In this document: piece after piece, positions 1 to 64,000 of the stretch
Position numbering within the stretch: the stretch's first letter is position 1
Layout: every line of letters begins with the position of its first letter
Made by a program: the position numbers and the translations under genes
NCBI GenBank assembly: GCA_030700025.1
Contig: JAUYKI010000010.1
Span: 16,648-80,647, forward strand
Source of the DNA: a bacterium
Lineage (GTDB): Bacteria; Patescibacteriota; Minisyncoccia; UBA6257; 02-FULL-45-10c
DNA length: 64,000 bases
Reading direction: 5' to 3'
Notes under the pieces: model-generated
The model's input: only the letters and a program-made list of their open reading frames with translations
What the model was told of the DNA's origin: nothing
The model's database searches: none

Positions 1-107
1 AGCGGCGCTGGGCCTGGGGATCAGAAAATGTTCCTTATCTTTTAACTGGTTTTTGGAAAAATAAAAAAATTCCTTGGCGTTCCAAAATATATTGGTCATT
101 TAATTTA

Positions 108-473
108 GTGGAGGGCTATCACTCGTGGGCAACAAATGTGCTGATTATTTTCGCGCTGGGCTGGCTGCCGGTTTTAATCGGCGGGGGCGGATTTAACGCC
201 ACGATTCTTTCTTACCAACTGCCTAAAATTACCCGCGATATCATCGGCCTGTCCAGCATTGGCATTGTGAGCGCGGCAATTTTAAGCACTGTTTTGCTGC
301 CGCCCCGCCCGGGAATCCGGCTCCGGCAATACGCCTGGTATATTCTCCAATGGGCGTTAATGCCGGTTACTTTAATAATTTTTGGCGCCATTCCGGCGCT
401 GGAAGCCCAAACTCGCTTACTGCTCGGCGGAAAATGGCGATTAGGTTTTTGGGTTACGCCCAAAAGCCGATAA
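108..473 (+). CDS. hypothetical multi-pass membrane protein (GTG start; may be the tail of a longer gene)
   Basis: ORF with several hydrophobic helices; no recognisable motif. Confidence 0.3.
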   Translation: MEGYHSWATNVLIIFALGWLPVLIGGGGFNATILSYQLPKITRDIIGLSSIGIVSAAILSTVLLPPRPGIRLRQYAWYILQWALMPVTLIIFGAIPALEAQTRLLLGGKWRLGFWVTPKSR

Positions 474-782
474 AAAAAGTCCGCCTTTGGCGGACTAAAA
501 CCTATTACATTCCGGAAAGCGGATCAGTGTAGATAATTTCGGTCAGTTCGATTAAAACCTCGCCGACCTGAATTCCCAGCCAATAGCCGGCTTCTCTCAT
601 CAAAAGCCACAAACAAATCAGAGCCGCAATGCCGCCCAGAGCCAGCACTACATACACCCATGCTTTCATTGGCGCGCCTCCCTAGATCAATCCCAAAAGA
701 TTGATCGCAAACTGGCTTTATTTTAACTGAAAAATATTCAAAAGTCAATTATCGCGGTTGGAAGATATTGTTGAAAGAGGTT

Positions 783-2930
783 CTATTCTAAATGCACTCG
801 TTTTTGGAATTGCTGGAATCTGGCCGCCAAAAGCGGATAACTTTTCATTTCTAAGTCATTGGAGATAATTTTTTGCGCTGAAGCCCGCGCCGCTTTTACT
901 AATTCAATGTCCCGCAATGCTTCCATGGCAATATCCGGAAGCCCGCTCTGGCTTTCGCCCATAAATTGGCCCGGACCGCGGACTAATAAATCTTTTTCCG
1001 CGAGTTCAAAGCCATTCTTAGCGGTCATCAGAAAGTTCAGCCTCTGCTGAACATTAGCCGAATCCGATTCGGTAAACAACAAACAAAAAGACTGGTGCTC
1101 GCCTCGGCCAACCCGCCCGCGGAACTGGTAAAGCTGGGCTAATCCGAATCTATCCGCTCCCTCCACCATCATAATAGTGGCATTCGGAACATCCACGCCT
1201 ACTTCAATTACCGAAGTAGATACCAAAATATGATATTTCTTGCCGGAAAAATCTTTCATAATCTGGTCCTTTTCCCTTCCTTTCATTTTTCCGTGCAGCA
1301 TCGCCACTTTCAGATCCGGAAAAATCTTAGTGGATAATTTTTCAAATTCTTCGGTAACCGACTTTAATTCCAGGGCTTTCTTCTTGGCCTCCGATAAAAC
1401 CTCGCCTTCCTTTACCGCGCCCGGCGTAATGCGCGGGCAAATCACAAATGCCTGCCTGCCCTTTTTAATCTGTTCTCGGATAAAGTCATAAGCCTTGGGC
1501 CGGTTTTCCGGAGCCACGATTTTGGTGATGATTTCTTTCCGGCCGGCCGGCAATTCCGTAATCAAGGAAACATCCAAGTCTCCGAAAATTGTAAGCGATA
1601 ACGTCCGCGGAATCGGGGTGGCGGACATAGAAAGAAAATGCGGTAAAAATCCGCCTTGCGCCTGGGAAAGCGCTGCCCGCTGTTCCACGCCGAAACGGTG
1701 CTGTTCATCCACGATTGCCAAGCCTAATTTCGGAAAGCGAACTCCTTTTTGAATAATCGCGTGAGTGCCGATAACAATTTTTACCTTGCCGTCCAAAATT
1801 TCCTTCAATAATTTCTGGCGGGAAATTTTAATCTGCGAGCCGTCGCCATAAGAAAGCTCCGCGGCATTCGCGGTAAATAAAGCTACTCCGCCGGATAATC
1901 CGCCCATTGGCGAATTAAATAATTTGGTAATGGTGCGGTAATGCTGGCCAGCCAAAACTTCCGTCGGCGCCAAAAAAGCCGCCTGCAAATCATTTTGCGC
2001 CGCTAAGATGGCGGCAATAGCCGCGATCACGGTTTTTCCGGAACCCACATCTCCCTGCAACAGCCGATTCATCGGCCTAGGCCTTTGTAAATCTTTCAAA
2101 ATTTCCGAAAGCGATTCTTTTTGGGAACTAGTCAGAATAAACGGCAATTTTTCAATTAAGGCGCCGACTTTCGCTTCGTCCACTTTTAAAGCCACTGCCC
2201 TTTCTTCCGCCAGACGGGATTTAATTTTTAAATTATTCAGCTGAAGCAAGAATAAATCTTCAAAAGCAAAGCGCCGTTTCGCCAAATCCGCCTCTTCCAT
2301 TTTTAAAGGAAAATGGATTTTCTTTAATGCCACATTAATATCCGGAAATTTATTTTCTTTCAACGCTTCTTCCGGAAGCCAGTCTTCCACGCGTTCCAGG
2401 CTTTTTAAAATCGGCTTAATTAAAAACCGCAATCCCTTGGAGGTCAGCCCGCGGGTTTCCGGATAAATCGGAATTAATCCGGCGGTATGCTTCGGGCCAA
2501 AACTACTGCTTGCCAAACTCCGGCTATTGGTCACTTCATAGGCCGGGCTGGATAAATAAATTTCCCGCTGGGACTGCATTAATTTTCCGGCAAAATTAGC
2601 GCGCGTTCCCGGGCGCAAAATCTGGGCGATGTACGGCTGATTAAACCAAACCGCCTTTACGCCCCCGGTTTCATCCATAATCACCGCCTCAATAATCGTT
2701 AGGTGCTTTTTCCAGGTGCGGCGAAGATTAACTTTCTGGACTACGCCATGGACTGTGGCCGGCTGATCTAAAACCAGTTCGCTAATCGGAATAATCTTGG
2801 AAAAATCCTCGTAACGGAACGGGAAATGCGTCAAAAGATCACGGACAGTTTTAATTTTTAGCTGAATAAGCTTAGTAATAAACTTAGAGCCAATTTCCGA
2901 AATTTTTACTAGCTCGGTGTCTAAAGTCAT
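783..2930 (-). CDS. recG: ATP-dependent DNA helicase RecG
   Basis: 715 aa; GDVGSGKT Walker A, DEQHRFG helicase motif, RecG-like N-terminal wedge region. Confidence 0.9.
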   Translation of the reverse strand: MTLDTELVKISEIGSKFITKLIQLKIKTVRDLLTHFPFRYEDFSKIIPISELVLDQPATVHGVVQKVNLRRTWKKHLTIIEAVIMDETGGVKAVWFNQPYIAQILRPGTRANFAGKLMQSQREIYLSSPAYEVTNSRSLASSSFGPKHTAGLIPIYPETRGLTSKGLRFLIKPILKSLERVEDWLPEEALKENKFPDINVALKKIHFPLKMEEADLAKRRFAFEDLFLLQLNNLKIKSRLAEERAVALKVDEAKVGALIEKLPFILTSSQKESLSEILKDLQRPRPMNRLLQGDVGSGKTVIAAIAAILAAQNDLQAAFLAPTEVLAGQHYRTITKLFNSPMGGLSGGVALFTANAAELSYGDGSQIKISRQKLLKEILDGKVKIVIGTHAIIQKGVRFPKLGLAIVDEQHRFGVEQRAALSQAQGGFLPHFLSMSATPIPRTLSLTIFGDLDVSLITELPAGRKEIITKIVAPENRPKAYDFIREQIKKGRQAFVICPRITPGAVKEGEVLSEAKKKALELKSVTEEFEKLSTKIFPDLKVAMLHGKMKGREKDQIMKDFSGKKYHILVSTSVIEVGVDVPNATIMMVEGADRFGLAQLYQFRGRVGRGEHQSFCLLFTESDSANVQQRLNFLMTAKNGFELAEKDLLVRGPGQFMGESQSGLPDIAMEALRDIELVKAARASAQKIISNDLEMKSYPLLAARFQQFQKRVHLE

Positions 2931-2937
2931 TGGATGT

Positions 2938-3061
2938 ATCCCGTTAGAGACAACTTAAATTTTTATAAAAAGGCAAAGTGGAGTTAAAAAATATAAAACA
3001 TAGATTATTAATTAAATCGGTCTTTTACGACCATCTAAAGATGGTCTGCCTCTAACGGGAT
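2938..3061 (-). repeat. family A inverted-repeat (MITE-like) element E1
   Basis: terminal inverted repeats ATCCCGTTAGAG...CCTCTAACGGGAT, internal 7-bp hairpin next to one end, AT-rich interior; homologous to E2/E3/E4. Confidence 0.6.
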
Positions 3062-3233
3062 GGATATATTATACCAAATAATAGAAATTCGCAATAATCT
3101 ATAGTGTTAATAACCTCTTGGGAGACGTTGTGCTTTCCCTGCTTTTAATATTGACAAAAAACTAATTTGAATATAAAATATTTCCGAGCTTGGTTCTCTA
3201 AGAACCTGGCAAAAATAAGGAGGTGCTATAGCC

Positions 3234-3440
3234 ATGGCTGATTGCAATCACTGTTCCTTGCAACGCATTCGCAGCAGAGCCAAGCAAGAAAAAAAGAAGG
3301 TAACTCTGCGAGGCGATCGCGGCGGAACGAGCGTTTACGTCCATCCCCGCAATGTGAAAATTAACCGGCTGAGCGATGCCGAAAGGGAAAGATACCGCGC
3401 GTCCTGGATGATGGAACTTTCCGACCACTGTTGTTGCTGA
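3234..3440 (+). CDS. small Cys-rich hypothetical protein (68 aa)
   Basis: AAGGAGG RBS 9 nt upstream; promoter-like TTGACA/TATAAA upstream; CxxC at N-terminus and CCC at C-terminus. Confidence 0.45.
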   Translation: MADCNHCSLQRIRSRAKQEKKKVTLRGDRGGTSVYVHPRNVKINRLSDAERERYRASWMMELSDHCCC

Positions 3441-3447
3441 ATATCGC

Positions 3448-3478
3448 GCGGTCGCCTAAAGCGACCGCTTTTATTTTT
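3448..3478 (+). terminator. rho-independent terminator
   Basis: GCGGTCGC-CTAAA-GCGACCGC hairpin followed by a T-run. Confidence 0.7.
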
Positions 3479-3519
3479 AATTGACGAAGCGCCTCTAAAA
3501 ATTTATTATTCTAACAAAC

Positions 3520-3592
3520 GCACCCATAGCTCAGTTGGTAGAGCAACTCCCTCTTAAGGAGATGGTCGTAGGTTCGATCCCTACTGGGTGCA
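3520..3592 (+). tRNA. tRNA-Lys(CTT), no encoded CCA
   Basis: cloverleaf: acceptor gcaccca/tgggtgc, D arm gctc/gagc, anticodon loop ctCTTaa, T arm gtagg-ttcgatc-cctac. Confidence 0.85.
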
Positions 3593-3676
3593 CACTTCGG
3601 CAGGGCTCAGCGCAAGCACTTCAACAGTTCGGCATAAGCCCAATAAAAAATTCCCTTGCGTTACGCCGGGGAATTT

Positions 3677-4423
3677 TTATTCAGGCAATAAAGTTCCGAT
3701 TAACCAAATACTAAAAATACCTAAGATCATAATTAGAATATGCGCGAATTCCCGAACGCCAGTTTTGTGGCGCAACTCCGGAATTAAATCCGAAATAGAA
3801 ATATAAATAAAAGATCCGGCGGTAATGCTAAGCACTATCGGAATATACGGCTCAAGAGCGCTCCGAAAGATATAACCTAATATCGCTCCGGCCGGCGTCA
3901 TTAAGGCCGCCGCCAAATTATATTTCAAGATTTTCCATCGAGGATATCCATTATGAAGCAAGATGCCAAAATCGCTGATTTCTTGCGGAACCTCGTGGAA
4001 AAATACCGCTACCGTAGTCGCAATGCCCGTAGGAATAGAAATTAAAAAACTTAAAGCAATAGCAATGCCATCCAAAAAATTATGCAAAGCATCGCCGATA
4101 ATAACCGTTAAGCTAAAATCATGGATGTCGCATTTTTCCTGATCGTGGCAATGATAAAAATTTAAAAGCTTTTCTAAAATATAAAAAAGTATAATGCCGG
4201 TTACAAAAGCAATAAAAATGGCTGATTCGGAAACATTCCCGGCTAAACTTTCCGGCAAAAGTTCAAAAATCGCCGCGGCCATCAAAGAGCCGGCGGCAAA
4301 ACTCAAAAGATAAATAGAAAGCCTCTTGGCTAATGCCTCATTAATAAGGAGCAGTATCCCGCCCAGCATCGCTACCACGCTTCCCACCAAGCTCGCTATT
4401 AAAATAATCAGAAAAAGCGTCAT
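3677..4423 (-). CDS. zupT: ZIP-family zinc/iron permease (ZupT-like)
   Basis: 248 aa, 8 TM helices; HEVPQEISDFGILL ZIP signature. Confidence 0.8.
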   Translation of the reverse strand: MTLFLIILIASLVGSVVAMLGGILLLINEALAKRLSIYLLSFAAGSLMAAAIFELLPESLAGNVSESAIFIAFVTGIILFYILEKLLNFYHCHDQEKCDIHDFSLTVIIGDALHNFLDGIAIALSFLISIPTGIATTVAVFFHEVPQEISDFGILLHNGYPRWKILKYNLAAALMTPAGAILGYIFRSALEPYIPIVLSITAGSFIYISISDLIPELRHKTGVREFAHILIMILGIFSIWLIGTLLPE

Positions 4424-4466
4424 TAAACCTAATTATAACGGTAAAATTCCGATTAGCAATTTTTAA

Positions 4467-4495
4467 TTGACTTTTTGTCTATTTAGGAGTAATAT
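4467..4495 (+). promoter_or_regulatory. sigma70-like promoter for the acyl-CoA dehydrogenase gene
   Basis: TTGACT - 17 nt - TAATAT; ATTCGTT-GAAAA-CGAATAC hairpin in the leader. Confidence 0.45.
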
Positions 4496-4577
4496 ATAGG
4501 CGAAGTTCCTTGAAAAAGCCGAATCATTCGTTGAAAACGAATACTCGGCCGAACAAACGGATCAGGGGAGGATAGCC

Positions 4578-6488
4578 ATGGGCATGGACGTAGGAAAGCT
4601 CGGCAAAGGACTGGCAATCGCGGAAGAACAGCGGGACAAGCGCCGGCACAACAGTTTCGTCGGCGACTGCTTTCTCGGTATAGCAAATTTTTCGCGGTTC
4701 CTGGAATGCGCGGAAGAAATTCCCGTTGAAGAACAGCGGATCGCGGACGATCTTCTCTATAATTTGAAAGGGTATCTCTGCCGAAATGTGGATCCGGAAA
4801 AAGTGGACGCAACCAATGAATTGCCCGAAGGGGTGATTGAATGGCTTTGCGAAAACGGATATTTCGGACTGAAAATTCCGCGCGAATATGGAGGCATGGG
4901 CTTGCATCAGACTGCTTATTCCCGAGTTTTGGGAGTGGCGGCCAGCTGGTCCGGCGGTTTAGCGGCTCCGCTTTCCGCGGCCAACACTATCGGCCTTAGC
5001 TATCCGATTTTAAATTACGGCGCTGAAGAACAGAAGAAAAAGTGGCTGCCGATTGTTGCCAAAGTCGTAACGGGCTTTGCCTTTACGGAAGACGAAGCTG
5101 GTTCCGATCCGGCAAACATGAAAACTACTGCCACCCGCGTCAAGGGCGGTTATCTCTTAAACGGCACGAAGTGGTGGACCACCAACGGCCCGATGAGCGA
5201 TACCAAATTCTTGTCGCCTCTGTTGTGCGTTATTGCCAAGACCGTTGATTCGCCCGATGAACTGCAGGCCAGAGCCGATGACAAGACTTACAAACCCAGT
5301 TTCAGCGCGCTGATCGTTCCGACTGACGCTCCGGGAATCCGGATTGTCCAGCGGTGCGATTTCGCCGGACTGAAAGGGATTTACAACGGCATTACGGAAT
5401 TCAAGAATGTTTTCGTTCCAGCTGATCAGCTGATCGGCAAGGAAGGACTGGGATTTCGGATCGCCATTGAAGCGCTGAACACCGGCCGGCTTTCAATTGC
5501 CAGCCTGTGCATCGCGGCGGTCAAGCAAGTTTTACTCATCGGAAATTGGTACGGCCGGAAGCGGAAGCAGTGGGCAACCAAGTCCGCTCCTTCCATCGGC
5601 TATCACGAAATGGTCGGCAGCGGATTTCTGGCAAAGGGCGCGGCTAATACTTTAGCGGCGGAAGCGATGGTTTATTTTGCCTCGCTTCGTGTTGACAACG
5701 GATTAGACGCTCGGCTGGAAGCAGCGGTTTGCAAAGTATTCTCTTCCGAACGCGGATGGGAAACCATTGATGACATGATGCAAGTCCGTGGCGGACGCGG
5801 TTATGAAACTGCGGTCTCGCTGGCTAAGCGCGGAGAACCGGCTTTGCCGTTGGAAAGAATTTGGCGCGACTTCCGGATCAACCGGATCTTTGAAGGCGCC
5901 AGTGAAATTCTTATTCTCTGGCTGTTGCGCGAAGGCAGTGATGAGTATAAAAAGCGCGGTGATGTTTTCTTCGGTCCCGGCAATTGGTGGAAAAAGTTCA
6001 CTACTGCCATGGGATTCGCCTGGGATATCCTGAGGCTGCAAAGCCGACAGCAGATTCCCGACGAAGTTTTGGACAGGATTGATCCGCGGCTCCACTCTCA
6101 TCTGTACTTCGTGGAAAAGCACATCCGCAAACTGGCCCTGTCCATGATTTTGATTTCGGCGAAGTATCGCGACAAGCTGATTCATAAACAGCTGATCTTT
6201 AAGAGGCTATTCTGGATCGCCAGCGAACTTTACGCCATGAGCGCGATTTGTTTCTATACTTCCCCGAAACGGCCCGAAGGATATGTCGTTGCCGATGACC
6301 GCAATCTGGATTTGGCCGACCTCTACTGCAAAGAGGCCCGAGCCAGAATTAAGAGCGCTCTTCAGTCGTTGAATCACAATACAGATTCGGAAGCCCGCGC
6401 GGTAGCCAAGCGGCTGCTCGCCGGCGAAGATGACGAATGGCTCAAGAGAGACATTGTCCCGATCGTTGATCATCTTGGATTAAAGTAA
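4578..6488 (+). CDS. acyl-CoA dehydrogenase family protein (long, 636 aa)
   Basis: ACAD core motifs (FAFTEDEAGSDPANMKTTA, GTKWWTTNGPMSD); C-terminal extension; higher GC than neighbours. Confidence 0.8.
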   Translation: MGMDVGKLGKGLAIAEEQRDKRRHNSFVGDCFLGIANFSRFLECAEEIPVEEQRIADDLLYNLKGYLCRNVDPEKVDATNELPEGVIEWLCENGYFGLKIPREYGGMGLHQTAYSRVLGVAASWSGGLAAPLSAANTIGLSYPILNYGAEEQKKKWLPIVAKVVTGFAFTEDEAGSDPANMKTTATRVKGGYLLNGTKWWTTNGPMSDTKFLSPLLCVIAKTVDSPDELQARADDKTYKPSFSALIVPTDAPGIRIVQRCDFAGLKGIYNGITEFKNVFVPADQLIGKEGLGFRIAIEALNTGRLSIASLCIAAVKQVLLIGNWYGRKRKQWATKSAPSIGYHEMVGSGFLAKGAANTLAAEAMVYFASLRVDNGLDARLEAAVCKVFSSERGWETIDDMMQVRGGRGYETAVSLAKRGEPALPLERIWRDFRINRIFEGASEILILWLLREGSDEYKKRGDVFFGPGNWWKKFTTAMGFAWDILRLQSRQQIPDEVLDRIDPRLHSHLYFVEKHIRKLALSMILISAKYRDKLIHKQLIFKRLFWIASELYAMSAICFYTSPKRPEGYVVADDRNLDLADLYCKEARARIKSALQSLNHNTDSEARAVAKRLLAGEDDEWLKRDIVPIVDHLGLK

Positions 6489-6492
6489 AAAA

Positions 6493-6516
6493 ATACCCCG
6501 CTAGCGGGGTTTTTAA
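6493..6516. terminator. bidirectional terminator between the ACAD gene and aceA
   Basis: ACCCCG-CTAG-CGGGGT hairpin with A/T runs on both sides. Confidence 0.6.
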
Positions 6517-7779
6517 TTATTTAAATTGATCTTTTTCAGTTGAGCCGTCCATTGCGGAAGTGGAGGTCTCACCGCCAGAGGCCGTCTGCGCTACTTCATC
6601 AAAGTAACCGGTACCGACCAATTCCTGGTGCTTCACTCCGGGATAGCCGTCTTTCTCTTTGGCGAATTCTTCCGTCTGAAGGTCCACGTACGCCGGCATT
6701 CCGCGTTTCGCGAAATCCTGCGCCAGCTTAAAAGTCGCCAGCATCAGCGCGTGGACTCCCGCCAATGTTACAAACTGGAACTTATAGCCCAGCTTGCCCA
6801 GTTCATCCTGGAAATTCGCCACTGCTTCTTGAGGCAGTTTCGTCCAGTTAAACGACGGAGACAGGTTATAGGCCAAAAGTTTTCCAGGAAATTCCTTGTG
6901 AATCGCTTCTGCAAATTGCCTCGCTTCCGCCAAATCCGGATTAGAGGTTTCATACCAAAGCAAATCCGCGTAAGGCGCGTAAGCCAAAGAGCGCGCAATC
7001 GCGCAATCCATGCCGCCGCGCATCCGGTAAAAACCTTCGGGCGTTCTTTCGCCGGTCAAAAACGGCTTATCGCGGTCATCAATATCGTTGTTCACCAGAT
7101 AAGCGCCGTGCGCGTCAGTCCTGGCAATGATAACCGTGGGAACTCCCAGAACATCCGCCGCCTCCCGCGCCGAACTCAAGGTCCAGATAAACTGGCTAGT
7201 GGAAACTAGAACTTTTCCGCCCAAATGGCCGCACTTTTTTTCCGAACCCAGCTGGTCTTCAAAATGCACTGCCGACGCGCCGGCTCTAATCATCTTCTTC
7301 ATCAATTCAAAAGTATGATCTTTACCCCCGCCAGATTCACCATCAGCCACAATCGGCGCAAACCAATCCCGCTGTTCCCGATTCTTCAAACGCTGTTTCT
7401 CATCTTCCCGCTTAAAAGCGTTGTTAATCCGCTGAACAACATCCGGAACGCTGCGCACCGAATACAAACTCATATCCGGGTAAGTTTCCAAATCGCTGTT
7501 AGCATCAGCCGCGACTTGCCAACCGCTCATGTAAATCGCTTTTTGGCCGGCCGCCACCATGGCCACTGCCATTAATCCGGTATAAGCGCCCAGCGCCTTG
7601 ATGTAAGGTTCGGTATTCAGCATGTGCCAGAATTTTTCCGCGCCTAATCGCGCCAGAGTATGTTCCACCAAAACCGTTCCGCGCAAACGCAAAACCTGTT
7701 CCGGCGCATAATTCCTCTGAACGCCGTTCCATCTCCCGCCGAAAGCCCATTCGTCCCGCAAACGCCCCGCTTCGTTCAT
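6517..7779 (-). CDS. aceA: isocitrate lyase
   Basis: 420 aa; KKCGHLGGKVLV active-site signature; full-length colinearity with AceA. Confidence 0.9.
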   Translation of the reverse strand: MNEAGRLRDEWAFGGRWNGVQRNYAPEQVLRLRGTVLVEHTLARLGAEKFWHMLNTEPYIKALGAYTGLMAVAMVAAGQKAIYMSGWQVAADANSDLETYPDMSLYSVRSVPDVVQRINNAFKREDEKQRLKNREQRDWFAPIVADGESGGGKDHTFELMKKMIRAGASAVHFEDQLGSEKKCGHLGGKVLVSTSQFIWTLSSAREAADVLGVPTVIIARTDAHGAYLVNNDIDDRDKPFLTGERTPEGFYRMRGGMDCAIARSLAYAPYADLLWYETSNPDLAEARQFAEAIHKEFPGKLLAYNLSPSFNWTKLPQEAVANFQDELGKLGYKFQFVTLAGVHALMLATFKLAQDFAKRGMPAYVDLQTEEFAKEKDGYPGVKHQELVGTGYFDEVAQTASGGETSTSAMDGSTEKDQFK

Positions 7780-7896
7780 GTCTGTCCTCCTGCCTAGAGT
7801 TTCGAAGTGCTGGGGAGAATTATAACAATAAAAATTATTCTCGTCAATAGCTTTTAAAAAATAAAAATCCCCCGACCAAAGTCAGGGGTATTTTTT

Positions 7897-9516
7897 TTAA
7901 TTATGCTTCAAATGCTCGTAAGCGGGAAGAGTCAAAAATTCAGTGAAATCTTTGCTGAAAATAATGCGCGCGAACAATTCAGTCGCTAAATCCAGCTTGC
8001 TGGCGGCGTATTTTTCCGCGCCCATTTCTTCCTGAATCTTATCAAATTCTCCACGAATCATCATAGCAACAAATTCTCCGGTAACTGTCTGGCCGTCAGC
8101 CAAAACCGCTTTATGATTCAACCACTGCCAAACTTGCGACCGGGAAATTTCTGCCGTAGCGGCATCTTCCATCAAATTGTAAAGCGGAACACAGCCAATG
8201 CCTCGCAACCAAGCCTCCAAATACTGGATGCCAACGCTGATGTTGGTGCGCAAGCCCGCTTCGGTAATTTCGCCTGAATGCGGCCTCAATAAATCAAATT
8301 CCGTAACCACTACATCTTCCCGCATAACTTCCAGCTGGTTCGGCTTATCGCCTAGAACCTCGTCAAAGGGCTGGCGCGCAATCGCGACCGTGCCCGGATG
8401 AGGAACCCAAGTGCCGTCATGGCCCGCTTCCACTTCTCTCCGCTTATCCGCCAAGATTTTTTCCGTAACCTTTTTATTGGCTTCTGGATCCTTCAAGGGA
8501 ATCTGAGCCGCCATTCCGCCCATGGCATGAGCGCCGCGCTTGTGGCAAACCTGAATCAATTTAACGCAATACGCTTTCAGGAAATCTCTGTCCATCGTCA
8601 CTTGCGCCCGGTCCGGAAGAATAAACCCCGGATGTTTCCGGAATTTCTTGATGTAGCTGAAAATATAATCCCAACGCCCGCAATTCAAACCCGCGGAATG
8701 ATTCTTCAAAGCGTAAAGAATTTCTTCCATTTCAAACGCCGCTAAAATCGTTTCAATCAAAACCGTTGCCCGGATTGTTCCCTGCGGAACACCCAATCTT
8801 CTCTGGGCAAAAACAAAGACATCATTCCAAAGCCTGGCTTCTTCGTAATTTTCCAGCTTCGGCAAATAGAAATAGGGTCCGCTTCCGCGCTCCATTAATT
8901 CTTTGGCGTTATGGAAAAAATATATTCCAAAATCAAACAGCGATGCGGACATCGGCCGGCCGTTTACCAAAATATTTTTTTCCAATAAATGCCAACCCCG
9001 AGGCCGGAACATCAGCGTGGCGATTTTGTCATTCAACTTATATTCCTTGCCAGTTTTCTCGTCCTTGAAATCAATTTGCCGGCGGACTAAGTCGTACATA
9101 TTCAATTGCCCCTGCAAAACATTGGACAAGGTCGGGCAATCGGAATCTTCCGCGTCCGCCATATAGCAATCGGCGCCGCTATTTTCCGCGTTAACCACCA
9201 TGCTCCGTTTGCTAGCCGGACCGGTAATTTCCACTTTCCGGCAGACTAAATCAGCGGGAATAGGCGCTACCCGCCAGAACTCGTCATATCGAATACTCAC
9301 GGTATCTTCACGAAAATGAGGCATTTTGCCAGCGTCAAAGCGTACTTGCTTATGCGTCCGTTCCGTTAAAAATTGTTCGCGATACATACCAAAGATACCT
9401 TGCAACTCCGCCACGAAAGCCAACGCCTCCGGACTTAAAATATGTTCAAATCTTTTCGGTTTTCCGTTGACCACTTCCCAGGTTATCATTGATTCTCTTC
9501 TCCCTTGCCCGTCCAT
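7897..9516 (-). CDS. aceB: malate synthase A
   Basis: 539 aa; LIETILAAFEMEEILYAL...HSAGLNCGRWDYIFS region typical of malate synthase A; directly upstream of aceA. Confidence 0.85.
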   Translation of the reverse strand: MDGQGRRESMITWEVVNGKPKRFEHILSPEALAFVAELQGIFGMYREQFLTERTHKQVRFDAGKMPHFREDTVSIRYDEFWRVAPIPADLVCRKVEITGPASKRSMVVNAENSGADCYMADAEDSDCPTLSNVLQGQLNMYDLVRRQIDFKDEKTGKEYKLNDKIATLMFRPRGWHLLEKNILVNGRPMSASLFDFGIYFFHNAKELMERGSGPYFYLPKLENYEEARLWNDVFVFAQRRLGVPQGTIRATVLIETILAAFEMEEILYALKNHSAGLNCGRWDYIFSYIKKFRKHPGFILPDRAQVTMDRDFLKAYCVKLIQVCHKRGAHAMGGMAAQIPLKDPEANKKVTEKILADKRREVEAGHDGTWVPHPGTVAIARQPFDEVLGDKPNQLEVMREDVVVTEFDLLRPHSGEITEAGLRTNISVGIQYLEAWLRGIGCVPLYNLMEDAATAEISRSQVWQWLNHKAVLADGQTVTGEFVAMMIRGEFDKIQEEMGAEKYAASKLDLATELFARIIFSKDFTEFLTLPAYEHLKHN

Positions 9517-9593
9517 AGCTTTACGCGAAGGAGGGCTTGCCTGTTTTCAAACAGCGTATATTAATTTAAGAGATTTCGAGCCTTAAGTCAAAT

Positions 9594-9616
9594 AAAAAAT
9601 CCGCCATAGGCGGATT
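9594..9616 (-). terminator. rho-independent terminator of clpP1
   Basis: AATCCGCC-TATG-GCGGATT hairpin plus T-run on the minus strand. Confidence 0.65.
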
Positions 9617-9643
9617 CACTTTCACAAAAGTGAGAAGCGGGGC

Positions 9644-10276
9644 TTACAGAGATTTAGTCGTAGCAACAATTTCGTCAATCACTCCATATTCTTTGGCTTC
9701 TTCGGGACTCAAGAAAAAGTCGCGATCTGCGTCCTTCGTGATTTTTTCCAGCGACTGGCCAGTGTGCAAAGCTAAAATTTCCATCAGTTTCGTCTTACTT
9801 TTCCCGATTTCCGCGGCCTGAATTTGAATATCTGAAGCTTGGCCCTGAACGCCACCAAGCGGCTGATGAAGAAGTATCCGGGAATTCGGCAAAGATTTTC
9901 TCATTCCCTTAGTTCCCGCCGCTAACAGCACTGCTCCCATAGAAGCCGCCTGTCCAACGCAAATAGTGGAAATTGGAGCATTTACAAAACGCATAGTGTC
10001 ATAAATGGCCAAGCCCGCAGTAACTACTCCGCCCGGACTGTTAATAAAAATCTTGATCGGCTTTTCCTGATCCTCATTATTCAATTGCAGCAACTGAGCC
10101 ACAATCAAATTCGCCGCCATGTCATAAATTGGATAACCGATAACAATGATTCTGTCCTTAAAAAGACGGGAATAAATATCGTAAACCCGTTCCGTTCGGC
10201 CAATGCGCTCAATTACCATCGGCATCGGAATCGAAAACGGTTCCGGCCCCTGGTCAGCTCTCAGATCTCCTTTCAT
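9644..10276 (-). CDS. clpP: ATP-dependent Clp protease proteolytic subunit (copy 1)
   Basis: 210 aa; [14 protein letters not shown] active-site Ser region, His/Asp triad context. Confidence 0.9.
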
Positions 10277-10381
10277 GATTTCCTCCTTAGCTATTTCACA
10301 GAACTGCCTTGAGTTTATAAGATTTCCGGAAAATCGTCAACTCTCAATAAAAAGGCGCCCAATGCCCGGAGCGCCTTAATT

Positions 10382-10455
10382 TGGAGCGGGATACCGGAAT
10401 CGAACCGGCGCCATTACCTTGGCAAGGTAGCGTACTGCCACTATACTAATCCCGC
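10382..10455 (-). tRNA. tRNA-Gly(GCC) with encoded CCA
   Basis: reverse complement folds as a cloverleaf: acceptor gcgggat/atcccgc, anticodon loop ttGCCaa, T arm gccgg-ttcgatt-ccggt, 3' CCA. Confidence 0.8.
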
Positions 10456-10504
10456 AATACTCAAAGAGTATAATAATTCTAATTTTAAAAATCAAATAGC
10501 TTAT

Positions 10505-11008
10505 TTAAGCTAAGAAAACTATTTTTTTGATTTGTTCAATTACGTCTTGATCGCCGGCGTCCGAAAAACTAATAGTCTGATGCGCGTAGGTTTGGTAAAG
10601 GTAATGCCTTTCCGTAAATAATCCTTCTAATCCCCAGCGCGCTAAACCGATAATCCCCCGCTCCAAAGGCTTGGGTCCCAAACGCTTTTTAACTTCTTCC
10701 AGCGGCAAATCCAAATAAAAAATTTGAGTTTCGGATTTTAATTTATTCATTGCCCGCGTGGAATAAATAATACTGCCGCCCGGAGCAAAAACCGTTTCCG
10801 CCAAATTCAAATCCAAAGACAATTCTTCTTCCAGTTCTAAAAATGCGGTGTCGCCGTTTTTGCCGATAAATTCCGCCGGCGCCAGGCCGGTTTTTTCTTG
10901 GATTAAAATATCCAGGTCCAGAAACTTCCAGCCCAAGCTATCGGCTAATTTTTTGCCGATAGTAGATTTTCCGGCGCCGGGCATGCCGATTAGGGTTATT
11001 CCCTTCAT
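10505..11008 (-). CDS. aroK: shikimate kinase
   Basis: 167 aa; GMPGAGKSTIGKKLA P-loop; start codon preceded by the TAGTATATTAGCATTTC motif. Confidence 0.8.
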   Translation of the reverse strand: MKGITLIGMPGAGKSTIGKKLADSLGWKFLDLDILIQEKTGLAPAEFIGKNGDTAFLELEEELSLDLNLAETVFAPGGSIIYSTRAMNKLKSETQIFYLDLPLEEVKKRLGPKPLERGIIGLARWGLEGLFTERHYLYQTYAHQTISFSDAGDQDVIEQIKKIVFLA

Positions 11009-11116
11009 GAAATGCTAATATACTAATTCATACTAATTATACTAATATTCGTATGTGCCTATTCGTTAAGGCATTCGCATACTATTATTCGCATGTATTA
11101 GTATATTGGTATCGCA
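11009..11116. repeat. PR-family intergenic repeat R1
   Basis: tandem TACTAAT units plus 36-bp core ATTCGTATGTGCCTATTCGTTAAGGCATTCGCATAC, near-identical to 36504-36610. Confidence 0.7.
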
Positions 11117-12256
11117 TTACTTTAACTTCAAAAATCTCTTTTTACCAACTTGCAACAACGTTTCTTTTTCTATTTTTATATTTTTATTCAAATCCGATTG
11201 CGTTTCGCCGTTGATTTTAACTCCTCCCTGCTCAATTAACCGCCGCGCTTCGCTTTTACTTGATGCCAGTCCGACTTTCACAATTAAGTCTACTAGATTC
11301 CAGATTCTACTTTCTAGTTTCTTGACCGGTATATCCGTTGGCGCTTCGTGTTTGGAAAACACCCTGATAAATTCTTCCTTGGCTTCTTCCGCGGCTTTGG
11401 CGCTATGATACATGCCAACAATAATTTTTCCCAATTCTAATTTCGCTTCCCGCGGATCACCGATGGTTCTTTTTCCATCCGTGCAAAGTTCATAATATTG
11501 GCCGATCAGTTCATCGGGGACCGACATAATTTTACCGAACATCGCATTTGGCGCTTCGGTAATGCCGATATAATTTCCCAAAGACTTGGACATTTTTTTC
11601 ACGCCATCCAAGCCTACTAAAAGCGGGAGCATAACTACGTCTTGTTCGGCTTGATCGTATTTTCTTTGTAAACGCCGTCCCATCAAAAGATTAAATTTCT
11701 GATCCACGCCGCCAACTTCTATGTCGGCCTTAACCGCCACCGAATCATATCCCTGCAAAATCGGATAAAGCGCTTCAATCATGGTCACCTCCTGGCCGGC
11801 CTTAATTCTTTTTTGGAAGTCCTCCCGCTCCATAACTCTTTCCATAGATACATTTCCCATCAGCTCTAAAAGCAACTTCCATTTGCCTTCAAACCACTCG
11901 CTGTTATAGCGGATTTCTGTTTTTTTAATATCCAATACTTTTTTCGCCTGGTCTAAATAGGTTTTTAAATTTTGCTTAATTTCTTTATCAGAAAGCTGGG
12001 GGCGGGTTTTATCGCGGCCCGAAGGATCTCCGATTTTTGCGGTAAAATCGCCGATGATTAAAACGGCCTTGTGTCCGGCGTCCTGAAACTGGCGCAGTTT
12101 CCTTAACGGAACCGTATGGCCCAAATGCAAATCCGGCGCCGTTGGATCCACGCCCAATTTCACCCGCAGTTTCTTTCCGGACTTTAGCGCCTTTTCCAAA
12201 TGCTCCTTTTCTATGGCTTCTTCTACCCCTCGTTCCAAAAGATTCTTAATATCCAT
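11117..12256 (-). CDS. tyrS: tyrosyl-tRNA synthetase
   Basis: HLGH and KMSKS class I motifs; C-terminal S4 domain (SEARRLIEQGGVKING). Confidence 0.8.
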   Translation of the reverse strand: MDIKNLLERGVEEAIEKEHLEKALKSGKKLRVKLGVDPTAPDLHLGHTVPLRKLRQFQDAGHKAVLIIGDFTAKIGDPSGRDKTRPQLSDKEIKQNLKTYLDQAKKVLDIKKTEIRYNSEWFEGKWKLLLELMGNVSMERVMEREDFQKRIKAGQEVTMIEALYPILQGYDSVAVKADIEVGGVDQKFNLLMGRRLQRKYDQAEQDVVMLPLLVGLDGVKKMSKSLGNYIGITEAPNAMFGKIMSVPDELIGQYYELCTDGKRTIGDPREAKLELGKIIVGMYHSAKAAEEAKEEFIRVFSKHEAPTDIPVKKLESRIWNLVDLIVKVGLASSKSEARRLIEQGGVKINGETQSDLNKNIKIEKETLLQVGKKRFLKLK

Positions 12257-12342
12257 TGTTCTTATTTTAACTTAAAATATAAAAAACGAAAAACCCGCAT
12301 TGGCGGGCTTTCCTATTTTGATTATTAGTTATTGATTCTTGA

Positions 12343-12939
12343 TTATTTCTTCCCCGTCTTGATAATCTCGTCCACTACTCCATAATCTTTAGCTTCCGCG
12401 GCGGTTAAATGAAAATCTCGGTCGGTATCTCGTTCTATTTTAGCCAGCGGCTGACCGGTATGCTTAGCCAAAATTTGGCTTAACCGCTCCTTAATCCGCA
12501 AGATATGCTTGGCGGCAATTTCAATTTCCACCGCCTGGCCTTCCGCCCCGCCCATTACCTGGTGAAGCAAAATTTCCGCGTTCGGCAAAGCCACCCGCTT
12601 TCCTTTTTTTCCGGACGCCAAAAGCACCGCGCCCATAGAAGCCGCCATGCCCACGCAAATCGTGGAAACGTCCGGCTTGATATATTGCATAGTATCGTAA
12701 ATCGCCATGCCAGCGGTTACCGAACCGCCCGGAGAATTAATATAAAGCTTGATATCCCTTTTCGGATCTTCGTGTTCCAAAAATAAAAGCTGGGCAATTA
12801 CCGTATTGGCAACGCCATCGCTAATCGGGCCCGACAAAAAAACAATCCGTTCTTTTAAAAGACGCGAATAAATATCATAAGCCCGCTCGCCATTTTGGGT
12901 TTTTTCTATAACCGTAGGGATAAGGTATTCGTTTTCCAT
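12343..12939 (-). CDS. clpP: ATP-dependent Clp protease proteolytic subunit (copy 2)
   Basis: 198 aa; [14 protein letters not shown]; its ATG lies inside the inverted repeat of element E2. Confidence 0.9.
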
Positions 12940-13049
12940 CCCGTTAGAGGCAGGTTGCCAAAGGCAACCGTAACTTGGCCGTTTTAATTACAATCGACAT
13001 ATTTATATTTTGAATTTTGATTATCATAATTTATTTTGTTTAGTTGCCT
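12938..13049 (+). repeat. family A inverted-repeat (MITE-like) element E2
   Basis: CCATCCCGTTAGAGGCAGG...TTGCCTCTAACGGGAT; internal GGTTGCC-AAA-GGCAACC hairpin; interior homologous to E4. Confidence 0.65.
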
Positions 13050-13276
13050 CTAACGGGATTCCATTCCTTTACTTTTTGTGCTGTCTTTTGGCAAATTCCT
13101 CTAATTCTTCCTCGGTTACCGGCGCGTCCGCTTCCCGGAATTTTTCAACTTTTTCCGGAGTCATTGCCGGATCAATAGTCGGCTTAACTTCTTTTGGTGA
13201 AAATTTTTCTGGCATAGTTTTATTTTAATTAATTTTTATAATTTCGTAGATTCGTACTCTTTCGTATTTAGTAGCT

Positions 13277-14533
13277 TTATTTTAATGACCCTAGATATTC
13301 AAAAACTTTTCTATTCTGAATTATACCATAAATATAGTCATAAAGCCGCTGGAGGTCAATTTGTTTTTCGGCCGACTTCCGGTTTAACTGCGAGCGCGCT
13401 AAAAATTTATCGGATTCGGCTTTGACTTCTTCGGGGGTCGGGTCCAACCTCTCTTCTTTGGCAATTTGATAAAGGATTAAATTATCCTTTACGTTAATTT
13501 CCGCGGCCTCTTGGAGATGCTGGCGGATTTCTTCTTTGTTTTTCGTGGCTCCGGCCATGGCCTGGTATTCCGCCGCCATATTATCCATAGTTTTATCCAC
13601 CATAATCCGGGGCAAATCAAAAGCTGAGCTCTTCCGGATTTCTTCCAAAACTTTCAATTGGGATTTTTCTTTTTCTTTTGCCTCTTTTTCTTTTTGCAAT
13701 CCGGTCCGGATGCTTTTTTTCAAATCTTCCACATTTTCAAATTTCCCCAAACTTTTCGCGAACTCATCGGTTAACTCCGGTAATTCCCGGGCAAACACTC
13801 CTTTGATTGTCACTTTAAAATCCACTTTTTGATCCCGCAGGCTTTCTTCCCAATAATCTTTTGGAAAAGTAACGGAAAATTCCACGCTCTCGCCCTCTTT
13901 ATGTCCCGCGATATTTTCTTCAAATCCAGGAATAAATTTTCCTTCGCCTAAAATAAATTTGTCGTTTTCGTTACTCATTTGATCTACCACTTTCCCGTCC
14001 CGCAAGCCGATATATTCCATTTCCACCACATCTCCTTTTTGAGCCGGCCGGTCAGCCAGGACTTCCTTCGCCCGGGAATTCAAAATCCACTTCAAAGAAT
14101 CTTCCGCTTCCTGGTCACTGACTACCACCGGTTTTTGATTTTTTAAAACATTTTCAGCGATCTTTTTATAATTTCCCAAATTTATTTCCGGAAAAACCGT
14201 TAACGTCGCCTTAAATTTTAAGCCGGCAGGATTTTTCGGATCCTCAATAACTTCAATTTTCGGCTGGTCAATCAGCTTCCAGTCATTTTCTTTGGTAAGC
14301 TCCTGCAGTTTTTCCCGGACAATCTGATTTACGGCTTCTTCAAAAACTTTTTCCTGATTAACTGCCTGGCTCGCCATTTCTTTTGGCGCGGCGCCCGGCC
14401 GGAATCCTTTTAGATGGACAGAATTAAGCGCCTGATCATAAATCGGCTGATAATATTCCACAAACTCTTTTTGGTCTAAAACCACTTCCAGCTCAATTTG
14501 GGAATTGGGAAGTTTCTTAAATGAGTGCTTCAT
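13277..14533 (-). CDS. tig: trigger factor
   Basis: 418 aa; N-terminal ribosome-binding region with GFRPGAAP motif, PPIase-like middle domain. Confidence 0.85.
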   Translation of the reverse strand: MKHSFKKLPNSQIELEVVLDQKEFVEYYQPIYDQALNSVHLKGFRPGAAPKEMASQAVNQEKVFEEAVNQIVREKLQELTKENDWKLIDQPKIEVIEDPKNPAGLKFKATLTVFPEINLGNYKKIAENVLKNQKPVVVSDQEAEDSLKWILNSRAKEVLADRPAQKGDVVEMEYIGLRDGKVVDQMSNENDKFILGEGKFIPGFEENIAGHKEGESVEFSVTFPKDYWEESLRDQKVDFKVTIKGVFARELPELTDEFAKSLGKFENVEDLKKSIRTGLQKEKEAKEKEKSQLKVLEEIRKSSAFDLPRIMVDKTMDNMAAEYQAMAGATKNKEEIRQHLQEAAEINVKDNLILYQIAKEERLDPTPEEVKAESDKFLARSQLNRKSAEKQIDLQRLYDYIYGIIQNRKVFEYLGSLK

Positions 14534-14539
14534 GATAGA

Positions 14540-14785
14540 TTAGTTTTCTTTTTTCTCAAGAAGTTTTTGATCTTCTGGCAATTGTTTCCTTTTTTCTGCT
14601 TTTCTTTCAATCTTCTTTATAGGTAATTCTTCCAATGCTAAGGGTCGTACTCCCGCTTTTTCCATTTCTTTCATAATTTCTTCTACCGTCATCGGCTTTG
14701 TAGGACGCCATATTTCTATGTCCTCTGGATTAACCACCTTTTTCTTTTCAAATTCTTTTTTTCTTGGAACGGGTAAATTTTCCAT
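14540..14785 (-). CDS. hypothetical Lys/Glu-rich small protein (81 aa)
   Basis: ORF between hppA and tig on the same strand; no known motif. Confidence 0.35.
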
Positions 14786-14794
14786 AAGTAGTTT

Positions 14795-16768
14795 TTACAA
14801 AAACGGAACAATTAAAAGCGCAACGATGTTGATTACCTTAATCAGCGGATTAATTGCCGGACCGGCAGTGTCCTTATACGGATCGCCGACAGTGTCGCCG
14901 GTAACCGCGGCTTTATGGGCGTCTGATCCCTTTCCGCCGAAATTTCCGTCTTCAATATATTTTTTGGCATTATCCCAGGCAGCTCCGCCGGCAGTCATGG
15001 AGAGCGCGATAAATAATCCGCCGACAATGGTGCCGATCAAAAATCCTCCCAATGCCTTAGGTCCCAATAACAAACCCACCGCCAATACCGAAATAATCGG
15101 AATTAAAGCCGGCACAATCATTTCTTTTAAAGCTGCCTTAGTGACAATATCCACTGCCCGGCCGTAATCCGGCTTGGCTTTATATTCCATAATTCCAGGA
15201 ATTTCCCTGAATTGCCGACGAACTTCCTCCACTACCGCGCCCGCCGCCTTTCCTACCGCCTTAATAGATATAGAAGCGAACCAGTAAGGAACCGCTGCTC
15301 CCAAAATCAAACCAACCAAAACTAATGGATTTTGAAGCTCAAAGGCCACGTCCTTGCTTAACTTGGTCAATTCATCCACATAACTGGAAAATAAAACTAA
15401 AGCGGCTAAACCCGCGGAAGCAATCGCGTATCCTTTAGTAACCGCTTTCGTGGTATTGCCGACTGCGTCCAAAGAATCGGTAATTTTCCGGACTTCTTCC
15501 GGAGCATTAGTCATTTCCGCGATACCGCCGGCGTTATCCGTAATCGGGCCGAAAGAATCAATGGCCACCACCATTCCCGCGACTGAAAGCATTGCGGTTG
15601 CCGCCATGGCCACGCCATAAATCCCCGCTAAATAAAAACTGCCTAAAATTGCTCCAACAATTATCAAAGCCGGAACTAAAGTAGATTCCATGCCAACCGA
15701 AATTCCCATAATAATATTAGTGCCGTGTCCGGAGCGCGATGCTTCCGCGATGGATTTCACCGGCCGGAAAGATTTGGAAGTATAATAATCAGTTATCAAA
15801 ACCATCAGAACCGTGGTAACCAATCCAACTAACGCGCTCAAATAAATGCTCCAGGTATTATCCGGAAAATAATATTTAGTCGCCGGATAAAACAACACGG
15901 CCGAAAGTCCCAAAGAAACCGCCAATCCTTTATAAAGCGCGCCCATGATATTTTTACCGGAACCGATTTTTACAAACCAGCTTCCGATTAACGAAGAAAT
16001 AATCGCCAAACCGCCTAAAATTAAAGGAAAAATTACTTGCGGGCTCTGCAAACTGCCGGACTGTAAATATCCCAAAAGCATCGTGGCGGTTAAAGTTACC
16101 GCGTAAGTTTCAAAAAGGTCCGCGGCCATGCCCGCGCAATCTCCGACATTGTCTCCGACATTATCGGCAATCACTCCGGGATTTCTCGGATCGTCTTCCG
16201 GAATGCCGGCTTCCACCTTGCCGACTAAATCCGTTCCGACGTCGGCAGCTTTAGTAAAAATTCCGCCTCCCAGCCGGGCGAAAATAGAAATCAAACTGGC
16301 GCCAAATCCCAAACCAATTAAACCGCGCACGTCTTGCGTCAAAATATAAAATCCGGCCACCGATAAAAGTCCCAAAGAAACTACCAAAAAGCCGGTAACC
16401 GCGCCGGATTTAAACGCCAGCGATAAAGCGGCGTTCAAGCCGGACTTGGCTGCCTCCGCGGTTTTGGAATTAGCGCGCACCGCCACATTCATGCCGATAT
16501 AACCGGCAACCGCCGAAGCAATAGCGCCGACTAAAAATCCGACTGCCGATAAAACTCCCAGCCAATAATAAATCGCCAAAGCCAAAACAACGGCAACTAC
16601 GGCAACAGTTTTATACTGCCGATTCAAATATGCCTGTGATCCGGCTTGAATGGCTTTAGAAATTTCCACCATTTTTTCATTGCCGCTAGATTGGCCCTTG
16701 AGCCAAATCATGACGTAAAAACTATAAATAATTGATAAGAAAACTGGTCCGAAAATTAAATAATTCAT
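14795..16768 (-). CDS. hppA: membrane-bound proton-translocating pyrophosphatase
   Basis: 657 aa; [18 protein letters not shown] and [14 protein letters not shown]-PPase signatures. Confidence 0.9.
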
Positions 16769-16810
16769 ATTTTAGAAATTAGAGATTAGTAATTAATAAT
16801 TTTATGACTT

Positions 16811-18055
16811 TCATTCTTCGGATTTTTCTTTATCTTCCGAAGCTTCTTTGGCTTCCTTTTCTATTGCTGCCGCGACTCCGCCTTCCTGAACTTCTTCCGG
16901 ACGAGCCTGCGAACGGACATCAATTTTCCAACCGGTTAATTTAGCGGCTAAACGGACATTCTGCCCGCCCCGGCCGATTGCCAAACTCAATTGGTCTTCC
17001 GGAATAAAAACTTTAGCGTCCCGGCGCGGAGAAATTTCCACGGATTTTACTTTTGCCGGAGATAAAGAATTGGAAATAAATTTTTCCGCATCGTCCGACC
17101 ATTCAATAATATCAATTTTTTCCTGTCCCAGCTCATTACTGACGGACATTACCCGCGTGCCTCTTTGGCCGACGCAAGATCCAACCGGATCCACTCCGTC
17201 CGCGGTAGAAGCTACCGCGATTTTTGTCCGGCTTCCCGGCTCTCTGGCAATACCTTTAATTTCTACGATTCCTTCGGCAATTTCCGGAACTTCCAATTCA
17301 AAAAGCTTGCTGACGAATTTCGGATGCGACCGGGAAAGAATAATGCCCGGCACTTTGCTGTCTTCCTGAACCGCCACGATATAAAACCGCATCCGGTCTC
17401 CGGATTTATAATGTTCGCCGGGGATGGATTCGTTATAAAACATAACGCCGGTGGCTCTTCCTAAGTCAACAAAAACATTTCCGCGGTCAAACCGCTGGAT
17501 TACGCCGCTGATAATTTCTCCTTCCTTGCTTTGAAATTCATGGATTACCGAAATCCGTTCCGCTTCCCGCAATTTCTGTAAAACTACCTGTTTGGCAGTT
17601 TGCGCGGCAATCCGGCCGAAGTCATCGTGAGTTTCCAAAGGAAATTCCAATTCTTCTTCTAAAGCAACGCCTTTCTTAATTTTCTTAGCTTCTTCCAGAA
17701 AAAGATGGCGATCCGGATTATAACGGGGCAATTTGCCTTCTTCGTCTTCAAAAGATTCCGGCGCTTCCCGTTCTACACGCTTGGAAACTGCTCCAACTTC
17801 TTCCACCGGCACTTCTTCCGTCTCTTCTACTATTCTTACTGTAGATTCATCCACCACGGTCTTTACCTGCCAAAACTTAAGGCTGCCGGTTTTTAAATCA
17901 AACTTGCATTTAATAATTTCTCCTTTTTTGCCGTATTCCTTTTTATAAGCAGCGGCAATAGACGATTCAATCGCCTCTAAAATCTGATTGGGCTCAATGC
18001 CTTTTTCTTCGGCAATCTGCTCAATCGCTTTTTTTAATGTTTTTAAATCAAACAT
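16811..18055 (-). CDS. nusA: transcription termination/antitermination factor NusA
   Basis: 414 aa; N-terminal domain, S1 domain and two KH domains in NusA order. Confidence 0.9.
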   Translation of the reverse strand: MFDLKTLKKAIEQIAEEKGIEPNQILEAIESSIAAAYKKEYGKKGEIIKCKFDLKTGSLKFWQVKTVVDESTVRIVEETEEVPVEEVGAVSKRVEREAPESFEDEEGKLPRYNPDRHLFLEEAKKIKKGVALEEELEFPLETHDDFGRIAAQTAKQVVLQKLREAERISVIHEFQSKEGEIISGVIQRFDRGNVFVDLGRATGVMFYNESIPGEHYKSGDRMRFYIVAVQEDSKVPGIILSRSHPKFVSKLFELEVPEIAEGIVEIKGIAREPGSRTKIAVASTADGVDPVGSCVGQRGTRVMSVSNELGQEKIDIIEWSDDAEKFISNSLSPAKVKSVEISPRRDAKVFIPEDQLSLAIGRGGQNVRLAAKLTGWKIDVRSQARPEEVQEGGVAAAIEKEAKEASEDKEKSEE

Positions 18056-18107
18056 ACGCTATAAATTAATAAAATGTCCGCTCGACAGCGGACTTCAATC
18101 TGTTTCC

Positions 18108-18135
18108 AGTATATAGGATAAGTAAGGGCTTGTCA
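18108..18135 (-). promoter_or_regulatory. sigma70-like promoter of nusA directly abutting element A
   Basis: minus strand TTGACA - 16 nt - TATACT; element A ends 1 nt before the -35 box. Confidence 0.45.
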
Positions 18136-18136
18136 A

Positions 18137-18415
18137 TGGTCTCGGTTATATCTCTTTACGGAAACAGAATAACTGCTTCGCCGAATCTCTTTCCTCAACC
18201 TCTCATTCGGAAAACCTTATTCTCCCGCTACCGTTCGTCCTCCCAGCGTGAGGACTCACTGGCTCGTCGGCCTCGCTCTGTCCCGCTTCGCGGGACAACC
18301 ATGCCCGCTCGGCCTCCGGCCGCGCTACGGAGAATAAGGATTTCCTCATTTTTATTATTTTATTAACCGAGCTAATCGGTTCGCTTGGGTTTCGGTAAAG
18401 AGATATCGGCCTTCG
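18137..18415 (-). repeat. mosaic GC-rich structured element A (candidate ncRNA)
   Basis: 19-bp long-range helix joins the ends (18140-18165 with 18392-18415); internal CCTTATTCTCC/GGAGAATAAGG helix; UUCG-capped hairpin GTCCCGC-TTCG-GCGGGAC; related to 25398-25592 and 40655-40800. Confidence 0.5.
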
Positions 18416-18542
18416 CTTTAAAATAGTTTGTATATAATTGCGGGATGTTCCCTTAAAGGGGTATAACCTCGACTTTGGATTTTAAAACGTGGGGCTAATC
18501 CCCATAAAAAAATTCCCCTCGATTTTCATCGAGGGGGGTAGT

Positions 18543-18680
18543 TCACCCACAGGAACGGGGGCCGGTCATGGTCAGGACAAAGGGCAGGGCAATGAGCAGA
18601 AGGATCATCGCGCCCATCACGCCCACCATCACCCAGGCGACTTTCTGGCTCACCTTCTTCTTGTTCAGATACCTCAGCAT
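18543..18680 (-). CDS. small hydrophobic protein (45 aa, 1 TM)
   Basis: ATG preceded by AAGGAGG on the minus strand; immediately downstream of the 69-aa membrane ORF. Confidence 0.35.
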   Translation of the reverse strand: MLRYLNKKKVSQKVAWVMVGVMGAMILLLIALPFVLTMTGPRSCG

Positions 18681-18699
18681 GTGCAGCCTCCTTGTTAGC

Positions 18700-18909
18700 T
18701 TACTTTGGGCCCGAGACTGATGAGCTCGGACATTTCTTGAGGTCGTGTGACACAAGACCGACCAAAAGACCGATCAGATATCCGAGGAAAGAACAGATGC
18801 CCATTGCCGCAAACGATTCATTAGGAGTTATCGGAAATCTGAACACGTAGGGCAAAAACATGGCAACTATCAATCCGATACCGTACTTAAGCATGGTAAT
18901 CCTCCTCAC
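18700..18909 (-). CDS. small membrane protein (69 aa, 2 TM)
   Basis: GAGGAGG RBS upstream; two hydrophobic helices. Confidence 0.4.
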   Translation of the reverse strand: MRRITMLKYGIGLIVAMFLPYVFRFPITPNESFAAMGICSFLGYLIGLLVGLVSHDLKKCPSSSVSGPK

Positions 18910-19020
18910 ACTTTTAAGTTACTATATCTAGTATAGCATACTATATCAGTCTTGTCAATAGCACCTTAGGCCCGCCCCCTAAAACCCATCCCTTCTCCCC
19001 ACAAAATATAAAACCCCCGT

Positions 19021-19380
19021 TTAGTTGGGGGCTGGGGATTTCGTAACCAGGTTGGTAATATAAAACTTCAAAATCTCTTTTTGCTGGTCGCTCAATTTAG
19101 CCCAAAGCGTATCCTCCAGGAACAAAACTTCTTCTTCCGACAGGTCGTCAAACAGAAAATGCAGGGCCTCATGAAGCAGAACCTTAGCCAAGGCGTCTGG
19201 GCTTTGATTACGCGAGGTGCTTAAATAGATTTCGTCATCTTTTAATAATCCACAAAGATCCACTCCGTCGTCCTGGACCCTCTCTTGAAGATGAATCTCG
19301 TCTATATCCTCGTTTAGGGCTTCAATAACTTTTTTAAAGAACCAGTCGACTAACTTGTCCCCAGTCGCTATGTTTTTCAA
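19021..19380 (-). CDS. small HExxH-motif protein (119 aa), putative minimal metallopeptidase-like
   Basis: LLHEALHFLF (HExxH) motif; terminator hairpin CCCCCAACTAAACGGGGG overlaps the stop. Confidence 0.4.
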   Translation of the reverse strand: MKNIATGDKLVDWFFKKVIEALNEDIDEIHLQERVQDDGVDLCGLLKDDEIYLSTSRNQSPDALAKVLLHEALHFLFDDLSEEEVLFLEDTLWAKLSDQQKEILKFYITNLVTKSPAPN

Positions 19381-19463
19381 TTTATCCTCCCGAATCCCAA
19401 TCTTTAACTAAAGATTGCAACAAAACCCCCAAAAAGACAATATGCAGACTTCTATAATTAAAA

Positions 19464-19844
19464 CTAAAGATTTTCAAAATACTTAATTAACGGCTCTTTG
19501 CCGTTAATTAAAGTAATAGCGATTAAATCTATGCGCCATCCCCTTTCGTCGTTTACGAGATTGGGATTCTGGTTAGCATACAAAATGGCGGTTCTTTGTA
19601 ATTTTTGTAATTTGGCGGCAGTAAGATTGTCTTCCGGATTTAATTCGGCAATTGCCGGATTGCCGGATTCTTTCATGGTTTTTACTTCAACAATGACTAA
19701 TGTCTTGTCTGGCGCCATAGCAATGACGTCCAACTCGCCCCATGGCTTTCTAAAATTCCGTTCAATAACCGTGAAACAATGTTTCACAAGGTATTCACAA
19801 GCAAGATCTTCTCCAAATTTTCCAACTTCGGATTTATGCGTCAT
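19464..19844 (-). CDS. yraN: YraN-family (UPF0102) endonuclease
   Basis: GEDLACEYL...GELDVIAM..VIVEVKT motifs typical of YraN. Confidence 0.75.
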   Translation of the reverse strand: MTHKSEVGKFGEDLACEYLVKHCFTVIERNFRKPWGELDVIAMAPDKTLVIVEVKTMKESGNPAIAELNPEDNLTAAKLQKLQRTAILYANQNPNLVNDERGWRIDLIAITLINGKEPLIKYFENL

Positions 19845-19868
19845 TGACCAAATGTTAAACAAAAACAC

Positions 19869-20509
19869 AGTGTTTTACAAATAAAATTGTTTCACGTGTT
19901 ACAAAATTATCTAAATAGGCTCAAATCTTTACAGATGTTTCACATTTAGTGTGAAACATTGGTAATGAAATAAGCCTAAAGTATCAAAATTGTTTCGCGT
20001 GAAACTTTTTCACTCAGCCGAACCACCTCTCCTCAACCCGCTTCGCTCGTCCAGCGACTCGCTCGCTTGTACTCGCCGCCTTGCCGTTCAAGGAGTTTAC
20101 GCCCCATAACGAACGGACCCTGCCAAGGCGGCTGCGTGGGTATCGGATAAGTGGTGTCGGCATCGCCCTGTGATTAAAAATTAGGATCGCTTATCAAATC
20201 AAAAGTTTCACGTATTACAAAATTACCCAAATAGGCTCAAGTCTAGCACCAATGTTTCACGCTTTTAGTGTGAAACATTATTTTAGTACCCAAAATAAGG
20301 CAATTTGGCCTAATCCGGCAAGACGAATGTTTCACAAAAGTGTTTCACGCCGACACACCTCCTTCTATCTATATCAACCGATAACACCCTTTCCAACGAA
20401 GAAGAGAGGGTTTTTCTATATTGACATTTAATCCTAAATATGATATCATCATATTTAGTTCAGATTTAGTTCAGACTTGATAGTTAAATAACTGCTAGGA
20501 GGAACTGCA
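19869..20509. promoter_or_regulatory. dense regulatory intergenic region with TGTTTCAC palindromes
   Basis: about 12 TGTTTCAC/GTGAAACA sites; two ~110-bp direct repeats (19889-19960, 20205-20281) flank a GC-rich hairpin-rich core (20030-20170); promoter TTGACA-17-TATCAT overlapped by an 11-bp perfect palindrome (20434-20458); tandem ATTTAGTTCAG x2. Confidence 0.55.
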
Positions 20510-20950
20510 ATGGACAAGGCGATTCTGTACGCGTTGGTTGCGGCAATCTGCTACGGCCTGGGAAGTCCGCTTTTCAAAATGGCGTCCAACAACGGCGCTT
20601 CCGGATCTGGTGTTTCGCTGATGTACGGAATCGCGGCAACGCTTCTCTGCTACTTCGGCGGACAAACCACATTCTTCGGAACCGGCAAGGGTTTTGCTTT
20701 TGCCGGCATGACCGGACTGGCTTTCGGCGTCGCGCTCTTTGCAATCAGTAAGGCAGTGGCAATGCCAACGGGCTATGTTTCGCTCATCGGAGTAATCGTG
20801 GCTGCGTATCCGCTGATCAGTACGGCGATCGGATTGATCTTTCTCGGCGAAGCCGACAAGTTCAAGCTCACGCCCCTGCTGATCGGTTCCGCGTTAGTAG
20901 TGGCCGGCCTCGCGCTTATCACCATGAGCGCCAAAGAGGGAAGCCACTAG
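20510..20950 (+). CDS. small 5-TM membrane protein, single EamA/DMT-like domain
   Basis: AGGAGG RBS at 20497; five hydrophobic helices; terminator ACCGTCC..GGACGGTTTTTT downstream. Confidence 0.5.
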   Translation: MDKAILYALVAAICYGLGSPLFKMASNNGASGSGVSLMYGIAATLLCYFGGQTTFFGTGKGFAFAGMTGLAFGVALFAISKAVAMPTGYVSLIGVIVAAYPLISTAIGLIFLGEADKFKLTPLLIGSALVVAGLALITMSAKEGSH

Positions 20951-21005
20951 AATTCCGAACCGTCCGATTGGAGAGATCCGAAAGGACGGTTTTTTATTAT
21001 TCGTG

Positions 21006-21077
21006 TGCCCTTGCTAGGAATTGAACCTAGAGCTCGACGTTCGAAGCGTCGCGTGATATCCATTTCACTACAAGGGC
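21006..21077 (-). tRNA. tRNA-Arg(TCG), no encoded CCA
   Basis: reverse complement: acceptor gcccttg/caagggc, anticodon arm cgacg-ctTCGaa-cgtcg, T arm ctagg-ttcaatt-cctag. Confidence 0.8.
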
Positions 21078-21092
21078 AATTTTAATGTAACT

Positions 21093-21770
21093 TTATTTGA
21101 TTTGCAGAGTTTTTACAAATAATTTTTGCCAACCTAAAATCTTTCTTAAATGATTTATTCCACCGACATATAATCTTAAACACCCCTTATAATCAGGTAT
21201 TTTTTTAAAATTATATGGGGTAAATTTATACACCGTTGACTGAAATTGATTTAAACTAATTTTTAACCCTTGAGACCAATATTTTTCTAATTTTTCATCG
21301 GCGTATGGTTTGTGTATGTATAATCTGAATTTCATCTTTTCCCTGGGTATATCCAAAAACTTATTAAACCAATTAATCATTATTTTAATAATCATTGGGT
21401 CGGAATTTATTATTTCCGTGTTACCCCCTCTTTTACTTCCTTCGGCCCAGTACAAAGATAGCCCGATTATAAACAAAGGATTAGTAATAAATCCGGCCAA
21501 ACTCGAAGAAGCTTCTTTAAAAATTGCTTTTGTTCTTTGAATGCGTTTTTTTCTATTGGATATAGCGGCTTTAAATCTCGCTTTATCCATTTTTGAATTT
21601 ATTCGTTTTTCTAAATTATTTAATTGGCCCGGCGTAAGGCTAATATATTTTAACCACCCGGATAGCGTGCCCTTAGAAAGGTTTGGTATGCGACTCCTTA
21701 TTTCATTATATGACCGGCCGCTCTTTCTTAATTTTATAGCCAATTGTTTTTCAATAATTCTTTCTTTCAT
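21093..21770 (-). CDS. AT-rich HTH-domain protein with LAGLIDADG-like motif (possible homing-endonuclease-like gene)
   Basis: N-terminal HTH (RKSGRSYNEIRSRI); FIIGLSLYWAEGSK resembles LAGLIDADG/AEGS motif; about 30% GC versus about 46% background; adjacent to tRNA-Arg. Confidence 0.35.
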   Translation of the reverse strand: MKERIIEKQLAIKLRKSGRSYNEIRSRIPNLSKGTLSGWLKYISLTPGQLNNLEKRINSKMDKARFKAAISNRKKRIQRTKAIFKEASSSLAGFITNPLFIIGLSLYWAEGSKRGGNTEIINSDPMIIKIMINWFNKFLDIPREKMKFRLYIHKPYADEKLEKYWSQGLKISLNQFQSTVYKFTPYNFKKIPDYKGCLRLYVGGINHLRKILGWQKLFVKTLQIK

Positions 21771-21894
21771 ATCTTAATGGTATATTTACCATTATATCAT
21801 AGTACGGATGACTTTTCAACTAAGAAGTTTTAAGCTATCTTAAACGTGAATGGAACATTTCCCTAAATTTCGAGATAATGAGAAGGAACGAGCT

Positions 21895-23340
21895 ATGGAA
21901 ATACCAAAAGCAGTAATTGAAGTAGCCAAGGGTTTGAAAGAAGCGGGCTTTGAAGCTTATTTAGTCGGCGGTTGTGTCCGGGATTTTTTGCTAAACAAAG
22001 AACCGAACGATTGGGATTTAACTACTAATGCCCGGCCGGAACAAATCCAGGAAGTTTTTCCGGATAGCGTTTATGAAAATTCTTTCGGTACCGTCGGAGT
22101 AAAAACCCGATCCGGAGAATCGGATACCGCATTAGTAGAAGCCACCACTTACCGCCTGGAAGGAAAATATACGGATAAGCGGCATCCGGATGAAATTACT
22201 TTCGCGAAAACTATTGAGGAAGATTTAGCGCGCCGGGATTTTACCATCAACGCGCTGGCAATGGATTTGAACCATAAAATCGTGGATCCGTTCGGCGGGC
22301 AGGAAGATTTAAAAAATAAAATGATCCGCGCCGTCGGCGATCCGGAAGCCAGATTCCAAGAAGACGCCTTGCGCTTGATGCGGGCTGTGCGCTTTATGGC
22401 GAAGTTAAATTTCCAGATTGATCCGGAAACAGAATCGGCAATTAAAAAACACGCCGGACTTTTAGAATTCATCGCCAAAGAAAGAGTCCGCGATGAACTT
22501 TCTAAAATGCTGATGGCGACCGACGCCGCCAGTGGAATCCGAAAAATGCAGGAGTCCGGATTATTAAAATTTGTTATGCCGGAATTAGAAGAGGGGGTAG
22601 GCTGCGGCCAAAACAAACATCATATCTATGATGTCTTTGAACACATTGTCCGCGCCTTAGATTATTCCGCCAGAAAAAATCATCCCTTTGAAGTCCGCTT
22701 AGCCGCGCTGTTGCACGACGTGGGAAAACCGCGAAGCAAAGAAGGCGATGGTCCGGATAGCCATTTTTACGCCCATCAAACGATCGGAGAAAAAATGGCC
22801 CTGAAAATGCTGGATCGGCTTCATTTTTCCAGAGATGTAATTGAACGAGTGGCGTTATTAGTTAAAGAACACATGTTTGTTTATGATCCGGAATCCGTTA
22901 CTCCGGCGGGCGTCCGCCGGCTGGTAAGGCGAGTAGGGCCGGAAAATATGGATAATTTGCTTTTACTTAGAGAAGCGGACCGGATCGGCTCCGGCGTTCC
23001 CAAAGCCCAGCCTTATCGCTTACGGCATCTTAAATTCTTAATCGAAAAAGTCAGTAAAGATCCGATTAGCGTAAAAATGCTGAAAGTAGGCGGCCAAGAC
23101 ATCTTACAGGAAGCCGGAATGGAACCCGGTCCGAAAGTAGGCAGTATCCTTTCTATCTTATTGGAAGAAGTGTTAGACGACCCGTCTTTAAATGACCGGG
23201 GCCTTTTGCTTATCCGGATAAAAGATTTGGCGCAAATGGAAAGTAAGAAATTGGAGGAAATGGCAAAATTCGCCAAAAAATCCGCCAATGAAGCGCAAAA
23301 TAGAATTGACGAGGAAATTAAGAAAAAATACTTTGTTTAA
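21895..23340 (+). CDS. cca: CCA-adding tRNA nucleotidyltransferase with HD domain
   Basis: AYLVGGCVRDFLL..DWDLTT head motif; HD motif LLHDVGKP; alternative upstream start at 21850. Confidence 0.85.
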   Translation: MEIPKAVIEVAKGLKEAGFEAYLVGGCVRDFLLNKEPNDWDLTTNARPEQIQEVFPDSVYENSFGTVGVKTRSGESDTALVEATTYRLEGKYTDKRHPDEITFAKTIEEDLARRDFTINALAMDLNHKIVDPFGGQEDLKNKMIRAVGDPEARFQEDALRLMRAVRFMAKLNFQIDPETESAIKKHAGLLEFIAKERVRDELSKMLMATDAASGIRKMQESGLLKFVMPELEEGVGCGQNKHHIYDVFEHIVRALDYSARKNHPFEVRLAALLHDVGKPRSKEGDGPDSHFYAHQTIGEKMALKMLDRLHFSRDVIERVALLVKEHMFVYDPESVTPAGVRRLVRRVGPENMDNLLLLREADRIGSGVPKAQPYRLRHLKFLIEKVSKDPISVKMLKVGGQDILQEAGMEPGPKVGSILSILLEEVLDDPSLNDRGLLLIRIKDLAQMESKKLEEMAKFAKKSANEAQNRIDEEIKKKYFV

Positions 23341-23380
23341 AAAATAGGCCCCTGCTAACCAAGTTAACAAGGGCTTTGTA

Positions 23381-23647
23381 CTACCTATGAGTAGCTTTCT
23401 TAGCCGCTCCTGCTTCACTACTAGTTCCAGTAAGAGCTACTAGCCAAGCGATGACACAAAGAACGGGATTCGTGTGCCAGTAATACGTCGTTGCCAGAAT
23501 TGCCACTGTCAGGTGTGGGGCAAAAATAAACCCCAACCAACCAAGCAAACCAAACGAACTTACCGTTCCTACGACTAGCATCGTAATGCGGGGGAAAAAC
23601 GCAATCGCAACCAAAAACCAAACTGTGTGAATTTGCCAGAAATCCAT
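23381..23647 (-). CDS. small membrane protein (88 aa)
   Basis: AGGAGGG RBS upstream; three hydrophobic segments. Confidence 0.4.
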   Translation of the reverse strand: MDFWQIHTVWFLVAIAFFPRITMLVVGTVSSFGLLGWLGFIFAPHLTVAILATTYYWHTNPVLCVIAWLVALTGTSSEAGAAKKATHR

Positions 23648-23779
23648 TTCTCCCTCCTTTTTCGACTCAAAAAACTATATATAGTATATATTATTTAGTC
23701 CTCCTTGTCAAGGAGTCTATATTATTTAACAGAAATCCGGCCTTAGCCGGATTCTTATTTTCATTATTCGTTTTTAATC

Positions 23780-24493
23780 CTAAACCGTCCTCTGATACGC
23801 CTCCCAGATATTCAATCCACAAAAAATAATTTCTATGATTATCAGGCTTTGGCCGATGGTAATTAAAATCGGCAGCGGCCAGATTAAAAACGCCAACAAA
23901 AAAATATAACCCAGCACCCAGGAGAAGAATTGGGTGCGCCCGATAACCGAAGCCTGTAAATTATCCAAAGCGAGTTCATCCGTCAAAGCTTTTTCTTCTT
24001 CTTCAGAAAGTCCGCGCAAATAACGGATTAAATAATCTTTTAAAATAATCCAGATTAAAATTATTTCCAATCCCAAAGCCACCATCAGCCACTCAACCGC
24101 CAGAAGCCGGGATTGATAAATAAGAAGGGTGGCGAAGATAACTATGAACCCGTCCCGGATATGATCCAGCCAAGTTCCTAAAATAGTTACATTATCGTTA
24201 TTTCTGGCAGTCGGTCCGTCAATGCCATCCGAAAGAAAAGCTAAAACTAGAAATAATAATTGCCATTTAACCGGATATTCTAAAAGGTTAAGCGTGAATC
24301 CGATGGCAATTAAAATAAATCCCAAATAAGTAATATAATTGGCGATAATTCCAATTTTATCAAAAAGGCTGGTTAAGGGGCGTAAAGCCCAGTCCCGCCA
24401 ATTTTTTTCCAAAGCAGTCAGGAAATCATCCTTTCTTTTAATAACCATGCCCCGGATTTTACGGCGCGGACTTGGCTTCAATTCTGATGTCAT
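23780..24493 (-). CDS. CDP-alcohol phosphatidyltransferase family protein
   Basis: DGIDGPTARNNDNVTILGTWLDHIRD matches D-G-x2-A-R-x8-G-x3-D-x3-D signature; multi-TM. Confidence 0.75.
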   Translation of the reverse strand: MTSELKPSPRRKIRGMVIKRKDDFLTALEKNWRDWALRPLTSLFDKIGIIANYITYLGFILIAIGFTLNLLEYPVKWQLLFLVLAFLSDGIDGPTARNNDNVTILGTWLDHIRDGFIVIFATLLIYQSRLLAVEWLMVALGLEIILIWIILKDYLIRYLRGLSEEEEKALTDELALDNLQASVIGRTQFFSWVLGYIFLLAFLIWPLPILITIGQSLIIIEIIFCGLNIWEAYQRTV

Positions 24494-24539
24494 ATACTAT
24501 ATAGTAGCAATATAATCGGGCTGTAGTATACCGGTAGTA

Positions 24540-24647
24540 TCCCTCACCCTTTGTTATAACGGAGTGTCGTATAGTGGTAGTATACACGCTTCGGGTGTGT
24601 GTGGTCTGGGTTCGATTCCCAGCACTCCGACAAGAAAGGGTGAGGGA
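24540..24647 (+). repeat. family B paired inverted repeat F1 enclosing the inner tRNA
   Basis: TCCCTCACCCTTT (24540-24552) perfectly complementary to AAAGGGTGAGGGA (24635-24647). Confidence 0.65.
24560..24630 (+). tRNA. tRNA-Pro(CGG)-like (inner copy), no encoded CCA
   Basis: acceptor cggagtg/cactccg; anticodon arm cacgc-ttCGGgt-gtgtg; T arm ctggg-ttcgatt-cccag; D arm non-canonical (uaua/uaua), needs tRNAscan-SE. Confidence 0.55.
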
Positions 24648-24710
24648 CGCTTCGGGTGCGTGAGTACTGGGTTCGATTCCCAGCAGCCCGACCAAATTAA
24701 AATTAAATAT

Positions 24711-24782
24711 GCGCGCTTAGCTCAGTGGTAGAGCATCTCTTTTACACAGAGAGGGTCGGGGGTTCGATCCCCTCAGCGCGCA
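24711..24782 (+). tRNA. tRNA-Val(TAC), no encoded CCA
   Basis: acceptor gcgcgct/agcgcgc; D arm gctc-agtggta-gagc; anticodon arm tctct-ttTACac-agaga; T arm ggggg-ttcgatc-ccctc. Confidence 0.85.
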
Positions 24783-24910
24783 CAAAATATATAGCCGCAT
24801 TAGTGGCTATATTTATTATGAGGAGACGAACGGGAAGGGGGTTGACTAAATCACAAAAAAGAGTTACTATCTCTAAAGTTCCTGGCATTCAACTCGAGGA
24901 GGATCAAGCC

Positions 24911-25315
24911 ATGACCGACGAATATTTCGTGGGACAGCTTTGTCGGAAGATGGGTGAAACCGCGCCTTACGGAATTGAATGGGCCGAGCATCCGGAAGGC
25001 GGACTGATGGCAGAAATTAACGGGGTGTATTTAAGAATTGGGGGGGGCCAAGATTCGCCGATCTTTTTGGAAATTTCTTCGGGAATAAACACGCACATCA
25101 TTCGAGAGCCCAGATTGCCGCAAGCGCCAGCCAGAAAAGTTCTAAATTGGCTGGGCCGAAATTCCGAACAGGATGCGAATAAGCAAAAACTGCGGACTGA
25201 TTTAGAAACTCTGCTTAATCACGCTCTGAAACAATGCCTGAACCGCCGGCAAGATCCAGATCATCAAGAAAAAGTTAAGCAAATGCTCTTTGGACAAATT
25301 ATCGGAAAATTGTAA
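24911..25315 (+). CDS. hypothetical protein (134 aa)
   Basis: GAGGAGG RBS at 24895-24901, 9 nt before the ATG; the longer tracked ORF overlaps tRNA-Val and is rejected; terminator AATCCGCC-AACC-GGCGGATTTTTTTT follows. Confidence 0.5.
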   Translation: MTDEYFVGQLCRKMGETAPYGIEWAEHPEGGLMAEINGVYLRIGGGQDSPIFLEISSGINTHIIREPRLPQAPARKVLNWLGRNSEQDANKQKLRTDLETLLNHALKQCLNRRQDPDHQEKVKQMLFGQIIGKL

Positions 25316-25397
25316 AAAGAATTTAATCCGCCAACCGGCGGATTTTTTTTATATTTTAAAAACTGCCACAGACTTCCGCCCGTGATTTTAGTAAGAT

Positions 25398-25592
25398 ACT
25401 TTAGCATATAAAGCCGAGGTTATTTCTCTTGAAGGAACATCCCGCCACGCCCCGCCAAAGGCGAGGCTCCGCTTACAGCGGGGCCGGGGGCAGGCGTATT
25501 TTGCTTGGACCACAAAATACGCCGAGGGCGAAGAAAGTTTTATCGCTGGAATAAAACTATTCTGTTTCCGCAAAGAGATATAGCCGAGACCC
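25398..25592 (+). repeat. mosaic GC-rich structured element B
   Basis: 3' end TATTCTGTTTCCGCAAAGAGATATAGCCGAGACC is near-identical (2 mismatches) to the reverse complement of 18137-18170; the ends pair; abuts the rpsA promoter. Confidence 0.5.
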
Positions 25593-25621
25593 TTGACCCC
25601 TCTTTTTTTATTATCTATACT
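25593..25621 (+). promoter_or_regulatory. sigma70-like promoter of the S1 gene
   Basis: TTGACC - 17 nt - TATACT; ATG at 25629 only 8 nt after the -10 box, so the transcript is leaderless or nearly so. Confidence 0.45.
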
Positions 25622-25628
25622 ACTTCTC

Positions 25629-26717
25629 ATGACTATTGCTATCAAAAAGGAGTCAGCCATCGCCCAATTGCTTAAATCTTCGCCGGACTTGTTCGGCATT
25701 GTTAAAGAAGGGGATTTAGTGGATGCCAAATTGCTGAAAAGAATGCCGCGCGCGGTTTATTTTGATTTAGGAAAATTCGGCACCGGCGTAGTTTATGGCT
25801 TAGAACTTTTAAACGCCAAAGAAGTATTAAAAAATCTTAAAGAAGGCGATCCCATCTCCGCTAAAGTAGTGGAGGCGGAAAATGAAAACGGTTACGTGGA
25901 GCTTTCTTTGGTAGAAGCCGGAAAGCAAAAATCCTGGCAAACTGTCCGCGATTTGCGGGAAAGCGGAATGGAAACTTTGGTAAAAATAACCAATGTTAAT
26001 TCCGGAGGATTAATGGCCGAAATCGACGGCTTAAAAGCTTTCTTGCCGGTTTCCCAGCTTTCCAACGAACACTATCCCCGGGTAGATGACGGCAACCGGA
26101 CTAAAATTCTGGAAGAATTAAAAAAGTTTGTCGGCCAAGAACTAAACGTTAAAGTCATTGATGCTAATCCCCGCAATGACAAGCTGATTATTTCCGAAAA
26201 GGAAATTACCTCCCAAGACGTAAAAGAATATCTCGCCAAATATAAAGTCGGCGATGTTATTGACGGCATTATTTCCGGCGTAGCGGATTTCGGAGCTTTT
26301 ATGCGCTTTGCCGATAATCCGAAAATAGAGGGGTTAATCCACATATCCGAATTAAGCCACCGCTTAATTGAAAATCCGAAAGATATTATCAAAGTAGACG
26401 AATCCGTTAAGGCCAAAATCCTGGATATCAAAGACGGACGGGTAACCCTTTCCTTAAAAGCATTAAAAGAGGATCCGTGGCTGAAAGCCGAGGAAAGATA
26501 CCAAGCCAATCAGGAAGTTCCGGGAACTGTCCTCAAATTCAATCCCTTTGGCGCCTTTATCGGCTTGGACGCCGACATCCAGGGCCTGATCCACATCTCC
26601 GAATTCGGCAGCGCCGAAGAGATGTCCAAGCAATTAGCCATCGGAAAAACTTATACCTTTACCATTACCTCCGTTAAGCCTGCCGAAAAAAGAATTATCT
26701 TGAAATTGAAAAAATAG
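25629..26717 (+). CDS. rpsA: 30S ribosomal protein S1-like (four S1 domains)
   Basis: four repeats of the S1 OB-fold pattern (GDVIDGIISGVADFGAFMRF, GTVLKFNPFGAFIGL..); alternative TTG start at 25593. Confidence 0.75.
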   Translation: MTIAIKKESAIAQLLKSSPDLFGIVKEGDLVDAKLLKRMPRAVYFDLGKFGTGVVYGLELLNAKEVLKNLKEGDPISAKVVEAENENGYVELSLVEAGKQKSWQTVRDLRESGMETLVKITNVNSGGLMAEIDGLKAFLPVSQLSNEHYPRVDDGNRTKILEELKKFVGQELNVKVIDANPRNDKLIISEKEITSQDVKEYLAKYKVGDVIDGIISGVADFGAFMRFADNPKIEGLIHISELSHRLIENPKDIIKVDESVKAKILDIKDGRVTLSLKALKEDPWLKAEERYQANQEVPGTVLKFNPFGAFIGLDADIQGLIHISEFGSAEEMSKQLAIGKTYTFTITSVKPAEKRIILKLKK

Positions 26718-26748
26718 TTCTGATGCCTCATAATTAGGGGTAATAACT

Positions 26749-28584
26749 ATGCAGACTTTTTATAAAAGCATCCTTTGGGCTACTTTAGTTTTATTTTTGC
26801 TTTCGCTGGCTTTTTCTTTTCTTTTTGACACTCAAGCTAAGCCGGAAGTTCTTAGCCTTAACCAACTAACCGCCAGAATCAACTCCGGCGAGATAACTAA
26901 AATCACCGTTCAAGGCGATAATCTTAAAATTTCCCTGAAAGACGGAAAAGAAGCCGTTGCTCAAAAAGAAACAGAATCCGGTTTAAGCGAAACTCTGAAA
27001 AATTACGGCGTAAAAACTGACGCCCTGAATCAAGTGGCGATAGAAATCCAAGACGAATCCGGTTTTCAATTTTGGATGGGCATTCTTCTGCCGACGCTTC
27101 TGCCATTAATCGCCATGGTGGTTATTTTCTGGTTTATTTTCCGGCAGGCAAAAACCGGCGCTAACCAGGCTTTTACTTTCGGCCGTTCCAGTCTCCGGCT
27201 TTATGGTAATTTTAAAGACCGTCCAACCTTTAAAGACGTAGCCGGCCTGAAAGAAGCCAAACACGAATTGGAAGAGGTGGTGGATTTCCTGAAAAATCCA
27301 AAAAAGTTTTTGGACATGGGCGCCCGTATTCCGCGCGGAGTTTTATTGATGGGCTCGCCAGGCACCGGAAAAACTTTATTAGCAAGATCCGTAGCCGGTG
27401 AAAGCGGAGTTCCATTCTTTTTCATTTCCGCTTCAGAATTCGTAGAAATGTTCGTGGGTGTTGGCGCTTCCCGAACCCGCGATGCTTTTGCCACCGCCAA
27501 AAAAGCCGCTCCTTCTATCTTATTTATTGACGAGATTGACGCGATTGGCCGGGAACGCGGCGCCGGAGTGGGAGGCGGACACGACGAACGGGAACAAACC
27601 CTAAACCAAATCTTAGTGGAAATGGACGGCTTTGAACGGGACAATAATGTAATAGTTTTAGCCGCTACCAACCGGCCGGATATTTTGGACCGGGCTCTTT
27701 TGCGGCCAGGCCGTTTTGACCGCAGAGTTTGGCTGGACTTGCCGGACATCAACGACCGCGAGGCGATTTTAAAACTCCACGCGAAAGACAAACCATTAGC
27801 CAAAAATACCGATTTGCGGCAAATCGCGATCCGCACGCCTGGATTTTCCGGAGCGGATTTAGCCAACTTAATGAATGAATCGGCGATTTTAGCCGCCCAT
27901 CATAACCGAAAAGAAGTTATTCAAAATGATCTTTATGATTCCATTGAAAAAGTAATGCTCGGCCCCCAAAGAAAGGGGCGGGCTATCAGTCAAAAAGAAA
28001 AAGAAATTACCGCCTATCACGAAGCCGGCCACGCCTTGGTCGCTGCCAGCTTAAAAGACGCTGATCCGGTGCATAAAATTTCTATAATCAGCCGCGGCCG
28101 GGCCGGCGGTTACACTTTAAAATTGCCGTTGGAAGAACAACGGTTGCGGACTCGTTCCCAATTTTTAGCGGAAGTAGCAGTGGCCCTGGGCGGTTACGTG
28201 GCTGAGCAAGAAATTTTCGGGGAAATGAGCACCGGCGCATCCAGTGATTTACGCGAAGCTTCCAAAGTTACCCGGGCGCTAGTAACCCAATTCGGCATGA
28301 GCGAAGCTATCGGCCCGCAAACTTTCGGCGAATCGCACGATCTTATGTTTTTAGGAAAAGAAATTACCAGCGAACGGAATTATTCCGAAGCCACCGCGGA
28401 TAAAATTGACATAGAAGTAAAAAAATTCACTGAACGCTCTTATACGGCGGCAAAAAAAATAATTTCTTCCCGCCGGCAAATATTAAAAGCGGTTGCCCAA
28501 GCCCTGATAGAAAAAGAAGAATTGGAAAAAGAAGCTTTTGACAAAATTATCAGCAGTTTTAAACTAAAGCCGTTGTCGATTTAG
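26749..28584 (+). CDS. ftsH: ATP-dependent zinc metalloprotease FtsH
   Basis: 611 aa; N-terminal TM helices, AAA Walker A GSPGTGKT, HEAGHALVA zinc site. Confidence 0.9.
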   Translation: MQTFYKSILWATLVLFLLSLAFSFLFDTQAKPEVLSLNQLTARINSGEITKITVQGDNLKISLKDGKEAVAQKETESGLSETLKNYGVKTDALNQVAIEIQDESGFQFWMGILLPTLLPLIAMVVIFWFIFRQAKTGANQAFTFGRSSLRLYGNFKDRPTFKDVAGLKEAKHELEEVVDFLKNPKKFLDMGARIPRGVLLMGSPGTGKTLLARSVAGESGVPFFFISASEFVEMFVGVGASRTRDAFATAKKAAPSILFIDEIDAIGRERGAGVGGGHDEREQTLNQILVEMDGFERDNNVIVLAATNRPDILDRALLRPGRFDRRVWLDLPDINDREAILKLHAKDKPLAKNTDLRQIAIRTPGFSGADLANLMNESAILAAHHNRKEVIQNDLYDSIEKVMLGPQRKGRAISQKEKEITAYHEAGHALVAASLKDADPVHKISIISRGRAGGYTLKLPLEEQRLRTRSQFLAEVAVALGGYVAEQEIFGEMSTGASSDLREASKVTRALVTQFGMSEAIGPQTFGESHDLMFLGKEITSERNYSEATADKIDIEVKKFTERSYTAAKKIISSRRQILKAVAQALIEKEELEKEAFDKIISSFKLKPLSI

Positions 28585-28656
28585 GGCATATAGCTCAATG
28601 GTTAGAGTACCGAGCTTATACCTCGGCGGTTCTTGGTTCGAATCCAAGTATGCCCA
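28584..28656 (+). tRNA. tRNA-Ile(TAT) candidate, no encoded CCA
   Basis: acceptor gggcata/tatgccc; D arm gctc-aatggtta-gagt; anticodon arm ccgag-ctTATac-ctcgg (perfect); T arm cttgg-ttcgaat-ccaag; starts at the last base of the ftsH stop codon. Confidence 0.7.
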
Positions 28657-28682
28657 CCCTTAAAAAGAAAAAACACCAGCAG

Positions 28683-28712
28683 GGATTTTTATAAGAAAAA
28701 ACCCTGCTATAA
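28683..28712. terminator. bidirectional terminator
   Basis: AACCCTGCT-ATAA-AGCAGGGTT hairpin with A/T runs on both sides. Confidence 0.6.
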
Positions 28713-29438
28713 AGCAGGGTTGAAACGCTTGCAACTTTCAATAAAGGTCTGAATCTCATCCCGGTTGGGAAACTGGACGCCGCGCTCCAGCAGAACCTGG
28801 AAAGCCCTCGGCAAATAGAAGAACTTGTGCGAGTGGTACATGGTCGTCGCCCGCTCCACATCTTCCTTATTTTCCTCGGCTTCCTTGTCGCTCATCCGGA
28901 AATTTTCAGGGGAAACCCATTCGGTTTCCTTGATTTCCTGGCTTTCCCTTTTGAGCCGACCAGCCTCCACCTTCAGCGTACGGCAAACCACCAGTTTGTG
29001 CATCCGGTCGGGCGACGGAAACTCCGACACCACTTCCGGCCAAATCAGCAAACCAGTTTCTTCCAGCTCTTCCCGAATCGCGGTCAAAAGAATTTTTACG
29101 GTTTCGGAATTCGGATCCCAATCCTGAACCAGGCCAGGATTCAGCTTCCGCTCTCCCTCGTAATTTCCCGAAAACCACTTCCGGAAATCGAAGATTCTCT
29201 GAATCTTGGGGATGCCTTCGTCCAACACCTGGCCGACTTGCGCCCAGGTAATGTCCGAGCCCTTGCTCTGAAGCCGGGCGATCAAATTTTCCATATCCAT
29301 CAGCGCTTCTTCCAGAGTCTTCTCGCCGGAAACCGGCTTAGTCTCCATGTAACGCTCGTGAACCAGAAGCACCCGCCCCTCTTCGTCCATGGTCAAATTC
29401 TTGACCGTAATGCTCGGCTTGTTTGGAAATTCCATCCG
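28707..29438 (-). CDS. Nudix-family hydrolase
   Basis: Nudix box TAIREELEETGLLI (REx2EExG); likely start at MEFPNK (29438); the longer TTG-start ORF runs into element E3. Confidence 0.65.
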   Translation of the reverse strand, partial: RMEFPNKPSITVKNLTMDEEGRVLLVHERYMETKPVSGEKTLEEALMDMENLIARLQSKGSDITWAQVGQVLDEGIPKIQRIFDFRKWFSGNYEGERKLNPGLVQDWDPNSETVKILLTAIREELEETGLLIWPEVVSEFPSPDRMHKLVVCRTLKVEAGRLKRESQEIKETEWVSPENFRMSDKEAEENKEDVERATTMYHSHKFFYLPRAFQVLLERGVQFPNRDEIQTFIESCKRFNPAL

Positions 29439-29606
29439 GCCGCCGCTCAATCCCCAGCCCTCGCGCTTACTGGAAAGCTGTCTCACGGTTAAATCCTCCC
29501 TTGCCCGTCCGTAGTCTCGCGAAGCGAGACGTAGGCGGGTTTGAATTTTCAAGCTGGCTATTCCCAGCACTGGTGGCAGGATACCATAAAAATAAATCTT
29601 TGTCAA

Positions 29607-29678
29607 ACCCCGTTAGAAGCCGCCCTCGCTAAAGCGAGTGGCTACGGCCACCTAGGGGCGGTCTGCTTCTAACGGGGT
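29607..29678 (-). repeat. family A inverted-repeat element E3 (short, GC-rich interior)
   Basis: CCCCGTTAGAAGC...GCTTCTAACGGGG 13-bp terminal inverted repeats; nested hairpins inside. Confidence 0.55.
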
Positions 29679-29725
29679 CAAATTTACCCAATTCCCAAGG
29701 TGGAGTATCATGAGTATATAAACCC

Positions 29726-30745
29726 ATGCATAAAATCACATCTTTCATAATCGCTGAAACCGTCAAGGCCAAGCGAGGCAAGGAAGCGCCGGTCGCGGCG
29801 CCGGTTAAAAGCGCTCCGCATTATTTTGAGAAAACCGTTCCTTCCCAGTTTATTTTAAAACAAGAAACGGCGACTTTAGACAGCGCCTCCATTGAACTGG
29901 TAGCTAAAACTTATCCGCCGGATATTATTTTGGTGGAAGGCACCATTGAGGTGCCGGATGTTTTTGCCGAGGGAACTTTGGAATTGAAAGATAAACTGCT
30001 GGCGGCTTGCTATGAGTTCGCCAAAAAAAACGGCGCCAAAGAAGAACCGGCGGAAGAATATACCGTTTACCAAGTTTATGGCTACCCGGGCGACCCCGAA
30101 GCGATTCTGAAAGAAAGTGGAAAGAAAATGGCGGGTCTGCTGAAATCGGAAAAATTAGAGCTGGACGAAAATGAAGTAAAATATACGCTTTCTTTCCAGT
30201 TAAAATACGCTAAAGACGATTTGGCGATTGTGGATTGGGACGGCGCGTTTTTATTTGACCGGGAAGGGGAATTCGGAGAAACTATTGAATTATTGGAATT
30301 AGCGAACTTCCAGCTGCTCCGCTATCGGATTTTAGACCATGATTTAGACGACCGTTTGCAAAAAATTTCCAAGCTTACCCAGCAGGAAGGCAGCAGCCGG
30401 TGGTTCCGGACCAAAGAAGTGGCGCAAGCGTTCAAAGAAGTGATTAAAGTACGCTCCCAGTCTATTTCAGAATTTGAAGCGCTGGACCGGGACATTAAGC
30501 TAATCGGCGACTGGTATTCGGCCCGGCTTTATGAATTAATGTTTAAAAAATTCCGGATGGACGCCTGGTCTCTGACCATTAAAGAAAAACTGGAGTCTTT
30601 GGAAGACTCTTACGATATCGTGTCGGAGAACCTGGGAATGTCCCGGATGCAACTTTTGGAATTCATCCAAATCGGCGCTTTCTTTATTTTGCAAATCGGC
30701 TGGTTTGCCCTTATTATTCTTGAATTTTTCTATTTTACGCGATAA
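29726..30745 (+). CDS. hypothetical protein with C-terminal TM helix (339 aa)
   Basis: long ORF, consistent codon usage; no recognisable motif. Confidence 0.5.
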   Translation: MHKITSFIIAETVKAKRGKEAPVAAPVKSAPHYFEKTVPSQFILKQETATLDSASIELVAKTYPPDIILVEGTIEVPDVFAEGTLELKDKLLAACYEFAKKNGAKEEPAEEYTVYQVYGYPGDPEAILKESGKKMAGLLKSEKLELDENEVKYTLSFQLKYAKDDLAIVDWDGAFLFDREGEFGETIELLELANFQLLRYRILDHDLDDRLQKISKLTQQEGSSRWFRTKEVAQAFKEVIKVRSQSISEFEALDRDIKLIGDWYSARLYELMFKKFRMDAWSLTIKEKLESLEDSYDIVSENLGMSRMQLLEFIQIGAFFILQIGWFALIILEFFYFTR

Positions 30746-30823
30746 TCTGATTACGACTAAACCAATCGAAAATTAATTTTCGATTGGTCGCCCGATCAAA
30801 TTTATAATATAAATTTGATTTAG

Positions 30824-30857
30824 GGGCCTATGGTATAGTGGCAGAATGCGGCATTCG
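30824..30857 (+). pseudogene. diverged copy of the tRNA-Ala 5' half
   Basis: gggcctatggtatagtggcagaatgcggcattcg aligns with gggctcatagtaaagtggtattacgcagcattcg of the intact tRNA-Ala 300 bp downstream. Confidence 0.45.
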
Positions 30858-30858
30858 T

Positions 30859-31158
30859 CCCGATGTATAAATTTTGAAATGTTCTATACATATATTTTAA
30901 AATCATATAAAGAAGGTTCCTATTACATAGGTAGTTGTGAGAATGTAGACAAAAGATTACGATTACACAATCAAGGTTTTGTGACATCAACTAAACGATA
31001 TAAGCCATGGCAATTAGTATATAGTGAGAAGTTTGATAATTTAATTGGCGCGCGACGTCGAGAAGCTCAGATAAAATCGTTGAAGAAAAGAAGCGCGGTA
31101 GAAAAACTGATAAGAACATTTCAAAATTTATACATCGTGGATCCGCGATAACTTTGGT
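30859..31158 (+). mobile_element. AT-rich GIY-YIG cassette bounded by 24-bp perfect inverted repeats
   Basis: CGATGTATAAATTTTGAAATGTTC at 30861-30884 and its exact reverse complement at 31114-31137; sits between a tRNA-Ala 5'-half copy and the intact tRNA-Ala. Confidence 0.5.
30879..31151 (+). CDS. small GIY-YIG nuclease (YhbQ/UPF0213-like)
   Basis: YTYILKSYKEGSYYIGSCENVDKRLRLHNQG matches GIY-x10-YIG...R...H...N; about 30% GC; alternative start at 30846. Confidence 0.7.
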   Translation: MFYTYILKSYKEGSYYIGSCENVDKRLRLHNQGFVTSTKRYKPWQLVYSEKFDNLIGARRREAQIKSLKKRSAVEKLIRTFQNLYIVDPR

Positions 31159-31229
31159 GGGCTCATAGTAAAGTGGTATTACGCAGCATTCGCATTGCTG
31201 AGGCTCGGGTTCGATTCCCGATGGGTCCA
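31159..31229 (+). tRNA. tRNA-Ala(CGC), no encoded CCA
   Basis: acceptor gggctca/tgggtcc with G3:U70 identity pair; D arm gtaa-agtggta-ttac; anticodon arm cagca-ttCGCat-tgctg; T arm tcggg-ttcgatt-cccga. Confidence 0.8.
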
Positions 31230-31524
31230 CATGAGTCCACCAAAGTTATCGGGACATTGCCAAGGCGCGAGTTTCCCGACTTTCATTAAAGCTACCGAAA
31301 GAAGTCGAGGATCCTCGATGGCTTTGCCATCGGGACGATTCCGCCTAGGTCCACCACAAACGAATACGCCACCCGGGTGGCGTATTGAATTTGACAAATA
31401 ATTACTAAGGGTGTATTATATGAAATAATTCCTATCTGTATGGATAGGTCGCTCCGCAAGGGGTCAGGCGGTAAGAATCCTGCCGCAACTTAGGGTTCAC
31501 AGCACATTGAAAAGGAGGTGCCGT

Positions 31525-32019
31525 ATGGCACGCCCAAGCGAAGAGACAGAGTTTGTAATTCGACAAGGTCCCTCGAAGCTTGACCTGATACTTGCCCTGT
31601 TTGACACCGACATGGGTATAAGAACCGTGAGGTTCCAGGAGGCCAGTCCAGGGTCCGTAAAATACTATCAAGATTGGTTGGTTCAGATCGTTTCCGTAAG
31701 GAGACGGCATACTGCGACAACTTGGGAAATTGAAGGGATCGTGGAAACGAGCGGCGAAAGAGAGCGAGTTTCAATCTACTATTGTACTGCGACGCGCGAA
31801 GGTCGTATGAGGTTCGTGGAGAACCTCCAAATCAACGACAGCGTAGAAGCGTCAAATGACGCCAAGAGGGCATCAGCTCTCATGACCGTCATTGAAAGAA
31901 TGGTGTCCAGCCATAGCTCGGAGATTCACTGCCGGTTTTTCCAACTTTTCGAAAAAGCGAAGCTCATCTCTCGCGCCAAAGATTCCATTTCCCTTGCCGA
32001 AGCGATTAGGGACATCTGA
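31525..32019 (+). CDS. hypothetical protein (164 aa)
   Basis: AAAGGAGG RBS 8 nt upstream; GC-rich structured leader at 31430-31510. Confidence 0.5.
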   Translation: MARPSEETEFVIRQGPSKLDLILALFDTDMGIRTVRFQEASPGSVKYYQDWLVQIVSVRRRHTATTWEIEGIVETSGERERVSIYYCTATREGRMRFVENLQINDSVEASNDAKRASALMTVIERMVSSHSSEIHCRFFQLFEKAKLISRAKDSISLAEAIRDI

Positions 32020-32142
32020 AACAACAAACTTTAACTCAAGCCCCGCGTGGAAAAAATTCTGCGTGGGGCTCTCATTTTTATATTCACATAAACTGCCCTA
32101 AAGCAGTTTTTTATTTTACCGAAAATATTCTAAAATAAACTC

Positions 32143-32712
32143 ATGGATGAATTTCAGCTTTTCGCGCAACCGTGGTGGGTTAATCTTTTGGTTCTGGTTC
32201 CGTTTTTAGCTTATTATTTCTGGCGGAAAAACTCGCTGGAAATTCCTAAATTTATTTTGGTGGTTTCCGCCGTGTTCGGAATTGCTTTTGGATTTGTAGA
32301 AGCAGCCGTAGTAGTTTATCTGCGGGGCGCGGTCGGACTGCTCACCGATTACGCTGGCGCGGATATTTACCAGCAAGCCCAGATTCTCGGCGAACTGCCG
32401 AAAAACTTATGGGTAATAGAATTTTTCCGGGAAGTAGCGACCATAGTAATGCTGGTGAGCATTGCTTTATTGGCCGTAAAATCTTTACGGGAACGATGGG
32501 CAATATTCCTTTGGGTTTTCGCCTGGTGGGATATTTTTTACTATGCCGGCTTACGGGCGACCGTGCGCTGGCCGTCGTCATTATTAAGCCCTGATGTTTT
32601 ATTTCTAATTCCGGTTCCGTGGTTTTCCCAGGTCTGGTTTCCAATCCTCGTCAGCGCCCTTACCATTGGAGCGGTGATTCTAACCACAAAATCCGGCGAA
32701 AAAAATCCATAG
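32143..32712 (+). CDS. hypothetical integral membrane protein (189 aa)
   Basis: five or six hydrophobic helices, Trp-rich. Confidence 0.5.
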   Translation: MDEFQLFAQPWWVNLLVLVPFLAYYFWRKNSLEIPKFILVVSAVFGIAFGFVEAAVVVYLRGAVGLLTDYAGADIYQQAQILGELPKNLWVIEFFREVATIVMLVSIALLAVKSLRERWAIFLWVFAWWDIFYYAGLRATVRWPSSLLSPDVLFLIPVPWFSQVWFPILVSALTIGAVILTTKSGEKNP

Positions 32713-32732
32713 CTTAATTCCCGCCTATCTTA

Positions 32733-33296
32733 ATGGAAAACAGCCAAAAGTTAAGTAATCTATTAAATGATAATCTCTCAAAAAATGAGGTTTATCTTGA
32801 AGCGCTTCGCATTATTAGAAAAAATAGCAACGGCGCAATATGGCTCATCGGCAGCGGAGTTTATAAAACTCTTTTAAATCTGCTATATAACAATCATTAT
32901 GTCATCAAGGATTGGGATTTTATTGTAGAAAAAATAACCACGCCGCTTAAGCTGGAAAATGGCTGGGTAGCCGGAGAAACCAAACATGGCAATCCTAAAC
33001 TAAAAAAAGATGGCTTAGTTATGGATTTAATTGCGCTGAATAATATACACAGCATCACAAAAAGAGGCTTGGAGCCGGATATAAAACACTATCTCAGCGG
33101 CGTGCCCCTAACCATACAATCTATTGCTTTTAACGTAGATCAAAAAATACTTATAGGCGAAGCGGGAATAGAAAGTCTACTTAATAAAACAATAGGGATT
33201 AATAATCTTGATGAATATACCTACGCTGAAAGCATTTATGGCGATCGCTATACCACTCAACATTTCGCCAGCGTTTTGGGGTTTCAAAAAATATAA
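32733..33296 (+). CDS. putative nucleotidyltransferase-fold protein
   Basis: IWLIGSGVYKT...KDWDFIV resembles the hG[GS]x9-13 DxD minimal nucleotidyltransferase motif; AT-rich. Confidence 0.4.
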   Translation: MENSQKLSNLLNDNLSKNEVYLEALRIIRKNSNGAIWLIGSGVYKTLLNLLYNNHYVIKDWDFIVEKITTPLKLENGWVAGETKHGNPKLKKDGLVMDLIALNNIHSITKRGLEPDIKHYLSGVPLTIQSIAFNVDQKILIGEAGIESLLNKTIGINNLDEYTYAESIYGDRYTTQHFASVLGFQKI

Positions 33297-33332
33297 TTGT
33301 TATAACTAAAAACTGCCCCCAAGGGGCAGTTT

Positions 33333-34274
33333 TTACTTTTCAATCTTTTCGCTCAGTTGCCGGAAGGACCCTTTGCCATAAGTTTTTTCTACCAGCCGGG
33401 CTATTGGCAAAAGCCGGCCGGTTAAAACTGCTTTCGCGAATAAATCAAAAACTTCTTCCTCCGATTGAAAATCAGGCTGATTTTTTTCATACAATTCCGC
33501 GATTAATTTTTGTAAGTGCCGCCTCTCTTCCGGATAACTATAAAAATGCAGAACCGCTTTTGCTTGTCCGCCTTGTTCAGCAAAAGAAATAAAAGCCACA
33601 TCGCCAATCGAACGGATTAAGTCAATTTTTTCCACTTCATTTACTTCTCCCAAGTCTTTTTGGAGAACCGGCAAGTTTTTAAGCGTTTCTCGGCAAAACC
33701 GCCTGGTCAGCTCTTCCACAATCGCTTCATCCGCGTCTTTAAAATGCGCTTCTTTTTTATCACCGGTTTTATAAAGCTTAAATCCTTCCCGCCGCGGACG
33801 CACAAACTTCGGCCGGCCTTCTTTTGTGGTCGCTTCTACCGATTGGAAAGAATTCAAATGCAGTAATTCATGGACTAATCCTTTGGCAAAAGCCAAATTA
33901 GGCTTAGTCTTCGCGGCATTAAACCAAATGCTCTGCAAAGCGGCATAATAATGCCCGCCGACATTTTCTCCGAAATATTGTTCCGGCAAAATATGGACTT
34001 TGTCTTCGGAAATAACCAGCGGCTGTCCGCCATAGCGCTCCAAAAATTTCGGCAGTTCTTGATTAATAAAATCAATAACCATTCTCTGCTCCAGCGTTTT
34101 TTCCAGCTCTCCTTCTTTTTGTTCCTGTTCTTGATCAAAAAGAAATCCGCCCAATGCCAGAGCTTCCTGTTCCTTATCTTCTTCCAAGCCTACTATCCGG
34201 ACCAATCCGGATTTTCTGTCCCACTTAATTTCCGGGCTGGCTTCGGGCGGTTGTCTTTTAGGAAACTTTTCCAT
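33333..34274 (-). CDS. hypothetical HExxH-motif protein (313 aa)
   Basis: GLVHELLHL motif; ATG embedded in the family B inverted repeat (GGGTGAGGG-ATG). Confidence 0.5.
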   Translation of the reverse strand: MEKFPKRQPPEASPEIKWDRKSGLVRIVGLEEDKEQEALALGGFLFDQEQEQKEGELEKTLEQRMVIDFINQELPKFLERYGGQPLVISEDKVHILPEQYFGENVGGHYYAALQSIWFNAAKTKPNLAFAKGLVHELLHLNSFQSVEATTKEGRPKFVRPRREGFKLYKTGDKKEAHFKDADEAIVEELTRRFCRETLKNLPVLQKDLGEVNEVEKIDLIRSIGDVAFISFAEQGGQAKAVLHFYSYPEERRHLQKLIAELYEKNQPDFQSEEEVFDLFAKAVLTGRLLPIARLVEKTYGKGSFRQLSEKIEK

Positions 34275-34404
34275 CCCTCACCCTTGAAGGGCCTAACGCG
34301 TTTCCGCGTTTTTGTTTCAAGATTAATTTAAGATTAAGCTCAATCGACATTTTAAATAATAAACTAATTATGGGCAATCTCACAGCCCTTCCAAGGTGAG
34401 GGAT
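34273..34404. repeat. family B paired inverted repeat F2
   Basis: ATCCCTCACCCTTG...CAAGGTGAGGGAT flank 105 bp of AT-rich sequence; abuts the xerC stop. Confidence 0.6.
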
Positions 34405-35300
34405 TAATTTCGTCTACGGCCGTGAAATGCCCTATGGACTTCCCGCAATTCTTTATTAGTTAAATGAGTGTAAACCTGGGTGGTGGCAATATTGCTGTGG
34501 CCAAGCATTTCCTGCACCGCCCGCAAATCCGCGCCGTTTACCAGCAAATCCGTGGCAAACTGGTGGCGGAGCTGATGCGGAGTAATTTTTTTGGTAATGC
34601 CCGCTTTCCGCCGGTAAAACTCCACCAGGCGCTGAACCGAGCGCGGAGTAATTTTTCCGATAATTTTCGGATTTGGCCCCTTTGATAAACTAACGAACAT
34701 GACTCCTTCGGCATCACCGCGTTTCGCCAGATAATTTTTCAAAGCGGTTCGGGCGCGATCCGAAATAAACACTATCCGCAATTTTTCGCCCTTGCCCCGG
34801 ACCGTAATTTCTCCGCGGTCCAAATTAAGATAACGGTCTAATTTGCAAAGCTCCGAAAGCCGGAGTCCGGTAGAAAATAAAGTTTCTAAAATCGCTTTGT
34901 CCCGCAAGCCCCGCAAATTATCTGTTTTGGGAGAATTTAAAAATCTTTCCAAATCCGCGTATTCCACAATTTCAATCTGCCGGCGGGGAATTTTCGGAAG
35001 TTCAATTTTATCCGGCGACAAAACTTCGTAATCTTTTTTAATCAGATATTTTAAAAAGTTCCGGATAGCAATTACGTAAAAAGACTGGGTAATTCTTTTT
35101 AACGGCTTGCCGCGCGCCAACTGAAGGCGGAATTGAATGACTTTTTCCGCGGTAATTTCTTCCGGCTTTTTAACTTTTGCGAAAGCTAAAAACGCCTTTA
35201 AATAACGCTCATAATTTTCCCGGGTTTTAATAGAGCGGTTTTTTTCCACTTCTAAATAATCCAGATAGTTTTGCAAAGCATCTTGAACGCTAGCCATGCC
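34404..35300 (-). CDS. xerC: tyrosine recombinase XerC/XerD family
   Basis: C-terminal R..HxxR..Y catalytic region (RHQFATDLL...LGHSNIATTQVYTHL); ORF extends to 35393 but MASVQD is the likely start. Confidence 0.85.
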   Translation of the reverse strand, partial: GMASVQDALQNYLDYLEVEKNRSIKTRENYERYLKAFLAFAKVKKPEEITAEKVIQFRLQLARGKPLKRITQSFYVIAIRNFLKYLIKKDYEVLSPDKIELPKIPRRQIEIVEYADLERFLNSPKTDNLRGLRDKAILETLFSTGLRLSELCKLDRYLNLDRGEITVRGKGEKLRIVFISDRARTALKNYLAKRGDAEGVMFVSLSKGPNPKIIGKITPRSVQRLVEFYRRKAGITKKITPHQLRHQFATDLLVNGADLRAVQEMLGHSNIATTQVYTHLTNKELREVHRAFHGRRRN

Positions 35301-35341
35301 TTTATTATAACCTGTCGCACAATATTTTTTAACCACGCAAA

Positions 35342-35478
35342 ATCCCTCACTTTTGAAGCACCGAAACGTCCAGGCGATTTCCTTAGAGGACACTAATCAT
35401 TTACAAGTAGGGTCTGGAGTTAGAAAACAACGTAGTAAGACAAACGCTTAAAAATCGCAGCGCTTCAAGAGTGAGGGA
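35342..35478. repeat. family B paired inverted repeat F3
   Basis: ATCCCTCACTTTTGAAGC...GCTTCAAGAGTGAGGGA, 17-bp arms. Confidence 0.6.
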
Positions 35479-35493
35479 CAAATAAAAAACCAC

Positions 35494-35811
35494 CTAAAAG
35501 GTGGCTACTACTCTTACCTGGCTTTCAACCAAGTCATAAATTTCTTTCACTTCTGGACTTCCATCAAGGCCCCGATGGGTCATTGATCGATCCTTATCAA
35601 CATAGGAAAATCCGAAACAGCTGATACTTCCGACAAAAATACTAAGAGTGAAGTAGGTGCCGGCATCCGGTCCCACGAACCGAATCGCCCGATTCAAAAC
35701 AAAATGCTGAAGGCCGTTATCCGCGAAATACTGGTCCGGGCCTACTTTCTGCCATTTCAATTTCTTGGTCCGCGTTAACTGAATCGCCGAGTTCAGTAGC
35801 CGTGTGTGCAC
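35494..35811 (-). CDS. hypothetical protein (105 aa, GTG start)
   Basis: AAGGAGG 10 nt upstream of the GTG; terminator CCACCTTTTAGGTGG downstream. Confidence 0.4.
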   Translation of the reverse strand: MHTRLLNSAIQLTRTKKLKWQKVGPDQYFADNGLQHFVLNRAIRFVGPDAGTYFTLSIFVGSISCFGFSYVDKDRSMTHRGLDGSPEVKEIYDLVESQVRVVATF

Positions 35812-35873
35812 GTTGCTGGTTTCCTCCTTGGTTTTTAGATTCTAAATCCGATTTGGTTCGTATCCTGCCCTCC

Positions 35874-36119
35874 CTAGGAACTTAGATAATACGCCAAACT
35901 TGAACACTTGTCAACTGAATTAATTTTTCTAATCCCGTGATGTTTATAAGCATAGCTTCCGAAAAGCCATAAAAGCCTCAAACTGCACAAAGCGCTGGGG
36001 ATAAAAAACCACCAGGATTTAAAAAATACTCCGGTAATCGCGAAAAAAGTGGTCCATCCCAGCCAAAAAAGCATTAACCGGCCGATGCCAACCGATTCAT
36101 TCCGTTCTTCTTGAGTCAT
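35874..36119 (-). CDS. small membrane protein (81 aa)
   Basis: GGAGGA RBS; two Trp-rich hydrophobic helices. Confidence 0.4.
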   Translation of the reverse strand: MTQEERNESVGIGRLMLFWLGWTTFFAITGVFFKSWWFFIPSALCSLRLLWLFGSYAYKHHGIRKINSVDKCSSLAYYLSS

Positions 36120-36227
36120 TTCGCTCCTCCGCTACTGTCAAAAAGCTATAAATTATATATCACGGATAAAGCCCCAAAACAAGAACCCTGCTTGTAATTT
36201 TTTTTAAATTAGACTATAATAGATACC

Positions 36228-36494
36228 ATGTTAACTAAAAGGCAAAAACTCAATATCGTAAAAGAACACGGCCGGCACGAAACCGATACCGGCTCAACCG
36301 AATCCCAAGTCGGACTTTTGACCAAGCGAATTGAGGAATTAACTGCTCACCTGAAAAAACACCGCAAGGATAATCTGTCCCGGCGCGGGCTTTTACAAAT
36401 GGTCGGAAAAAGAAAAAAATTATTGGACTACCTTTCTAAAAAACAGCCGAAGGCTTACAGCGCGGTTATTAAAAAGTTAGGATTAAAAAAATAA
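36228..36494 (+). CDS. rpsO: 30S ribosomal protein S15
   Basis: 88 aa; HRKDNLSRRGLLQMVGKRKKLLDYL conserved S15 region. Confidence 0.9.
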   Translation: MLTKRQKLNIVKEHGRHETDTGSTESQVGLLTKRIEELTAHLKKHRKDNLSRRGLLQMVGKRKKLLDYLSKKQPKAYSAVIKKLGLKK

Positions 36495-36503
36495 CAAAGC
36501 TGA

Positions 36504-36610
36504 AATACTAATATACTAATTCATACTAATATTCGTATGTGCCTATTCGTTAAGGCATTCGCATACTATTATTCGCATGCATTCGTATATTGGCATTACA
36601 GAATAGCTAA
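36504..36610. repeat. PR-family intergenic repeat R2
   Basis: near-identical to 11009-11116 over about 100 bp, including the 36-bp core and TCGTATATTGGCATTAC. Confidence 0.7.
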
Positions 36611-36613
36611 TTA

Positions 36614-37117
36614 ATGAAACGAAAGGATCAGCGGGTGGGAATCTTTATTGATATCCAGAATCTTTACCACTCCGCCAAAAATTTATACCATTCCCGAGTT
36701 AACTACAAAGAACTTCTGAAAGAACTGGTAGACGGACGGCCGCTTATTAACGCCATGGCCTACGTTGTAAAGTCTGAAGCTACTGCGGAAGCGGCTTTTT
36801 TTGACGCCTTGAAAAAAAGCGGATTGGAATTACGCAGTAAAGAACTTCAAATTTTTCCAGGGGGGATGAAAAAAGCCGATTGGGACGTCGGCATGGCGGT
36901 AGACGCCATCCGAATGTCCGATCCGCTGGACGTCGTAATCTTAGTAACTGGCGACGGAGACTTTATTCCATTAGTAGAATTTTTAAAATGGGGCAAAGGA
37001 CGGACGGTAGAGGTGGCAGCTTTCAGTCGGAGCGCTTCGGCCAAGTTAAAAGAAGCGGCGGATGAATTTATTGATATAGACAAATTGCCGAGAGTTTTAT
37101 TAAGAATTAGAGAATAA
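36614..37117 (+). CDS. NYN-domain (LabA-like) protein
   Basis: VGIFIDIQN..DVVILVTGDGDF pattern of NYN/PIN-like ribonuclease domain; lies between rpsO and pnp. Confidence 0.75.
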   Translation: MKRKDQRVGIFIDIQNLYHSAKNLYHSRVNYKELLKELVDGRPLINAMAYVVKSEATAEAAFFDALKKSGLELRSKELQIFPGGMKKADWDVGMAVDAIRMSDPLDVVILVTGDGDFIPLVEFLKWGKGRTVEVAAFSRSASAKLKEAADEFIDIDKLPRVLLRIRE

Positions 37118-37185
37118 CCCTTCGGCAAGCTCAGGACAAGCTCCTTCAACAGACTCAAAATAATAATAAAAATATAAAAAATAAA

Positions 37186-39234
37186 ATGGACTTACAACGA
37201 AAACAATTTAAAACAGAATTTAACGGAAAACCATTAACTTTGGAGGTTTCCCAATTAGCCGGACAAGCCAATGCCGCGGTAATGGGAACTTACGGCGACA
37301 CCACAGTTTTAGTAACCGCGGTCATGAGCAAAAAGGACAAACCTGGGGATTATTTCCCATTAATGGTCAATTACGAAGAAAAGCACTATGCCGTTGGCAA
37401 AATTTTAGGCAGCCGCTTTATGAAACGCGAAAGCCGGCCTTCGGACGAAGCAGTTTTAACCGGCCGTTTAATCGACCGGACTATCCGTCCGCTTTTTGAT
37501 CAAAGAACCCGCCGGGAAGTCCAGGTGGTAATAACCGTGCTTTCTTACGACGGAGAAAATGATCCGGATTTTATCGGACTTTTAACTTCTTCGGTCGCGC
37601 TGGCCACTTCTTCTATTCCCTGGAACGGCCCGGTAGCCGGAGTACGAATTACCAACGGCGACCAATTAAATACTTTTGTAGCCGGCACCGCCGATAAAAT
37701 CAACATGGTGGAATTTGAAGGCAATGAAGTCGCGGAAAGCGAAGCCGTCCAAGCCTTTACCCAAGCCCAGGTCCAGATTAAAGAATTAGTTTCCTGGCAG
37801 AAAAAAATTATTTCGGAAATTGGAAAGCCGAAATCCGAAATTAAACTCAATGAGCCAAAAGCGGAACTGCTGGCAGCTGCTAAAGATTTCTTAAAAGGAA
37901 GATTGGAAAAAGCGGTTTATAATCCGAGCAAAGCAGCGATGTATGAAAACTTAGATTCGCTTAAAGAAGAATTGAAAACCGCGCTCACGGAAAAAGAATT
38001 TTCCGAAGGCGACATTTCCGCGGTAGACGCTATTTTAGAAGAAGAAGTAAACCAATTAGTACACGAAAAGATATTAAAAGAGGAAAAGCGGCCGGATGGG
38101 CGGAAATTAAACCAGTTGCGCGAATTACACGCCGAAGCCGGAATCTTAAAACGACTTCACGGCTCCGCTTTATTCGTCCGGGGCAACACCCAATCTTTGG
38201 CTGTAACTACTTTAGGCGCTCCCGGAGACCAACAGCTTCTGGAAACCATGGAATTTTCCGGAAAGAAAAGATTCATGCTTCATTATAATTTTCCGCCATT
38301 TTCCACCGGAGAAGTGGGCAGAATGGGCGCTCCGGGCCGGAGAGAAATCGGCCACGGCGCTCTAGCGGAAAAAGCTTTGCGCCCGCTTATTCCGACTCAA
38401 GAAGAATTCCCTTATACCATCCGGGTAGTTTCCGAAATTCTCTCCTCTAATGGATCTTCTTCTATGGCTTCAGTTTGCGCCGGCAGTTTATCTCTGATGG
38501 ATGCCGGAGTGCCGATCCGCCGGCCAGCCGCCGGAATCGCCATGGGATTAATTCTGGATGAATCGGGAAAACAATTTAAGGTTCTCACCGACATCCAAGG
38601 GCCGGAAGACCACCACGGCGATATGGATTTCAAAGCTGCCGGAACGGAAAACGGAGTTACCGCAATCCAAATGGACGTAAAAGTTAACGGCGTTACCGTG
38701 GAAATTTTGGAAAAAACTTTGATACAGGCCAAAGAAGCCCGGCTCCAGATTTTAAAAACTATTACCGGAGCGCTTCCGGCGCCGCGCGCGGAACTTTCTC
38801 CGTTCGCGCCCCGGATTATCACTTGGAAAATTAATCCGGAAAAAATCGGCGAACTCATCGGCCCCGGCGGAAAAAATATCAACGGCATTATTGATGAAAC
38901 CGGCGTAACCGCGATTGATATTGAAGATGACGGCTTGGTGCTGATTACTTCTGTTGATGCCGCGGCCGCGGAAAAAGCTTTAGCCCGCGTTAAAGCTAGC
39001 ACTAAAGAATTCCAAATCGGGGATATTGTTGAAGGCAACATTGTAAAAATTCTGGAATTCGGCGCTATCGTGGAATTTGACGGCCGCGACGGCATGATCC
39101 ACGTTTCCGAACTTAAGGAAGGATTTGTTAAAAAAGTTGAGGACGTGGTTAAGCTGGGAGATTTTGTCCGGGCAAAAATCGTGAAAATGGATAACGGAAA
39201 AATCGGGCTTTCAATAAAACAACTCAACAAATAA
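37186..39234 (+). CDS. pnp: polynucleotide phosphorylase
   Basis: 682 aa; two RNase PH domains, KH (GPGGKNINGI) and S1 (GDIVEGNIVKILEFGA) domains. Confidence 0.9.
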   Translation: MDLQRKQFKTEFNGKPLTLEVSQLAGQANAAVMGTYGDTTVLVTAVMSKKDKPGDYFPLMVNYEEKHYAVGKILGSRFMKRESRPSDEAVLTGRLIDRTIRPLFDQRTRREVQVVITVLSYDGENDPDFIGLLTSSVALATSSIPWNGPVAGVRITNGDQLNTFVAGTADKINMVEFEGNEVAESEAVQAFTQAQVQIKELVSWQKKIISEIGKPKSEIKLNEPKAELLAAAKDFLKGRLEKAVYNPSKAAMYENLDSLKEELKTALTEKEFSEGDISAVDAILEEEVNQLVHEKILKEEKRPDGRKLNQLRELHAEAGILKRLHGSALFVRGNTQSLAVTTLGAPGDQQLLETMEFSGKKRFMLHYNFPPFSTGEVGRMGAPGRREIGHGALAEKALRPLIPTQEEFPYTIRVVSEILSSNGSSSMASVCAGSLSLMDAGVPIRRPAAGIAMGLILDESGKQFKVLTDIQGPEDHHGDMDFKAAGTENGVTAIQMDVKVNGVTVEILEKTLIQAKEARLQILKTITGALPAPRAELSPFAPRIITWKINPEKIGELIGPGGKNINGIIDETGVTAIDIEDDGLVLITSVDAAAAEKALARVKASTKEFQIGDIVEGNIVKILEFGAIVEFDGRDGMIHVSELKEGFVKKVEDVVKLGDFVRAKIVKMDNGKIGLSIKQLNK

Positions 39235-39367
39235 TCCCTCACCCTTGCGAAAGCTAACCCCGCCTTAAGGCGGGGTTTTTGCTTCAACAAAAAATAATTG
39301 CGCTAAAAATTACGATTTCTAATTAAATTATGGATTATATAATAATACTTTCGCAAAGGTGAGGGAT
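39234..39367. repeat. family B paired inverted repeat F4 (contains the pnp terminator)
   Basis: ATCCCTCACCCTTGCGAAAG...CTTTCGCAAAGGTGAGGGAT; interior holds AACCCCGCC-TTAA-GGCGGGGTTTTT. Confidence 0.6.
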
Positions 39368-39412
39368 TTTGTTTTCCACCATTCCGTTGTTCCCATATGA
39401 TATACTAAAAAT

Positions 39413-40648
39413 ATGGACGATAAACTTCAGGGAAATCAATTGCCGGCTAATCTGCCGATGACGATAGAGCCGGAAACTCCTAAACCATTAACCAATCAAC
39501 CCCAATCCGGCGGATTTTCCCGGCCTACGCCTCCGTCTTTGCCCGCTGAACCGCGTCCGCGAGAAAGCATAGCGCTTCCGCCTTTGCCCGTCCGAAGTCC
39601 CGCAATACAAGACGAAGAAGGGCGCTTCCCAAGGCCAATGACCCCTCCAACTCCGCCTCGACCGGTTTCTTTCACTCCGCCAATGCCGACAATGCCTTCC
39701 CGGCCAATACCCACACCGCCATTGCCCGTCCATAACTTTAGTGAAAGAGGGCTTCCGCCTAAATCTAATTCATCCGACATTTCCGTCCGAACTTTGCAAT
39801 CCGATTTAGAAGCTCTGAAAAAATCTCCAGCCGCTGTGCCAACGCCAAGACCCATTGTTCCGGCATCCGGAACGAGCCCAATTAAAGTAGAAGCGCCAAA
39901 AGCAAAATCCAAATTATTATTCATAATCATAGGGGTTTTAGTTTTGGGTGTTATTGTAGCGCTCGCCGGTTATTTTATAATTTTCCCGTATTTCTTCCCG
40001 ACCCAAACTCCGCCGCCGCCAATCACTAATGTTCCGGCCGCCAATTTAACTCCCTCCGCTCCAACCACTCCGTCTGGAAGCCAAACCGCGCCGCATCAAT
40101 CGCTTTTGACAGCGCCGGCAAATTCCCAAGCTCCGATAACTTTGGCGGGCCTGGATTCTTTCAGCGTTCAGCAAAATTTATTTTCTGAAGCCAGCAACCG
40201 GCCGGCCGGAAATGATATTCTAAAAGAAGTAGTTATTTCTAATGCTAACGGCCAAGTGGCTTTTGCGGATTTCTTCCCGCTTTTCTTGCCTGAATTCACC
40301 AATGCCCAATTAAATACTCTTTTTGAAAATGATTTCACCGTTTTAATGTATTATGACGCCAATGGTTTTTGGCCGATCTATGTTTCTAAATTAAAATCCG
40401 GCGCGGATCTGGCTTCGGCCAAAAATTTAATCAAAGGATTGGAAACTTCTTCCAATTTAACCAATCTTTATCTGGAAACTCCGGGAACTCCAACGGGAAG
40501 TTTCAAATCCGGATCCATTAGCGGTATTGCCACCCGCTATCTGCCATATTCCAAAACCGGCGCTTCGCTGAACTATGCCTGGGTTGGGGATAAACTGGTA
40601 ATAACTACTTCTTTCAACGGGCTTAAAAGGGTTCTGCCTGCCCTATAA
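39413..40648 (+). CDS. proline-rich membrane-anchored hypothetical protein
   Basis: about 150 aa Pro-rich N-terminal region, single TM helix (LLFIIIGVLVLGVIVALAGYFII), 220-aa C-terminal domain. Confidence 0.55.
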   Translation: MDDKLQGNQLPANLPMTIEPETPKPLTNQPQSGGFSRPTPPSLPAEPRPRESIALPPLPVRSPAIQDEEGRFPRPMTPPTPPRPVSFTPPMPTMPSRPIPTPPLPVHNFSERGLPPKSNSSDISVRTLQSDLEALKKSPAAVPTPRPIVPASGTSPIKVEAPKAKSKLLFIIIGVLVLGVIVALAGYFIIFPYFFPTQTPPPPITNVPAANLTPSAPTTPSGSQTAPHQSLLTAPANSQAPITLAGLDSFSVQQNLFSEASNRPAGNDILKEVVISNANGQVAFADFFPLFLPEFTNAQLNTLFENDFTVLMYYDANGFWPIYVSKLKSGADLASAKNLIKGLETSSNLTNLYLETPGTPTGSFKSGSISGIATRYLPYSKTGASLNYAWVGDKLVITTSFNGLKRVLPAL

Positions 40649-40654
40649 ACTAAG

Positions 40655-40800
40655 CTCAGCCGTACCACATCTCCTCTACCGCTCAAACTCCCGGCGAGAA
40701 TTTTCACTGGGTCTCGGGCTTCGCTCTTTCTACCTATTGGCGGAAAGCCCTGCCCGCTCAGCCTTCAGCCCGTGCTACGGAGAATAAGGCTTTCTCGCTT
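40655..40800 (-). repeat. mosaic GC-rich element C (partial homolog of element A interior)
   Basis: TGCCCGCTCAGCCTTCAGCCCGTGCTACGGAGAATAAGGCTTTC parallels 18296-18345; lacks the terminal helix and promoter. Confidence 0.45.
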
Positions 40801-40984
40801 AAATATTACGCGGGTATCGGAAGCAAGAATATTTTGCCTCTAAAAAATAAAGGTCTATCTTTTTCGGCCTTGATTAGACGGATTTAATAGCCTAGTCTAA
40901 GCAGTTGGAAAAAATCATTAACGCTTCCATTTGTATTATTTTTTTCTTGCATATGCTATAATAGTTATATAAATCAGTATTTTA

Positions 40985-41146
40985 AAAAATAGAGGATTGG
41001 AAACCCTCTTATAAGTACCTCTGGCAGTAAACCTGCCCTTACTTCAGCGTAGGGATTCCCTAAAAAGTTTCCATACGCCAAAAGCGTATTCCCGTAAAAA
41101 GGAGGTACGCCCTACGTTGAAGCAAGTGCAGGTTTTTTGTTTGAAA
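40985..41146 (+). ncRNA. candidate structured small RNA with intrinsic terminator
   Basis: 24-bp interrupted closing helix (41031-41054 with 41110-41133) followed by TTTTTT; internal ATACGC-CAAAA-GCGTAT hairpin; exposed AAGGAGG; no adjacent ORF. Confidence 0.35.
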
Positions 41147-41660
41147 TAAAAAAACACCCCTTTTCAGGGGCGGTAGTAGGAAGATAGTGGAGCGGTTAAC
41201 TCTGGGGATTTATATAGTCCCCCAAAGGATTTTAGCTAAATCCTTAGACGTATTACGTAATACGCATTTATCTATCAATCTATTAGTGCTTCTGGGAAAG
41301 GGTGTTTTTTGATTAACTTATATTCTATTCTAAAAGAATTTTCAAGTCAATACCAACCGCTTGATATACTACTTTTATAGTATCACAATCCTTAACGGCA
41401 CTGTTAATAAGTTGTTAATACTTATTTAGTGTATTTTCCTAAATCTTTTTGAATTTTTTTCTCTTGAGCTTCTATTTCAAATTGAATTTCTTCTCCATTA
41501 ACTCATAATTCCCATAAACTCCAGTTCCCAACGGACCATCTCTTGAGATAACGTCTATAAACATTTCCGTCATCGCAAACCACATATTCAAAATCGCCAT
41601 TTTTACTTCTAAAGAAATTTATTATTTTCATAATTTTATTATGACAAATTATTCTTTTAA

Positions 41661-42149
41661 TTAAAAACTTAATCTATCTTTAATAAAGTTTAAAAATGGT
41701 TGCCAAATAGGGCTTGTAATAATTGTTCCGATTATAGTAAGTAAAACAATTTTTAAATCTCCAAATTCCTCTGGAAGATATTTAAAATAAAAATATGATT
41801 TTCTTAGAAGCTTCTTGCCCTTACTAGTTAAATATAAATACTGTCCAGTAACTATTTTAACCCCATCTTCGTCTGAAGAAGTGAGGGCGCCATTAGTTTC
41901 CGTAACTCTTTCTATTAAATATCCATCTTCTAAGCATTCGTCTACTAAATATCTTATCTTTTTCCATTCTTCTCTATTAGTTTCTAAAATTTTTCTTATA
42001 TCTAGTCCGTATTTCTTTTTACCAACATACGCAAAAAAATTTCCTCTTTCAACACCCTCTTTGATGGCATCAATTTTTGTTTGATGCCCCAATTCGGGAG
42101 AAGAATGATAATCTCGTAAATAACTGACTATTTCTCTTTCTTCCCACAT
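41661..42149 (-). CDS. AT-rich hypothetical protein with C-terminal TM helix (162 aa)
   Basis: about 30% GC; no known motif. Confidence 0.45.
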   Translation of the reverse strand: MWEEREIVSYLRDYHSSPELGHQTKIDAIKEGVERGNFFAYVGKKKYGLDIRKILETNREEWKKIRYLVDECLEDGYLIERVTETNGALTSSDEDGVKIVTGQYLYLTSKGKKLLRKSYFYFKYLPEEFGDLKIVLLTIIGTIITSPIWQPFLNFIKDRLSF

Positions 42150-42227
42150 ACGCCTTATTTTACTCCAAAATACGCTTTTTTCAATTTTTTAGTATTAGTA
42201 TTCGCTTGTTTTTTAAGAAATAGGTAC

Positions 42228-43805
42228 CTAACTATTCTCCCGCAAACGATACTGGAACGCCTCGGCTAAATGCCCGGCGGTTATATTTTTGGCTTCTTCC
42301 AGGTCCGCGATAGTCTGGGCGGTTTTTAAAACGCGGTAATAACTGCGCGCGGATAAAAGCGATTTTTCAAACATATCTTTTACAAAATTATCCGCTTCTT
42401 TATCCAATTTAATAATTTCATCACAGGCCTTAGAACTCATTTCCGAATTGGTGAAAAACGGCAGGCCTAGTTTTTTAAAACGTTCCCGCTGAGCTTCTCT
42501 GGCTTGAATAATTTTTTTCCGCATTACATCCGCTGATTTCACGTCCCGGTTTTTATTCTGCAATTCTTCCACTTTTACCCGCGGGACATTAATCTGTAAA
42601 TCAATCCGGTCCAACAACGGCCCGGAAATTTTCTTTTGATAGCGGAACACCTCAAACGCCGAACAACGGCATTCTTTTTCCGGATCGCCGTAATAACCGC
42701 ACGGGCAGGGGTTCATAGCCGCTACCAGCATAAATTGCGCTGGAAAAGTTAAGTGTCCCTTAGCGCGCGAAACTAAAACTTTTCCGCTTTCAATCGGCTG
42801 GCGAAGCGCTTCCAGCAAATCCCGCCGAAATTCCGGCAATTCGTCCAGAAATAAAACTCCACGATGCGCCAAGCTGATTTCTCCCGGACGGGGATTTTGC
42901 CCGCCGCCGATTATCGCCGGAAGCGACGCGGTTTGGTGCGGCGCCCGGAACGGACGCCAATTAATAAAATAATTTTTCTCCAGCATTCCGGCGGCGCTGT
43001 ACACCTTGGTAATTTCCAAAATTTCTTCTTCGCCGGGCGCCGGTAAAATGGAATTCAGCGCTTGCGCCAGCATGGATTTTCCCGCTCCCGGACTGCCCTG
43101 CATTAAAAGATTATGCCCGCCGGCCGCGGCAATCATTAAAGCCCGCTTGGCATTTTCCTGGCCTTTAATATCCGCGATATCCACCATAGAATGCTCGGAA
43201 GATAATGACGGCTGGATTGGAGTTCTTGGCTGGTGGGCGATTACATTCCGATTTTCCAAATGGTTGATAATTTCTAAAAGATTATTAACCGGAATAACTT
43301 TTACTTTATCCGCCATCGCCGCTTCCACCGCGTTTTCTTTGGGAACAAATAATTCGGCAAAGCCCTCCTCTTTTGCCATCTGGGAAATATTTAAAACTCC
43401 GCTTACCGGACGAAGCGCTCCGTCCAGCGCCAGTTCGCCGATAAAAAGTTTAGTGGCGCTTTCAAAATCTTTAATTTGCTTGGTCGCCAAAAGATAACCG
43501 ACGGCGATTGCTAAATCGTAATGCGATCCGGTTTTTTTCAAATCTGCCGGCGCGAGATTAACCACGATTTTCCGATTTTCTTTAGATGGCGGTTTTACAC
43601 CGCTATTTTTTAAAGCCGAGCTGACCCGCTCTTTGGCTTCCGAAAGCGATTTATCCGCCAATCCGACAATATTAAAACTATGGAGACCGACATTTATGTC
43701 GGTCTCCACTTCAATTAAATTCGCTTCAATTCCGTCAATTGAAGCCGAGAAGACCTTAGATAGGTTCATTCCTAATATATTAGAGGCAAAAGAATTAAAA
43801 ATCAA
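42228..43805 (-). CDS. comM: Mg-chelatase-like AAA ATPase ComM/YifB family
   Basis: N-terminal Lon-like domain, AAA core (GSPGAGKSMLA), C-terminal ChlI-like region. Confidence 0.85.
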   Translation of the reverse strand: MIFNSFASNILGMNLSKVFSASIDGIEANLIEVETDINVGLHSFNIVGLADKSLSEAKERVSSALKNSGVKPPSKENRKIVVNLAPADLKKTGSHYDLAIAVGYLLATKQIKDFESATKLFIGELALDGALRPVSGVLNISQMAKEEGFAELFVPKENAVEAAMADKVKVIPVNNLLEIINHLENRNVIAHQPRTPIQPSLSSEHSMVDIADIKGQENAKRALMIAAAGGHNLLMQGSPGAGKSMLAQALNSILPAPGEEEILEITKVYSAAGMLEKNYFINWRPFRAPHQTASLPAIIGGGQNPRPGEISLAHRGVLFLDELPEFRRDLLEALRQPIESGKVLVSRAKGHLTFPAQFMLVAAMNPCPCGYYGDPEKECRCSAFEVFRYQKKISGPLLDRIDLQINVPRVKVEELQNKNRDVKSADVMRKKIIQAREAQRERFKKLGLPFFTNSEMSSKACDEIIKLDKEADNFVKDMFEKSLLSARSYYRVLKTAQTIADLEEAKNITAGHLAEAFQYRLRENS

Positions 43806-43854
43806 TAATCAAAAAATAAAGCCCCGCAAGGCGGGGCAATATTTTAGTTCTTAG

Positions 43855-44190
43855 TTATTTATTTTTACAGTCCTTGCAAAAGCGGGACTCCGGATTTACC
43901 CGCAGAACCTCCATCGAAATTTCCATGCTGCACTTCTCACATTTACCATAATTTCCCCGGACAATTTTTTCTATCGCGTTTTCTACGTCGCCCAGCCGTT
44001 CCTTTAAAGCTTGCTGAACACCCAACTGCAATCCTTCTTCTTCAGCTTCGTCCGCTTCTTCTTCAAATACTCCGCCTTCCGTGTCACTGCCAAAATCCGG
44101 AGACTTTTTGGCGTCTTTTATTTCCACCTCCAGCTCACCAGCGGTTTTTTCTAATTGTTCTTTTAAATCTTGTAATATTTTTGAGTCCAT
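43855..44190 (-). CDS. DksA/TraR-family C4 zinc-finger protein
   Basis: CEKCSMEIS...CKDCKNK C4 finger after an acidic coiled-coil. Confidence 0.7.
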   Translation of the reverse strand: MDSKILQDLKEQLEKTAGELEVEIKDAKKSPDFGSDTEGGVFEEEADEAEEEGLQLGVQQALKERLGDVENAIEKIVRGNYGKCEKCSMEISMEVLRVNPESRFCKDCKNK

Positions 44191-44307
44191 AAATAAAATG
44201 TTACTACACCTGCTCGATTTAGCAAGCCACTTTACAAATAAATAGCTTCGTGGTACAATACGCGCAGTTCTCTAAAACTGAATTAAAACTGTCTGAAGGA
44301 GGCAACC

Positions 44308-44934
44308 ATGGCCCAGCGATTCTATCCGCTTTTGGAAGAAGCTCTGGAAGTTGGTTTGGAAACAACGGTTCTCGCCGAAGACGCAAATGGCATCAGCTTG
44401 CCGGAGGGATTTCTGGTTCGGAATCCCAATGACCGGGGAAATAAGCCAAACGCGAAAACTGTTTCTCTGACCCATCCAGGTACGGTGATCCATCACGTTC
44501 CGAACGTAATGGCCGAACTGCTAATTCCGACAACCGAAGCCCAAATTTTGCGGGTAATTCATTTCCATCACATTCCTCCGGGAATCAAAATCCAATTTCA
44601 AAGATTAAATTTCCGGCAGTCGCCGAATCGCGACTTCACGGGATTGATTTGCGGAAGATCCGGAGAAGCGCAAGCTTTTCCAATCCGCCAGCGGGATAAC
44701 AGTCCCTATGCGAATCTGGATTTCTTTTCCAAAACTAAAGAATGGAATCCGCTTTTCGTGAAATACCGGCGGCAAACGCCGCTTAAAGACGCGGAGTTCG
44801 GTTATTTGGAAATTCAGGCGGGAAGAATTCCGCCGAAAATGAAAAATACCGAGGATTCGTATGTCATTGTGGCGCGAGTCCCGGAATCTGCGGTTCCGGA
44901 ATTTCTGCGAACGGCTCAAACTTTTCCAAAATAA
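44308..44934 (+). CDS. hypothetical protein (208 aa)
   Basis: GGAGG RBS; terminator hairpin 44945-44984. Confidence 0.5.
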   Translation: MAQRFYPLLEEALEVGLETTVLAEDANGISLPEGFLVRNPNDRGNKPNAKTVSLTHPGTVIHHVPNVMAELLIPTTEAQILRVIHFHHIPPGIKIQFQRLNFRQSPNRDFTGLICGRSGEAQAFPIRQRDNSPYANLDFFSKTKEWNPLFVKYRRQTPLKDAEFGYLEIQAGRIPPKMKNTEDSYVIVARVPESAVPEFLRTAQTFPK

Positions 44935-44985
44935 TTCTGGATGGTGTCCCACGCCAAACTCATTCTTATTTGTTTGGCGTGGGGC

Positions 44986-45014
44986 TTGACAACGGCTTCG
45001 TTCTATGGTAGTAT
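44986..45014 (+). promoter_or_regulatory. sigma70-like promoter
   Basis: TTGACA - 17 nt - TAGTAT upstream of the 45101 gene. Confidence 0.4.
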
Positions 45015-45100
45015 TTACCATAGACCTTTGAAGCTGGGGAATCCGAAAGGAAACCCCAAAACCAAGCCCCTGTGGGCAATTCCCAAGGAGGACAACGACC

Positions 45101-45871
45101 ATGGAACGATTGACGCCGGAACAGAAGGATCAGAAGTACGGACCGGTCGCGCAGCTGTGCATCGCGGCGTGCCGGGCGCACGGAGAGATCCACAAGGCCA
45201 ACGGCAAGAACAAGGAGAAGCCGGGAACGGTTTCTCCCGAGACGATTCAGGAGCTGGTGACCGGGGCCCGGGCGGCTGACGAAGCCATTCGGAACGCCAC
45301 GGCCAGCTACACGCAGGACGACATTCGGCTGATGGCTGCCTACCTCGAGCAGGCGGTGGTGCGCGTTGCGCTCACCCCCGGCGAGAGCGGCGGACTGACG
45401 TTCGATGTCGGCGTGGCTCGCGGGGTGGTGAATGCCATCCAGAGCCTGCGCCACATGCCTGGGGTGGCGGAGAACTTCGTTCGCTACCACCTCCAGCGGA
45501 CTGGGACGTTCCTGGATCTGTGCGACGTGACCGGTTCCGTGCCGAAGTACGGCATGAACACCGCGAGCGTTCGCTACAGTCTGGAACGGCTCGCCAGCAA
45601 GATCGCCGAGGCTCGCAAGAGCTACGAGACGGCCAAGACTGAGGGTCGGCTTCTCGAGGCGGGAAACCTGGGTGTCGCGGTCGCGAATCTGAACGGGCTC
45701 AACAGCCGGGCCAGCTCGCTCTTCGAGCGGTGGCTCACTGAGCGGCAGCCGGCCACGGCCAACGCTTCCATCGGGGAGCAGGTCGGACCGGAAGTGCAGT
45801 CGGCGGTGGCGGTGGCGGAGACGACTCCGACGCCCGCTCCGGCACGGCGGCCCGCGCGTTCGCGTCGGTAA
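45101..45871 (+). CDS. hypothetical protein, GC-rich (about 62% GC), basic C-terminal tail
   Basis: AAGGAGG RBS 11 nt upstream; composition far from the window background. Confidence 0.5.
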   Translation: MERLTPEQKDQKYGPVAQLCIAACRAHGEIHKANGKNKEKPGTVSPETIQELVTGARAADEAIRNATASYTQDDIRLMAAYLEQAVVRVALTPGESGGLTFDVGVARGVVNAIQSLRHMPGVAENFVRYHLQRTGTFLDLCDVTGSVPKYGMNTASVRYSLERLASKIAEARKSYETAKTEGRLLEAGNLGVAVANLNGLNSRASSLFERWLTERQPATANASIGEQVGPEVQSAVAVAETTPTPAPARRPARSRR

Positions 45872-45962
45872 TCCTTCGGTCATCTCAGGCCGAGGGCAGT
45901 AACTGAGTTCCGGGAGCTCACACATTCGAAAGAATGTGTGAGCCCCGGGCTCACATTTTTTT

Positions 45963-45998
45963 GTATGCGAATGCCTTAACGAATAGGCACATACGAAT
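45963..45998 (-). repeat. PR-family core copy R3 (reverse orientation)
   Basis: exact reverse complement of the 36-bp core ATTCGTATGTGCCTATTCGTTAAGGCATTCGCATAC. Confidence 0.65.
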
Positions 45999-46200
45999 TT
46001 TTATAGAATTTATTTTTCACTCTTAGAATCTCTTTTTAATAATTGGATTCAGCCTCAAACTAAGAGTGAAAAATAAGTTCTTTAAGAAAAGCAATATCTG
46101 TACCAATATTTTTTACTAAAAATTATTTTGGGGAAATATTGGTGCAGAGATTGCACAAACTTGTGTCCGCAAGGCCACAAAATACAGGAAGGAGATACAG

Positions 46201-46992
46201 ATGATGAATCGACCGCCTCGACCGGATGATTTTCTCCGAGCGATTTCCATGCCTACGGCGCGCATTCCGGATCCGACCAAGGACTTCGGCATGTACGGCC
46301 GGATGGATGGAGCTTTTCAGGGAATTCACGAGTACCTGGATAGCCTCCGCAGCAGATACGGGCGGGTGGGCTATTCCGGCCAGAACCTGATGAGCGACCT
46401 GACCAAGGATTTCATCACCGCGGTTCAACACGGAGATGACGAAGAGGCAGCTCACATTCAGGTCGGCATTCGCCAGCTCAGCGCTGGTTTCGAGGAATCG
46501 GTCCAGGATGGCGCTCTGCCGGAAAGCCCGAATAACTTCAGCCGTACCATGTGGCAAGAGCACATGGAGGCCGAACTCTTTGGGAGGATCTGGCCCGTCA
46601 TCAACGGAAAGTCGGAAACCGTTCCCGAACTCACGAACTGGAAGGACTTCAAGGGAAACGTGCAGGCCTACCTGTATGGCTACCTGGATGTCGTCAGCGA
46701 GCTGGGCAAGTCGGTGACCGACGAACTGGCGAAGCCCGACATCACGACGGAGTACGAGTTCGCGGTTTTCGAGCGCTTTCTCGCCATCGCGGATTCGATC
46801 ACGCTTCGGCTTTCAGCCGAACGGCACATTCCGAATTACGTCATCAGCAACGGCTATGGCCGCTGGATGGCGTTCTCCAACAAGCTCCGGACTGCCTATG
46901 GCACCATCGCTCATGTTCGCCGCGAGTACAGCCTGCGGCGCAGCATGCAACGCATGATCCAGAACTCAGTCAAGTCCACCCAGACGGCCTAA
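46201..46992 (+). CDS. hypothetical protein, GC-rich (263 aa)
   Basis: GGAAGGAG RBS; GNRA-capped terminator CCCCGTTACG-GAAA-CGTAGCGGGG-TTTTTT at 47003-47034. Confidence 0.5.
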   Translation: MMNRPPRPDDFLRAISMPTARIPDPTKDFGMYGRMDGAFQGIHEYLDSLRSRYGRVGYSGQNLMSDLTKDFITAVQHGDDEEAAHIQVGIRQLSAGFEESVQDGALPESPNNFSRTMWQEHMEAELFGRIWPVINGKSETVPELTNWKDFKGNVQAYLYGYLDVVSELGKSVTDELAKPDITTEYEFAVFERFLAIADSITLRLSAERHIPNYVISNGYGRWMAFSNKLRTAYGTIAHVRREYSLRRSMQRMIQNSVKSTQTA

Positions 46993-47126
46993 GTAAGCCG
47001 GTCTGGAACCCCGTTACGGAAACGTAGCGGGGTTTTTTCTTTTATGTTTTCATATCGTGTATAAAATTGATTATCTACTAACGTGACGGTCGTCTAGTTA
47101 GTAGATAAAGTAAAATAAGAAATAAA

Positions 47127-48212
47127 CTACTTAGCGAATGGATTCTTCGCGTTCCTAACCTCAAAGTGAAGATGACACCCGGTTGGGCCGTGAACATTTC
47201 CGGTATTGCCGATATAACCAATGGAATCTCCCTTTAATACATAATCGCCCGGCGAAACAACATTTCTTTGATTGTGGGAATATTTCGTGAAAGTGCCATT
47301 GGAGTGCTCGATTAAAATATAATTTCCGTAACCATCGTTCCAGCCGTTATTGGAAACTGATTCTAAAATTAATCCTTCGGCCGCGGCATAAATCGGCGTT
47401 CCGCAAGCATTGGCAATGTCTACGGCATTATAATTGTGAAGACGGCCCCAATTCCAGCCGGTAGTCGGAATTGCGAAATAACCGGATAAGTCGGGCAAAC
47501 TCGCCAACGATGCCAGCCGGGAACTTTGAACCGGCTTAGCGTCCGGAATAATAATATTAGAACCAACCACCAATTCCTGCCGAGCGCTAAGATTCAGCTG
47601 TAAAATTCTTTGAACATCAATGGAATAAAGATTAGCGATGGATTCCAAAGTTTCACCGGCCTGCACTTGGTGCAACACTCCGGACACCGGTAAAATCATT
47701 ATTTCCTGCCCCGGCGATAATAAGCGCGCTTTTACGCTCGGATTCGCCCAAAAAATCGTATTTAAAGAAATGCCGAAATTCGCGGCAATTTTGGATAAAT
47801 TATCTCCTGATTGGACTTTATAAATCAACAATCCATCCCTCGTCGGCAAAACATTACTCAGCGGATTGCCCGAATTCAGCAAGGCGTCGCTATCCACGAT
47901 AATAAAATTAATTCCGCCCTCGCCGCTGAATGACCCGCTATCTATCGGGAAAAAACTTTCCACGCTGGCGGTATTGCCGACAACCAGAATATTTTCCGCG
48001 CCGAAAGCCAGCGAATAAAAGCGTTCGCTGTCTATGGGTTGCCGAGAGTAGAACAAAAGGAGTAGATTAGTAACAGACGCAACCAAAACTAAAACAACCG
48101 GCATAGCGGTTGTCAGATTCTCTCTAAACCAGGATAAAATTTTACCCAATTTATTTTTCAACCCTATCATTATAACAATGAGCCGTCCGAAACTCAATCC
48201 CACACATAACAA
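47127..48212 (-). CDS. LysM-domain M23-family peptidase
   Basis: two LysM repeats (YKVQSGDNLSKIA, HQVQAGETLESIA); C-terminal M23 motifs (HNQRNVVSPGDYV, GCHLHFEV). Confidence 0.8.
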   Translation of the reverse strand: MLCVGLSFGRLIVIMIGLKNKLGKILSWFRENLTTAMPVVLVLVASVTNLLLLFYSRQPIDSERFYSLAFGAENILVVGNTASVESFFPIDSGSFSGEGGINFIIVDSDALLNSGNPLSNVLPTRDGLLIYKVQSGDNLSKIAANFGISLNTIFWANPSVKARLLSPGQEIMILPVSGVLHQVQAGETLESIANLYSIDVQRILQLNLSARQELVVGSNIIIPDAKPVQSSRLASLASLPDLSGYFAIPTTGWNWGRLHNYNAVDIANACGTPIYAAAEGLILESVSNNGWNDGYGNYILIEHSNGTFTKYSHNQRNVVSPGDYVLKGDSIGYIGNTGNVHGPTGCHLHFEVRNAKNPFAK

Positions 48213-48310
48213 AGACCGTAAGATAATTGAACTATAACCATGATATTAAAATCAAAATGTCGCATTAAATTAAAAACTGAAGAATTGCGAAAAACTTCGC
48301 AGTCTTTGTT

Positions 48311-50110
48311 ATGGGTGGGATCAATCCATTAAATAATTTATCCGAACAGCAAAAAAAAGCTGTCCAGCATCCCGCCGGGCCGATTTTGATTGCCGCCGGC
48401 GCCGGATCCGGAAAAACCCACACCCTCACCAGCCGTTTGGCGCATTTATTAAAATCCGGGGTTCGGCCGGAAAATATTATTGCCATTACTTTTACCAATA
48501 AGGCGGCCAAAGAAATGCGGAGCCGGGTTAATGGTCAGGGGTCAATAGTTAATAGTCTGTTCATCGGGACCTTCCACTCGCTCGGCGTTCAAATTTTGAA
48601 AAATGAAGCTGGGCTGGTTAATCGAAGCCGGAATTTTACTATTTTTGACGAAGACGATTCCCAAAGCCTGCTCAAAAATATTTTGAAAGAGTTAAATCTT
48701 GCCAAAGAAAAATTCAATCCCATGAAAGTTTCCAACCGGATTTCCCAGATTAAAAATGAGGTTTTAGACGATGATGAATTAAAGCCAGAGAATAGTTATG
48801 AAAAAATTATTTTATCGGTTTACGCGAAATACGAAGAAGCGCTCAAACAATATAATGCTTTTGATTTTGACGATTTAATTGAAAAGGTGGTGCGGATTTT
48901 CCGGAATCATCCGGAGATTTTAGAAAAATACCAAAACCGCTGGCAGCAAATCTTGGTGGATGAGTATCAGGACGTTAACACCAGCCAATATCTTTTGATA
49001 AGAATGCTGGCGCAAAAACACCAAAATCTTTTTGTTATCGGCGACGACGCTCAAAGCATTTATTCTTTCCGCGGTTCCGATTTCCGCAATTTCCTGAATT
49101 TTGACACCGACTGGCCAACCGCCGCCGTAATTAAACTGGAAGAAAATTACCGCTCCACTAAAAATATCATAGCTTCGGCTTCGGCCCTGATTCAAAATAA
49201 TAAGCTGCAAAAGCCGAAAGGCCTTTGGACCCAGAATCAAGAAGGATCGCTAATCCGCGTCAGCGCTTACCAGAGTCCGGAGGAAGAAGCCTGGAGCATT
49301 GCCGAAAAAATTCGGGAATTGCTCAAGGCCGGAGAAAATATCAAAGATATCGCGATTCTTTACCGCACCAATGCCCAGTCCCGCGCCCTGGAACAGGCAA
49401 TGATCCAAAACCAAATTCCTTATGAAATTTTCGGGGGGTTAAAATTCTATGCCCGGAAAGAAATCAAGGACTTAATCGCCGGTTTGCGATACGCCACTAA
49501 CCCCAAAGACAGCCTAAGCGCGGAACGGATAGTGAAGAATTTCACCAAAACCCAAAGCAAAGCGCTACTGGAAGAACTCCCTCGATTAGCCGGAGAATTA
49601 TCCATAATTGAGCTATTAAATTATATTTTGACCAACACGAATTATTTTGAATACCTGGAGACCCACTTTAAAAATCCGGATGAACGGCGGGAAAACATTA
49701 AAGAATTGATTCATTTCGCTTCCGGATTTAAAAACGCCCAGGAATTTTTGGAACAAATCGCCTTGGTATCCAGCCTGGATGGCCGGCCCAAGCTGGAAGA
49801 AAATGCCGTTAAGTTTATGTCTATTCATTTAGCCAAGGGGCTGGAATTTAATAATATTTTTATTGCCGGCGCCAACGAAGGATTGTTGCCGCACGAAAGA
49901 TCGCTGGGCAACAATGACGACTTGGAAGAAGAACGGCGTTTAATGTATGTGGCCATGACCCGCGCCAAAAAAAATCTTTTTATCGGCTTTTATGATTTGC
50001 CGTCCCGTTTTTTAGGAGAATTGCCGCCGGAACTGATTGAATTCCAAAAGACCACCAGTTACGGAACCGAGAACCGAGATTGGGACGACGAGACAATTTA
50101 TCTGGAATAA
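48311..50110 (+). CDS. pcrA: UvrD/PcrA-family DNA helicase
   Basis: AGAGSGKTHTLTSR Walker A, DEYQDVN motif II, helicase motifs through VI; short 599-aa form. Confidence 0.85.
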   Translation: MGGINPLNNLSEQQKKAVQHPAGPILIAAGAGSGKTHTLTSRLAHLLKSGVRPENIIAITFTNKAAKEMRSRVNGQGSIVNSLFIGTFHSLGVQILKNEAGLVNRSRNFTIFDEDDSQSLLKNILKELNLAKEKFNPMKVSNRISQIKNEVLDDDELKPENSYEKIILSVYAKYEEALKQYNAFDFDDLIEKVVRIFRNHPEILEKYQNRWQQILVDEYQDVNTSQYLLIRMLAQKHQNLFVIGDDAQSIYSFRGSDFRNFLNFDTDWPTAAVIKLEENYRSTKNIIASASALIQNNKLQKPKGLWTQNQEGSLIRVSAYQSPEEEAWSIAEKIRELLKAGENIKDIAILYRTNAQSRALEQAMIQNQIPYEIFGGLKFYARKEIKDLIAGLRYATNPKDSLSAERIVKNFTKTQSKALLEELPRLAGELSIIELLNYILTNTNYFEYLETHFKNPDERRENIKELIHFASGFKNAQEFLEQIALVSSLDGRPKLEENAVKFMSIHLAKGLEFNNIFIAGANEGLLPHERSLGNNDDLEEERRLMYVAMTRAKKNLFIGFYDLPSRFLGELPPELIEFQKTTSYGTENRDWDDETIYLE

Positions 50111-50121
50111 AAGATATTCTT

Positions 50122-50940
50122 ATGCGGCAAAAACTTGGGCAACACTTTTTAATCAATAAATCCGCTATTCAAAAAATAGTGGCGGCTTTAAATTTACAGC
50201 CCAACGATACGGTTATTGAAATTGGCCCGGGCAAGGGCTCGCTGACTCTTCCTCTGATAAAAATCTGCCGAGAAATAAATTGCCAATTGATTGCGGTAGA
50301 AAAAGACCCCACGCTCGCCAAGGAACTTGGCGAGAATATCCAAATTACAAATCACAAATTACAAATTATTGAGGGCGATGCGCTTAAAGTTTTGTCCGGC
50401 ATCATTCCTAATTCCTTATTCAAAATTCAAAAATATAAAGTTGTCGGCAACATTCCTTATTACATCACGGGAAAATTACTGCGGGTTTTAAGCGAATTGG
50501 AAAACAAGCCGGAATTAACTATTCTCATGATCCAAAGAGAAGTGGCGGAGAGAGTTTGCGCCCAACAGCCGAAAATGAATTTACTTGCCGCCGCTGTCCA
50601 ATTTTGGGCCAATCCCGCTATGCTTTTTACTCTACAACCTAGCGACTTTAGCCCCCCGCCCCAAGTGGAGTCGGCGGTGATAAAGCTGGCCTTACGGACC
50701 GCCGCCAATAGCTCCCAGCCCGATAACTATTACCGGCTAATTCGGGCTGTTTATAAACAACCCCGCAAAACCCTGTTCAATAACCTCCGATCCGGACTGG
50801 AGATAAGGGAAAATGAGCTTAAAACCGCCCTCAAAACCCTCAAAATTGACCCCGAAAGCCGGCCCCAAAATCTCTCCCTTGCCCAACTAGAGTTACTAAC
50901 TAATCTTCTATTTGTTTCTCTCGGAAAAAAAGAGTTATAA
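50122..50940 (+). CDS. rsmA: 16S rRNA (adenine1518/1519-N6)-dimethyltransferase
   Basis: LGQHFL start motif, VIEIGPGKGSLT SAM-binding motif, NIPYYIT motif. Confidence 0.85.
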   Translation: MRQKLGQHFLINKSAIQKIVAALNLQPNDTVIEIGPGKGSLTLPLIKICREINCQLIAVEKDPTLAKELGENIQITNHKLQIIEGDALKVLSGIIPNSLFKIQKYKVVGNIPYYITGKLLRVLSELENKPELTILMIQREVAERVCAQQPKMNLLAAAVQFWANPAMLFTLQPSDFSPPPQVESAVIKLALRTAANSSQPDNYYRLIRAVYKQPRKTLFNNLRSGLEIRENELKTALKTLKIDPESRPQNLSLAQLELLTNLLFVSLGKKEL

Positions 50941-50973
50941 TAATAACAGATACTTATAATAAAGTATCTCAAA

Positions 50974-51888
50974 ATGTTCCGTATTTTTCTCTCAACTGCA
51001 ATTATCAGCCTGGGGCTTGCCGGCGGTTTTTACTTTGTTACCAGCTATCATTTGCCAACTGCTCCCCAAAGCCAACCAACTGCTTTAACGCTTAACAACA
51101 ATCCTGTTTCCAACCAGCCATTAGTGGAACAGTTAATGCCCCCATCTTTAGAAAATTATTTGGCTGGCGGCTTGCTGGCAGAATCTTCTTGGACCGAAGG
51201 CGGCTTAGCCAGCGAAATTTCAGGGGACCTGGCCCAATTCTTAATTGAAAATAATCCGGAAGAGCCCGACGTTTCCGGCGGTAAACAATTTATCCAAGTT
51301 CCAACGGAGCAAGATGTCTTAAACAGTATCTTAGCTAAAAGTTCTGACAAATTAAATGATTTGCGGCCAATCATCAGCGATGCCGATTTAAATATTTCCG
51401 CTTCCGTTGCCAATGAAGATCTGAAAAATTACAGCAGCCGCGTAAAAAATCTTTTGGCCGGGTACCGCTCTGGATTAACTACTGCTTTCAACCAGCAACA
51501 GGCCGATATCGCCAAGCTTTACCAAGCCGATAGCGGCCAATTTTTAAATAATCTGGCCAGTCCCGAGAGCTCGATAAACAACCCCGAGGTTCAAAAACAA
51601 TATCTCGGCCTGATGTTTTTAAACTATAAATATTTTTCCAATTTAATACTACTTTTGAGCGGTTTAGAGGGTAAATTATATGCCGTTTCTGTTCCTCGGC
51701 CGGCAATAGAACTTCATAAAAATCTGCTTTCTTTAGTAATTGCCAGAAAAAATATCCTAACCGAAATCCAAACTCCGAAAACCAGGGATCCATTAACCAC
51801 GCTTTTGAACCAGCAAATGCTGCAAACTATTGATTCGGAATTTGCCCATTGGATGGAAGTTTTGCCTAATCTAAGCGCAGAATCTTAA
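50974..51888 (+). CDS. hypothetical membrane-anchored protein
   Basis: N-terminal TM/signal anchor; no motif. Confidence 0.45.
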   Translation: MFRIFLSTAIISLGLAGGFYFVTSYHLPTAPQSQPTALTLNNNPVSNQPLVEQLMPPSLENYLAGGLLAESSWTEGGLASEISGDLAQFLIENNPEEPDVSGGKQFIQVPTEQDVLNSILAKSSDKLNDLRPIISDADLNISASVANEDLKNYSSRVKNLLAGYRSGLTTAFNQQQADIAKLYQADSGQFLNNLASPESSINNPEVQKQYLGLMFLNYKYFSNLILLLSGLEGKLYAVSVPRPAIELHKNLLSLVIARKNILTEIQTPKTRDPLTTLLNQQMLQTIDSEFAHWMEVLPNLSAES

Positions 51889-51891
51889 ACT

Positions 51892-53067
51892 ATGGCGACT
51901 AAACTTAGTTCAAAAATTATTATAACGGTGTTAATCTTAGCCATTATTTTGACGCCTTTTAATCGGGGTTTGCAACTGCAAAAAACTAATGCCAGCTGGC
52001 TCTCGGAAGCCATTGATGCGTTGGATCCCACCAATGTAGAAATAAATTTTGATGCCGAAAAGTTTAAACAAGATTGTTATGCCGCTGGGGTTCCCCACGA
52101 CCAATGCGATCAGGCAGCGGCAGACCAGCAAGCGGCAGTGGACGAAGCTAACGCAGAAGACGATGGAGGGTTTTTAGATTTTCTAGATGCGCTTAGCATT
52201 GGTGAAGTAACCGTCGCCGCCTTAGGCGTATTTTATCTAGCCGTTTGTCTGCCCACCACCCAAGTCCCAGTAGCTACCGGCGTCGGAGCTGCGGGTATTG
52301 CTACCGCAGCCGGCACTGGCCTTGGCCCCGGTCCCGCGGCAGCCGTTCCTTTTATCACCAGCGTTTGCGATTCCATTAAAAAAGCGCTAAATCAAGCCTT
52401 TAAACAGCAAATTCTCCAAGCCCTAGTCAACGATATTACCGCTTGGATTAAAAGAGGATACAAAGGAAAAGTTATTGTTACCGATTGGAGGGAATTGGTA
52501 TCCAATGCCGGCCAAGCCGCGGTCGGTGAATTCGCCCAATCCATCGGCGCGGGATTTTTATGTTCACCATTTAATTTCCAAATCCAATTTTTGTTAACCG
52601 AGCATCCAGATTTTGATACTAAAGCAAGGTGCACTTTAGACGATATTGTCGGCAACATTGATAATTTTTATACCGATTTCCGGCAGGGCGGCTGGATTGC
52701 TTACCAGACATCCTGGGCTCCGCAGAATAATTTTTACGGCGCCACCTTGCTGGCTATCCGCGAAGCCAACCGAGTGCATGATGAAGCCGCCGATGCCGCC
52801 AAAAATGAAGGCATCGCCAACCAAGGATTCCTTTCTCAAAAAAATTGCGTAACTGTCGCGCTTCCCGGCGGCGGAACCAAAGAGCAATGCACCACAACCA
52901 ACCCCGGCAGTCTCATTGGCAATGCCGCCGCCGAAGTTTTGGTGAAAACCCCGATTGGAGCGGTTATTGGCGCGGATGAATTGGGCGGATACTTAAAAGT
53001 TATTATTGATACCGCCCTTAATGAACTAATTAAAAAGCAGGTTGATGACGTGAAACAAGGATTTTAG
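51892..53067 (+). CDS. hypothetical membrane-anchored Cys-containing protein
   Basis: N-terminal TM; Gly/Ala-rich linker; 4-nt spacing to the previous gene suggests an operon. Confidence 0.45.
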   Translation: MATKLSSKIIITVLILAIILTPFNRGLQLQKTNASWLSEAIDALDPTNVEINFDAEKFKQDCYAAGVPHDQCDQAAADQQAAVDEANAEDDGGFLDFLDALSIGEVTVAALGVFYLAVCLPTTQVPVATGVGAAGIATAAGTGLGPGPAAAVPFITSVCDSIKKALNQAFKQQILQALVNDITAWIKRGYKGKVIVTDWRELVSNAGQAAVGEFAQSIGAGFLCSPFNFQIQFLLTEHPDFDTKARCTLDDIVGNIDNFYTDFRQGGWIAYQTSWAPQNNFYGATLLAIREANRVHDEAADAAKNEGIANQGFLSQKNCVTVALPGGGTKEQCTTTNPGSLIGNAAAEVLVKTPIGAVIGADELGGYLKVIIDTALNELIKKQVDDVKQGF

Positions 53068-53073
53068 AAAATT

Positions 53074-54954
53074 ATGTTTAAGAATACTTATTTTAAAGTT
53101 TTACTTTTCGCGGTTCTGATTTTAATTATTTATTTCGGACAAACTCACACCGCGGAAGCGGCGTGGTGGAATCCTCTTTCTTGGATCGCTCCAGACCTTA
53201 ACACCGCCCTCGCGGGTTTACTAGGATTAGCCGGACAGGTAGCTGGAGCTTTCCTGGGCATAGCCGGAGCTTTGGCCAATTGGTCTCTTCAGTTCAACCA
53301 AAGCCTGCTCAGCAGCCCGCTGGTACAAAACGGCTGGCTGATTACCCGCGATTTAGCCAACCTGGGCTTTGTCCTCGCCATCATTGTTATTGCTTTTGCC
53401 ACTATTCTTCGGCTGGAAAGTTATGAAATGAAAAAAACTATTGGCCGTTTGATTATCGCGGCCTTACTCGTGAATTTCAGCTTGGTTATTGCCGGAGTGT
53501 TTTTGGATTTTTCCGCCATTTTAACCAACTTTTTTATTACCCGGGCGGGCGGAAATGATTTTGGCGCCGCCATTGCTTCCAGCTTTAAAGTAAATGCCCT
53601 ATTGCAAACCGAAGCCAGCGCCGCTCAAGCGGTAGCCCAAGATTTTGGAATTTTTATTATGGCTCTGGTGTTTATTACGGTTCTCACCATTGTGGCCGCA
53701 GTCGCTCTCTTGGCCCTGGCCGGAATGCTGATTACCCGGGCCTTAGCGCTGATGTTGCTTTTAATCACCGCGCCTCTTGCTTGGTTAGCCTGGGTCATTC
53801 CGGATTTTCAAAGCCACTGGAATGAGTGGTGGAATAAATTCTTTAAATGGGTTTGGTTCGCGCCAATGGCCGCTTTTTTCATTTATCTCGCGGTGGTTAT
53901 CGGACCGACGGCCGTTATTACGATGGATATTAAAAATGCCGGGGCTTTAACCTCGCTGATTAAAAATTTGGGCGCTGTTCTCGCGCAAATGATTACGGTG
54001 ATCGGAATCCTGCTGGGCGGATTAAAAGTTTCCTCGGACATGGGAAGTAAATTAGCCGGAGCCACTATTACCAAAGTTAATAGCTGGAAAGATAGAGCCG
54101 TGGCCGCTCCGGGAAAAACATTCCAAAGAGTTTTGCGCACCGGAGGTTATCAATCCGAACAGCGGGATGAGCGGGGCAATATCCTGAGGCCCGGAGGCAG
54201 CTCGCTTCAAAGAATCACTGCTAAGTTTACTGGCGTTCCGGTTGTCGGAGGAGCAGTCAGAGCAGTTAACCAATGGGCAGCGGCCGGAACCGAAGAACGA
54301 AAAACTAATTTGGATAAAGAGCTGGCCAGCATGGCTAAATCTGATCCGGTGGCATTTGCCAATGCCGGAAAATTGGGGGCCGGAAGCCGGATGAATGACC
54401 CGGTCTTTGCTTCTACATTCATGAAAGCCGCCACCGAAAATAACCGCGTTAAAGACCTTCAGCAATTAAACCCGGCCGGTTTAATCGCGGGCATGCAAAA
54501 AGTTCGCGAACAAAAAGGCGAAAAAGACCTGTATAAGAAAAATCCGCTCCTGGCTAAGCTCGGCCGGACTGATGATAACGGAAAAGTCTTGAAAGAATTT
54601 GAAGATGTTGTCAGCGCGGAAATGACCACCGCCATCAGCAAGATGGCGCCGAAAGACCTGGAAAATATTTCGCCGGAAGCTTTTGAAACTCCGGAAATTA
54701 TCTTTAATTTCACCCAGCCGCAATTTAAATTTTTATCCAACAACGCCAGCGGCGACCAATTAACCAAAATGACCGAGGCGCTGAATAAGTGGCAAGAATC
54801 CTACACCAGCGGTTCCGAAGAGTGGAAAGCTTTAGCCCGGGGAAATAAAGTAAGAGAAGACCAATTAACGCGCGGATTGGATAATTTAGATAAATTCCTG
54901 ACGGAAAATCCTTCCGCCCAAGTATTACAAGCGCAATTCCAAGCTACCGCTTAA
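53074..54954 (+). CDS. polytopic membrane protein, VirB6/TrbL-like putative T4SS channel component
   Basis: signal peptide then at least 6 TM helices, large C-terminal soluble domain; operon context with the VirB4 gene. Confidence 0.4.
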   Translation: MFKNTYFKVLLFAVLILIIYFGQTHTAEAAWWNPLSWIAPDLNTALAGLLGLAGQVAGAFLGIAGALANWSLQFNQSLLSSPLVQNGWLITRDLANLGFVLAIIVIAFATILRLESYEMKKTIGRLIIAALLVNFSLVIAGVFLDFSAILTNFFITRAGGNDFGAAIASSFKVNALLQTEASAAQAVAQDFGIFIMALVFITVLTIVAAVALLALAGMLITRALALMLLLITAPLAWLAWVIPDFQSHWNEWWNKFFKWVWFAPMAAFFIYLAVVIGPTAVITMDIKNAGALTSLIKNLGAVLAQMITVIGILLGGLKVSSDMGSKLAGATITKVNSWKDRAVAAPGKTFQRVLRTGGYQSEQRDERGNILRPGGSSLQRITAKFTGVPVVGGAVRAVNQWAAAGTEERKTNLDKELASMAKSDPVAFANAGKLGAGSRMNDPVFASTFMKAATENNRVKDLQQLNPAGLIAGMQKVREQKGEKDLYKKNPLLAKLGRTDDNGKVLKEFEDVVSAEMTTAISKMAPKDLENISPEAFETPEIIFNFTQPQFKFLSNNASGDQLTKMTEALNKWQESYTSGSEEWKALARGNKVREDQLTRGLDNLDKFLTENPSAQVLQAQFQATA

Positions 54955-54969
54955 ATAAATTAATAAACT

Positions 54970-55875
54970 ATGGCCGACATCATACAATTAAAACCATCTA
55001 TCGCCGATTCTTTTAAGGCCTTGCCCGAAAGCATTAAGGACTGGCTGGGTTCGGATTTAATCACTAATTATATTTCCGATATTAATAAGAAACTGGGAAT
55101 TAAAGGAAAAAAGCGCTCTATTATTCCCCGGCTAATAGTTCGATTAGTAACTAAGGATTTATTGCCGGCCGATTTTATCGGCGAACTGGCTAAAACATTA
55201 AATGCTCCGCCAGCCGCCGCTAAAGCAATTGCCCAGGAAATTTTTGATAAAACTCTTCAGCCGATTGAAATCGGGTTGCGCCGAGATATCGGTATAGATG
55301 TCAAAACTATTTTCTTTGGAAAGCCCAGGGAGGTTAAAGAGGGGGGATTAAACCCATTAGAAGCGATGGAATTAGATGCCGCTCCCGCGCCGTTAGCCTT
55401 TGAAGAAAAACCAGCCGAATTAAAACCAACTGTGCCCGTTAAAACAATCGTTGAAACTCCGACCTTTTCGCGGAGCGTTGAGAAAGAAACCTCCGCCAAC
55501 GGAGAAACTCCTATACTTATATATAAGGAAGGCACGGTCGGCCGGATTCCCATAGCCAAGCCGGAAATTACTCTTAAACCGAGAATGGTCCCGCCTTTGC
55601 CCTCCGAAGCCTTGCGCGAAGGAGGGTCCTTGCCTGCTAGTAGCCCTGCCTACCGGCAGGCAGGTTCACGCGAAGGCACGGCGCCATTACCCGCCCGCAA
55701 TCCATTAACACAAGCTTCTTCCCAGCCATCAACGGCCAATGAACCAAAGATCGCCCGAGTGGTTCATTACAGCGACTTCTTTACTCCGCTCAACAACTTT
55801 GGCCTGGATAAAAATCCCAAACAAACTGATTCCGCCTTCGTGGACGGCAATGTCGTTGATTTAAGATTTATTTAA
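54970..55875 (+). CDS. hypothetical protein (301 aa)
   Basis: no motif; Pro/Ala-rich middle. Confidence 0.45.
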   Translation: MADIIQLKPSIADSFKALPESIKDWLGSDLITNYISDINKKLGIKGKKRSIIPRLIVRLVTKDLLPADFIGELAKTLNAPPAAAKAIAQEIFDKTLQPIEIGLRRDIGIDVKTIFFGKPREVKEGGLNPLEAMELDAAPAPLAFEEKPAELKPTVPVKTIVETPTFSRSVEKETSANGETPILIYKEGTVGRIPIAKPEITLKPRMVPPLPSEALREGGSLPASSPAYRQAGSREGTAPLPARNPLTQASSQPSTANEPKIARVVHYSDFFTPLNNFGLDKNPKQTDSAFVDGNVVDLRFI

Positions 55876-56002
55876 AATAATAATGAGATACTAATATACC
55901 AATGCATGCGAATAATACTAATAAAATACGAATATGTAAAAATTAGTATATTATTCGTATAATTAGTACCATTCGTATATTGGCATCATTTAGTGTAAAC
56001 AT
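55876..56002. repeat. PR-family repeat R5 (rearranged, inverted-arm duplication)
   Basis: contains CCAATGCATGCGAATAATA (reverse complement of the R2 arm) and ATTCGTATATTGGCAT ending 8 nt... before the 56003 ATG (24 nt from TATATT). Confidence 0.6.
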
Positions 56003-56491
56003 ATGCAATTTCAAGTTCCACAATTTATAGAAACCGAGGATAAAATTATTGGTCCGCTGACTCTGAAGCAGTTTTTATATTTTGTAGCGGTGGGCGGAAT
56101 CAGTTTTATTTTATTTTTCTTTTTAAAAACCGTTATTTGGCTGATCCTTACTATTTTCATGGCAGTGTTCGCGGCCGCTTTGGCGTTTATAAAAATCAAC
56201 GGCCGGCCGCTTCCGAAAGTATTAATAGCGGCGTTATTTTTCTACATGAAACCGCGGTTATTCTTATGGCAAAGAGAAACTAAGCCGGCCGCGGAGGCCC
56301 CGGCAGAAGAAGGAACGGCCTTGGGGAATCTTTGGCAAAAACTGAATACCAGCACCGCGCCGATTTCCAAAAGAGAAAAAACTTTGTCTAGGCCGTCTAT
56401 GGTAACGCGCGCCAAAGGCAAGGAGGGATTTGAAACTCTGCGAAAGATTACCGGCGAAAAAGAAGAGGCCAAACGAGTAGATTTTAGATAG
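56003..56491 (+). CDS. two-TM small protein, VirB3/PrgI-like candidate
   Basis: two adjacent TM helices at the N-terminus then a charged tail; lies upstream of the VirB4-like gene. Confidence 0.35.
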   Translation: MQFQVPQFIETEDKIIGPLTLKQFLYFVAVGGISFILFFFLKTVIWLILTIFMAVFAAALAFIKINGRPLPKVLIAALFFYMKPRLFLWQRETKPAAEAPAEEGTALGNLWQKLNTSTAPISKREKTLSRPSMVTRAKGKEGFETLRKITGEKEEAKRVDFR

Positions 56492-56509
56492 CGTAATACC
56501 AATATACAA

Positions 56510-56920
56510 ATGCGTGCGAATAATACAAATACTAAATTAATTTATCCCGAGCTTTCTTATACAATCACTGGCATTTGCTTTGATACTCACAATACTATTG
56601 GCAGATATGGTCGGGAAAAACAATATTCGGATGAAATCGAAAAACGGCTTAAAGGAATAGCAATGCCTTATAAGAGAGAGTTTCCGATTGCTAATACCGG
56701 CAATATACTGGATTTTTTAATAGATAATAAAATTATTTTAGAATTGAAAACCAAAATAACCGTTGATCGCCAAGACTATTACCAAGTACAAAGGTACTTG
56801 CAAGCTTCAAATATAAAATTGGGTTTGTTGATAAATTTTCAAGCTAAATATCTTAAGCCATTAAGGATTGTCAGAATTGATACGGCGGCCAGAAGCAATT
56901 TTAATGATTTATTAGTATAA
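56510..56920 (+). CDS. AT-rich PD-(D/E)xK-like nuclease-fold protein (136 aa)
   Basis: [17 protein letters not shown] fits D...ExK; flanked by PR-family repeats R6 and R7; its ATG lies inside R6. Confidence 0.35.
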
Positions 56921-56960
56921 TTAGTATTATTAGTATGAATTAGTATATTAGCATTACATT

Positions 56961-59324
56961 ATGGCTAAACCAGGAACAACATCCACGCAACAATTCGTTG
57001 AAATTGAGTCTATTGCCAATGATATAGTCAAGTTAAAAAGCGGCGGCCTCCGTAAAATTTTGCTCGTCTCCGGAGTCAATTTTGATCTTAAGTCCGAAGA
57101 AGAACAGGGCCTGATTATTTACGCCTTTCAAGGGTTTTTAAACTCTTTGAGCTTTTCGGTTCAAGTTTTTATCCATTCCCGCAAATTAAACATTGAAGGC
57201 TATCTCCAAAAAATTGCTGAACGGGAAAGCCAAGAATCCAACGACTTATTAAAAAACCAGATAGCCGAGTATCGGGAATTCATCAAGACTTTTGTCAGCC
57301 AGAATGCCATCATGGATAAAACTTTTTTCATAACCGTTCCTTATGATCCTGTCGCTCTGCCTCAGTCCGGCGCCGGCGTTGCCGGAGCGCTAAGCGGGCT
57401 CTTTAAGAAAAAAACTGCGGCTGCCGAACCCGCTCCGGAAGACACCGAACAATTAAAAGCTAATCTAGAACAATTAAACCTCCGGGTAGATGAAGTAACG
57501 AACGGCTTAAATCAAATCGGCTTGCGGACTGTGCCGTTAAATAATGAGGAGTTGTTAGAATTGTTCTATAACATTTATAATCCGGCGTCCGTAGAAAAAC
57601 GAGGCTTGCCCGCCACCGCCGAAGAAGAAATTTCCGCGATTATTTCCCCGCCCGCCCTGGAAATTGATTCCAACTTCTTAAAATTAGGCGATAAGTTCGT
57701 TAAAACTCTTTTTGTTTTTTCCTATCCCCGTTATCTTTCCACCGGCTGGTTCTCCGGAGTAATTAATATGCCGGAACTTTTAGATGTTTCAATTTTCATC
57801 CATCCGGTAGAAACCGCGGCGGCTTTAAAAAATCTCCGGCGCAAAGCCGCCCAGGTGGAGTCCCAGCTGGCAGAACGCCAGCAAAAAGGAATGGTGCGCG
57901 ACCCTATGCTGGATACCGCTTTTCAAGATATTGAGAATTTAAGGGATTCTCTTCAACAAGCCCGGGAACAGCTTTTTAATGTCGGGGTTTATTTGACGCT
58001 CTATGCCAATAGCGCCGAAGAGTTAAAAAAGCTGGAGAGCAAAATAACTAATCTTCTGGAAAGCAGATTGATTTACGTCAAACCGGCGATTTTCCAGCAA
58101 TTGGAAGGCTTTAATTCTAATATTCCGATTAATTCCGACCGCCTGCTAATCCATTCACCGCTTAATTCCGGACCGCTTTCGTCCATCTTCCCATTCACCT
58201 CGGCCAACCTCACTTCAGATAACGGCATTATGTATGGCATTAACCGCCAGAATAACACCCTGGTTATTTTTGACCGGTTTTCTTTAGAAAATGCCAATAT
58301 GGTAATTTTTGCCAAATCCGGAAGCGGAAAAAGCTATTCCACCAAACTGGAAATTCTCCGGCTTCTTATGATGGGAATTGACGTCCTGGTCATTGATCCG
58401 GAAAACGAATACGAAAATCTGGCATCGGCTGTTGGAGGCAGTTTCTTTAAAATTTCACTGGCCTCCGAACACCATGTTAATCCTTTTGACATTCCACAGG
58501 TTCCGGAAGGAGAAGATCCAGCGGATGTCTTGCGGTCCCATATCGTCAATCTTGCCGGCCTTTTTAAGCTAATGCTGGGCCAAATCACTTCCGAAGAAGA
58601 CGCGATTTTGGACCGCGCTATTTCCGAAACTTTCGCTTCCCACGATATCGTGCCTGGAAAAGATTTCTCTACGGCAGTTCCTCCTTTATTGGAAGAGCTT
58701 CAAAAAATTCTGGAAAATATGGACGGGGGCCGGGGATTAGCGGAACGGCTTTATAAATTTACCAGCGGCAGCTATGCCGGATTTACTAATCAACAAACTA
58801 ATATTGATATTAAAAACCGTTTGATTGTTTTTTCTATCCGCGACTTGGAAGATCAGCTCCGCCCGATTGCCATGTATATCGTTCTTAACTTTATCTGGAA
58901 TCTGGTCAGGACCCAATTAAAAAAACGGGTGCTGATTATTGATGAGGCGTGGGTAATTATGAAATACGAGGACGGCGCTAATTTCTTGTTCGGATTAGTA
59001 AAGCGCTGCCGAAAATATTTCCTGGGCGTAACCACCATTACCCAAGACGTGGAAGACTTCCTGAAGTCGCCTTTTGGCCGCCCGATTATCACTAACTCTT
59101 CCATTCAACTTCTGCTGAAACAAGCGCCGGCTATGATTGATACTGTTCAAAAAGCTTTTGCCTTGACCGAAGGCGAAAAAGGACTGCTCTTAGCAGCCAA
59201 TGTCGGCGAAGGATTATTCTTTGCCGGATTAAACCATGTTTCCATCCAAATCATCGCTTCTTATCTGGAAGATAAAATCGTTACTACTAAACCGGAACAA
59301 ATTTTAGCCGGAAAAATAAAATAG
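56961..59324 (+). CDS. virB4: VirB4/TraC/TrbE-family conjugation ATPase
   Basis: 787 aa; Walker A FAKSGSGKSYSTK, Walker B LIIDEAWVIM; VirB4-like N-terminal domain. Confidence 0.85.
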   Translation: MAKPGTTSTQQFVEIESIANDIVKLKSGGLRKILLVSGVNFDLKSEEEQGLIIYAFQGFLNSLSFSVQVFIHSRKLNIEGYLQKIAERESQESNDLLKNQIAEYREFIKTFVSQNAIMDKTFFITVPYDPVALPQSGAGVAGALSGLFKKKTAAAEPAPEDTEQLKANLEQLNLRVDEVTNGLNQIGLRTVPLNNEELLELFYNIYNPASVEKRGLPATAEEEISAIISPPALEIDSNFLKLGDKFVKTLFVFSYPRYLSTGWFSGVINMPELLDVSIFIHPVETAAALKNLRRKAAQVESQLAERQQKGMVRDPMLDTAFQDIENLRDSLQQAREQLFNVGVYLTLYANSAEELKKLESKITNLLESRLIYVKPAIFQQLEGFNSNIPINSDRLLIHSPLNSGPLSSIFPFTSANLTSDNGIMYGINRQNNTLVIFDRFSLENANMVIFAKSGSGKSYSTKLEILRLLMMGIDVLVIDPENEYENLASAVGGSFFKISLASEHHVNPFDIPQVPEGEDPADVLRSHIVNLAGLFKLMLGQITSEEDAILDRAISETFASHDIVPGKDFSTAVPPLLEELQKILENMDGGRGLAERLYKFTSGSYAGFTNQQTNIDIKNRLIVFSIRDLEDQLRPIAMYIVLNFIWNLVRTQLKKRVLIIDEAWVIMKYEDGANFLFGLVKRCRKYFLGVTTITQDVEDFLKSPFGRPIITNSSIQLLLKQAPAMIDTVQKAFALTEGEKGLLLAANVGEGLFFAGLNHVSIQIIASYLEDKIVTTKPEQILAGKIK

Positions 59325-59333
59325 CCAAATACG

Positions 59334-59732
59334 ATGGAAAATAACGAAAGAAAAATTAGCACCGTGGAAGCAATTTTAGCCGTAATTTTTGTCGCTAGCG
59401 CGGATTTAATGGAGTTTTTAGCCAGCCTACTTGCCATTCCGATTCAGGTTATTCCGGTAGTCGGCCAAGGATTGGGCGCCGCATTAATGCTTTTTGCCTG
59501 GCTCTATGGCTTTACCGTAACCGCCCTAACCCTTACTTGGATTTATTTTAAGGGATTGAGTATGCGCTGGTTTTTGGGCGGCAGCGGCTTGGAGCTGATT
59601 CCAGGCATTAACGCGCTTCCTTTGCGCACCGCGGCTATTTTGGCGGTAATTGCCGAAGACCGGTTGCCACTGCTCAAAAAAGCTTCTGGTTTAGTTAAGC
59701 CAACAGCCAAATCAGCCGTAGCCACAAAATAA
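59334..59732 (+). CDS. small membrane protein (132 aa, 3-4 TM)
   Basis: 10 nt after the virB4 stop; hydrophobic. Confidence 0.45.
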   Translation: MENNERKISTVEAILAVIFVASADLMEFLASLLAIPIQVIPVVGQGLGAALMLFAWLYGFTVTALTLTWIYFKGLSMRWFLGGSGLELIPGINALPLRTAAILAVIAEDRLPLLKKASGLVKPTAKSAVATK

Positions 59733-59740
59733 AATCGGGT

Positions 59741-60493
59741 ATGAAATTACAAATCACAAATTATCCCGATTCTGCGGGAATCGAGGACTCTCGATTGCAA
59801 AGCAATCGGAGCAAATCACAAATCATTTCTCGAGGTGTTTTGTTTTTAATTATTGTTTTGATTTTTGGAAATTGGAGTTTAAGCGAAGCCCAGACCGCTC
59901 CGGAATTTATAATTTCCTGGCGGGCAATGAATTACGTTCCTTCCGGTTATCAGGGAAAAGCCTTGCCTATTAATTCAACGCCGATTGAAATCGGCTTGGA
60001 TATCGTAGAATCCGGGAAAATCGTTAGTTTAACTGCTAATGAAATCCGCTGGTTTTTCAACGGCGATTTATTGCGATCCGGCAACGGGCTAAAAACTATC
60101 CGGCTTAACAGCAAAAGCGCCAGCCAGCAAATCCGAGTCGTAGTCGCGAACTATAAAGGGGTGAATTTGGAAAAAATATTTATTATTCCAGCGCAAACTC
60201 CTAAACTGGTTATTGATACCCGCTTGCCTAATTCCAACGCCGGTTTAGGCAAATACCGTTTAGAGGCTCTGCCATATTTTTTCAACATCTTTTCGCTTCA
60301 AGAATTAAAGTTTGACTGGTCCGCTAATAATCAGCCGGTTAGCGGTGAAACAGGAGATCCGCAAATTTTGGATGTGGATTTCTCTTCTGAAAGCGCGCCG
60401 GCCGAAACTAATATCCGCATTTCTGCCATTGTTTCCAATCGTTTTAATCCGGTAGAATTAAGCAGTGGCGCAGTAGAATTAAATGTCCGATAA
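59741..60493 (+). CDS. hypothetical secreted/membrane-anchored protein
   Basis: N-terminal anchor (VLFLIIVLIFGNW); 1-nt gap to the next gene. Confidence 0.45.
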   Translation: MKLQITNYPDSAGIEDSRLQSNRSKSQIISRGVLFLIIVLIFGNWSLSEAQTAPEFIISWRAMNYVPSGYQGKALPINSTPIEIGLDIVESGKIVSLTANEIRWFFNGDLLRSGNGLKTIRLNSKSASQQIRVVVANYKGVNLEKIFIIPAQTPKLVIDTRLPNSNAGLGKYRLEALPYFFNIFSLQELKFDWSANNQPVSGETGDPQILDVDFSSESAPAETNIRISAIVSNRFNPVELSSGAVELNVR

Positions 60494-61219
60494 ATGCCTA
60501 AAAAAACATTTTTAACAATTTTCTTTTTACTAATAGCCGGTTCGGCATTTGCCGTCCAATTGTCCGTTCCGATTCCCTGTCAGAGCACTTCCCTGACTGG
60601 GCAATGCGCCGGCGGATCCGGAACCGATATTTCTGATCCCGCCACCTATGTTGCCAGGATTTACCAATTCGGCCTGTTGGCCGCCGGCGTTACCGCTTTA
60701 GGCGCTTTGGTTTTCGGCGCCACGAAATATATTCTCTCAGCCGGCAATGTCTTTGACCAAGGCGAAGCCAAAAACCAGATACTTAGCGCTATTTATGGCG
60801 TTCTTCTATTATTAGGCGCTTACTTGATTTTAAATACCATTAATCCGGATCTGGTGAGGCTGAAAAATCCTTCTTTAGGAGGAACTTTTAGGGCCCAAGG
60901 CGAATGCGTTACTACCAGTGGCCTTCCGGGGACATTCCAAAATGGCTCTTGCGTCGCTAGCGGGGAACGGACTGCCACTTCTGTTTGCCCGGCCGGACAG
61001 CATTTGGAAGTAAATAATATCGTAGGTAATAGCTGCGTGCCGGATTGCCCGGCCGGACAGCACTTGGTTGGCACTACTTGCCAGCCAATTCAGCCCTCGC
61101 AAGATCAGACCGGCGCGGGCGTTCCCGGCTCTACTGGACAGCCTTTAGGACCGGGGGGAATTCCTTGCCCGGGCGGAACAAATCCAGTGCAAGGCCCAAC
61201 GGGTTTAGAGTGCCGTTAA
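60494..61219 (+). CDS. pilin-like protein with Cys-rich repeat C-terminus (possible VirB2/TrbC-like)
   Basis: signal peptide, two hydrophobic segments (LLAAGVTALGALVFG, ILSAIYGVLLLLGAYLIL), then a duplicated CPAGQHL..C module. Confidence 0.35.
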   Translation: MPKKTFLTIFFLLIAGSAFAVQLSVPIPCQSTSLTGQCAGGSGTDISDPATYVARIYQFGLLAAGVTALGALVFGATKYILSAGNVFDQGEAKNQILSAIYGVLLLLGAYLILNTINPDLVRLKNPSLGGTFRAQGECVTTSGLPGTFQNGSCVASGERTATSVCPAGQHLEVNNIVGNSCVPDCPAGQHLVGTTCQPIQPSQDQTGAGVPGSTGQPLGPGGIPCPGGTNPVQGPTGLECR

Positions 61220-61244
61220 AGATAATTAAATTAAATGGGGATGG

Positions 61245-61363
61245 ATCCCGTTAGAGGCAACTAAACCTAAAATATTATGCCAATCAAAATTAAAAATATA
61301 AAAAGTCGGAAATATTTAATCGGCCTGCTACGGTCGCCTATGGCGACCTGCCTCTAACGGGAT
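61245..61363 (-). repeat. family A inverted-repeat (MITE-like) element E4
   Basis: ATCCCGTTAGAGGCAAC...CCTGCCTCTAACGGGAT; hairpin GGTCGCC-TAT-GGCGACC; interior homologous to E2; right inverted repeat contains the ATG of the 61362 gene. Confidence 0.65.
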
Positions 61364-62447
61364 GGACTGGAAACGAATTTTAAAAATATTTTTTGGAATT
61401 TTAACGCCCATTGCCGTAATTTGGGGGGGTTATTATATTTGGCAGACCCTGAACGCTCCGCCGGCCATTCCGGAACCTAACAATATTCCGACCCAAACCT
61501 TAGTGGATATTCCGACCACGCCATCTTTTTCTACGGTCATGGAAACCCCGATTTTTGATTATTGGATTAACTCTAAAACCGGAGCGGTTTATTATTTGGA
61601 TTTGTCCGGCCAGGTTTTTAAAGCCGGGGAATCCGACAAACCGGTTAATTCCCAAACCCTGAATAATCTGAACGGCATTCAAATTTCCGCGGACGGCACC
61701 TTGGCGCTGGCAAAATTTAATTATCCCGCGCTGGCGACCTTCAGTATTTTTAATACCGTTACCAATGCCTGGCAGCCGCTTCCGGAAGGAACTTCCGCCG
61801 CCGCCTGGGCCGCCAGCACTTCCCAGCTGGTTTATTTAGACGGCAAAGCCGGCAGTTTAAAAATTCTTAATGTTACCTCGCAAAAAACCCAGGAAGTAAT
61901 TAAATTAAATCAAAAAGACATAAAACTATATTGGGTTAATCCGTCAACGATTCTGGTCCAAATCTCCGCGCCATCCATAGAAATGCCGTCCTCCCTCTGG
62001 AGCTTAGATTTAAAAACCAAGCTGTTAAAGCCCCTATTCAGGGATGAGATCGGACTGGCCCTAAACTGGTCCCTGCTGGGAAATTACGGGCTGAAACTGG
62101 TTAATGTCAGCCGGGTTCCGCGAGTCTCATTGATTAATCAGGCCGGCGGTATTTTAAAAGACTTGTCTTTTGTTACTCTGCCGGAAAAATGCGCCTTTAG
62201 CGAAAGTAAAATTTATTGCGGAGTGCCTAGATTTATCCGCGACGGCATCCAACTACCCGATGATTATTATAAAAAAGCCGTCTATTTCCAAGACGACATT
62301 TATTCCATTGATTTAATATCCGGAGAATCTGCCTTATTGTTAAACGGAGACGAAATTTTAATTGATGCCTATCGCCTTTCTTTAGGCAACGGAAAATTGT
62401 ATTTCCTCAATCGCTACGATAACAAACTCTATAATTTGTCCTTATAA
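61362..62447 (+). CDS. hypothetical membrane-anchored protein (361 aa)
   Basis: N-terminal TM (ILKIFFGILTPIAVIWGGYYIW); beta-rich composition. Confidence 0.5.
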   Translation: MDWKRILKIFFGILTPIAVIWGGYYIWQTLNAPPAIPEPNNIPTQTLVDIPTTPSFSTVMETPIFDYWINSKTGAVYYLDLSGQVFKAGESDKPVNSQTLNNLNGIQISADGTLALAKFNYPALATFSIFNTVTNAWQPLPEGTSAAAWAASTSQLVYLDGKAGSLKILNVTSQKTQEVIKLNQKDIKLYWVNPSTILVQISAPSIEMPSSLWSLDLKTKLLKPLFRDEIGLALNWSLLGNYGLKLVNVSRVPRVSLINQAGGILKDLSFVTLPEKCAFSESKIYCGVPRFIRDGIQLPDDYYKKAVYFQDDIYSIDLISGESALLLNGDEILIDAYRLSLGNGKLYFLNRYDNKLYNLSL

Positions 62448-62873
62448 ACCGCTGGGAGAAACTATTACGTGGCGGTCTTTTCCTTCGCCGATGCTTTCGG
62501 TTTTAATATCCGGCCGGGAAGAAAGCTCTACGTGAATCAATCGCCGTTCATAAGCATTCATTGCCGGAAGGTCAATGTTTTGTTTATTTAACATTGCCTT
62601 GCGCGCCGCCGCTTTTGCCAGCTCAACGATCAATCGCTCCCTTTCCCGACGATAATTATTCACGTCTACTATCAAGCTCTCCATTTTCTTCTGCTTGGCG
62701 ATTAAATTTATCAAATGCTCCAAATCCCATATCAATCTTGGAAAGAAATCTTTTAAATCCATTTCGTAAATAAAAATAGAGGCTCTTTTTCCGTCCGGCT
62801 CAATTTCCACGGAAAAATCCTTAAATCCCGCTAAAGTAAAAATTTGTTGGATTGTTTCTTTAAGTTGTTCCAT
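62442..62873 (-). CDS. jag: Jag/SpoIIIJ-associated KH-R3H RNA-binding protein
   Basis: C-terminal R3H motif (YERRLIHVELS); overlaps the yidC-side gene by convention; ATG preceded by ATTCGTATATTAGTATTTC. Confidence 0.8.
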   Translation of the reverse strand: MEQLKETIQQIFTLAGFKDFSVEIEPDGKRASIFIYEMDLKDFFPRLIWDLEHLINLIAKQKKMESLIVDVNNYRRERERLIVELAKAAARKAMLNKQNIDLPAMNAYERRLIHVELSSRPDIKTESIGEGKDRHVIVSPSGL

Positions 62874-62992
62874 ACTTATGAAATACTAATATACGAATTC
62901 ATACTAATTATACTTATGAGATACTAATATACGAATTCATGCTAATGATACGAATATTGGTATGTGCCTATTCGTTAAGGCATTCGCATACT
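62874..62992. repeat. PR-family repeat R4
   Basis: TACTAAT/TACGAAT tandem units plus 36-bp core; core overlaps the yidC stop. Confidence 0.65.
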
Positions 62993-63638
62993 ATATTTTA
63001 ACTGTTTTATTAATGTAAATCTGCTGAATAATGGAGAAAACCGACGTCGCCAGCCAGTAAAGGCCGACAGCCGACGGCAGAGTAGTGAGGATAAATAGGG
63101 TGAAAACCGGGCCAAAATAGACCATATACCGCCCCATTTTCTCCGGCTGGGACAATTCCCTGCCTTTTACGGCAGGCGGCAAAGTCAGCACCCCTTGATA
63201 GTATTGAGCCAAAGCGGCTAAACCAACAATAAATATACTCTTAGTTTTCAGATTTATCAAGCCTAAAAATAAAGTGTTGATTCCCGAAAAATCTCCCGAC
63301 AAAATAACTTGGTAAAGAGCGATTAGAATCGGCAGTTGGATTAAGATTATCAAAAAACTGGAGAGGGGATTAACTTTATATTTTTTATAAAGCCCCATCA
63401 TTTCCTGGGCTTGTTTTTCTTTATTGTCCTTATGGTCATGCTGGATCTTTTGGATTTCCGGCTGGAGTTTTTGCAGAATCAGCTGGTTCTTCGCTCCTTT
63501 ATAAAAAAGCGGGAATAAAACCAGCCTTAATAAAAGAGTGAGTAAAATAATAGCGATGCCTAAATCGTGGAAGGCCCAGTTGTTGTAAAGAAAAATTACG
63601 AAATCGTAAATAGGATTATATAGGTAAGTTTTAAACAT
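62991..63638 (-). CDS. yidC: membrane protein insertase YidC (short form)
   Basis: 215 aa; 5 TM with conserved LxLLxRLxxxPL first-helix region. Confidence 0.85.
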   Translation of the reverse strand: MFKTYLYNPIYDFVIFLYNNWAFHDLGIAIILLTLLLRLVLFPLFYKGAKNQLILQKLQPEIQKIQHDHKDNKEKQAQEMMGLYKKYKVNPLSSFLIILIQLPILIALYQVILSGDFSGINTLFLGLINLKTKSIFIVGLAALAQYYQGVLTLPPAVKGRELSQPEKMGRYMVYFGPVFTLFILTTLPSAVGLYWLATSVFSIIQQIYINKTVKI

Positions 63639-63695
63639 AATACTATATTAATTTCTAATTCCTAATAGAATATCCAATGATTTTACTCTTAGGAA

Positions 63696-63998
63696 TTAAT
63701 AATTTTTAAATATTGCTTGAATTTCTTTTTTTAACTCTTCCGGGTTCAATGACGCGGCTTGGGGCGAGACAATAATTAAAAAATCTCTTTTATCATTGCT
63801 GCCATTTTTCACAAATTCCTTTAAGGAATTAAAAAGGGTTCTTTTAATTTTATTCCGAACTACCGCTCCTTTGGCTACTTTTTTACTGATTATAACGCCA
63901 ATCCGGTTAAACTCTAATTGATTGGGAAAAAATTTTAATAAAAAATAGCGGCTTCTTGCTGTTTGGCCGCTTTTTTTAACAACCGATTGGATTGGCAA
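63696..63998 (-). CDS. rnpA: RNase P protein component
   Basis: basic 100-aa ORF; RNR-like region (KIKRTLFNSLKEF) and conserved central segment; canonical position upstream of yidC. Confidence 0.75.
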   Translation of the reverse strand: MPIQSVVKKSGQTARSRYFLLKFFPNQLEFNRIGVIISKKVAKGAVVRNKIKRTLFNSLKEFVKNGSNDKRDFLIIVSPQAASLNPEELKKEIQAIFKNY

Positions 63999-64000
63999 AC

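What the first reader, a model, noticed from the sequence alone, without database searches (positions are those of the whole stretch)
24517..24694. tRNA-Pro-like gene split by an inverted-repeat element that carries a second complete tRNA-Pro-like gene
The 3' end of a tRNA (anticodon arm ACGC-TTCGGGT-GCGT, T arm, acceptor CAGCCCG-A-CCA) lies at 24648-24694 with no acceptor 5' strand or D arm next to it. The exact 7-bp complement CGGGCTG, followed by a D arm paralogous to the inner tRNA's, sits 125 bp upstream at 24517-24541. The 105 bp between them is a complete paralogous tRNA (24560-24630, anticodon CGG) enclosed by a perfect 13-bp family-B inverted repeat (24540-24552 with 24635-24647). This is either a tRNA interrupted at the D/anticodon junction by a tRNA-carrying insertion, an unconventional intron-like arrangement in which the hairpin could bring the two halves together in the transcript, or a decayed duplicate. 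The two copies share the same odd D-arm architecture (UAUA/UAUA stem with a 3-nt linker), which argues they are genuine paralogs rather than chance matches.
Basis: seen in the sequence. Interest (0 to 1): 0.85.

Follow-up and report, generated by a model that had tools for sequence, protein, structure and literature searches.

The report
tRNA gene nested inside broken tRNA gene
A proline tRNA gene in this ultra-small (Patescibacteria) bacterium has been cut in two by a 108-base hairpin-ended insert that carries its own complete spare proline tRNA gene, and the same "spare-part" invasion recurs in related genomes and in a neighbouring alanine tRNA gene, where the insert also encodes a small nuclease.

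Summary
24517-24540 is the 5' part and 24647-24694 the 3' part of one tRNA-Pro(CGG) gene (7/7 acceptor pairs; perfect cloverleaf when joined). Between them lie a perfect 13-bp inverted repeat (24540-24552 / 24635-24647) and a complete, different tRNA-Pro(CGG) (24560-24630).

It is not an oddity of one genome. At the orthologous locus in about 32 related Patescibacteria, 6-7 carry complete nests. These sit at different positions in the D/anticodon region and use two arm families. About 7 more carry only a decaying 5' or 3' remnant.

The outer gene matches the allele that the nearest un-nested relatives have. The inner gene is a foreign allele. Some loci are doubly nested.

A second nest lies 6 kb away (tRNA-Ala, 30824-31356). 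Its insert also holds a 90-aa GIY-YIG nuclease gene, as do homologous nests in two other genomes.

No group I/II intron model and no bulge-helix-bulge motif fits.

Best reading: a mobile, inverted-repeat-bounded cassette that can occupy a tRNA gene because it brings a replacement. The inner gene works and the outer halves are a young relic, co-transcribed as leader and trailer. I found no published description.

A functional two-piece outer tRNA is not excluded here.

The parts
24487..24516 (+). Promoter-like site directly upstream of the outer 5' part. It is the only one that could serve the inner tRNA.
   Evidence: ATGTCA-18-TATAAT, 10/12. The same upstream sequence precedes the intact tRNA in L002 and the nest remnant in L001.
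24517..24540 (+). Outer tRNA-Pro(CGG), 5' part: acceptor 5' strand, U8/A9 and the whole D arm (nt 1-25). C24541-C24542 can serve as nt 26-27.
   Evidence: It is 23/24 identical to the uninterrupted tRNA of relative L002.
24540..24552 (+). Left arm of the insert (TCCCTCACCCTTT), a member of the 'family B' inverted-repeat ends.
   Evidence: Perfect 13-bp complement of 24635-24647. GGTGAGGGA occurs 6 times in the window against 0.22 expected, always as inverted pairs.
24553..24559 (+). AT-rich spacer (GTTATAA) between the left arm and the inner tRNA.
   Evidence: Comparable AT-rich 4-8-nt spacers occur in all related nests.
24560..24630 (+). Inner, complete tRNA-Pro(CGG). It is allele 'a' (CGGAGTG / CACTCCG) with no encoded CCA, and is presumably the working gene.
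   Evidence: ARAGORN. Rfam RF00005 55.8 bits, 1-71/71. The same allele is the sole tRNA-Pro at this locus in L010, L032 and L034.
24631..24634 (+). Spacer CAAG. The flank CAAGAAA is identical to the 3' flank of the inner tRNA in L029.
24635..24647 (+). Right arm of the insert (AAAGGGTGAGGGA).
24647..24694 (+). Outer tRNA-Pro(CGG), 3' part: anticodon arm with an intact CGG loop, variable loop, T arm, acceptor 3' strand CAGCCCG, A73 and encoded CCA.
   Evidence: It is 87% identical to the inner 3' part. Its acceptor is 7/7 complementary to 24517-24523 and differs from the inner gene by compensated changes.
24711..24783 (+). tRNA-Val(TAC), the next gene of the same presumed transcript.
   Evidence: It is also next to the tRNA-Pro in L001.
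24789..24812 (+). Terminator-like hairpin plus T run that ends the tRNA transcription unit.
30824..30857 (+). Sister case: outer tRNA-Ala(CGC) piece 1. It runs from the acceptor 5' strand to nt 35 of the anticodon loop (...GGCATTCG|).
   Evidence: It is homologous to the 5' remnant in L014.
30879..31151 (+). 90-aa GIY-YIG nuclease gene inside the tRNA-Ala insert. It is bracketed by a perfect 25-nt inverted repeat (30861-30885 / 31113-31137).
   Evidence: Pfam PF01541, E=1.2e-13. Nearest solved structures are UPF0213 proteins and SLX1. Inverted repeat. Homologues sit in the same kind of nest in L062 and L063.
31146..31251 (+). Inner complete tRNA-Ala(CGC) (31159-31230) with 13-nt arms CGATAACTTTGGT / ACCAAAGTTATCG that extend its acceptor stem.
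   Evidence: The arms covary in L063.
31255..31356 (+). Outer tRNA-Ala pieces 2 (31255-31273) and 3 (31336-31356, ending in CCA), separated by a further 62-nt TCCC...GGGA insert (31274-31335) in the T loop.
   Evidence: Removing the inserts restores the loops TTCGCAT and TTCGATT exactly, but the D and T stems have decayed.
34274..34403 (.). Intergenic 130-bp module with the same family-B ends (TCCCTCACCCTTG...CAAGGTGAGGGA).
39235..39366 (.). Second intergenic family-B module (132 bp), homologous to 34274-34403, with covarying inner arms.

Best explanation
The resident tRNA-Pro(CGG) gene (allele 'b', CGGGCTG/CAGCCCG) has been split between its D arm and anticodon arm. The insert is a 104-108-bp cassette bounded by a 13-bp inverted repeat, and it carries a complete foreign allele of the same tRNA (allele 'a', CGGAGTG/CACTCCG).

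Because the cassette brings a replacement, it can occupy a tRNA gene without needing to be spliced out. The whole unit is transcribed from the resident promoter: outer 5' part, arm, inner tRNA, arm, outer 3' part, then tRNA-Val. RNase P and 3' processing release the inner tRNA, which does the decoding. The outer halves are leader and trailer, a still-intact relic.

Over time the relic decays or is deleted and the inner gene becomes the new resident, which can be invaded again. The cassette belongs to a class of small TCCC...GGGA-ended inverted-repeat modules of this clade. Some of these carry a minimal GIY-YIG nuclease gene, which probably makes the break that starts insertion or homing.

Shown: the anatomy, the recurrence, outer = local allele and inner = foreign allele, the decay series, and the nuclease inside sister nests.

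Inferred: mobility of the cassette, the nuclease's role, RNA processing, and non-function of the outer halves.
For: Anatomy and non-chance.

The organism is a Patescibacteria bacterium near Cand. Harrisonbacteria.

Orthologous locus next to the CDP-alcohol phosphatidyltransferase gene in about 32 distinct relatives:
- Complete nests: L005, L006, L028, L029, L052, plus L042 cut by the contig end.
- 5' remnant only: L001, L020, L026, L038.
- 3' remnant only: L009, L013, L044.
- In all 6 complete nests the outer acceptor strands pair 7/7 with each other and differ from the inner gene.

Insertion points differ. The window and L001 are cut at nt 25/28, and the others within nt 31-35 of the anticodon arm.

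On a neighbour-protein tree the outer allele equals the allele of the nearest un-nested relatives:
- L002 is 'b' next to the window.
- L003 is 'c' next to L005.
- L035 is 'e' next to L028.
The inner allele 'a' of the window is the sole gene in a distant clade (L010, L032, L034).

L002 (neighbour protein 85% identical) reads ...GGTAGTAC|GCGCG straight through the window's insertion point.

Double layers occur in L029 and L063, and a tri-split outer gene in L005.

Sister nests:
- tRNA-Ala in the window carries a GIY-YIG ORF.
- Homologous nuclease + tRNA-Ala nests occur at the same anticodon-loop position in L062 and L063, for the CGC and TGC isoacceptors respectively.
- GIY-YIG inserts that duplicate only part of the tRNA occur in L044 (Pro, T loop) and L056 (Arg, D/anticodon junction).

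Only one promoter-like site exists, upstream of the outer 5' part, and one terminator after tRNA-Val.

No intron model matches.
Against: - The tRNA-Pro insert itself encodes no nuclease, and none of the 6-7 Pro nests does. The nuclease link is therefore by analogy with the Ala, Arg and T-loop cases.
- The GIY-YIG protein is a bare 90-aa SLX1/UPF0213-like catalytic domain with no DNA-binding domain, unlike proven homing endonucleases.
- The window's outer halves show no decay at all.
- L005's three outer pieces are 100% identical to a working tRNA of another species, although its sister L020 has a decayed remnant. This could mean selection rather than youth.
- The arm sequences are shared with non-tRNA intergenic modules and are conserved across genomes about 50-60% identical in protein. 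This is more than a neutral transposon end would explain and hints at an RNA or protein-binding role.
- Junctions are not uniform: 2 nt short here, +2 nt or exact elsewhere.
Confidence: 0.62

Rival explanations
1. Fragmented but functional outer tRNA, the tRNA counterpart of RNase III-cleaved rRNA intervening sequences. After RNase P/Z remove the inner tRNA, and perhaps RNase III trims the 13-bp arm helix, the two outer pieces stay together through the 7-bp acceptor stem and the arm stub. They would act as a second, two-piece tRNA-Pro(CGG). A variant is that the pieces are ligated, for example by an RtcB-type ligase.
For: - In this window every stem and loop of the outer gene is intact, including the CGG anticodon arm, A73 and an encoded CCA.
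- The insertion lies outside the anticodon arm.
- The predicted fold of 24517-24694 forms the outer acceptor stem, the arm helix and the inner tRNA stems, at -84.8 kcal/mol and z = -5.4.
- Short non-intron insertions in CPR rRNA genes are thought to be RNase III-type intervening sequences (PMC11270868).
- L005's outer pieces are also perfect.
Against: - The inner gene has the same anticodon, so nothing requires the outer one.
- In L006, L028 and L029 the outer anticodon loop is replaced by TGAAGGT. In L052 the 3' strand of the anticodon stem is missing.
- L001, the closest relative with the same insertion, has lost the 3' half and its 5' half is decaying.
- The outer tRNA-Ala in this same window has decayed stems.
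- An extra helix at nt 26 has no precedent in working tRNAs (own knowledge).
Confidence: 0.1
2. The outer tRNA-like shell and the arm helix are kept by selection as a processing or stability scaffold for the inner tRNA. The leader and trailer pair and present a tRNA-like handle to RNase P, the CCA-adding enzyme or RNase III. They are neither a mere relic nor a decoder.
For: - Acceptor, D and T arms of the outer gene stay intact in all six complete nests, even where the anticodon loop is destroyed.
- The arms keep complementarity while their sequences differ between loci. Examples are GAGAT/ATCTC, GAAGTT/AACTTC and GAAAT/ATTTC, and T-A to C-G in the Ala arms.
- The same arm motifs bracket intergenic regions and abut start codons, which suggests a general RNA-level role.
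Against: - More than half of the related loci have a single tRNA-Pro with no shell and no arms.
- Shells are lost piecemeal in L001, L009, L020, L026 and L038.
- The pattern on the tree looks like invasion and loss, not conservation.
Confidence: 0.1
3. Purely local rearrangement without a mobile element. This could be a tandem duplication of tRNA-Pro followed by deletions, or template switching at hairpins. It would happen to leave a 5' piece, a whole copy and a 3' piece.
For: Direct repeats of 24 and 46 nt with 43- and 61-nt spacing are what a duplication would leave. tRNA-gene DNA is hairpin-rich.
Against: - A local duplication does not explain the perfect inverted repeat exactly at both junctions.
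- It does not explain the membership of those arms in genome-wide repeat families.
- It does not explain an inner allele that is foreign to the clade while the outer allele is the local one.
- It does not explain the same architecture with a nuclease gene in tRNA-Ala nests of three genomes.
Confidence: 0.08
4. Assembly artefact: a chimeric metagenome assembly of two strain variants of the tRNA-Pro locus.
For: The window comes from a metagenome-assembled genome. Contigs of relatives break inside this tRNA (L002).
Against: The same nested architecture, with different sequences, appears in independent assemblies from different studies and samples: NCBI MAGs, JGI, ENA and Logan. A chimera would not create perfect inverted repeats at both junctions.
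Confidence: 0.01

Closest known systems
Free-standing GIY-YIG homing endonucleases with 'intronless homing', especially phage T4 SegB in the tRNA gene cluster (PMC2330249; also PMC13096335 on SegB-driven amplification of tRNA loci)
   Same: A GIY-YIG nuclease gene sits among or in tRNA genes without a self-splicing intron. It is inherited together with adjacent tRNA sequence. Presence/absence polymorphism is seen between relatives.
   Different: - Here the element sits inside the target tRNA gene and carries a whole replacement tRNA (or a part of one).
- It is bounded by inverted repeats.
- The nuclease is a 90-aa SLX1/UPF0213-like core without a DNA-binding domain.
- The tRNA-Pro insert under study has no nuclease gene at all.
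- No cleavage activity has been shown.
Integrative elements (phages, islands) that insert into tRNA genes and restore the gene with their own copy of its 3' part
   Same: The principle of 'insert into a tRNA gene and bring the missing piece'. A displaced fragment of the resident tRNA is left behind as a repeat. The anticodon and T loops are preferred points.
   Different: - Those elements are kilobases long, use a tyrosine integrase, and duplicate only the 3' segment as a direct repeat.
- Here the insert is 108 bp with no integrase, and carries a whole tRNA.
- It leaves both a 5' and a 3' fragment of the resident gene and has inverted-repeat ends.
Bacterial rRNA intervening sequences (IVS) removed by RNase III without ligation, and the short non-intron or GIY-YIG-encoding insertions in CPR rRNA genes (PMC11270868)
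   Same: - Small horizontally spread inserts in structural-RNA genes of reduced-genome bacteria.
- They are closed by an inverted-repeat stem and are not group I/II introns.
- In CPR, all GIY-YIG proteins in rRNA insertions lie in such non-intron inserts.
   Different: An IVS leaves a working fragmented rRNA and carries no replacement gene. Here the host RNA is a tRNA, most insertions destroy the anticodon arm, and function is rescued by the cargo tRNA. RNase III cleavage is untested.
Archaeal disrupted tRNA genes: non-canonical and multiple introns, split and tri-split tRNAs (Nanoarchaeum, Caldivirga), and the mobile-element model of tRNA disruption (PMC3293823, PMC4033280)
   Same: - tRNA genes are interrupted at non-canonical positions, including the D/anticodon junction.
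- GC-rich complementary sequences flank the halves.
- Multi-piece genes occur (L005 is tri-split).
- A mobile-element origin has been proposed.
   Different: - The organism is bacterial.
- There is no bulge-helix-bulge motif.
- The halves are adjacent and enclose a second complete tRNA.
- The outer genes decay in relatives, which argues against obligatory splicing.
Group I introns in tRNA genes of Patescibacteria (PMC13011429)
   Same: The same phylum, with tRNA genes interrupted and missed by standard annotation.
   Different: No group I core is detectable at E<=1. The insert is only 104-108 nt, it lies at nt 25/28, and its cargo is a tRNA. That paper does not mention tRNA-Pro, nested genes or GIY-YIG.
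Prokaryotic MITEs such as Correia/ERIC-type elements (review PMC10969869)
   Same: Elements of about 75-130 bp with terminal inverted repeats, multiple copies per genome, intergenic, carrying promoter- or terminator-like parts. Transcripts would fold into long hairpins.
   Different: - No target-site duplication and no known transposase.
- The end motifs are conserved across quite divergent genomes.
- Some copies carry a tRNA or a GIY-YIG gene and sit inside tRNA genes.

Membership tests
Group I (or II) intron in a bacterial tRNA gene | Recognisable catalytic core (Rfam group I/II models) | tested here: not met
   cmscan of 24450-24800 and 30780-31400 at E<=1 returns only tRNA and weak noise. 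No intron family matches. The gathering-threshold scans of the window and 14 loci agree.
Group I (or II) intron in a bacterial tRNA gene | Insertion in the anticodon loop, and intron length of at least ~200 nt | tested here: not met
   The insert is 104-108 nt and lies between nt 25 and 28, at the D/anticodon junction.
Archaeal-type protein-spliced tRNA intron / split tRNA | Bulge-helix-bulge (3-nt bulge, 4-bp helix, 3-nt bulge) at the exon-intron boundaries | tested here: not met
   The arms form an uninterrupted 13-bp helix that abuts the D stem and anticodon stem, with no bulges.
Archaeal-type protein-spliced tRNA intron / split tRNA | Excision restores a functional tRNA in all carriers | tested here: not met
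   Restoration works in the window. In L006, L028 and L029 it leaves the loop CACG+TGAAGGT with no CGG. In L052 the 3' strand of the anticodon stem is missing.
Archaeal-type protein-spliced tRNA intron / split tRNA | Presence of a splicing endonuclease (EndA) and ligase in the genome | not testable with these tools
   Only 64 kb of the genome is available. The genes present are bacterial: FtsH, PNPase, S1 and the CCA-adding enzyme.
RNase III-type intervening sequence (IVS) | Insert closed by a long inverted-repeat stem at its base | tested here: met
   A 13/13-bp stem here, and 12-15 bp in the related nests.
RNase III-type intervening sequence (IVS) | Cleavage by RNase III without ligation, and the fragmented host RNA remains functional | not testable with these tools
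   This needs RNA end-mapping. Comparative decay of the outer genes argues against retained function in most loci.
tRNA-targeting integrative element (tyrosine integrase) | An integrase gene in the element, and attL/attR direct repeats made of the tRNA 3' segment only | tested here: not met
   The 108-bp insert has no ORF. Both 5' and 3' fragments of the resident gene are present. The only tyrosine recombinase in the window (34404-35393) is XerC/D-like and lies 10 kb away.
MITE | Terminal inverted repeats and several copies of the family in the genome | tested here: met
   GGTGAGGGA occurs 6 times as three inverted pairs against 0.22 expected. Family A CCCGTTAGA occurs 8 times as four pairs against 0.43 expected.
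MITE | Target-site duplication and a cognate transposase | tested here: not met
   There is no duplication at 24540/24647, where the outer gene is 2 nt short. The Ala inserts are exact. No transposase was seen in the window.
Homing-endonuclease element (intronless homing) | A nuclease gene of a homing-endonuclease family inside the element | tested here: not met
   This is not met for the tRNA-Pro insert: it has no ORF, and tblastn finds no GIY-YIG in any Pro nest. It is met for the sister tRNA-Ala nest (PF01541, E=1.2e-13) and for L062, L063, L044 and L056.
Homing-endonuclease element (intronless homing) | Presence/absence polymorphism at the same site among close relatives, with the same junctions in carriers | tested here: met
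   The window and L001 share the junction GTAT|CCCTCA. L002, which is 88% identical to L001 in the neighbour protein, is uninterrupted there.
Homing-endonuclease element (intronless homing) | Site-specific cleavage of the empty allele by the encoded nuclease | not testable with these tools
   This needs biochemistry. The protein is a bare SLX1/UPF0213-like domain, so structure-specific cutting is equally possible.

The most novel reading that the evidence does not exclude
The outer tRNA-Pro(CGG) of this window is not dead. After the inner tRNA is cut out, its two pieces stay paired through the 7-bp acceptor stem and the stub of the 13-bp arm helix. They would be CCA-ended, charged by ProRS and used in translation. 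That would be a naturally fragmented (two-piece) bacterial tRNA, the tRNA counterpart of fragmented 23S rRNA. One transcript would then yield two different tRNA-Pro molecules.
Probability: 0.08. Interest if true: 0.92.

Novelty: new variant of a known kind. Interest (0 to 1): 0.74.

Why it matters
It shows a third way for a selfish insert to live inside a gene the cell needs. The first is self-splicing (introns, inteins). The second is restoring one end of the gene (integrative islands). Here the insert carries a whole spare copy, which is feasible only because tRNAs are tiny.

This would explain several things:
- why tRNA alleles at one locus are replaced horizontally among Patescibacteria;
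- why tRNA halves and 'Russian-doll' layers litter these minimal genomes;
- why standard tRNA finders report only the inner gene.

It gives a concrete, testable role to the very common minimal SLX1/UPF0213-type GIY-YIG proteins of bacteria. It links them to the non-intron insertions already noted in CPR rRNA genes.

It also offers a living bacterial model for how tRNA genes become split or interrupted, a long-debated question for archaeal split and intron-bearing tRNAs. Finally, it provides natural examples of a tRNA embedded in a tRNA scaffold.

Tried and rejected
- Chance match: rejected. The partial copies are unique in the window and absent in shuffles.
- Group I/II intron: no Rfam hit at gathering score or at E<=1.
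- Bulge-helix-bulge intron: the arms are a continuous helix.
- Integrative island: no integrase, and the insert is only 108 bp. The only recombinase is XerC/D-like and 10 kb away.
- Assembly chimera: rejected by recurrence in independent assemblies.
- Nuclease gene inside any tRNA-Pro nest: tblastn with three GIY-YIG proteins found none. Hits came only from the T-loop insert of L044/L045, the Arg case L056/L060 and the Ala nest.
- L005's ~300-nt second insert: it is not a known RNA family and holds no convincing ORF.
- Empty-site allele downstream of L002: I looked through homologues of the 134-165-aa downstream protein. L054 starts only in tRNA-Val, so the 3' side of the un-nested allele was not seen.
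- Other tRNAs of the window (Lys, Gly, Arg, Val, Ile): none has partial copies.
- Literature: six full-text searches found no description of a tRNA gene nested in a tRNA gene, or of GIY-YIG plus replacement-tRNA elements.
- The genome-contig scan did not return the window's own genome, so a second tRNA-Pro(CGG) elsewhere in it could not be checked.
Full report
WHAT IS THERE

Reading 24480-24720 on the + strand gives the following order:
- a promoter-like site, ATGTCA-18-TATAAT, at 24487-24516;
- CGGGCTG-TA-GTAT-ACCGGTA-GTAT at 24517-24540, which is tRNA positions 1-25;
- TCCCTCACCCTTT at 24540-24552;
- GTTATAA;
- a complete tRNA-Pro(CGG) at 24560-24630 (ARAGORN; Rfam tRNA 55.8 bits over the full model);
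- CAAG;
- AAAGGGTGAGGGA at 24635-24647;
- ACGC-TTCGGGT-GCGT-G-AGTA-CTGGG-TTCGATT-CCCAG-CAGCCCG-A-CCA at 24647-24694;
- 16 nt of spacer, then tRNA-Val(TAC) at 24711-24783;
- a terminator-like hairpin at 24789-24812.

The two 13-mers are perfectly complementary. The two flanking pieces are partial direct copies of the inner gene, 24 nt at 79% and 46 nt at 87%. They differ from it in the acceptor stem by compensated changes: CGGGCTG/CAGCCCG against CGGAGTG/CACTCCG.

Joined at 24542|24647, the flanking pieces give a flawless 74-nt tRNA-Pro(CGG) cloverleaf with A73 and CCA.

Neither partial copy has any other near-match in the 64-kb window or in shuffled windows. Two small corrections apply: the 3' part starts at 24647, and the D arm is the ordinary G·U-flanked 4-bp stem that all tRNA-Pro(CGG) genes of this clade have.

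CONTEXT

The window is bacterial. It encodes FtsH, PNPase, ribosomal protein S1, H+-pyrophosphatase and a CCA-adding enzyme. The divergent neighbour gene is a CDP-alcohol phosphatidyltransferase at 23780-24493. Its nearest named homologues are from Candidatus Harrisonbacteria and other Patescibacteria.

Only one promoter-like site precedes the whole tRNA block. The inner tRNA must therefore be transcribed through the outer 5' part. As RNA, 24517-24694 is predicted to form the outer acceptor stem, the 13-bp arm helix and the inner tRNA stems, at -84.8 kcal/mol with z = -5.4.

COMPARATIVE EVIDENCE

Using the neighbour protein, I fetched the orthologous locus from species-representative genomes, JGI/ENA metagenomes and Logan assemblies. 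tRNA-Pro(CGG) sits in the same divergent position in nearly all of them. Reading the flanks and searching for partial tRNA copies shows that the nested arrangement recurs.

Complete nests, each with a 5' part, arm, complete tRNA-Pro(CGG), complementary arm and 3' part:

| Locus | Source | Outer | Inner | Note |
|---|---|---|---|---|
| L005 | Harrisonbacteria JACROC010000004 | CGGACTG | CGGGCTG | tri-split, see below |
| L006 | JAJYZL010000091 | CGGACTG | CGGAGTG | |
| L028 | — | CGGTCTG | CGGACTG | |
| L029 | — | CGGTCTG | CGGAGTG | older layer, see below |
| L052 | — | CGGGCTG | CGGGCCG | |
| L042 | — | — | — | cut by the contig end |

In all six complete cases the two outer acceptor strands pair 7/7 with each other and differ from the inner gene.

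Other loci keep only remnants:
- A decaying 5' remnant plus arm: L001, L020, L026, L038.
- A 3' remnant: L009, and a distant one in L013.

About 18 loci have a single clean gene.

Insertion points differ. The window and L001 are cut between nt 25 and 28. The other nests are cut within nt 31-35 of the anticodon arm.

Two arm families are used:
- a C-rich one: CCCTCACCCTTT here, and CCTCACACCAAC, CCCCCACACCAAA and CCCCCCACACCAAA elsewhere;
- G(T/C)CCCGTTAGA(G/A)… in L005, L020, L029 and L042.

Within each family the distal arm bases differ between loci but stay complementary.

L029 carries a further, decayed 5' half plus arm upstream of its outer 5' half, which is a second, older layer. L005's outer gene is in three pieces, because a second ~300-nt inverted-repeat-bounded insert sits at the variable-loop/T-stem junction.

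WHO IS RESIDENT AND WHO IS INVADER

I built a neighbour-joining tree of the neighbour protein. On it, the outer allele equals the allele of the nearest un-nested relatives:
- L002 carries CGGGCTG next to the window.
- L003 carries the CGGACTG-TA type next to L005.
- L035 carries CGGTCTG next to L028.

The window's inner allele (CGGAGTG…AGTGGTA) is the sole gene at this locus in a distant clade (L010, L032, L034). It is also the inner gene of L006, L029 and L042.

L032 and L034 (single 'a') are sisters of L029 (outer 'e', inner 'a'). That is the expected end state once the shell has been lost.

Among the window's closest relatives (neighbour proteins 84-88% identical):
- L001 has the same junction (GTAT|CCCTCA…) but has lost the right arm and the 3' half. 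Its 5' remnant has 4-5 changes.
- L002 reads …GGTAGTAC|GCGCG straight through the insertion point.

This is a presence/absence polymorphism plus a decay series. It is not a conserved gene structure.

A SECOND NEST IN THE SAME WINDOW, WITH A NUCLEASE

A scan for inverted repeats led to 30824-31356. The order there is:
- an outer tRNA-Ala(CGC) that stops after nt 35 of its anticodon loop (…GGCATTCG|);
- TCC;
- a perfect 25-nt inverted repeat enclosing a 90-aa ORF at 30879-31151;
- a 13-nt arm;
- a complete inner tRNA-Ala(CGC) at 31159-31230;
- the complementary arm;
- GGA;
- the rest of the outer gene (CAT-TGCCA…), itself interrupted in the T loop by a 62-nt TCCC…GGGA insert;
- an end at …TAGGTCC-A-CCA (31356).

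Removing the inserts restores the loops TTCGCAT and TTCGATT exactly. ARAGORN then calls tRNA-Ala(cgc), but the D and T stems have decayed.

The ORF is a GIY-YIG domain (PF01541, E=1.2e-13). It is closest to UPF0213 proteins and to SLX1 among solved structures. That is the 'Slx-1 cluster' of PMC1564403.

Its homologues sit in the same architecture:
- L062 has an outer tRNA-Ala 5' part, ATTCG|TCCCGAT, the nuclease, an arm and an inner tRNA-Ala(CGC).
- L063 (Wildermuthbacteria) has the same for tRNA-Ala(TGC). It has the same insertion point, covarying arms, and an additional older 3' fragment.
- L014 has a tRNA-Ala 5' remnant followed by a CCCGTTAGA arm and the inner gene.

GIY-YIG inserts that duplicate only part of the tRNA also exist:
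- L044/L045: tRNA-Pro T loop, with an 18-nt duplication of the 3' end.
- L056/L060: tRNA-Arg(GCG) at the D/anticodon junction, with the 5' part duplicated.

THE ARMS BELONG TO GENOME-WIDE FAMILIES

GGTGAGGGA occurs six times in the window against 0.22 expected, as three inverted pairs. One pair is around the tRNA-Pro. The other two are homologous intergenic modules of ~130 bp at 34274-34403 and 39235-39366.

CCCGTTAGA is the arm core of the other nest type in relatives. It occurs eight times against 0.43 expected, as four inverted pairs (2940/3059, 12940/13057, 29609/29676, 61247/61361). It also occurs as pairs in other genomes.

All these modules, and all inserts in the Ala nest, begin TCCC and end GGGA. 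Several abut start codons. I cannot say whether they are transposable units, RNase III-type stems or both.

MOST LIKELY MECHANISM

Shown:
- The resident tRNA-Pro gene is interrupted by an inverted-repeat-bounded cassette carrying a foreign allele of the same tRNA.
- This has happened repeatedly, at several positions and for at least two amino-acid specificities.
- Outer genes decay in relatives.
- Some cassettes encode a GIY-YIG nuclease.

Inferred:
- The cassette is mobile.
- A nuclease break, sequence- or structure-specific in tRNA-gene DNA, starts insertion, or homing from a filled allele.
- The cargo tRNA makes insertion into the tRNA gene harmless.
- The inner tRNA is released by RNase P and 3' processing from a transcript started at the resident promoter.
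- The outer halves are a recent relic.
- The inner gene then becomes the resident and can be invaded again, which would explain the layers in L029, L062 and L063.

The tRNA-Pro cassette of the window has no nuclease gene. It is either a nuclease-less derivative or is moved in trans.

RIVALS

A functional two-piece or spliced outer tRNA cannot be excluded for this window. Everything is intact here, and the cut lies outside the anticodon arm.

Several observations argue against it:
- the redundancy with the inner gene;
- the destroyed anticodon loops of L006, L028, L029 and L052;
- the decay in L001;
- the decayed outer tRNA-Ala 6 kb away.

A cis-acting scaffold role for the shell and arms would explain the well-kept acceptor, D and T arms and the arm covariation. 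It does not explain why most relatives do without them.

Local duplication and assembly error do not explain the inverted repeats, the foreign inner allele or the recurrence.

COMPARISON WITH WHAT IS KNOWN

The arrangement works most like intronless homing by free-standing GIY-YIG endonucleases (T4 SegB in the tRNA cluster, PMC2330249). It also works like integrative elements that repair the tRNA gene they split. It differs from both in nesting a whole replacement gene inside the target, in its 108-bp size and in its inverted-repeat ends.

It resembles rRNA intervening sequences and the non-intron, sometimes GIY-YIG-encoding, insertions of CPR rRNA genes (PMC11270868).

It is not a group I intron like those recently described in Patescibacteria tRNA genes (PMC13011429). 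It is not an archaeal BHB intron.

Six full-text searches found no report of a tRNA gene nested in a tRNA gene. That is a limited search and not proof of absence.

VERDICT

The feature is real, recurrent and apparently undescribed. It is a new variant of nuclease-associated mobile elements that colonise tRNA genes by carrying a spare.

Confidence in the 'invading cassette plus relic' reading is about 0.6. The nuclease-driven step is less certain. Interest is 0.74.

Noticed in passing
window 30824-31356 (+): A second nested tRNA. The outer tRNA-Ala(CGC) is split in the anticodon loop after nt 35. The insert holds a 90-aa GIY-YIG gene (30879-31151, inside a perfect 25-nt inverted repeat at 30861-30885 / 31113-31137) and a complete inner tRNA-Ala(CGC) at 31159-31230 with 13-nt arms. 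The outer gene has a further 62-nt insert in its T loop (31274-31335) and decayed D and T stems.
   Followed up: yes
window 2939-3059, 12939-13058, 29607-29678, 61246-61361: 'Family A' intergenic inverted-repeat modules of 74-126 bp, with ends (A)TCCCGTTAGAG…CTCTAACGGGA(T). CCCGTTAGA occurs 8 times against 0.43 expected. Each module has a GC hairpin next to one arm and an AT-rich remainder, and they occur in either orientation. The same 10-mer forms the arms of tRNA nests in other genomes (L005, L020, L029, L042, L014).
   Followed up: partly
window 34274-34403, 39235-39366; also 48197-48321 and a solo motif at 35465-35477: 'Family B' intergenic modules of ~130 bp: TCCCTCACC-C-TTG, a covarying inner arm, CTAAC, a terminator-like hairpin, an AT-rich stretch, then CAAGGTGAGGGA. 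A related pair reads ATCCCACACATAAC…GTTATGGGTGGGAT. One module abuts a XerC/D-like tyrosine recombinase gene (34404-35393).
   Followed up: partly
window 61353-61364, 34272-34283 (-), 12937-12949 (-), 29604-29617 (-): The outer end of a module arm directly abuts a start codon: CTCTAACGGG|ATG, GGGTGAGGG|ATG, and A|TTG. This leaves no room for a separate Shine-Dalgarno spacer. It suggests an RNA-level role such as a processing stem, leaderless mRNA or translational control.
   Followed up: no
window 31231-31243: Right after the inner tRNA-Ala (…TGGGTCC-A) comes a second copy of the acceptor 3' strand plus ACCA (C-ATGAGTCC-ACCA). With the leader it forms a 21-bp helix (95%) with 31146-31166.
   Followed up: no
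L005 2415-2869 (-): The outer tRNA-Pro is in three pieces, separated by two inverted-repeat-bounded inserts. One carries a tRNA-Pro. The other is ~300 nt with arms GGACCTTATTTTAATA / TATTAAAATAAGGTCC and has no Rfam match. All three pieces are 100% identical to the intact tRNA of L007.
   Followed up: partly
L029 2179-2400 (-); L063 1-500 (+); L062 1341-1500 (+): 'Russian-doll' layers. These are remnants of an older outer half and arm lying outside the current outer gene: a type-1 arm upstream in L029, an extra 3' fragment in L063, and the arm remnant CTCTGGT before the outer gene in L062.
   Followed up: partly
L044 186-580 (-) vs L043; L056 925-1263 (+), L060: GIY-YIG ORFs are inserted in tRNA genes with only partial duplication of the tRNA. 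In L044 the tRNA-Pro T loop carries an 18-nt 3'-end duplication. In L056 the tRNA-Arg(GCG) is cut after the D arm, and the 5' part and 9 nt of upstream flank are duplicated.
   Followed up: partly
L061 2382-2900 (+): tRNA-Leu(TAA) is preceded by two ~100-nt tandem repeats that each start with the first 10 nt of the tRNA. About 250 nt downstream there is a copy of its last 19 nt (ACTCCCGCCCCGAGCACCA).
   Followed up: no
L009 2795-2840 (-); L026 2200-2270 (-); L062 ~1430-1480: Dead tRNA halves carry small GC-rich palindromic inserts. L009 has 29 nt (TCCGCC…GGCGGA) in the T loop. L026 has CTGCCTGCGCAGGCAGG in the D loop. L062 has a 49-nt insert in the anticodon stem. This suggests a high rate of hairpin insertions into tRNA-like DNA.
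   Followed up: no
L006, L009, L028, L029 (3' junction of the nests): The outer anticodon loop is replaced by the same heptamer TGAAGGT in four loci, although their arms belong to two different families. This is unexplained.
   Followed up: no

Follow-up and report, generated by a model that had tools for sequence, protein, structure and literature searches.

An apparently undescribed family of putative short insertion elements with a GIY-YIG-encoding form in Patescibacteria

The Correia elements of Neisseria and the ERIC/IRU sequences of enterobacteria are MITEs that are co-transcribed with genes, and the reduced genome of Rickettsia harbours short palindromic repeats, the Rickettsia palindromic elements (RPEs). 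The seg genes of T4-like phages are free-standing GIY-YIG homing endonuclease genes, with SegB located in a tRNA region. To our knowledge, movement of DNA between non-homologous sites has never been demonstrated for a GIY-YIG domain alone, and we know of no member of the UPF0213/Slx1 family that has been linked to a mobile element. The Slx1 family takes in YhbQ and YazA (PMC7017083). Insertions in rRNA genes of CPR bacteria that encode GIY-YIG proteins and resemble neither group I nor group II introns were described by Tsurumaki et al. 2024 (PMC11270868).

Here, we observe four convergent pairs TCCCTCAC…GTGAGGGA with a length of 108-136 bp in the window, i.e., the whole analysed stretch of 64,000 nucleotides. 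They are best explained as copies, mostly old or degenerate, of a short insertion-element family (family B) that is apparently undescribed. In all four, the left copy of the repeat lies on the plus strand and the right copy on the minus strand. Their core coordinates agree with those of the preliminary description to within one base:

24540..24647, plus strand: element copy 1, 108 bp, arms TCCCTCACCCTTTGTT and AAGAAAGGGTGAGGGA
34274..34403, minus strand: element copy 2, 130 bp, in the typical position
35343..35478, strand unassigned: element copy 3, 136 bp, in contact with neither a stop nor a start codon
39235..39366, plus strand: element copy 4, 132 bp, left arm immediately after the pnp TAA

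As had been supposed, the pairs are not a product of chance: with up to two mismatches, the 13-mer arm matches eight times in the window compared to 0.76 expected, and none of 100 shuffles reached eight. The heptamer CCCTCAC occurs ten times, and eight of these occurrences are arms of the pairs. Complementarity extends past the 13-mer in pair 4 (28 nt, 86%), pair 1 (26 nt, 81%) and pair 2 (20 nt, 90%), and in the predicted folds of all four pairs the arms form the closing stem (z-scores -4.7 to -7.5). No alignment was obtained between the interiors of the four copies, and thus the term "unrelated interiors" is fair for this window. Common to all four is a layout in which an AT-rich stretch precedes a GC-rich hairpin that adjoins the right arm. 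The view that the arms act as hairpin-forming termini of a repeated unit, probably mobile and of variable content, is upheld.

The cargo of copy 1 is a complete tRNA-Pro(CGG) gene (24560-24631), and the copy sits in an older gene of the same kind:

24517..24539, plus strand: 5' fragment of the older tRNA-Pro(CGG), acceptor and D arm, read from the sequence, cut by copy 1
24648..24694, plus strand: 3' fragment of the older tRNA-Pro(CGG), anticodon loop to CCA, split off by copy 1

Approximately 4 nt of the old gene are absent at the junction of the 3' fragment. With copy 1 deleted, ARAGORN calls a tRNA-Pro(CGG) in region 24517-24694. The gene is also split in the same region in L001, L090 and L097, and relative L204 has lost the outer 3' fragment and the right arm and retained the inner tRNA. 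Copy 2, in minus-strand reading, forms the junction xerC-TAA/TCCCTCACC…GGGTGAGGG/ATG of a 313-aa gene; it hence contacts the xerC stop codon in addition to the ATG already noticed, and holds, antisense to the flanking genes, a terminator-like hairpin. Copy 3 lies between the terminator of the upstream 105-aa gene (35488-35506) and a promoter-like site and the ATG of xerC, 45 nt upstream of the latter. The pnp terminator (39256-39277) is enclosed by copy 4, as the tRNA is by copy 1, both in line with the preliminary description; the right arm of copy 4 lies 46 nt upstream of the next ATG (39413).

In public genomes, paired arms were found at 112 or more loci, nearly all of them in Patescibacteria, with lineages of this group named in about 93 record titles among the loci listed; by our own estimate under uniform composition, about one such paired pattern is expected by chance. 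The 13-mer is hence paired, and present at other loci too. Genomes often carry many loci, several of them 8-11, and no paired arms were matched in viral contigs. The element is common in ultra-small CPR/Patescibacteria, with Paceibacteria-type CPR bacteria as the host group. Among the loci listed, the left arm abuts a stop codon and the right arm an ATG, read in the same orientation, in 62 of 134 pairs; most of these lie between ORFs of 100-880 codons. In these pairs, the last A of the right arm is the first base of the next gene's ATG; a typical right arm supplies AAGGGTGA, a TGA stop, GGG, and then this A.

The arms are 19-bp inverted terminal repeats, 5'-TCCCTCACCCTT+N7 … N7'+AAGGGTGAGGGA-3', in which the outer 12 bp vary little or not at all and the inner 7 bp covary. 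In the stem alignment, 96.8% of the cells are paired, and both sides vary in 11 of the 19 pairs; not one of 500 shuffles attained any of the five measures, and RNAalifold recovers the same 19-bp stem. Mismatches of the G·U and the A·C type number 12 each, and thus give no sign of selection on pairing at the RNA level.

In its full-length form of approximately 290 bp, the element consists of the 19-bp arms around the gene of an 85-88-aa GIY-YIG nuclease and no other gene, and appears to be the autonomous member of the family:

L026:7066-7357 and L048:5353-5640: full-length elements, GIY-YIG ORF between the arms, 3' end …GGG TGA GGG ATG
L197, L201, L203 and L073: further full-length elements, GIY-YIG ORF between the arms, same 3' end

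The start codon follows the left arm, which lies upstream of it in every B-type homologue with flanks among the fetched loci, and the last codons and the TGA stop are located in the right arm (…GGG-TGA-GGG-ATG). Nuclease homologues form 107 clusters with 53-96% identity; Y5, Y16, R26, H30 and E50 are conserved in 95% or more of 91 sequences. The protein is a GIY-YIG nuclease of the UPF0213/Slx1 type; among solved structures, those of UPF0213 proteins and SLX1 (PDB 1zg2, 1ywl, 7cq2) come closest to it in sequence. A homologue with 44% identity lies in the window and is flanked by a different repeat of 21-25 bp, also starting with TCCC. Related elements in the window are:

30857..31141, plus strand: related full-length element, 285 bp, different arms of about 28 bp (TCCCGATGTATAAATTTTGAAATGTTCT…)
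31142..31254, plus strand: related tRNA-carrying element, 113 bp, arms of about 24 bp (TCCGCGATAACTTTGG…), tRNA-Ala(CGC) inside
2939..3060, plus strand: copy of family A, arms TCCCGTTAGAG…CTCTAACGGGA, flanks ATGTA/…/TGGA
12939..13058, minus strand: copy of family A, direct repeat ATGGAA/…/TGGAA at the flanks
61246..61362, plus strand: copy of family A, flanks ATGGA/…/TGGA
48198..48320, plus strand: third arm type TCCCACACATAACAAAGAC…GTCTTTGTTATGGGTGGGA, TCAA direct repeats at the flanks

The 285-bp element carries a 90-aa GIY-YIG ORF at 30879-31151 (Pfam GIY-YIG, E = 1.2e-13) and is directly abutted by the tRNA-Ala element, around which fragments resemble a broken tRNA-Ala. The copy at 48198..48320 is inserted seven codons into a UvrD/PcrA-like gene, with a new ATG within its right arm. 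The contrast that had been drawn between families A and B does not appear to hold: the TCCC…GGGA termini, the size and the layout of family A are those of the B elements, and it looks like a sister family of the same kind. Its right arm has no Shine-Dalgarno-like sequence; in the copy at 2939..3060, the A of an ATG comes from this arm.

Short elements of 107-137 bp keep the arms, between which lies either a whole tRNA gene or an AT-rich stretch that carries a small in-frame ORF, together with a GC hairpin. The small ORFs in the frame of the arm's TGA have a mean length of 18 aa vs 2.5 and 1.1 aa in the other frames. One short copy (L088) corresponds to the GIY-YIG ORF with an internal stretch deleted (hmmsearch E = 2e-6; blastn E = 1e-6). 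It is the only one demonstrably derived from the nuclease gene, and the nuclease may therefore be just another cargo of the arms. At least 12 tRNA genes (Pro, Ala, Val, Ser) are enclosed by arms and sited in broken tRNA genes, whose anticodon equals that of the cargo wherever it is readable; the interrupted genes miss 4-5 nt which the arms are unable to supply. These copies have the same arms, though translation is irrelevant there. The statement that the elements are no classical MITEs applies in part: the coding partner is a tiny GIY-YIG nuclease and no known transposase, and most copies have no target-site duplication; the short copies, however, behave as MITEs do by definition, namely as non-autonomous forms related to a longer coding element that shares their ends.

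The elements are multi-copy, patchy, and present or absent between close relatives. Comparison with relatives, as had been proposed, finds pair 2 missing in L114 (88% amino acid identity) and L117, and pair 3 missing in L114. At the site of pair 2 these relatives have spacers of 26 nt (L114) and 20 nt (L117), so that the element replaces a spacer of 20-26 nt and is not simply added; we know of no transposition chemistry that accounts for such an exchange. Interiors at different loci of one genome are up to 99-100% identical, compared to a between-genome median of 0.59; gene conversion instead of new insertions could be the source of these near-identical copies. Flanking direct repeats of 4-5 bp accompany 15 of 118 copies vs 2.3% in the control, and direct repeats also border the family A and UvrD-gene copies of the window.

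Implementing these facts, we consider it probable that this is a selfish, GIY-YIG-encoding insertion-element family with non-autonomous derivatives, for which we infer both the insertion mechanism and the coupling role of the stem. The nuclease, a relative of structure-selective nucleases, would act on the paired arms, be it as hairpin or cruciform DNA or as repeat ends, and thereby move or copy the element, while the short forms would be mobilised in trans. In the mRNA, pairing of the arms would bring the upstream stop beside the downstream start. A ribosome at the upstream stop, or one that has read the internal ORF as far as the TGA, three bases ahead of the ATG, would melt the stem and expose the Shine-Dalgarno-like AAGGGTGA; translational coupling across the insertion would thus be kept, and insertions could for this reason survive inside essential operons. 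Forms with a tRNA would destroy the resident tRNA gene and substitute their own copy.

Several features of the arms would suit a host-owned intercistronic RNA stem-loop for translational coupling, RNase III processing or mRNA stabilisation, in whose loop the nuclease gene, small ORFs and tRNAs are merely tolerated: the exact stop/start position in co-orientation with the flanking genes, the location of AAGGGTGA, TGA and the A of the ATG all in the right arm, the frame open up to this TGA, and the covariation of the inner 7 bp, expected of a stem under selection. Such a host device is nevertheless unlikely, given the patchy occurrence with absence from orthologous junctions of close relatives, the 99-100% identical copies at unrelated loci, the 4-5-bp direct repeats around a subset, the missing bias of G·U over A·C, and the copies within tRNA genes and a coding region, where the function is inapplicable. 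Removal of the elements from RNA as intervening sequences, restoring overlapping stop/start junctions and intact tRNAs, is very improbable. The stem does juxtapose the flanks, and CPR rRNA genes carry non-intron insertions, some encoding GIY-YIG proteins (PMC11270868); precise excision, however, gives TAA+TG without a start codon, the interrupted tRNA genes lack nucleotides that the arms cannot supply, the outer fragment in L204 has decayed while the inner tRNA was kept, and the elements have no Rfam intron matches.

The preliminary description associated the pairs, as possible recombination sites, with the adjacent tyrosine recombinase; they would then be its substrates, or else invertons switching promoters or terminators. 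The only recombinase gene in the window is indeed bracketed by two pairs, and inversion would bring the opposite-strand hairpin of pair 2 into play. Its product, however, is an ordinary single Xer-type recombinase, with about equal scores on the XerC and XerD models and a score above the XerA-type cut-off. No pairs occur around 80 loci encoding xerC relatives (44-81% identity, 578,565 bp), a Xer-like gene lies within the fetched 8 kb at only 1 of 112 element loci among the matches listed, and in the 88%-identity relative the gene order around xerC is unchanged, without an element at either flank. Against invertons, the interior follows the orientation of the flanking genes in almost every typical copy (frame-0 gene-strand ORFs in about 45 of 70), and a second sample (L113) is identical to the window, including the orientation. 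This highly improbable explanation is already largely refuted, and the recombinase next to the pairs is most likely a coincidence. An origin from known hairpin-using transposons of the IS200/IS605 or REP/RAYT type deserves just as little credence: these share hairpin-forming ends and short, non-coding, multi-copy forms, mostly without duplications, but have a subterminal hairpin at each end instead of a single long-range terminal stem, REPs are only 20-40 nt long, and the sole gene found between our arms is GIY-YIG, never a Y1 HUH transposase. Hardly any weight falls on integron-like attC sites between gene cassettes. The size of 107-137 bp, the imperfect dyad symmetry and the conserved ends with a variable middle recall Vibrio VCR/attC arrays, as do runs of elements with single genes between them (L067, four in 2.7 kb). 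The ends, though, are TCCCTCACCC/GGGTGAGGGA instead of RYYYAAC/GTTRRRY, so that the defining core sites are lacking and an attC identity was rejected; moreover, the intervening genes are core genes (e.g., pnp, xerC, znuA/znuC, rplJ), the interior is no continuous palindrome in itself, and the recombinase scores 126.7 on the integron-integrase model with its cut-off of 265.

The putative insertion elements resemble Correia and ERIC/IRU elements in their 100-150 bp, their multiple copies, terminal inverted repeats that pair in the transcript, and transcribed intergenic sites with presence varying between strains. They differ in that their partner with shared ends codes for a GIY-YIG nuclease instead of a DDE transposase, that the ends fall exactly on stop and start codons, and that most copies come without duplications and some carry a whole tRNA gene. 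With the seg genes they share small GIY-YIG genes wedged between conserved genes, sporadic occurrence and, in one case, an association with tRNA genes. Seg proteins, however, exceed 200 aa and have a DNA-binding domain, whereas here the catalytic domain of 85-88 aa stands alone and is closest to UPF0213/Slx1; seg genes have neither terminal inverted repeats nor short derivatives and spread only between homologous loci. By sequence, Slx1/YhbQ/YazA (UPF0213) is the closest family to our nuclease, and a preference for branched or hairpin DNA would fit an element with stem-forming ends, although Slx1 depends on Slx4 and contains a zinc-finger domain, which our protein lacks. The CPR rRNA-gene insertions concern the same host group and protein family and also lie in genes of structured RNAs; inverted terminal arms, intercistronic copies, or short and tRNA-carrying derivatives are not reported for them (PMC11270868). 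Like RPEs, the present elements occupy sites where insertion would normally be lethal and may be tolerated through preserved expression. RPEs insert in frame within ORFs and are translated, whereas the elements described here lie between ORFs or replace tRNA genes and, unlike RPEs, have a coding partner.

The 13-mer TCCCTCACCCTTG, with up to two mismatches allowed, matches the window eight times as compared with 0.76 matches expected, a count reached in none of 100 shuffles. The matches form four pairs, and in each of them the left copy lies on the plus strand and the right copy on the minus strand. This bears out the preliminary description, which had reported such inverted-repeat pairs, one enclosing a tRNA gene, another enclosing the pnp terminator, and one copy abutting the ATG of the gene next to the tyrosine recombinase gene xerC. 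We read the pairs as short copies of one element.

Inverted-repeat pairs of family B in the window
24540-24647: pair 1, encloses tRNA-Pro(CGG)
34274-34403: pair 2, minus-strand arrangement, one side adjoins the xerC stop codon and the other side the ATG of the next gene
35343-35478: pair 3, contact with neither a stop codon nor an ATG
39235-39366: pair 4, encloses the pnp terminator, contact on the stop side only

Eight of the ten CCCTCAC heptamers in the window are pair arms. Arm complementarity extends beyond the 13-mer in a pair-specific manner (pair 4, 86% over 28 nt; pair 1, 81% over 26 nt; pair 2, 90% over 20 nt), and the arms form the closing helix in the fold of each window element, with z-scores from -4.7 to -7.5. 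An alignment of seven window copies did not yield a convincing conserved interior block. The surrounding sequence is gene-dense and of the Patescibacteria type, with pnp, ftsH, S1, an NYN-domain gene and the Xer recombinase, and its closest protein matches come from MAGs of Harrisonbacteria and other Patescibacteria. In this otherwise dense genome, approximately 1 kb (40649-41660) is devoid of ORFs of at least 80 aa and carries several long imperfect inverted repeats (41029-41135, 41145-41314, 41624-41697); no Rfam match at E <= 0.1 was found there. The best Rfam tRNA match of the window (73.9 bits) is a tRNA-Ile with anticodon TAT (UAU) at 28584-28658, called by ARAGORN; this anticodon is uncommon in bacteria.

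The preliminary description had suggested a census of the motif. One genome per species was scanned with the pattern TCCCTCACYYTT-N(83-113)-AARRGTGAGGGA. The pattern itself restricts the length of short elements to 107-137 bp. At least 112 loci were obtained, against about one chance match as estimated under uniform base composition. Among the matches listed, Patescibacteria lineages are named in about 93 record titles (Jorgensen-, Harrison-, Lipton-, Brenner-, Wolfe-, Buchanan- and Berkelbacteria, Paceibacterota, Minisyncoccia and MAGs labelled 'Saccharibacteria'), three more loci lie on an 805-kb chromosome, and several genomes hold 8-11 loci each. A search of viral contigs for the paired-arm pattern returned no matches, and a phage origin of the elements was therefore rejected.

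The position of the elements relative to genes is striking. In 62 of 134 pairs (the loci listed plus the window), a stop codon stands directly before TCCC and an ATG starts with the last A of the right arm; both codons have the same orientation, and most of these pairs have ORFs of 100-880 codons on either side. Contact with the ATG only was observed in 29 pairs and with the stop codon only in 11. The typical layout is a stop codon, TCCCTCACCCTT-N7 … N7'-AAGGGTGAGGG and the ATG, and pair 2 of the window matches it exactly on the minus strand. The same layout with full 19-bp arms also occurs on short contigs binned to non-CPR organisms, namely in a Nanoarchaeota MAG (L050; L-numbers denote comparison loci fetched from public genomes) and in 'Gammaproteobacteria' MAGs (L036, L074, L082). 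These are either mis-binned CPR contigs or cases of transfer, possibly including transfer to DPANN archaea. In Bacteroides/Bacteroidaceae (L007:5430-5733, L061:1400-1704, L106:4661-4878, L016:12-187), several GTGAGGGAT / ATCCCTCAC motifs are clustered within about 300 bp, but they lack the 19-bp arm extension and are not placed between stop and start codons. They look like another kind of repeat, with the core motif in common by chance.

For the stem analysis, 24 nt were taken from either end of 52 distinct copies. The helix formed by the arms is 19 bp long, and 96.8% of its cells are paired. Its outer 12 bp are invariant or nearly so; variation is found at positions 13-17 and 19, where substitutions occur in both arms, as in the pair counts of position 13 (CG 20, GC 12, AU 9, UA 6). 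None of five stem measures was reached in 500 shuffles, and sliding the partner destroyed the signal. RNAalifold on full-length short copies returned the same 19-bp stem and nothing else that was consistent. Since G·U and A·C mismatches are equally frequent (12 each), the counts do not discriminate between pairing at the RNA and at the DNA level. An 'empty' version of 36 nt, in which the arms are joined by a TTCG loop (TCCCTCACCTTTTTCC-TTCG-GGAAAAAGGTGAGGGA), was seen at L015:1068-1103, with a second right-arm half about 40 nt downstream.

Wider-spaced arms in the fetched loci delimit elements of 287-294 bp that enclose an ORF of 85-88 aa, and such full-length cassettes (about 290 bp, identical arms) were found at six or more loci. 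The ORF is a GIY-YIG catalytic domain (Pfam PF01541, E = 2.7e-14). Its start codon lies 0-5 nt after the left arm, and its last codons and stop are the right arm itself (… GAA GGG TGA GGG ATG, the final ATG being the start of the next gene). Close relatives of the nuclease fall into 107 clusters at 53-96% identity. In the three relatives that could be read, the nuclease gene is flanked by the same arms and lies between co-directional genes: between znuA and an ABC ATPase gene in L201, inside a type IV secretion operon in L203, and directly before rplJ in L197. A fourth, without DNA, is located between frr and an M50 peptidase gene. Among the fetched loci, every B-type homologue with available flanks has the left arm upstream of its start codon. 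The window carries a GIY-YIG ORF of 90 aa (30879-31151) that is 44% identical to the B-type nuclease and is flanked by a different repeat of 21-25 bp, likewise beginning with TCCC.

In an alignment of 91 nuclease sequences, each of the residues Y5, Y16, R26, H30 and E50 is shared by at least 95%. The nearest solved structures by sequence are two UPF0213 proteins, followed by SLX1; the Slx1 family has been described as including YhbQ and YazA (PMC7017083). The protein scores 21.5 with the group I intron endonuclease model, below the cut-off of 56, and consists of the catalytic domain only (85-88 aa), a separate DNA-binding domain for a long target being absent. The presence of copies at many non-homologous loci points to more than homing alone. 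Nested or tandem copies occur in L048 (5353-5772), where a short copy directly follows the TGA in the right arm of a full-length copy, in L073 (3592-4010), where a short copy separates the left arm from the nuclease ATG, and in L037. Elements thus integrate within other elements or beside them.

One explanation considered for the short copies was that all of them had arisen from the nuclease gene by internal deletion. Searches with a profile and with blastn-short support such an origin only in L088, where MIMFFVYILKSKLDSSFYKG is joined to HLKYSLMFQG (hmmsearch E = 2e-6, blastn E = 1e-6); in the other short-copy interiors the same searches detected no similarity to the nuclease gene, and the general explanation was dropped. 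Most short copies consist of an AT-rich stretch followed by a GC-rich hairpin adjoining the right arm. Approximately 45 of 70 contain a small ORF (22-33 codons) that shares its reading frame with the TGA in the arm, and the mean length of the small ORF is 18 aa in this frame compared with 2.5 and 1.1 aa in the other two.

At least 12 copies carry complete tRNA genes inside their arms (four Pro-CGG, one Ala-TGC, two Ala-CGC, three Val and two Ser). Wherever the flanks of such copies are readable, they are the halves of a tRNA gene with the same anticodon, and 4-5 nt have been lost where the halves meet. The copies concerned are pair 1 of the window, L001, L090 and L097 for Pro, L072 and L010 for Ala, and L092 for Val. 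In L204, a relative with 84% protein identity, the inner tRNA-Pro is intact, the left arm is degenerate, and the right arm and the outer 3' fragment are gone. The tRNA-Pro insertion is therefore older than the split between the window and L204. Judged by this pattern, the inner tRNA-Pro gene is presumably the working one and the outer pieces are decaying. Excision at the RNA level, which would restore the outer tRNA, was rejected, as flanks joined by hand leave 4-5 nt missing; ARAGORN does not discriminate here, in that it tolerates a short D arm and reports a tRNA-Pro for many ways of joining the flanks of the window copy. A more complicated arrangement is present in the window at 30826-31345. 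A 5' tRNA-Ala-like piece (acceptor and D arm up to TTCG) is followed by a GIY-YIG element of 285 bp, a directly adjoining element of 113 bp with a tRNA-Ala(CGC), additional short TCCCGA…TCGGGA repeats and a 3' piece that terminates in TAGGTCCACCA. None of 20,160 combinations removing up to three inserts rebuilt the outer tRNA-Ala.

Comparison with relatives, another check that had been suggested, revealed absence of the element at corresponding junctions. L114, whose flanking protein is 88% identical and whose DNA is about 87% identical, keeps the gene order S15 – 105-aa gene – xerC – 313-aa gene and has no arm motif at all at this locus. Between xerC and the next gene, L114 has a spacer of 26 nt and L117 (81% xerC identity) an unrelated spacer of 20 nt; in the window, a 130-bp element reaching from stop codon to ATG replaces this 20-26-nt spacer. 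Pair 3 is likewise absent from L114.

There is also evidence for copying within genomes. Interiors at different loci of one genome reach 99-100% identity (L085/L086, L037/L073 and two L058 copies), compared with a median of 0.59 and a 95th percentile of 0.64 between genomes. L085 and L086 both have exact TAA/…/ATG junctions, and since their interiors are nearly identical, this exactness is not only a matter of slow trimming. Gene conversion overwriting older copies may produce the same combination of near-identical interiors and exact junctions. In L067 (2257-4951), four gene junctions in a row, all within 2.7 kb of a single operon, each hold a copy, with interior identity of up to about 90% in the pairs compared. 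Most copies are without a target-site duplication; flanking direct repeats of at least 4 bp were found in 15 of 118 copies, compared with 2.3% in a shuffled-partner control, and in a subset they include the start codon (ATGAA/…/TGAA, ATGGA/…/TGGA, ATGGG/…/TGGG). Targets in tRNA genes lose 4-5 nt, and at a subset of the other copies 4-5 nt are duplicated. We speculate that a staggered cut, filled in or trimmed, would fit both.

Two further arm types were observed in the window. Copies of 117-122 bp with arms TCCCGTTAGAGGCA…TGCCTCTAACGGGA lie at 2939-3060, 12939-13058 and 61246-61362, and this second arm family is probably the 'family A' of the preliminary description. Each copy is followed by TGG, so that the last A of the arm completes an ATG. 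The bases in front of a copy are ATGGA, ATGGAA or ATGTA, as if the start-codon region had been duplicated over 4-5 bp; the direct-repeat pattern (ATGGA/…/TGGA) is present in all three. On the left side, a tiny orphan ORF ends at the TAG (ATG GAA TCC CGT TAG) or at a downstream TAA in the left arm. A third arm type, flanked by TCAA direct repeats, is located at 48198-48320 and interrupts a UvrD/PcrA-like helicase gene after seven codons. It separates the old start (ATGAGCCGTCCGAAACTCAA…) from the rest of the gene, and the ORF continues in frame from the new ATG of the right arm (GTTATGGGTGGGATCAATCC).

The anatomy is thus that of a multi-copy, patchy unit, polymorphic for gain and loss, with conserved inverted ends. 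Its coding member has a single gene, for a small and well-conserved GIY-YIG nuclease, and this gene overlaps the right end. The content of the derivatives is different, and the placement keeps the upstream stop and creates the downstream start. With moderate confidence, we take the nuclease to be a mobility function that would recognise the paired ends, because it is constantly associated with inverted ends in two divergent subfamilies, because it is kin to structure-selective nucleases, and because the arms are retained unchanged in tRNA-carrying copies, for which translation plays no part. A similar, moderate degree of confidence applies to the suggestion that stem and relay ORF preserve translational coupling of the two flanking genes. 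By the time it has reached the upstream stop, a ribosome would have melted the left arm and thereby freed AAGGGTGA 6 nt before the ATG, and the relay ORF would end at the TGA three bases before this ATG. As a tentative proposal, which we regard as somewhat doubtful in its entirety, the elements would form an unrecognised minimal class of mobile elements: a cassette of about 290 bp with a lone Slx1/UPF0213-type nuclease that would cut the base of its own stem, landing between stop and start, keeping the coupling by stem and relay ORF, and with derivatives that replace the tRNA they knock out. If true, this would be the first biological role for the widespread and uncharacterised UPF0213 (YhbQ/YazA) family.

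The finding is real and more interesting than had been proposed, for a different reason. CPR genomes are tiny and tightly packed, and almost any insertion should be harmful; the element nonetheless sits inside core operons (pnp, znuA/znuC, rplJ, type IV secretion genes) and tRNA genes. If our reading is right, a selfish element becomes nearly invisible to its host by rebuilding the stop, ribosome-binding site and start that it displaces or, by another route, by carrying a spare tRNA, and the small UPF0213/Slx1-like nuclease family, whose role has been unassigned so far, would be tied to DNA mobility. For annotation, gene callers are expected to mis-set start codons and to miss broken and nested tRNA genes around the elements, and the 19-bp arms are a convenient marker for them in metagenomes.

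The preliminary description had considered the association with the recombinase suggestive, two copies bracketing xerC. This link was rejected in both directions: no pair was found at 80 loci encoding xerC relatives (578,565 bp), and a Xer-like gene is present in only 1 of the 112 element loci among the matches listed. The bracketing is best read as a coincidence in which two neighbouring junctions each happen to carry an element. The xerC product scores about equally with the XerC and XerD models, below their cut-offs, passes the XerA-type model and stays far below the integron-integrase (126.7, cut-off 265) and invertase models; an exact-protein look-up returned no record. An inverton was rejected as well, given that the interiors are oriented like the genes on either side, that the orientation is unchanged in a second sample and that there is no association with a recombinase. 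The similarity to known ends that had been proposed as a check did not hold either. The core sites of integron attC, RYYYAAC … GTTRRRY, are not matched by the arms, and the IntI score is that of the recombinase just mentioned. REP/BIME and IS200/IS605 elements have palindromes of 20-40 nt or a subterminal hairpin at each end and a Y1 HUH transposase (RAYT/TnpA); the present elements have a single long-range stem enclosing 70-250 nt, and the only enclosed gene in the loci fetched is GIY-YIG. An Rfam search of the whole window at gathering thresholds gave tRNA matches only, and relaxed searches gave tRNAs and weak sub-threshold matches at 24300-31700 and nothing at 40600-46300.

Mobile ends had been favoured over a classical MITE, which is correct only in part. 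Most copies are without a duplication; on the other hand, 19-bp terminal inverted repeats, a length of 107-137 bp (limited by the scan), 8-11 loci in several genomes and a longer coding partner with the same arms are features of MITEs, the gene of that partner being GIY-YIG and no recognised transposase. How the short copies work resembles the co-transcribed Correia/ERIC MITEs, and the long copy resembles the T4 seg genes, which are free-standing GIY-YIG homing endonuclease genes. Membership in either class, MITE or homing endonuclease gene, does not fit, because there is no recognised transposase, mostly no duplication, no DNA-binding domain, and many non-homologous sites. The family is apparently widespread and undescribed: in the literature, of which our coverage is incomplete, we found neither the arms nor the stop/start placement described, and likewise no account of the short or the tRNA-carrying forms. 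The nearest published observation found is that of insertions in CPR rRNA genes, which encode GIY-YIG proteins and resemble neither group I nor group II introns (PMC11270868).

Follow-up and report, generated by a model that had tools for sequence, protein, structure and literature searches.

Free-standing GIY-YIG homing endonucleases are exemplified by the Seg proteins of T4-like phages, one of which, SegB, lies in the T4 tRNA gene cluster. A GIY-YIG domain is also present in SLX1, which acts together with SLX4 on branched DNA. To our knowledge, YhbQ-type genes are not known as mobile, and a link to a tRNA gene or a hairpin cassette has been described for neither YhbQ nor SLX1. In archaea, bulge-helix-bulge (BHB) tRNA introns occupy non-canonical positions, with intron 'transposition' in Thermoproteales, and EndA splices a defined BHB motif. 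Hairpin elements such as REPIN/RAYT, the ends of IS200/IS605, integron attC sites and MITEs are moved by HUH or tyrosine recombinases; we know of none with a GIY-YIG nuclease, with a single tRNA species as its target or with a tRNA as cargo. Synthetic 'Cleave and Rescue' (ClvR) drives are engineered and combine Cas9 with a recoded, uncuttable rescue copy. Finally, Nakagawa et al. (2026, PMC13011429) reported group I introns that interrupt tRNA genes of Patescibacteria at position 35/36. These introns are subgroup IA ribozymes that reside in tRNA-Asn, tRNA-Asp and tRNA-Tyr with U35, self-splice in vitro and mostly lack endonuclease genes (PMC13011429). No description of the element reported here was found in the literature.

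This element lies within the window, i.e. the whole analysed stretch of 64,000 nucleotides of contig JAUYKI010000010.1, and is probably a site-specific selfish DNA element of Patescibacteria, driven by its nuclease to home into tRNA-Ala at 35/36 and equipped with a spare tRNA. With the Seg genes it would share an intronless GIY-YIG gene, spread into related DNA without it, co-conversion of flanks and the association with tRNA genes, whereas Seg proteins exceed 200 aa, have DNA-binding domains, lie between genes without interrupting a tRNA, and come with no replacement gene, hairpin skeleton or nesting. The group I introns mentioned above belong to the same phylum, use the same unusual 35/36 point and are likewise missed by tRNA finders, but the element has no group I core, is preceded by G35, carries a whole tRNA and often leaves decaying outer genes. 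The closest relatives of its protein are UPF0213/YhbQ and the SLX1 domain (1zg2, 1ywl, 7cq3, 6sei), which are minimal GIY-YIG domains of about 90 aa as well. As with tRNA-targeting islands and phages, a tRNA gene is hit and the incoming element brings sequence that keeps a functional tRNA. Islands and phages, however, use tyrosine or serine integrases, duplicate only a 3' segment and are kilobases long, whereas here a nuclease-only element of 0.4 kb provides a complete tRNA and both old halves remain. Related short insertions in the D, anticodon and T loops of tRNA genes resemble archaeal BHB introns, from which the element differs by its bacterial hosts, the lack of BHB geometry and the often broken outer tRNAs. 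Non-autonomous hairpin copies beside autonomous ones, extrahelical bases and covarying arms are features in common with REPIN/RAYT, IS200/IS605, attC and MITEs, and IS200/IS605 also produce no target duplication. Like ClvR, the element would couple the destruction of an essential gene by a nuclease to the supply of a rescue copy; unlike in ClvR, the rescue tRNA is unprotected and itself re-invaded.

The features of the locus, and of one related copy elsewhere in the window, are the following:

30761-30788 and 30795-30819, no strand: two perfect AT-rich palindromes (14+14 and 12+1+12), located after the upstream gene's stop and before the split tRNA.
30824-30857, plus strand: 5' exon of the disrupted outer tRNA-Ala(CGC), with acceptor GGGCCTA, D arm, 5' anticodon-stem strand and the loop to G35 (...CATTCG).
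30858-31254, plus strand: element 1, 397 nt, with boundaries from the 30-locus comparison and the empty/filled pair L047/L046.
30858-31141, plus strand: unit A of element 1, with the GIY-YIG ORF in its loop; closing TCC at 30858-60 and GGA at 31139-41.
30879-31151, plus strand: gene for a GIY-YIG nuclease of 90 aa, UPF0213/YhbQ-SLX1 type (Pfam PF01541).
31142-31254, plus strand: unit B of element 1, enclosing a tRNA; TCC at 31142-44, bulged G at 31145, closing GGA at 31252-54.
31159-31230, plus strand: inner intact tRNA-Ala(CGC) with G3:U70 (ARAGORN; Rfam tRNA, 64.5 bits).
31232-31242, plus strand: second acceptor 3' strand with CCA (TGAGTCC-ACCA), which lengthens stem B, its pairing partner being the inner tRNA's 5' acceptor strand.
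31255-31273, plus strand: middle exon of the outer tRNA, nt 36-54 (CAT, 3' anticodon-stem strand, variable loop, 5' T-stem strand, TT).
31274-31335, no strand: element 2, a mini of 62 nt without ORF and tRNA, which splits the outer T loop between nt 55 and 56.
31336-31356, plus strand: 3' exon of the outer tRNA (CGATT as the rest of the T loop, CCGCC, acceptor TAGGTCC, A73, encoded CCA).
31363-31386, no strand: G+C-rich terminator-like hairpin 3' of the locus.
59764-59811, no strand: ectopic mini of 48 nt, TCC-CGAT..ATCG-a-GGA followed by CTC-t-CGAT..ATCG-GAG.

Element 1 sits exactly between G35 and C36 of the anticodon of an older tRNA-Ala gene and consists of two tandem hairpin units, one with the nuclease gene and the other with a tRNA. 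What the original prediction had described as a cassette inserted beside tRNA-Ala is actually one half of this structure, the intact tRNA being part of the other half. The conserved skeleton TCC-CGAT...ATCG-n-GGA / TCC-n-CGAT...ATCG-GGA reads TCC-CGAT...ATCG-t-GGA / TCC-g-CGAT...ATCG-GGA in the window. The stem of unit A (30861-30885 with 31113-31137, followed by a bulged T at 31138) comprises 25 bp with 100% complementarity; its 24-mer occurs at two places only in the window and a match of any kind in 0 of 100 shuffles. The perfect repeat that had been proposed as 24-bp termini is real, but it is an internal stem, and the true ends are TCCCGAT...ATCGGGA, terminal inverted repeats that are present in every copy. 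The cargo tRNA is surrounded by a 21-bp stem in unit B (31146-31166 with 31231-31251) that had been overlooked in the prediction. A 'closing helix' of 7-11 bp (TCGTCCCGATG / CATCGGGACGA) was considered as the functional base of the element and dropped in favour of two separately closed hairpins, because variants (TGC..GCA / TCC..GGA, CTC..GAG) pair within a unit only. Both AT-rich palindromes turned out to be perfect and within 1-2 nt of where they had been placed. A TATAAT at 30803-30808 lies inside the second one, 15 nt before the tRNA start, and the pair is likely a terminator-like hairpin plus promoter region, i.e. candidate context that is not assigned to the element. A sigma-70 promoter scan upstream of the locus gave no convincing site and was uninformative; at the syntenic locus L029, another hairpin stands where the window has the palindromes. 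Since the Logan contig L001 (SRR13727534), an independent assembly, is identical to window positions 29506-31195, misassembly of this contig does not account for the arrangement.

As predicted, the cassette is AT-rich (31% GC, compared to 44.7% in the window) and encodes a small GIY-YIG protein of YhbQ-like type, which matches PF01541 (E = 1.2e-13; 51.6 bits, cut-off 22.6). The overlap of the repeats with the gene ends could likewise be traced: the start codon lies within the left stem arm, the last 13 codons cross the right arm, and translation ends at the TAA within unit B's conserved CGATAA. A phmmer search of the PDB returned 1zg2 and 1ywl at E of about 1e-5, with SLX1 also among the closest entries. 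An AF2 model of the nuclease (pLDDT 90.5) used in Foldseek matched 1zg2 (E = 4e-4), SLX1 7cq3 (TM 0.67, rmsd 1.4) and, at TM 0.50, the catalytic domain of I-TevI, so that the predicted alpha/beta GIY-YIG fold is closer to structure-specific SLX1 than to I-TevI. The protein appears to be under selection, because 46 homologs share 67% mean column identity and invariant catalytic-type residues (Y5, Y16, G18, R26, N31 and E62, with H30 nearly so). Across copies the nuclease measures 80-93 aa and consists of the catalytic domain only, and no DNA-binding module for a long target was seen in it. Protein clusters closely related to it number over 1,600. No two of the nuclease genes exceed 81% identity, so that a transfer of very recent date has not been captured, and a search of viral contigs gave no relatives and therefore no phage vector. 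Pfam revealed no transposase domain, and the locus has no integrase gene, the GIY-YIG gene being its sole ORF.

The tRNA sequences on either side of element 1 belong to one interrupted gene. Its 5' exon had been interpreted as a duplicated 5' half; it is present as described and 74% identical to the first 34 nt of the inner tRNA, but it is the 5' exon of a disrupted resident gene and not a duplication, being identical at 29 of 34 positions to the uninterrupted orthologous tRNA of L044. The rest of this outer gene follows downstream of element 1 (31255-31356), with the 62-nt ORF-less copy in its T loop. The original prediction had missed both this T-loop element (31274-31335) and the outer 3' end TAGGTCC-ACCA at 31346-31356, of which 31346-31352 pairs with the outer 5' acceptor strand. 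The middle exon is donor-type (it shares 17/19 positions with the L039-type tRNA but only 13/19 with its native L044-type counterpart) and the 3' exon native-type (19/19 identical to L044). The outer tRNA is thus part L039-type and part L044-type with a mismatched T stem; it is defective because the T-stem strand of the 3' exon is unpaired with 31264-31271, and the gene made up of 30824-30857, 31255-31273 and 31336-31356 seems to be a dead relic. The intact tRNA-Ala(CGC) with its G3:U70 pair was confirmed by ARAGORN and Rfam, yet it is not the target, as had been proposed, but the cargo of the element, a replacement copy; the gene that was hit is the one represented by the '5' half', split at 35/36 with its 3' part downstream. 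In each filled locus the cargo copy is the sole uninterrupted tRNA-Ala. Because its sequence is intact, the cargo would supply tRNA-Ala function and is presumably the functional copy.

Debris of integrase-mediated genomic islands aimed at tRNA-Ala is a further way to account for such fragments. tRNA genes are classic integration sites with tRNA 3'-end fragments piling up downstream, which counts for this origin, as do the extra acceptor 3' strands at the locus, similar ones to 31232-31242 being found at most loci. Integrases leave 3' fragments, however, whereas here a 5' half is displaced upstream; there is no integrase, the element measures only 0.4 kb, its cargo is a whole tRNA inside a hairpin, and with this anatomy an island origin is hardly credible. 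The outer acceptor G3:U70, the encoded CCA and the terminator also prompted a comparison with tmRNA or another tRNA-like RNA with an internal ORF. This identity was rejected: ARAGORN -m returned none even at a lowered threshold, Rfam tmRNA_permuted scored 12 bits against a gathering score of 47, no T arm follows the closing helix and there is no plausible tag ORF.

Three routes led to related loci: relatives of the protein, and searches of GTDB genomes and of metagenomes with a 24-nt junction pattern. The search for extra copies that the original prediction had called for yielded about 30 independent Patescibacteria loci with this architecture, all in tRNA-Ala (CGC or TGC). The junction pattern was real in 9 of 10 matches in GTDB genomes and 21 of 23 in metagenomes, chance matches (L014, L023, L033) being discarded, and five of five loci picked by protein similarity alone had the architecture. 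All ORF-bearing copies lie at ...TTCG/CAT... or ...TTTG/CAA..., and of 28 loci, 16 have an intact ORF, 2 an ORF broken by a stop and 10 none. None of 35 insertions shows a target-site duplication. The cargo tRNA has itself been re-invaded, giving nests two to three deep (triple in L015, L021 and L022); L008 and L035 have lost the right side. Several contigs stop inside a nest. The spread is patchy, with copies in Saccharibacteria, Yanofsky-, Wildermuth- and Portnoybacteria and others, and the skeleton recurs in distant classes of Patescibacteria. The closing triplets always covary (TCC/GGA, TTC/GAA, TGC/GCA, CTC/GAG, CCC/GGG), the arms vary in concert and the stems are nearly pure Watson-Crick. 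For this last reason a comparison of G.U and A.C asymmetry, tried as a test of RNA versus DNA structure, was uninformative.

Comparison of orthologous sites unveiled both states of the target. Behind the gene that lies upstream in the window, L039-L043, L044/45 and L047 have a plain tRNA-Ala(CGC), i.e. an empty site, while the site is filled in the window, L012, L029, L002 and L046. L046 and L047 are collinear on both sides with 78-92% nucleotide identity, and their tRNA genes differ only by a 377-nt element exactly after G35. L038, the closest relative (96% aa identity in the flanking gene), was rejected as an empty site; its tRNA is enclosed by a stem resembling that of unit B, and a relic 3' half comes next. 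Empty-site alleles hence exist, and the suggestion of a small mobile or homing-type element targeted to tRNA is borne out by the copies, the empty sites, the exact filled/empty pair and the co-conversion-like flanks. It is extremely improbable that the locus is just a housekeeping YhbQ-like gene, fixed beside tRNA-Ala, whose hairpins are fortuitous and whose accompanying tRNA half is a decayed tandem duplicate: UPF0213/YhbQ proteins are indeed widespread, single-copy and without an established function, but this view is contradicted by L046/L047 and the other empty orthologous sites, the exact insertion point, the nested copies and ORF-less derivatives, a 25-bp repeat unexpected by chance and a skeleton shared by distant classes.

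The flanks of the filled sites also indicate how the element may have arrived. The anticodon stem of L046 is broken by a change of its 3' strand from TGCGC to a donor-like TGCCG, and a donor-type 3' exon is found in L046, L019, L030 and the window. A donor-type exon next to the element is consistent with co-conversion, and DNA-level homing with co-conversion is favoured over RNA splicing because the exon beside the element is often donor-type and outer stems are broken. According to the homing model, the GIY-YIG nuclease would break an uninterrupted tRNA-Ala gene and a copy bearing the element would serve as the repair template, so that adjacent exon sequence and nearby minis would be co-converted. 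The insertion itself destroys the resident tRNA-Ala, the halves of which stay as flanking relics. Both nuclease and cargo tRNA would then be transcribed from the resident tRNA promoter, the tRNA being freed by RNase P and 3' processing, and the 25-bp stem, by burying the start codon, may keep nuclease expression low. A catalytic-domain-only, SLX1-like protein is unusual for a sequence-specific homing enzyme. Moreover, simple homing does not explain the strictly conserved, covarying two-hairpin skeleton, nor the minis at other tRNA positions or in a protein gene.

These minis are two-hairpin sequences of 48-100 nt from which ORF and tRNA are gone, older copies having shrunk to this form. Both examples in the window, 31274-31335 and 59764-59811, are best read as decayed copies. 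Element 2 folds into two hairpins (31274-31311 and 31312-31335) with the same skeleton as element 1 and has orthologs in the T loops of L005/L034, L013 and L022; elsewhere, minis were found at tRNA positions 10/11, 18/19, 29/30, 55/56 and 56/57. The ectopic copy, which was also absent from the original prediction, adds 16 codons in frame to the N-terminal part of a secreted-type protein of 250 aa. In the closest homolog found, with 74% identity, the 16 codons are missing and the N-terminus is shorter by 18 residues. Since the ectopic mini is translated in frame and absent from this homolog, DNA-level insertion without splicing is indicated. A 12-nt direct repeat at 59750/59812 was rejected as a target duplication because it belongs to a native KxQIxN protein repeat that is also present in the insert-free homolog.

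Such insertions could alternatively reflect transposition by hairpin ends, in which the SLX1-like nuclease would recognise the folded ends and cut the hairpin bases in single-stranded or cruciform DNA; we regard this as rather unlikely. The unit would have been inserted into exposed loops of tRNA-Ala DNA and rarely elsewhere, with the tRNA cargo as a rescue, and this part of the reading is equally doubtful. It would fit four TCC(n)CGAT copies with conserved extrahelical bases, the invariant skeleton with covarying closing triplets, near-pure Watson-Crick stems whose arms are altered together, minis mostly in D, anticodon and T loops with one in a protein gene without tRNA homology, and an SLX1/UPF0213-like nuclease. 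On the other hand, target-site duplications are absent, ORF-bearing copies occupy one site of one tRNA species only, the donor-type exon beside the element is the product of break repair from a homologous donor, and 303 kb of flanks contained no mini outside tRNA-Ala nests. We also know of no GIY-YIG transposase, which counts against such a mechanism. There is a small chance that the locus represents a new class of bacterial mobile DNA, a natural 'cleave-and-rescue' system composed of a minimal SLX1-like GIY-YIG mobility enzyme and a rescue tRNA. Each folded end read by the enzyme would combine a covarying closing triplet and CGAT with a fixed extrahelical base, and the element would persist thanks to the spare copy of the essential gene that it ruins; that the two hairpins are in addition removed from RNA, leaving the nested tRNAs usable, is less likely.

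Removal at the RNA level is the core of yet another reading, a new protein-dependent bacterial tRNA intron in which the hairpins join the exon ends, all outer and inner tRNA-Ala are functional and the inner tRNA is intron-encoded. The preference for tRNA loops, the hairpin bases that abut the exon ends with zero spare nucleotides and the commonness of group I introns at 35/36 in Patescibacteria (PMC13011429) speak for it. Upon in-silico excision ARAGORN finds a tRNA across the junction in 12 of 18 cases, and the outer tRNA is perfectly intact in L006, L029, L031 and both outer layers of L015; intact outer tRNAs in several loci would also fit splicing. The outer anticodon stem, however, forms 5/5 pairs in only 9 of 18 excisions, and half of the outer tRNAs have mismatched anticodon, T or acceptor stems or lack the 3' half, so that splicing would often give a useless tRNA. 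The 62-nt minis are too small for self-splicing, the ectopic mini is read through in frame and the stems show no G.U enrichment. Known intron types were rejected as well. No Rfam ribozyme family, including Intron_gpI, matched even at E <= 10, the base before the 5' junction is G (G35) and not U, and the last base of the element (...GGGA) is A and not G. ARAGORN with introns of up to 700 nt did not join the tRNA halves. An archaeal-type intron, with its two 3-nt bulges on either side of a 4-bp helix at the exon-intron junctions, is contradicted by the missing BHB geometry, since both junctions lie at the same end of a helix or hairpin base, with no bulges. An intron is accordingly quite improbable.

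If homing with a spare tRNA is correct, a selfish element invades an essential gene not by splicing, as introns and inteins do, but by bringing a complete spare target, and the working tRNA-Ala of these bacteria is foreign and element-borne. This would also account for the odd pieces of tRNA and the small 'GIY-YIG family' genes that many Patescibacteria genomes contain, and the nested repeats may break assemblies. The orphan UPF0213/YhbQ branch would gain a biological role and a testable substrate, and may provide a very small nuclease with sequence or structure specificity. The nested relics would constitute a record of successive invasions that could be used to follow homing dynamics in uncultivated bacteria.

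The cassette described in the original prediction was recovered with all its parts: a perfect inverted repeat, 25 bp long (30861-30885 and 31113-31137), that occurs nowhere else in the window and in 0 of 100 shuffles; a 90-aa ORF (30879-31151) encoding a GIY-YIG domain protein; a G+C content of 31% compared to 44.7% in the window; an intact tRNA-Ala(CGC) at 31159-31230; and, at 30824-30857, a 34-nt copy of the tRNA 5' half that is 74% identical to the intact gene. An independent assembly (L001; L numbers denote loci or contigs fetched from other genomes or metagenomes) matches 29506-31195 identically. The proposal of a mobile, nuclease-associated element stands, but its geometry had been misread. 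The 5' half, whose pairing with the intact tRNA had been in question, has a partner of its own at a downstream end that had been missed: GGGCCTA (30824-30830) pairs, G3:U70 included, with TAGGTCC followed by ACCA at 31346-31356, and a hairpin terminator lies downstream. When two insertions are cut out in silico, ARAGORN finds a tRNA-Ala(CGC) spanning the junction. This outer tRNA gene is arranged as follows, the intact cargo tRNA lying inside element 1.

30824-30857, outer tRNA 5' exon up to G35
30858-31254, element 1, 397 nt, between anticodon nucleotides 35 and 36
31255-31273, outer tRNA middle exon, CATTGCCAAGGCGCGAGTT
31274-31335, element 2, 62 nt, ORF-less, in the T loop
31336-31356, outer tRNA 3' exon, CGATTCCGCCTAGGTCCACCA

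Empty sites were found through the upstream gene (339 aa, MJ0711_N-like), which has many orthologs. An element-free tRNA-Ala(CGC) follows the ortholog, directly or past an NAD kinase gene, in L039-L043 (80% amino acid identity to the window's gene), L044/45 (74%) and L047 (74%). Both flanks of L046 and L047 align collinearly at 78-92% nucleotide identity, and the sole difference in their tRNA gene is a 377-nt element exactly after G35. A fixed housekeeping gene, with neither empty-site alleles nor other copies, had been named as the alternative; such alleles exist, and about 30 distinct loci were found in total. In L038, the window's closest relative (96% amino acid identity in the flanking gene), a tRNA-Ala is enclosed in a unit-B-like stem (CCCCGAC...GTCGGGG), and a relic 3' half with an insertion remnant comes after it (2100-2308). 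An older element has lost its left part there, and the locus has undergone invasion and deletion over a longer history.

Comparison of many copies across loci, from which the skeleton was derived, shows the element to be two hairpin units in tandem. Unit A (TCC-CGAT...ATCG-n-GGA) has a stem of 20-28 bp with the GIY-YIG ORF in its loop; the start codon lies within the left arm and the C-terminal codons cross the right arm. Unit B (TCC-n-CGATAAyTyTGGT-[tRNA-Ala]-ACCArAGTTATCG-GGA) adds about 13 bp to the acceptor stem of the tRNA. The closing triplets are complementary within each unit in all of 35 two-unit copies: TCC/GGA (28), TTC/GAA (4), TGC/GCA, CTC/GAG and CCC/GGG (1 each) in unit A; TCC/GGA (30), TGC/GCA (3) and TTC/GAA (1) in unit B, where one table row, judged to have a mis-paired right end, was set aside. 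Two hairpins, each closed on its own, are thus better supported than a single closing helix. Stem A is nearly pure Watson-Crick, with very rare G.U and A.C mismatches, and its arms change in concert between loci (GAAATG/CATTTC, GGAATG/CATTCC, GCGATG/CATCGC), so that the structure is clearly under selection, whether it acts in RNA or DNA. A second acceptor 3' strand with ACCA, often G3:C and not G3:U, usually lies 3' of the cargo tRNA (window 31232-31242; also L005, L006, L009, L012, L016, L019, L024, L029, L030 and L058). It pairs with the cargo tRNA 5' end to give a stem B of about 20 bp that competes with the cloverleaf, and may either be left over from a previous cargo tRNA or be under selection itself. 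Directly 5' of the split tRNA lie the two AT-rich palindromes, both perfect as predicted (30761-30788 and 30795-30819). TATAAT lies within the second, whose arms (AAATTTATA) are similar to the base of stem A; the pair could represent a terminator and a promoter or relics of older hairpin units.

The label 'YhbQ-like' is correct on both sequence and structure model. Among solved structures, the UPF0213 proteins BH0048 and EF2693 are closest in sequence (E about 1e-5), with SLX1 next. Structural matches to the confident model (pLDDT 90.5) are 1zg2 and nuclease domains of SLX1 (TM 0.58-0.67, rmsd 1.4-3.0 Å) and, more poorly, the I-TevI catalytic domain (TM 0.50). The 90-aa protein has no domain beyond GIY-YIG, and its catalytic-type residues are invariant among homologs. 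A profile search with the nuclease at E <= 1e-10 returned 1,688 protein clusters. The top 120 range over 80-125 aa, mostly 80-95, and are 54-81% identical, the window's own protein excepted; where a taxon is given, they are of Patescibacteria lineage in all but one case.

The 24-nt junction pattern gave 9 real loci and 1 chance match in GTDB species genomes (Yanofskybacteria, Wildermuthbacteria, four Saccharibacteria, two 'Patescibacteria group' and one 'bacterium') and 21 real loci and 2 chance matches in metagenomes. L002, L003 and L004 were reached through protein relatives, and two relatives picked by similarity alone, P0145 (Portnoybacteria) and P0208, both lie in the same two-hairpin structure. 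The P0208 element (L058-L060) lies on a contig that belongs to a Spirochaetia-labelled MAG (GCA_007279775.1), reflecting either mis-binned Patescibacteria or transfer beyond the phylum. The host gene is tRNA-Ala (CGC or TGC) at every one of the roughly 30 loci, and ORF-bearing copies all lie between nucleotides 35 and 36 (...TTCG|CAT... or ...TTTG|CAA...). Unit B always holds an uninterrupted tRNA-Ala or a further nested element, with triple nests and complete right-hand sides in L015, L021 and L022. Among 28 non-redundant loci, the ORF is intact in 16, stop-broken in 2 and replaced by a short hairpin in 10. Across the about 30 loci, minis, which keep the two hairpins and have lost both cargoes, occupy only other outer-tRNA sites (10|11, 18|19, about 29|30, 55|56 and 56|57).

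Some loci are further rearranged. The L024 element has D-loop sequence 5' and anticodon sequence 3', which implies a deletion between two elements, and carries an additional mini nested within unit A; in L026 a mini directly adjoins a full element. In the outer T loops of L048 (about 1680-1720) and L032, two-hairpin insertions lack the TCC-CGAT motif (one example is TCACCCTTCGGGTGA with CCACCCGCAGGGTGG) and may represent a second family of small insertions with hairpins in tRNA-Ala. Many metagenome contigs end in or beside nests (L002, L004, L016, L018, L019, L026, L029 and L037), suggesting that short-read assembly breaks down at the repeated tRNA halves and hairpins.

Exons beside the element are chimeric. 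In L046 the adjacent exon reads TGCCG, compared to TGCGC in the empty allele, which destroys the outer anticodon stem, and donor-like CATTGCCGAG lies 3' of the element in several loci with a mismatched 5' strand (L019, L030). Of all excisions, 9 leave the outer anticodon stem with 5/5 pairs, 5 with 4/5 and 4 with 3/5. In the window, the 5' and 3' exons are native-type (29/34 and 19/19 to the L044 tRNA) and the middle one is of donor type, with 17/19 identities to L039 versus 13/19 to L044. As a result the outer T-stem strands, GCGAG and CCGCC, do not pair, and the outer gene would thus be defective even with the insertions removed from the RNA.

One mini of 48 nt with two hairpins (59764-59811) lies outside any tRNA. 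It adds 16 codons in frame to the N-terminal part of a secreted-type protein of 250 aa. P0243, the closest homolog found (74% identical), lacks them and has an N-terminus that is shorter by 18 residues. A flanking 12-nt direct repeat was rejected as a target duplication, being the native KxQIxN repeat. This mini shows that the element can insert in DNA with no splicing involved, and that it has some capacity to reach sites other than tRNA genes; no other was found outside tRNA-Ala nests in 303 kb of fetched flanking sequence. Elsewhere, window 45001-46000 has 62.6% G+C (window mean 44.7%), long overlapping ORFs (44966-45925 minus, 45101-45871 plus) and no Rfam match.

That the insertions are spliced from RNA as a new kind of intron is attractive, as they prefer loops, their hairpins bring exon ends together and several outer tRNAs (L006, L029, L031, L015) have no defect at all. 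It is outweighed by the contrary evidence, which makes splicing very improbable: there is no ribozyme family match and no bulge-helix-bulge motif, the junction nucleotides are unlike group I, the outer tRNAs are broken or cut short in about half of the cases, and the ectopic mini is translated. The nearest paper describes group I introns at 35/36 of Patescibacteria tRNA-Asn/Asp/Tyr, with no mention of tRNA-Ala insertions, GIY-YIG genes or nested tRNAs (PMC13011429). The element is undescribed in the full text searched, whose coverage is thin for subscription journals, so a prior description is possible.

A DNA-level, site-specific selfish element fits the data, because it is present or absent at an exact site, donor-type exon sequence adjoins it, outer copies decay progressively and old ones lose their cargo, its distribution is patchy over distant Patescibacteria classes and its sole protein is a conserved nuclease. 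The anatomy, the presence/absence polymorphism, the chimeric exons and the nests are established by the sequences themselves. Homing is the most economical mechanism. We infer that the nuclease breaks an uninterrupted tRNA-Ala gene and that the element is then copied in from a filled allele during repair; co-conversion could carry neighbouring minis along. The cargo tRNA would take over the destroyed function and, being itself an intact target, would be re-invaded to form nests. Homing leaves the skeleton, the protein type and the minis unexplained, and insertion directed by the hairpins, though unlikely, is therefore kept as the main rival. A 90-aa catalytic domain, kin of structure-specific nucleases, is unlikely to read sequence; the strictly conserved, covarying skeleton with fixed bulged bases resembles IS200/IS605 ends and integron attC sites and looks like a recognition structure; and minis occur at several other tRNA-Ala positions and in a protein gene. 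On balance, we rate the insertion as a homing-type nuclease element, built on a hairpin skeleton, that would rescue the essential gene it targets by supplying a complete spare.
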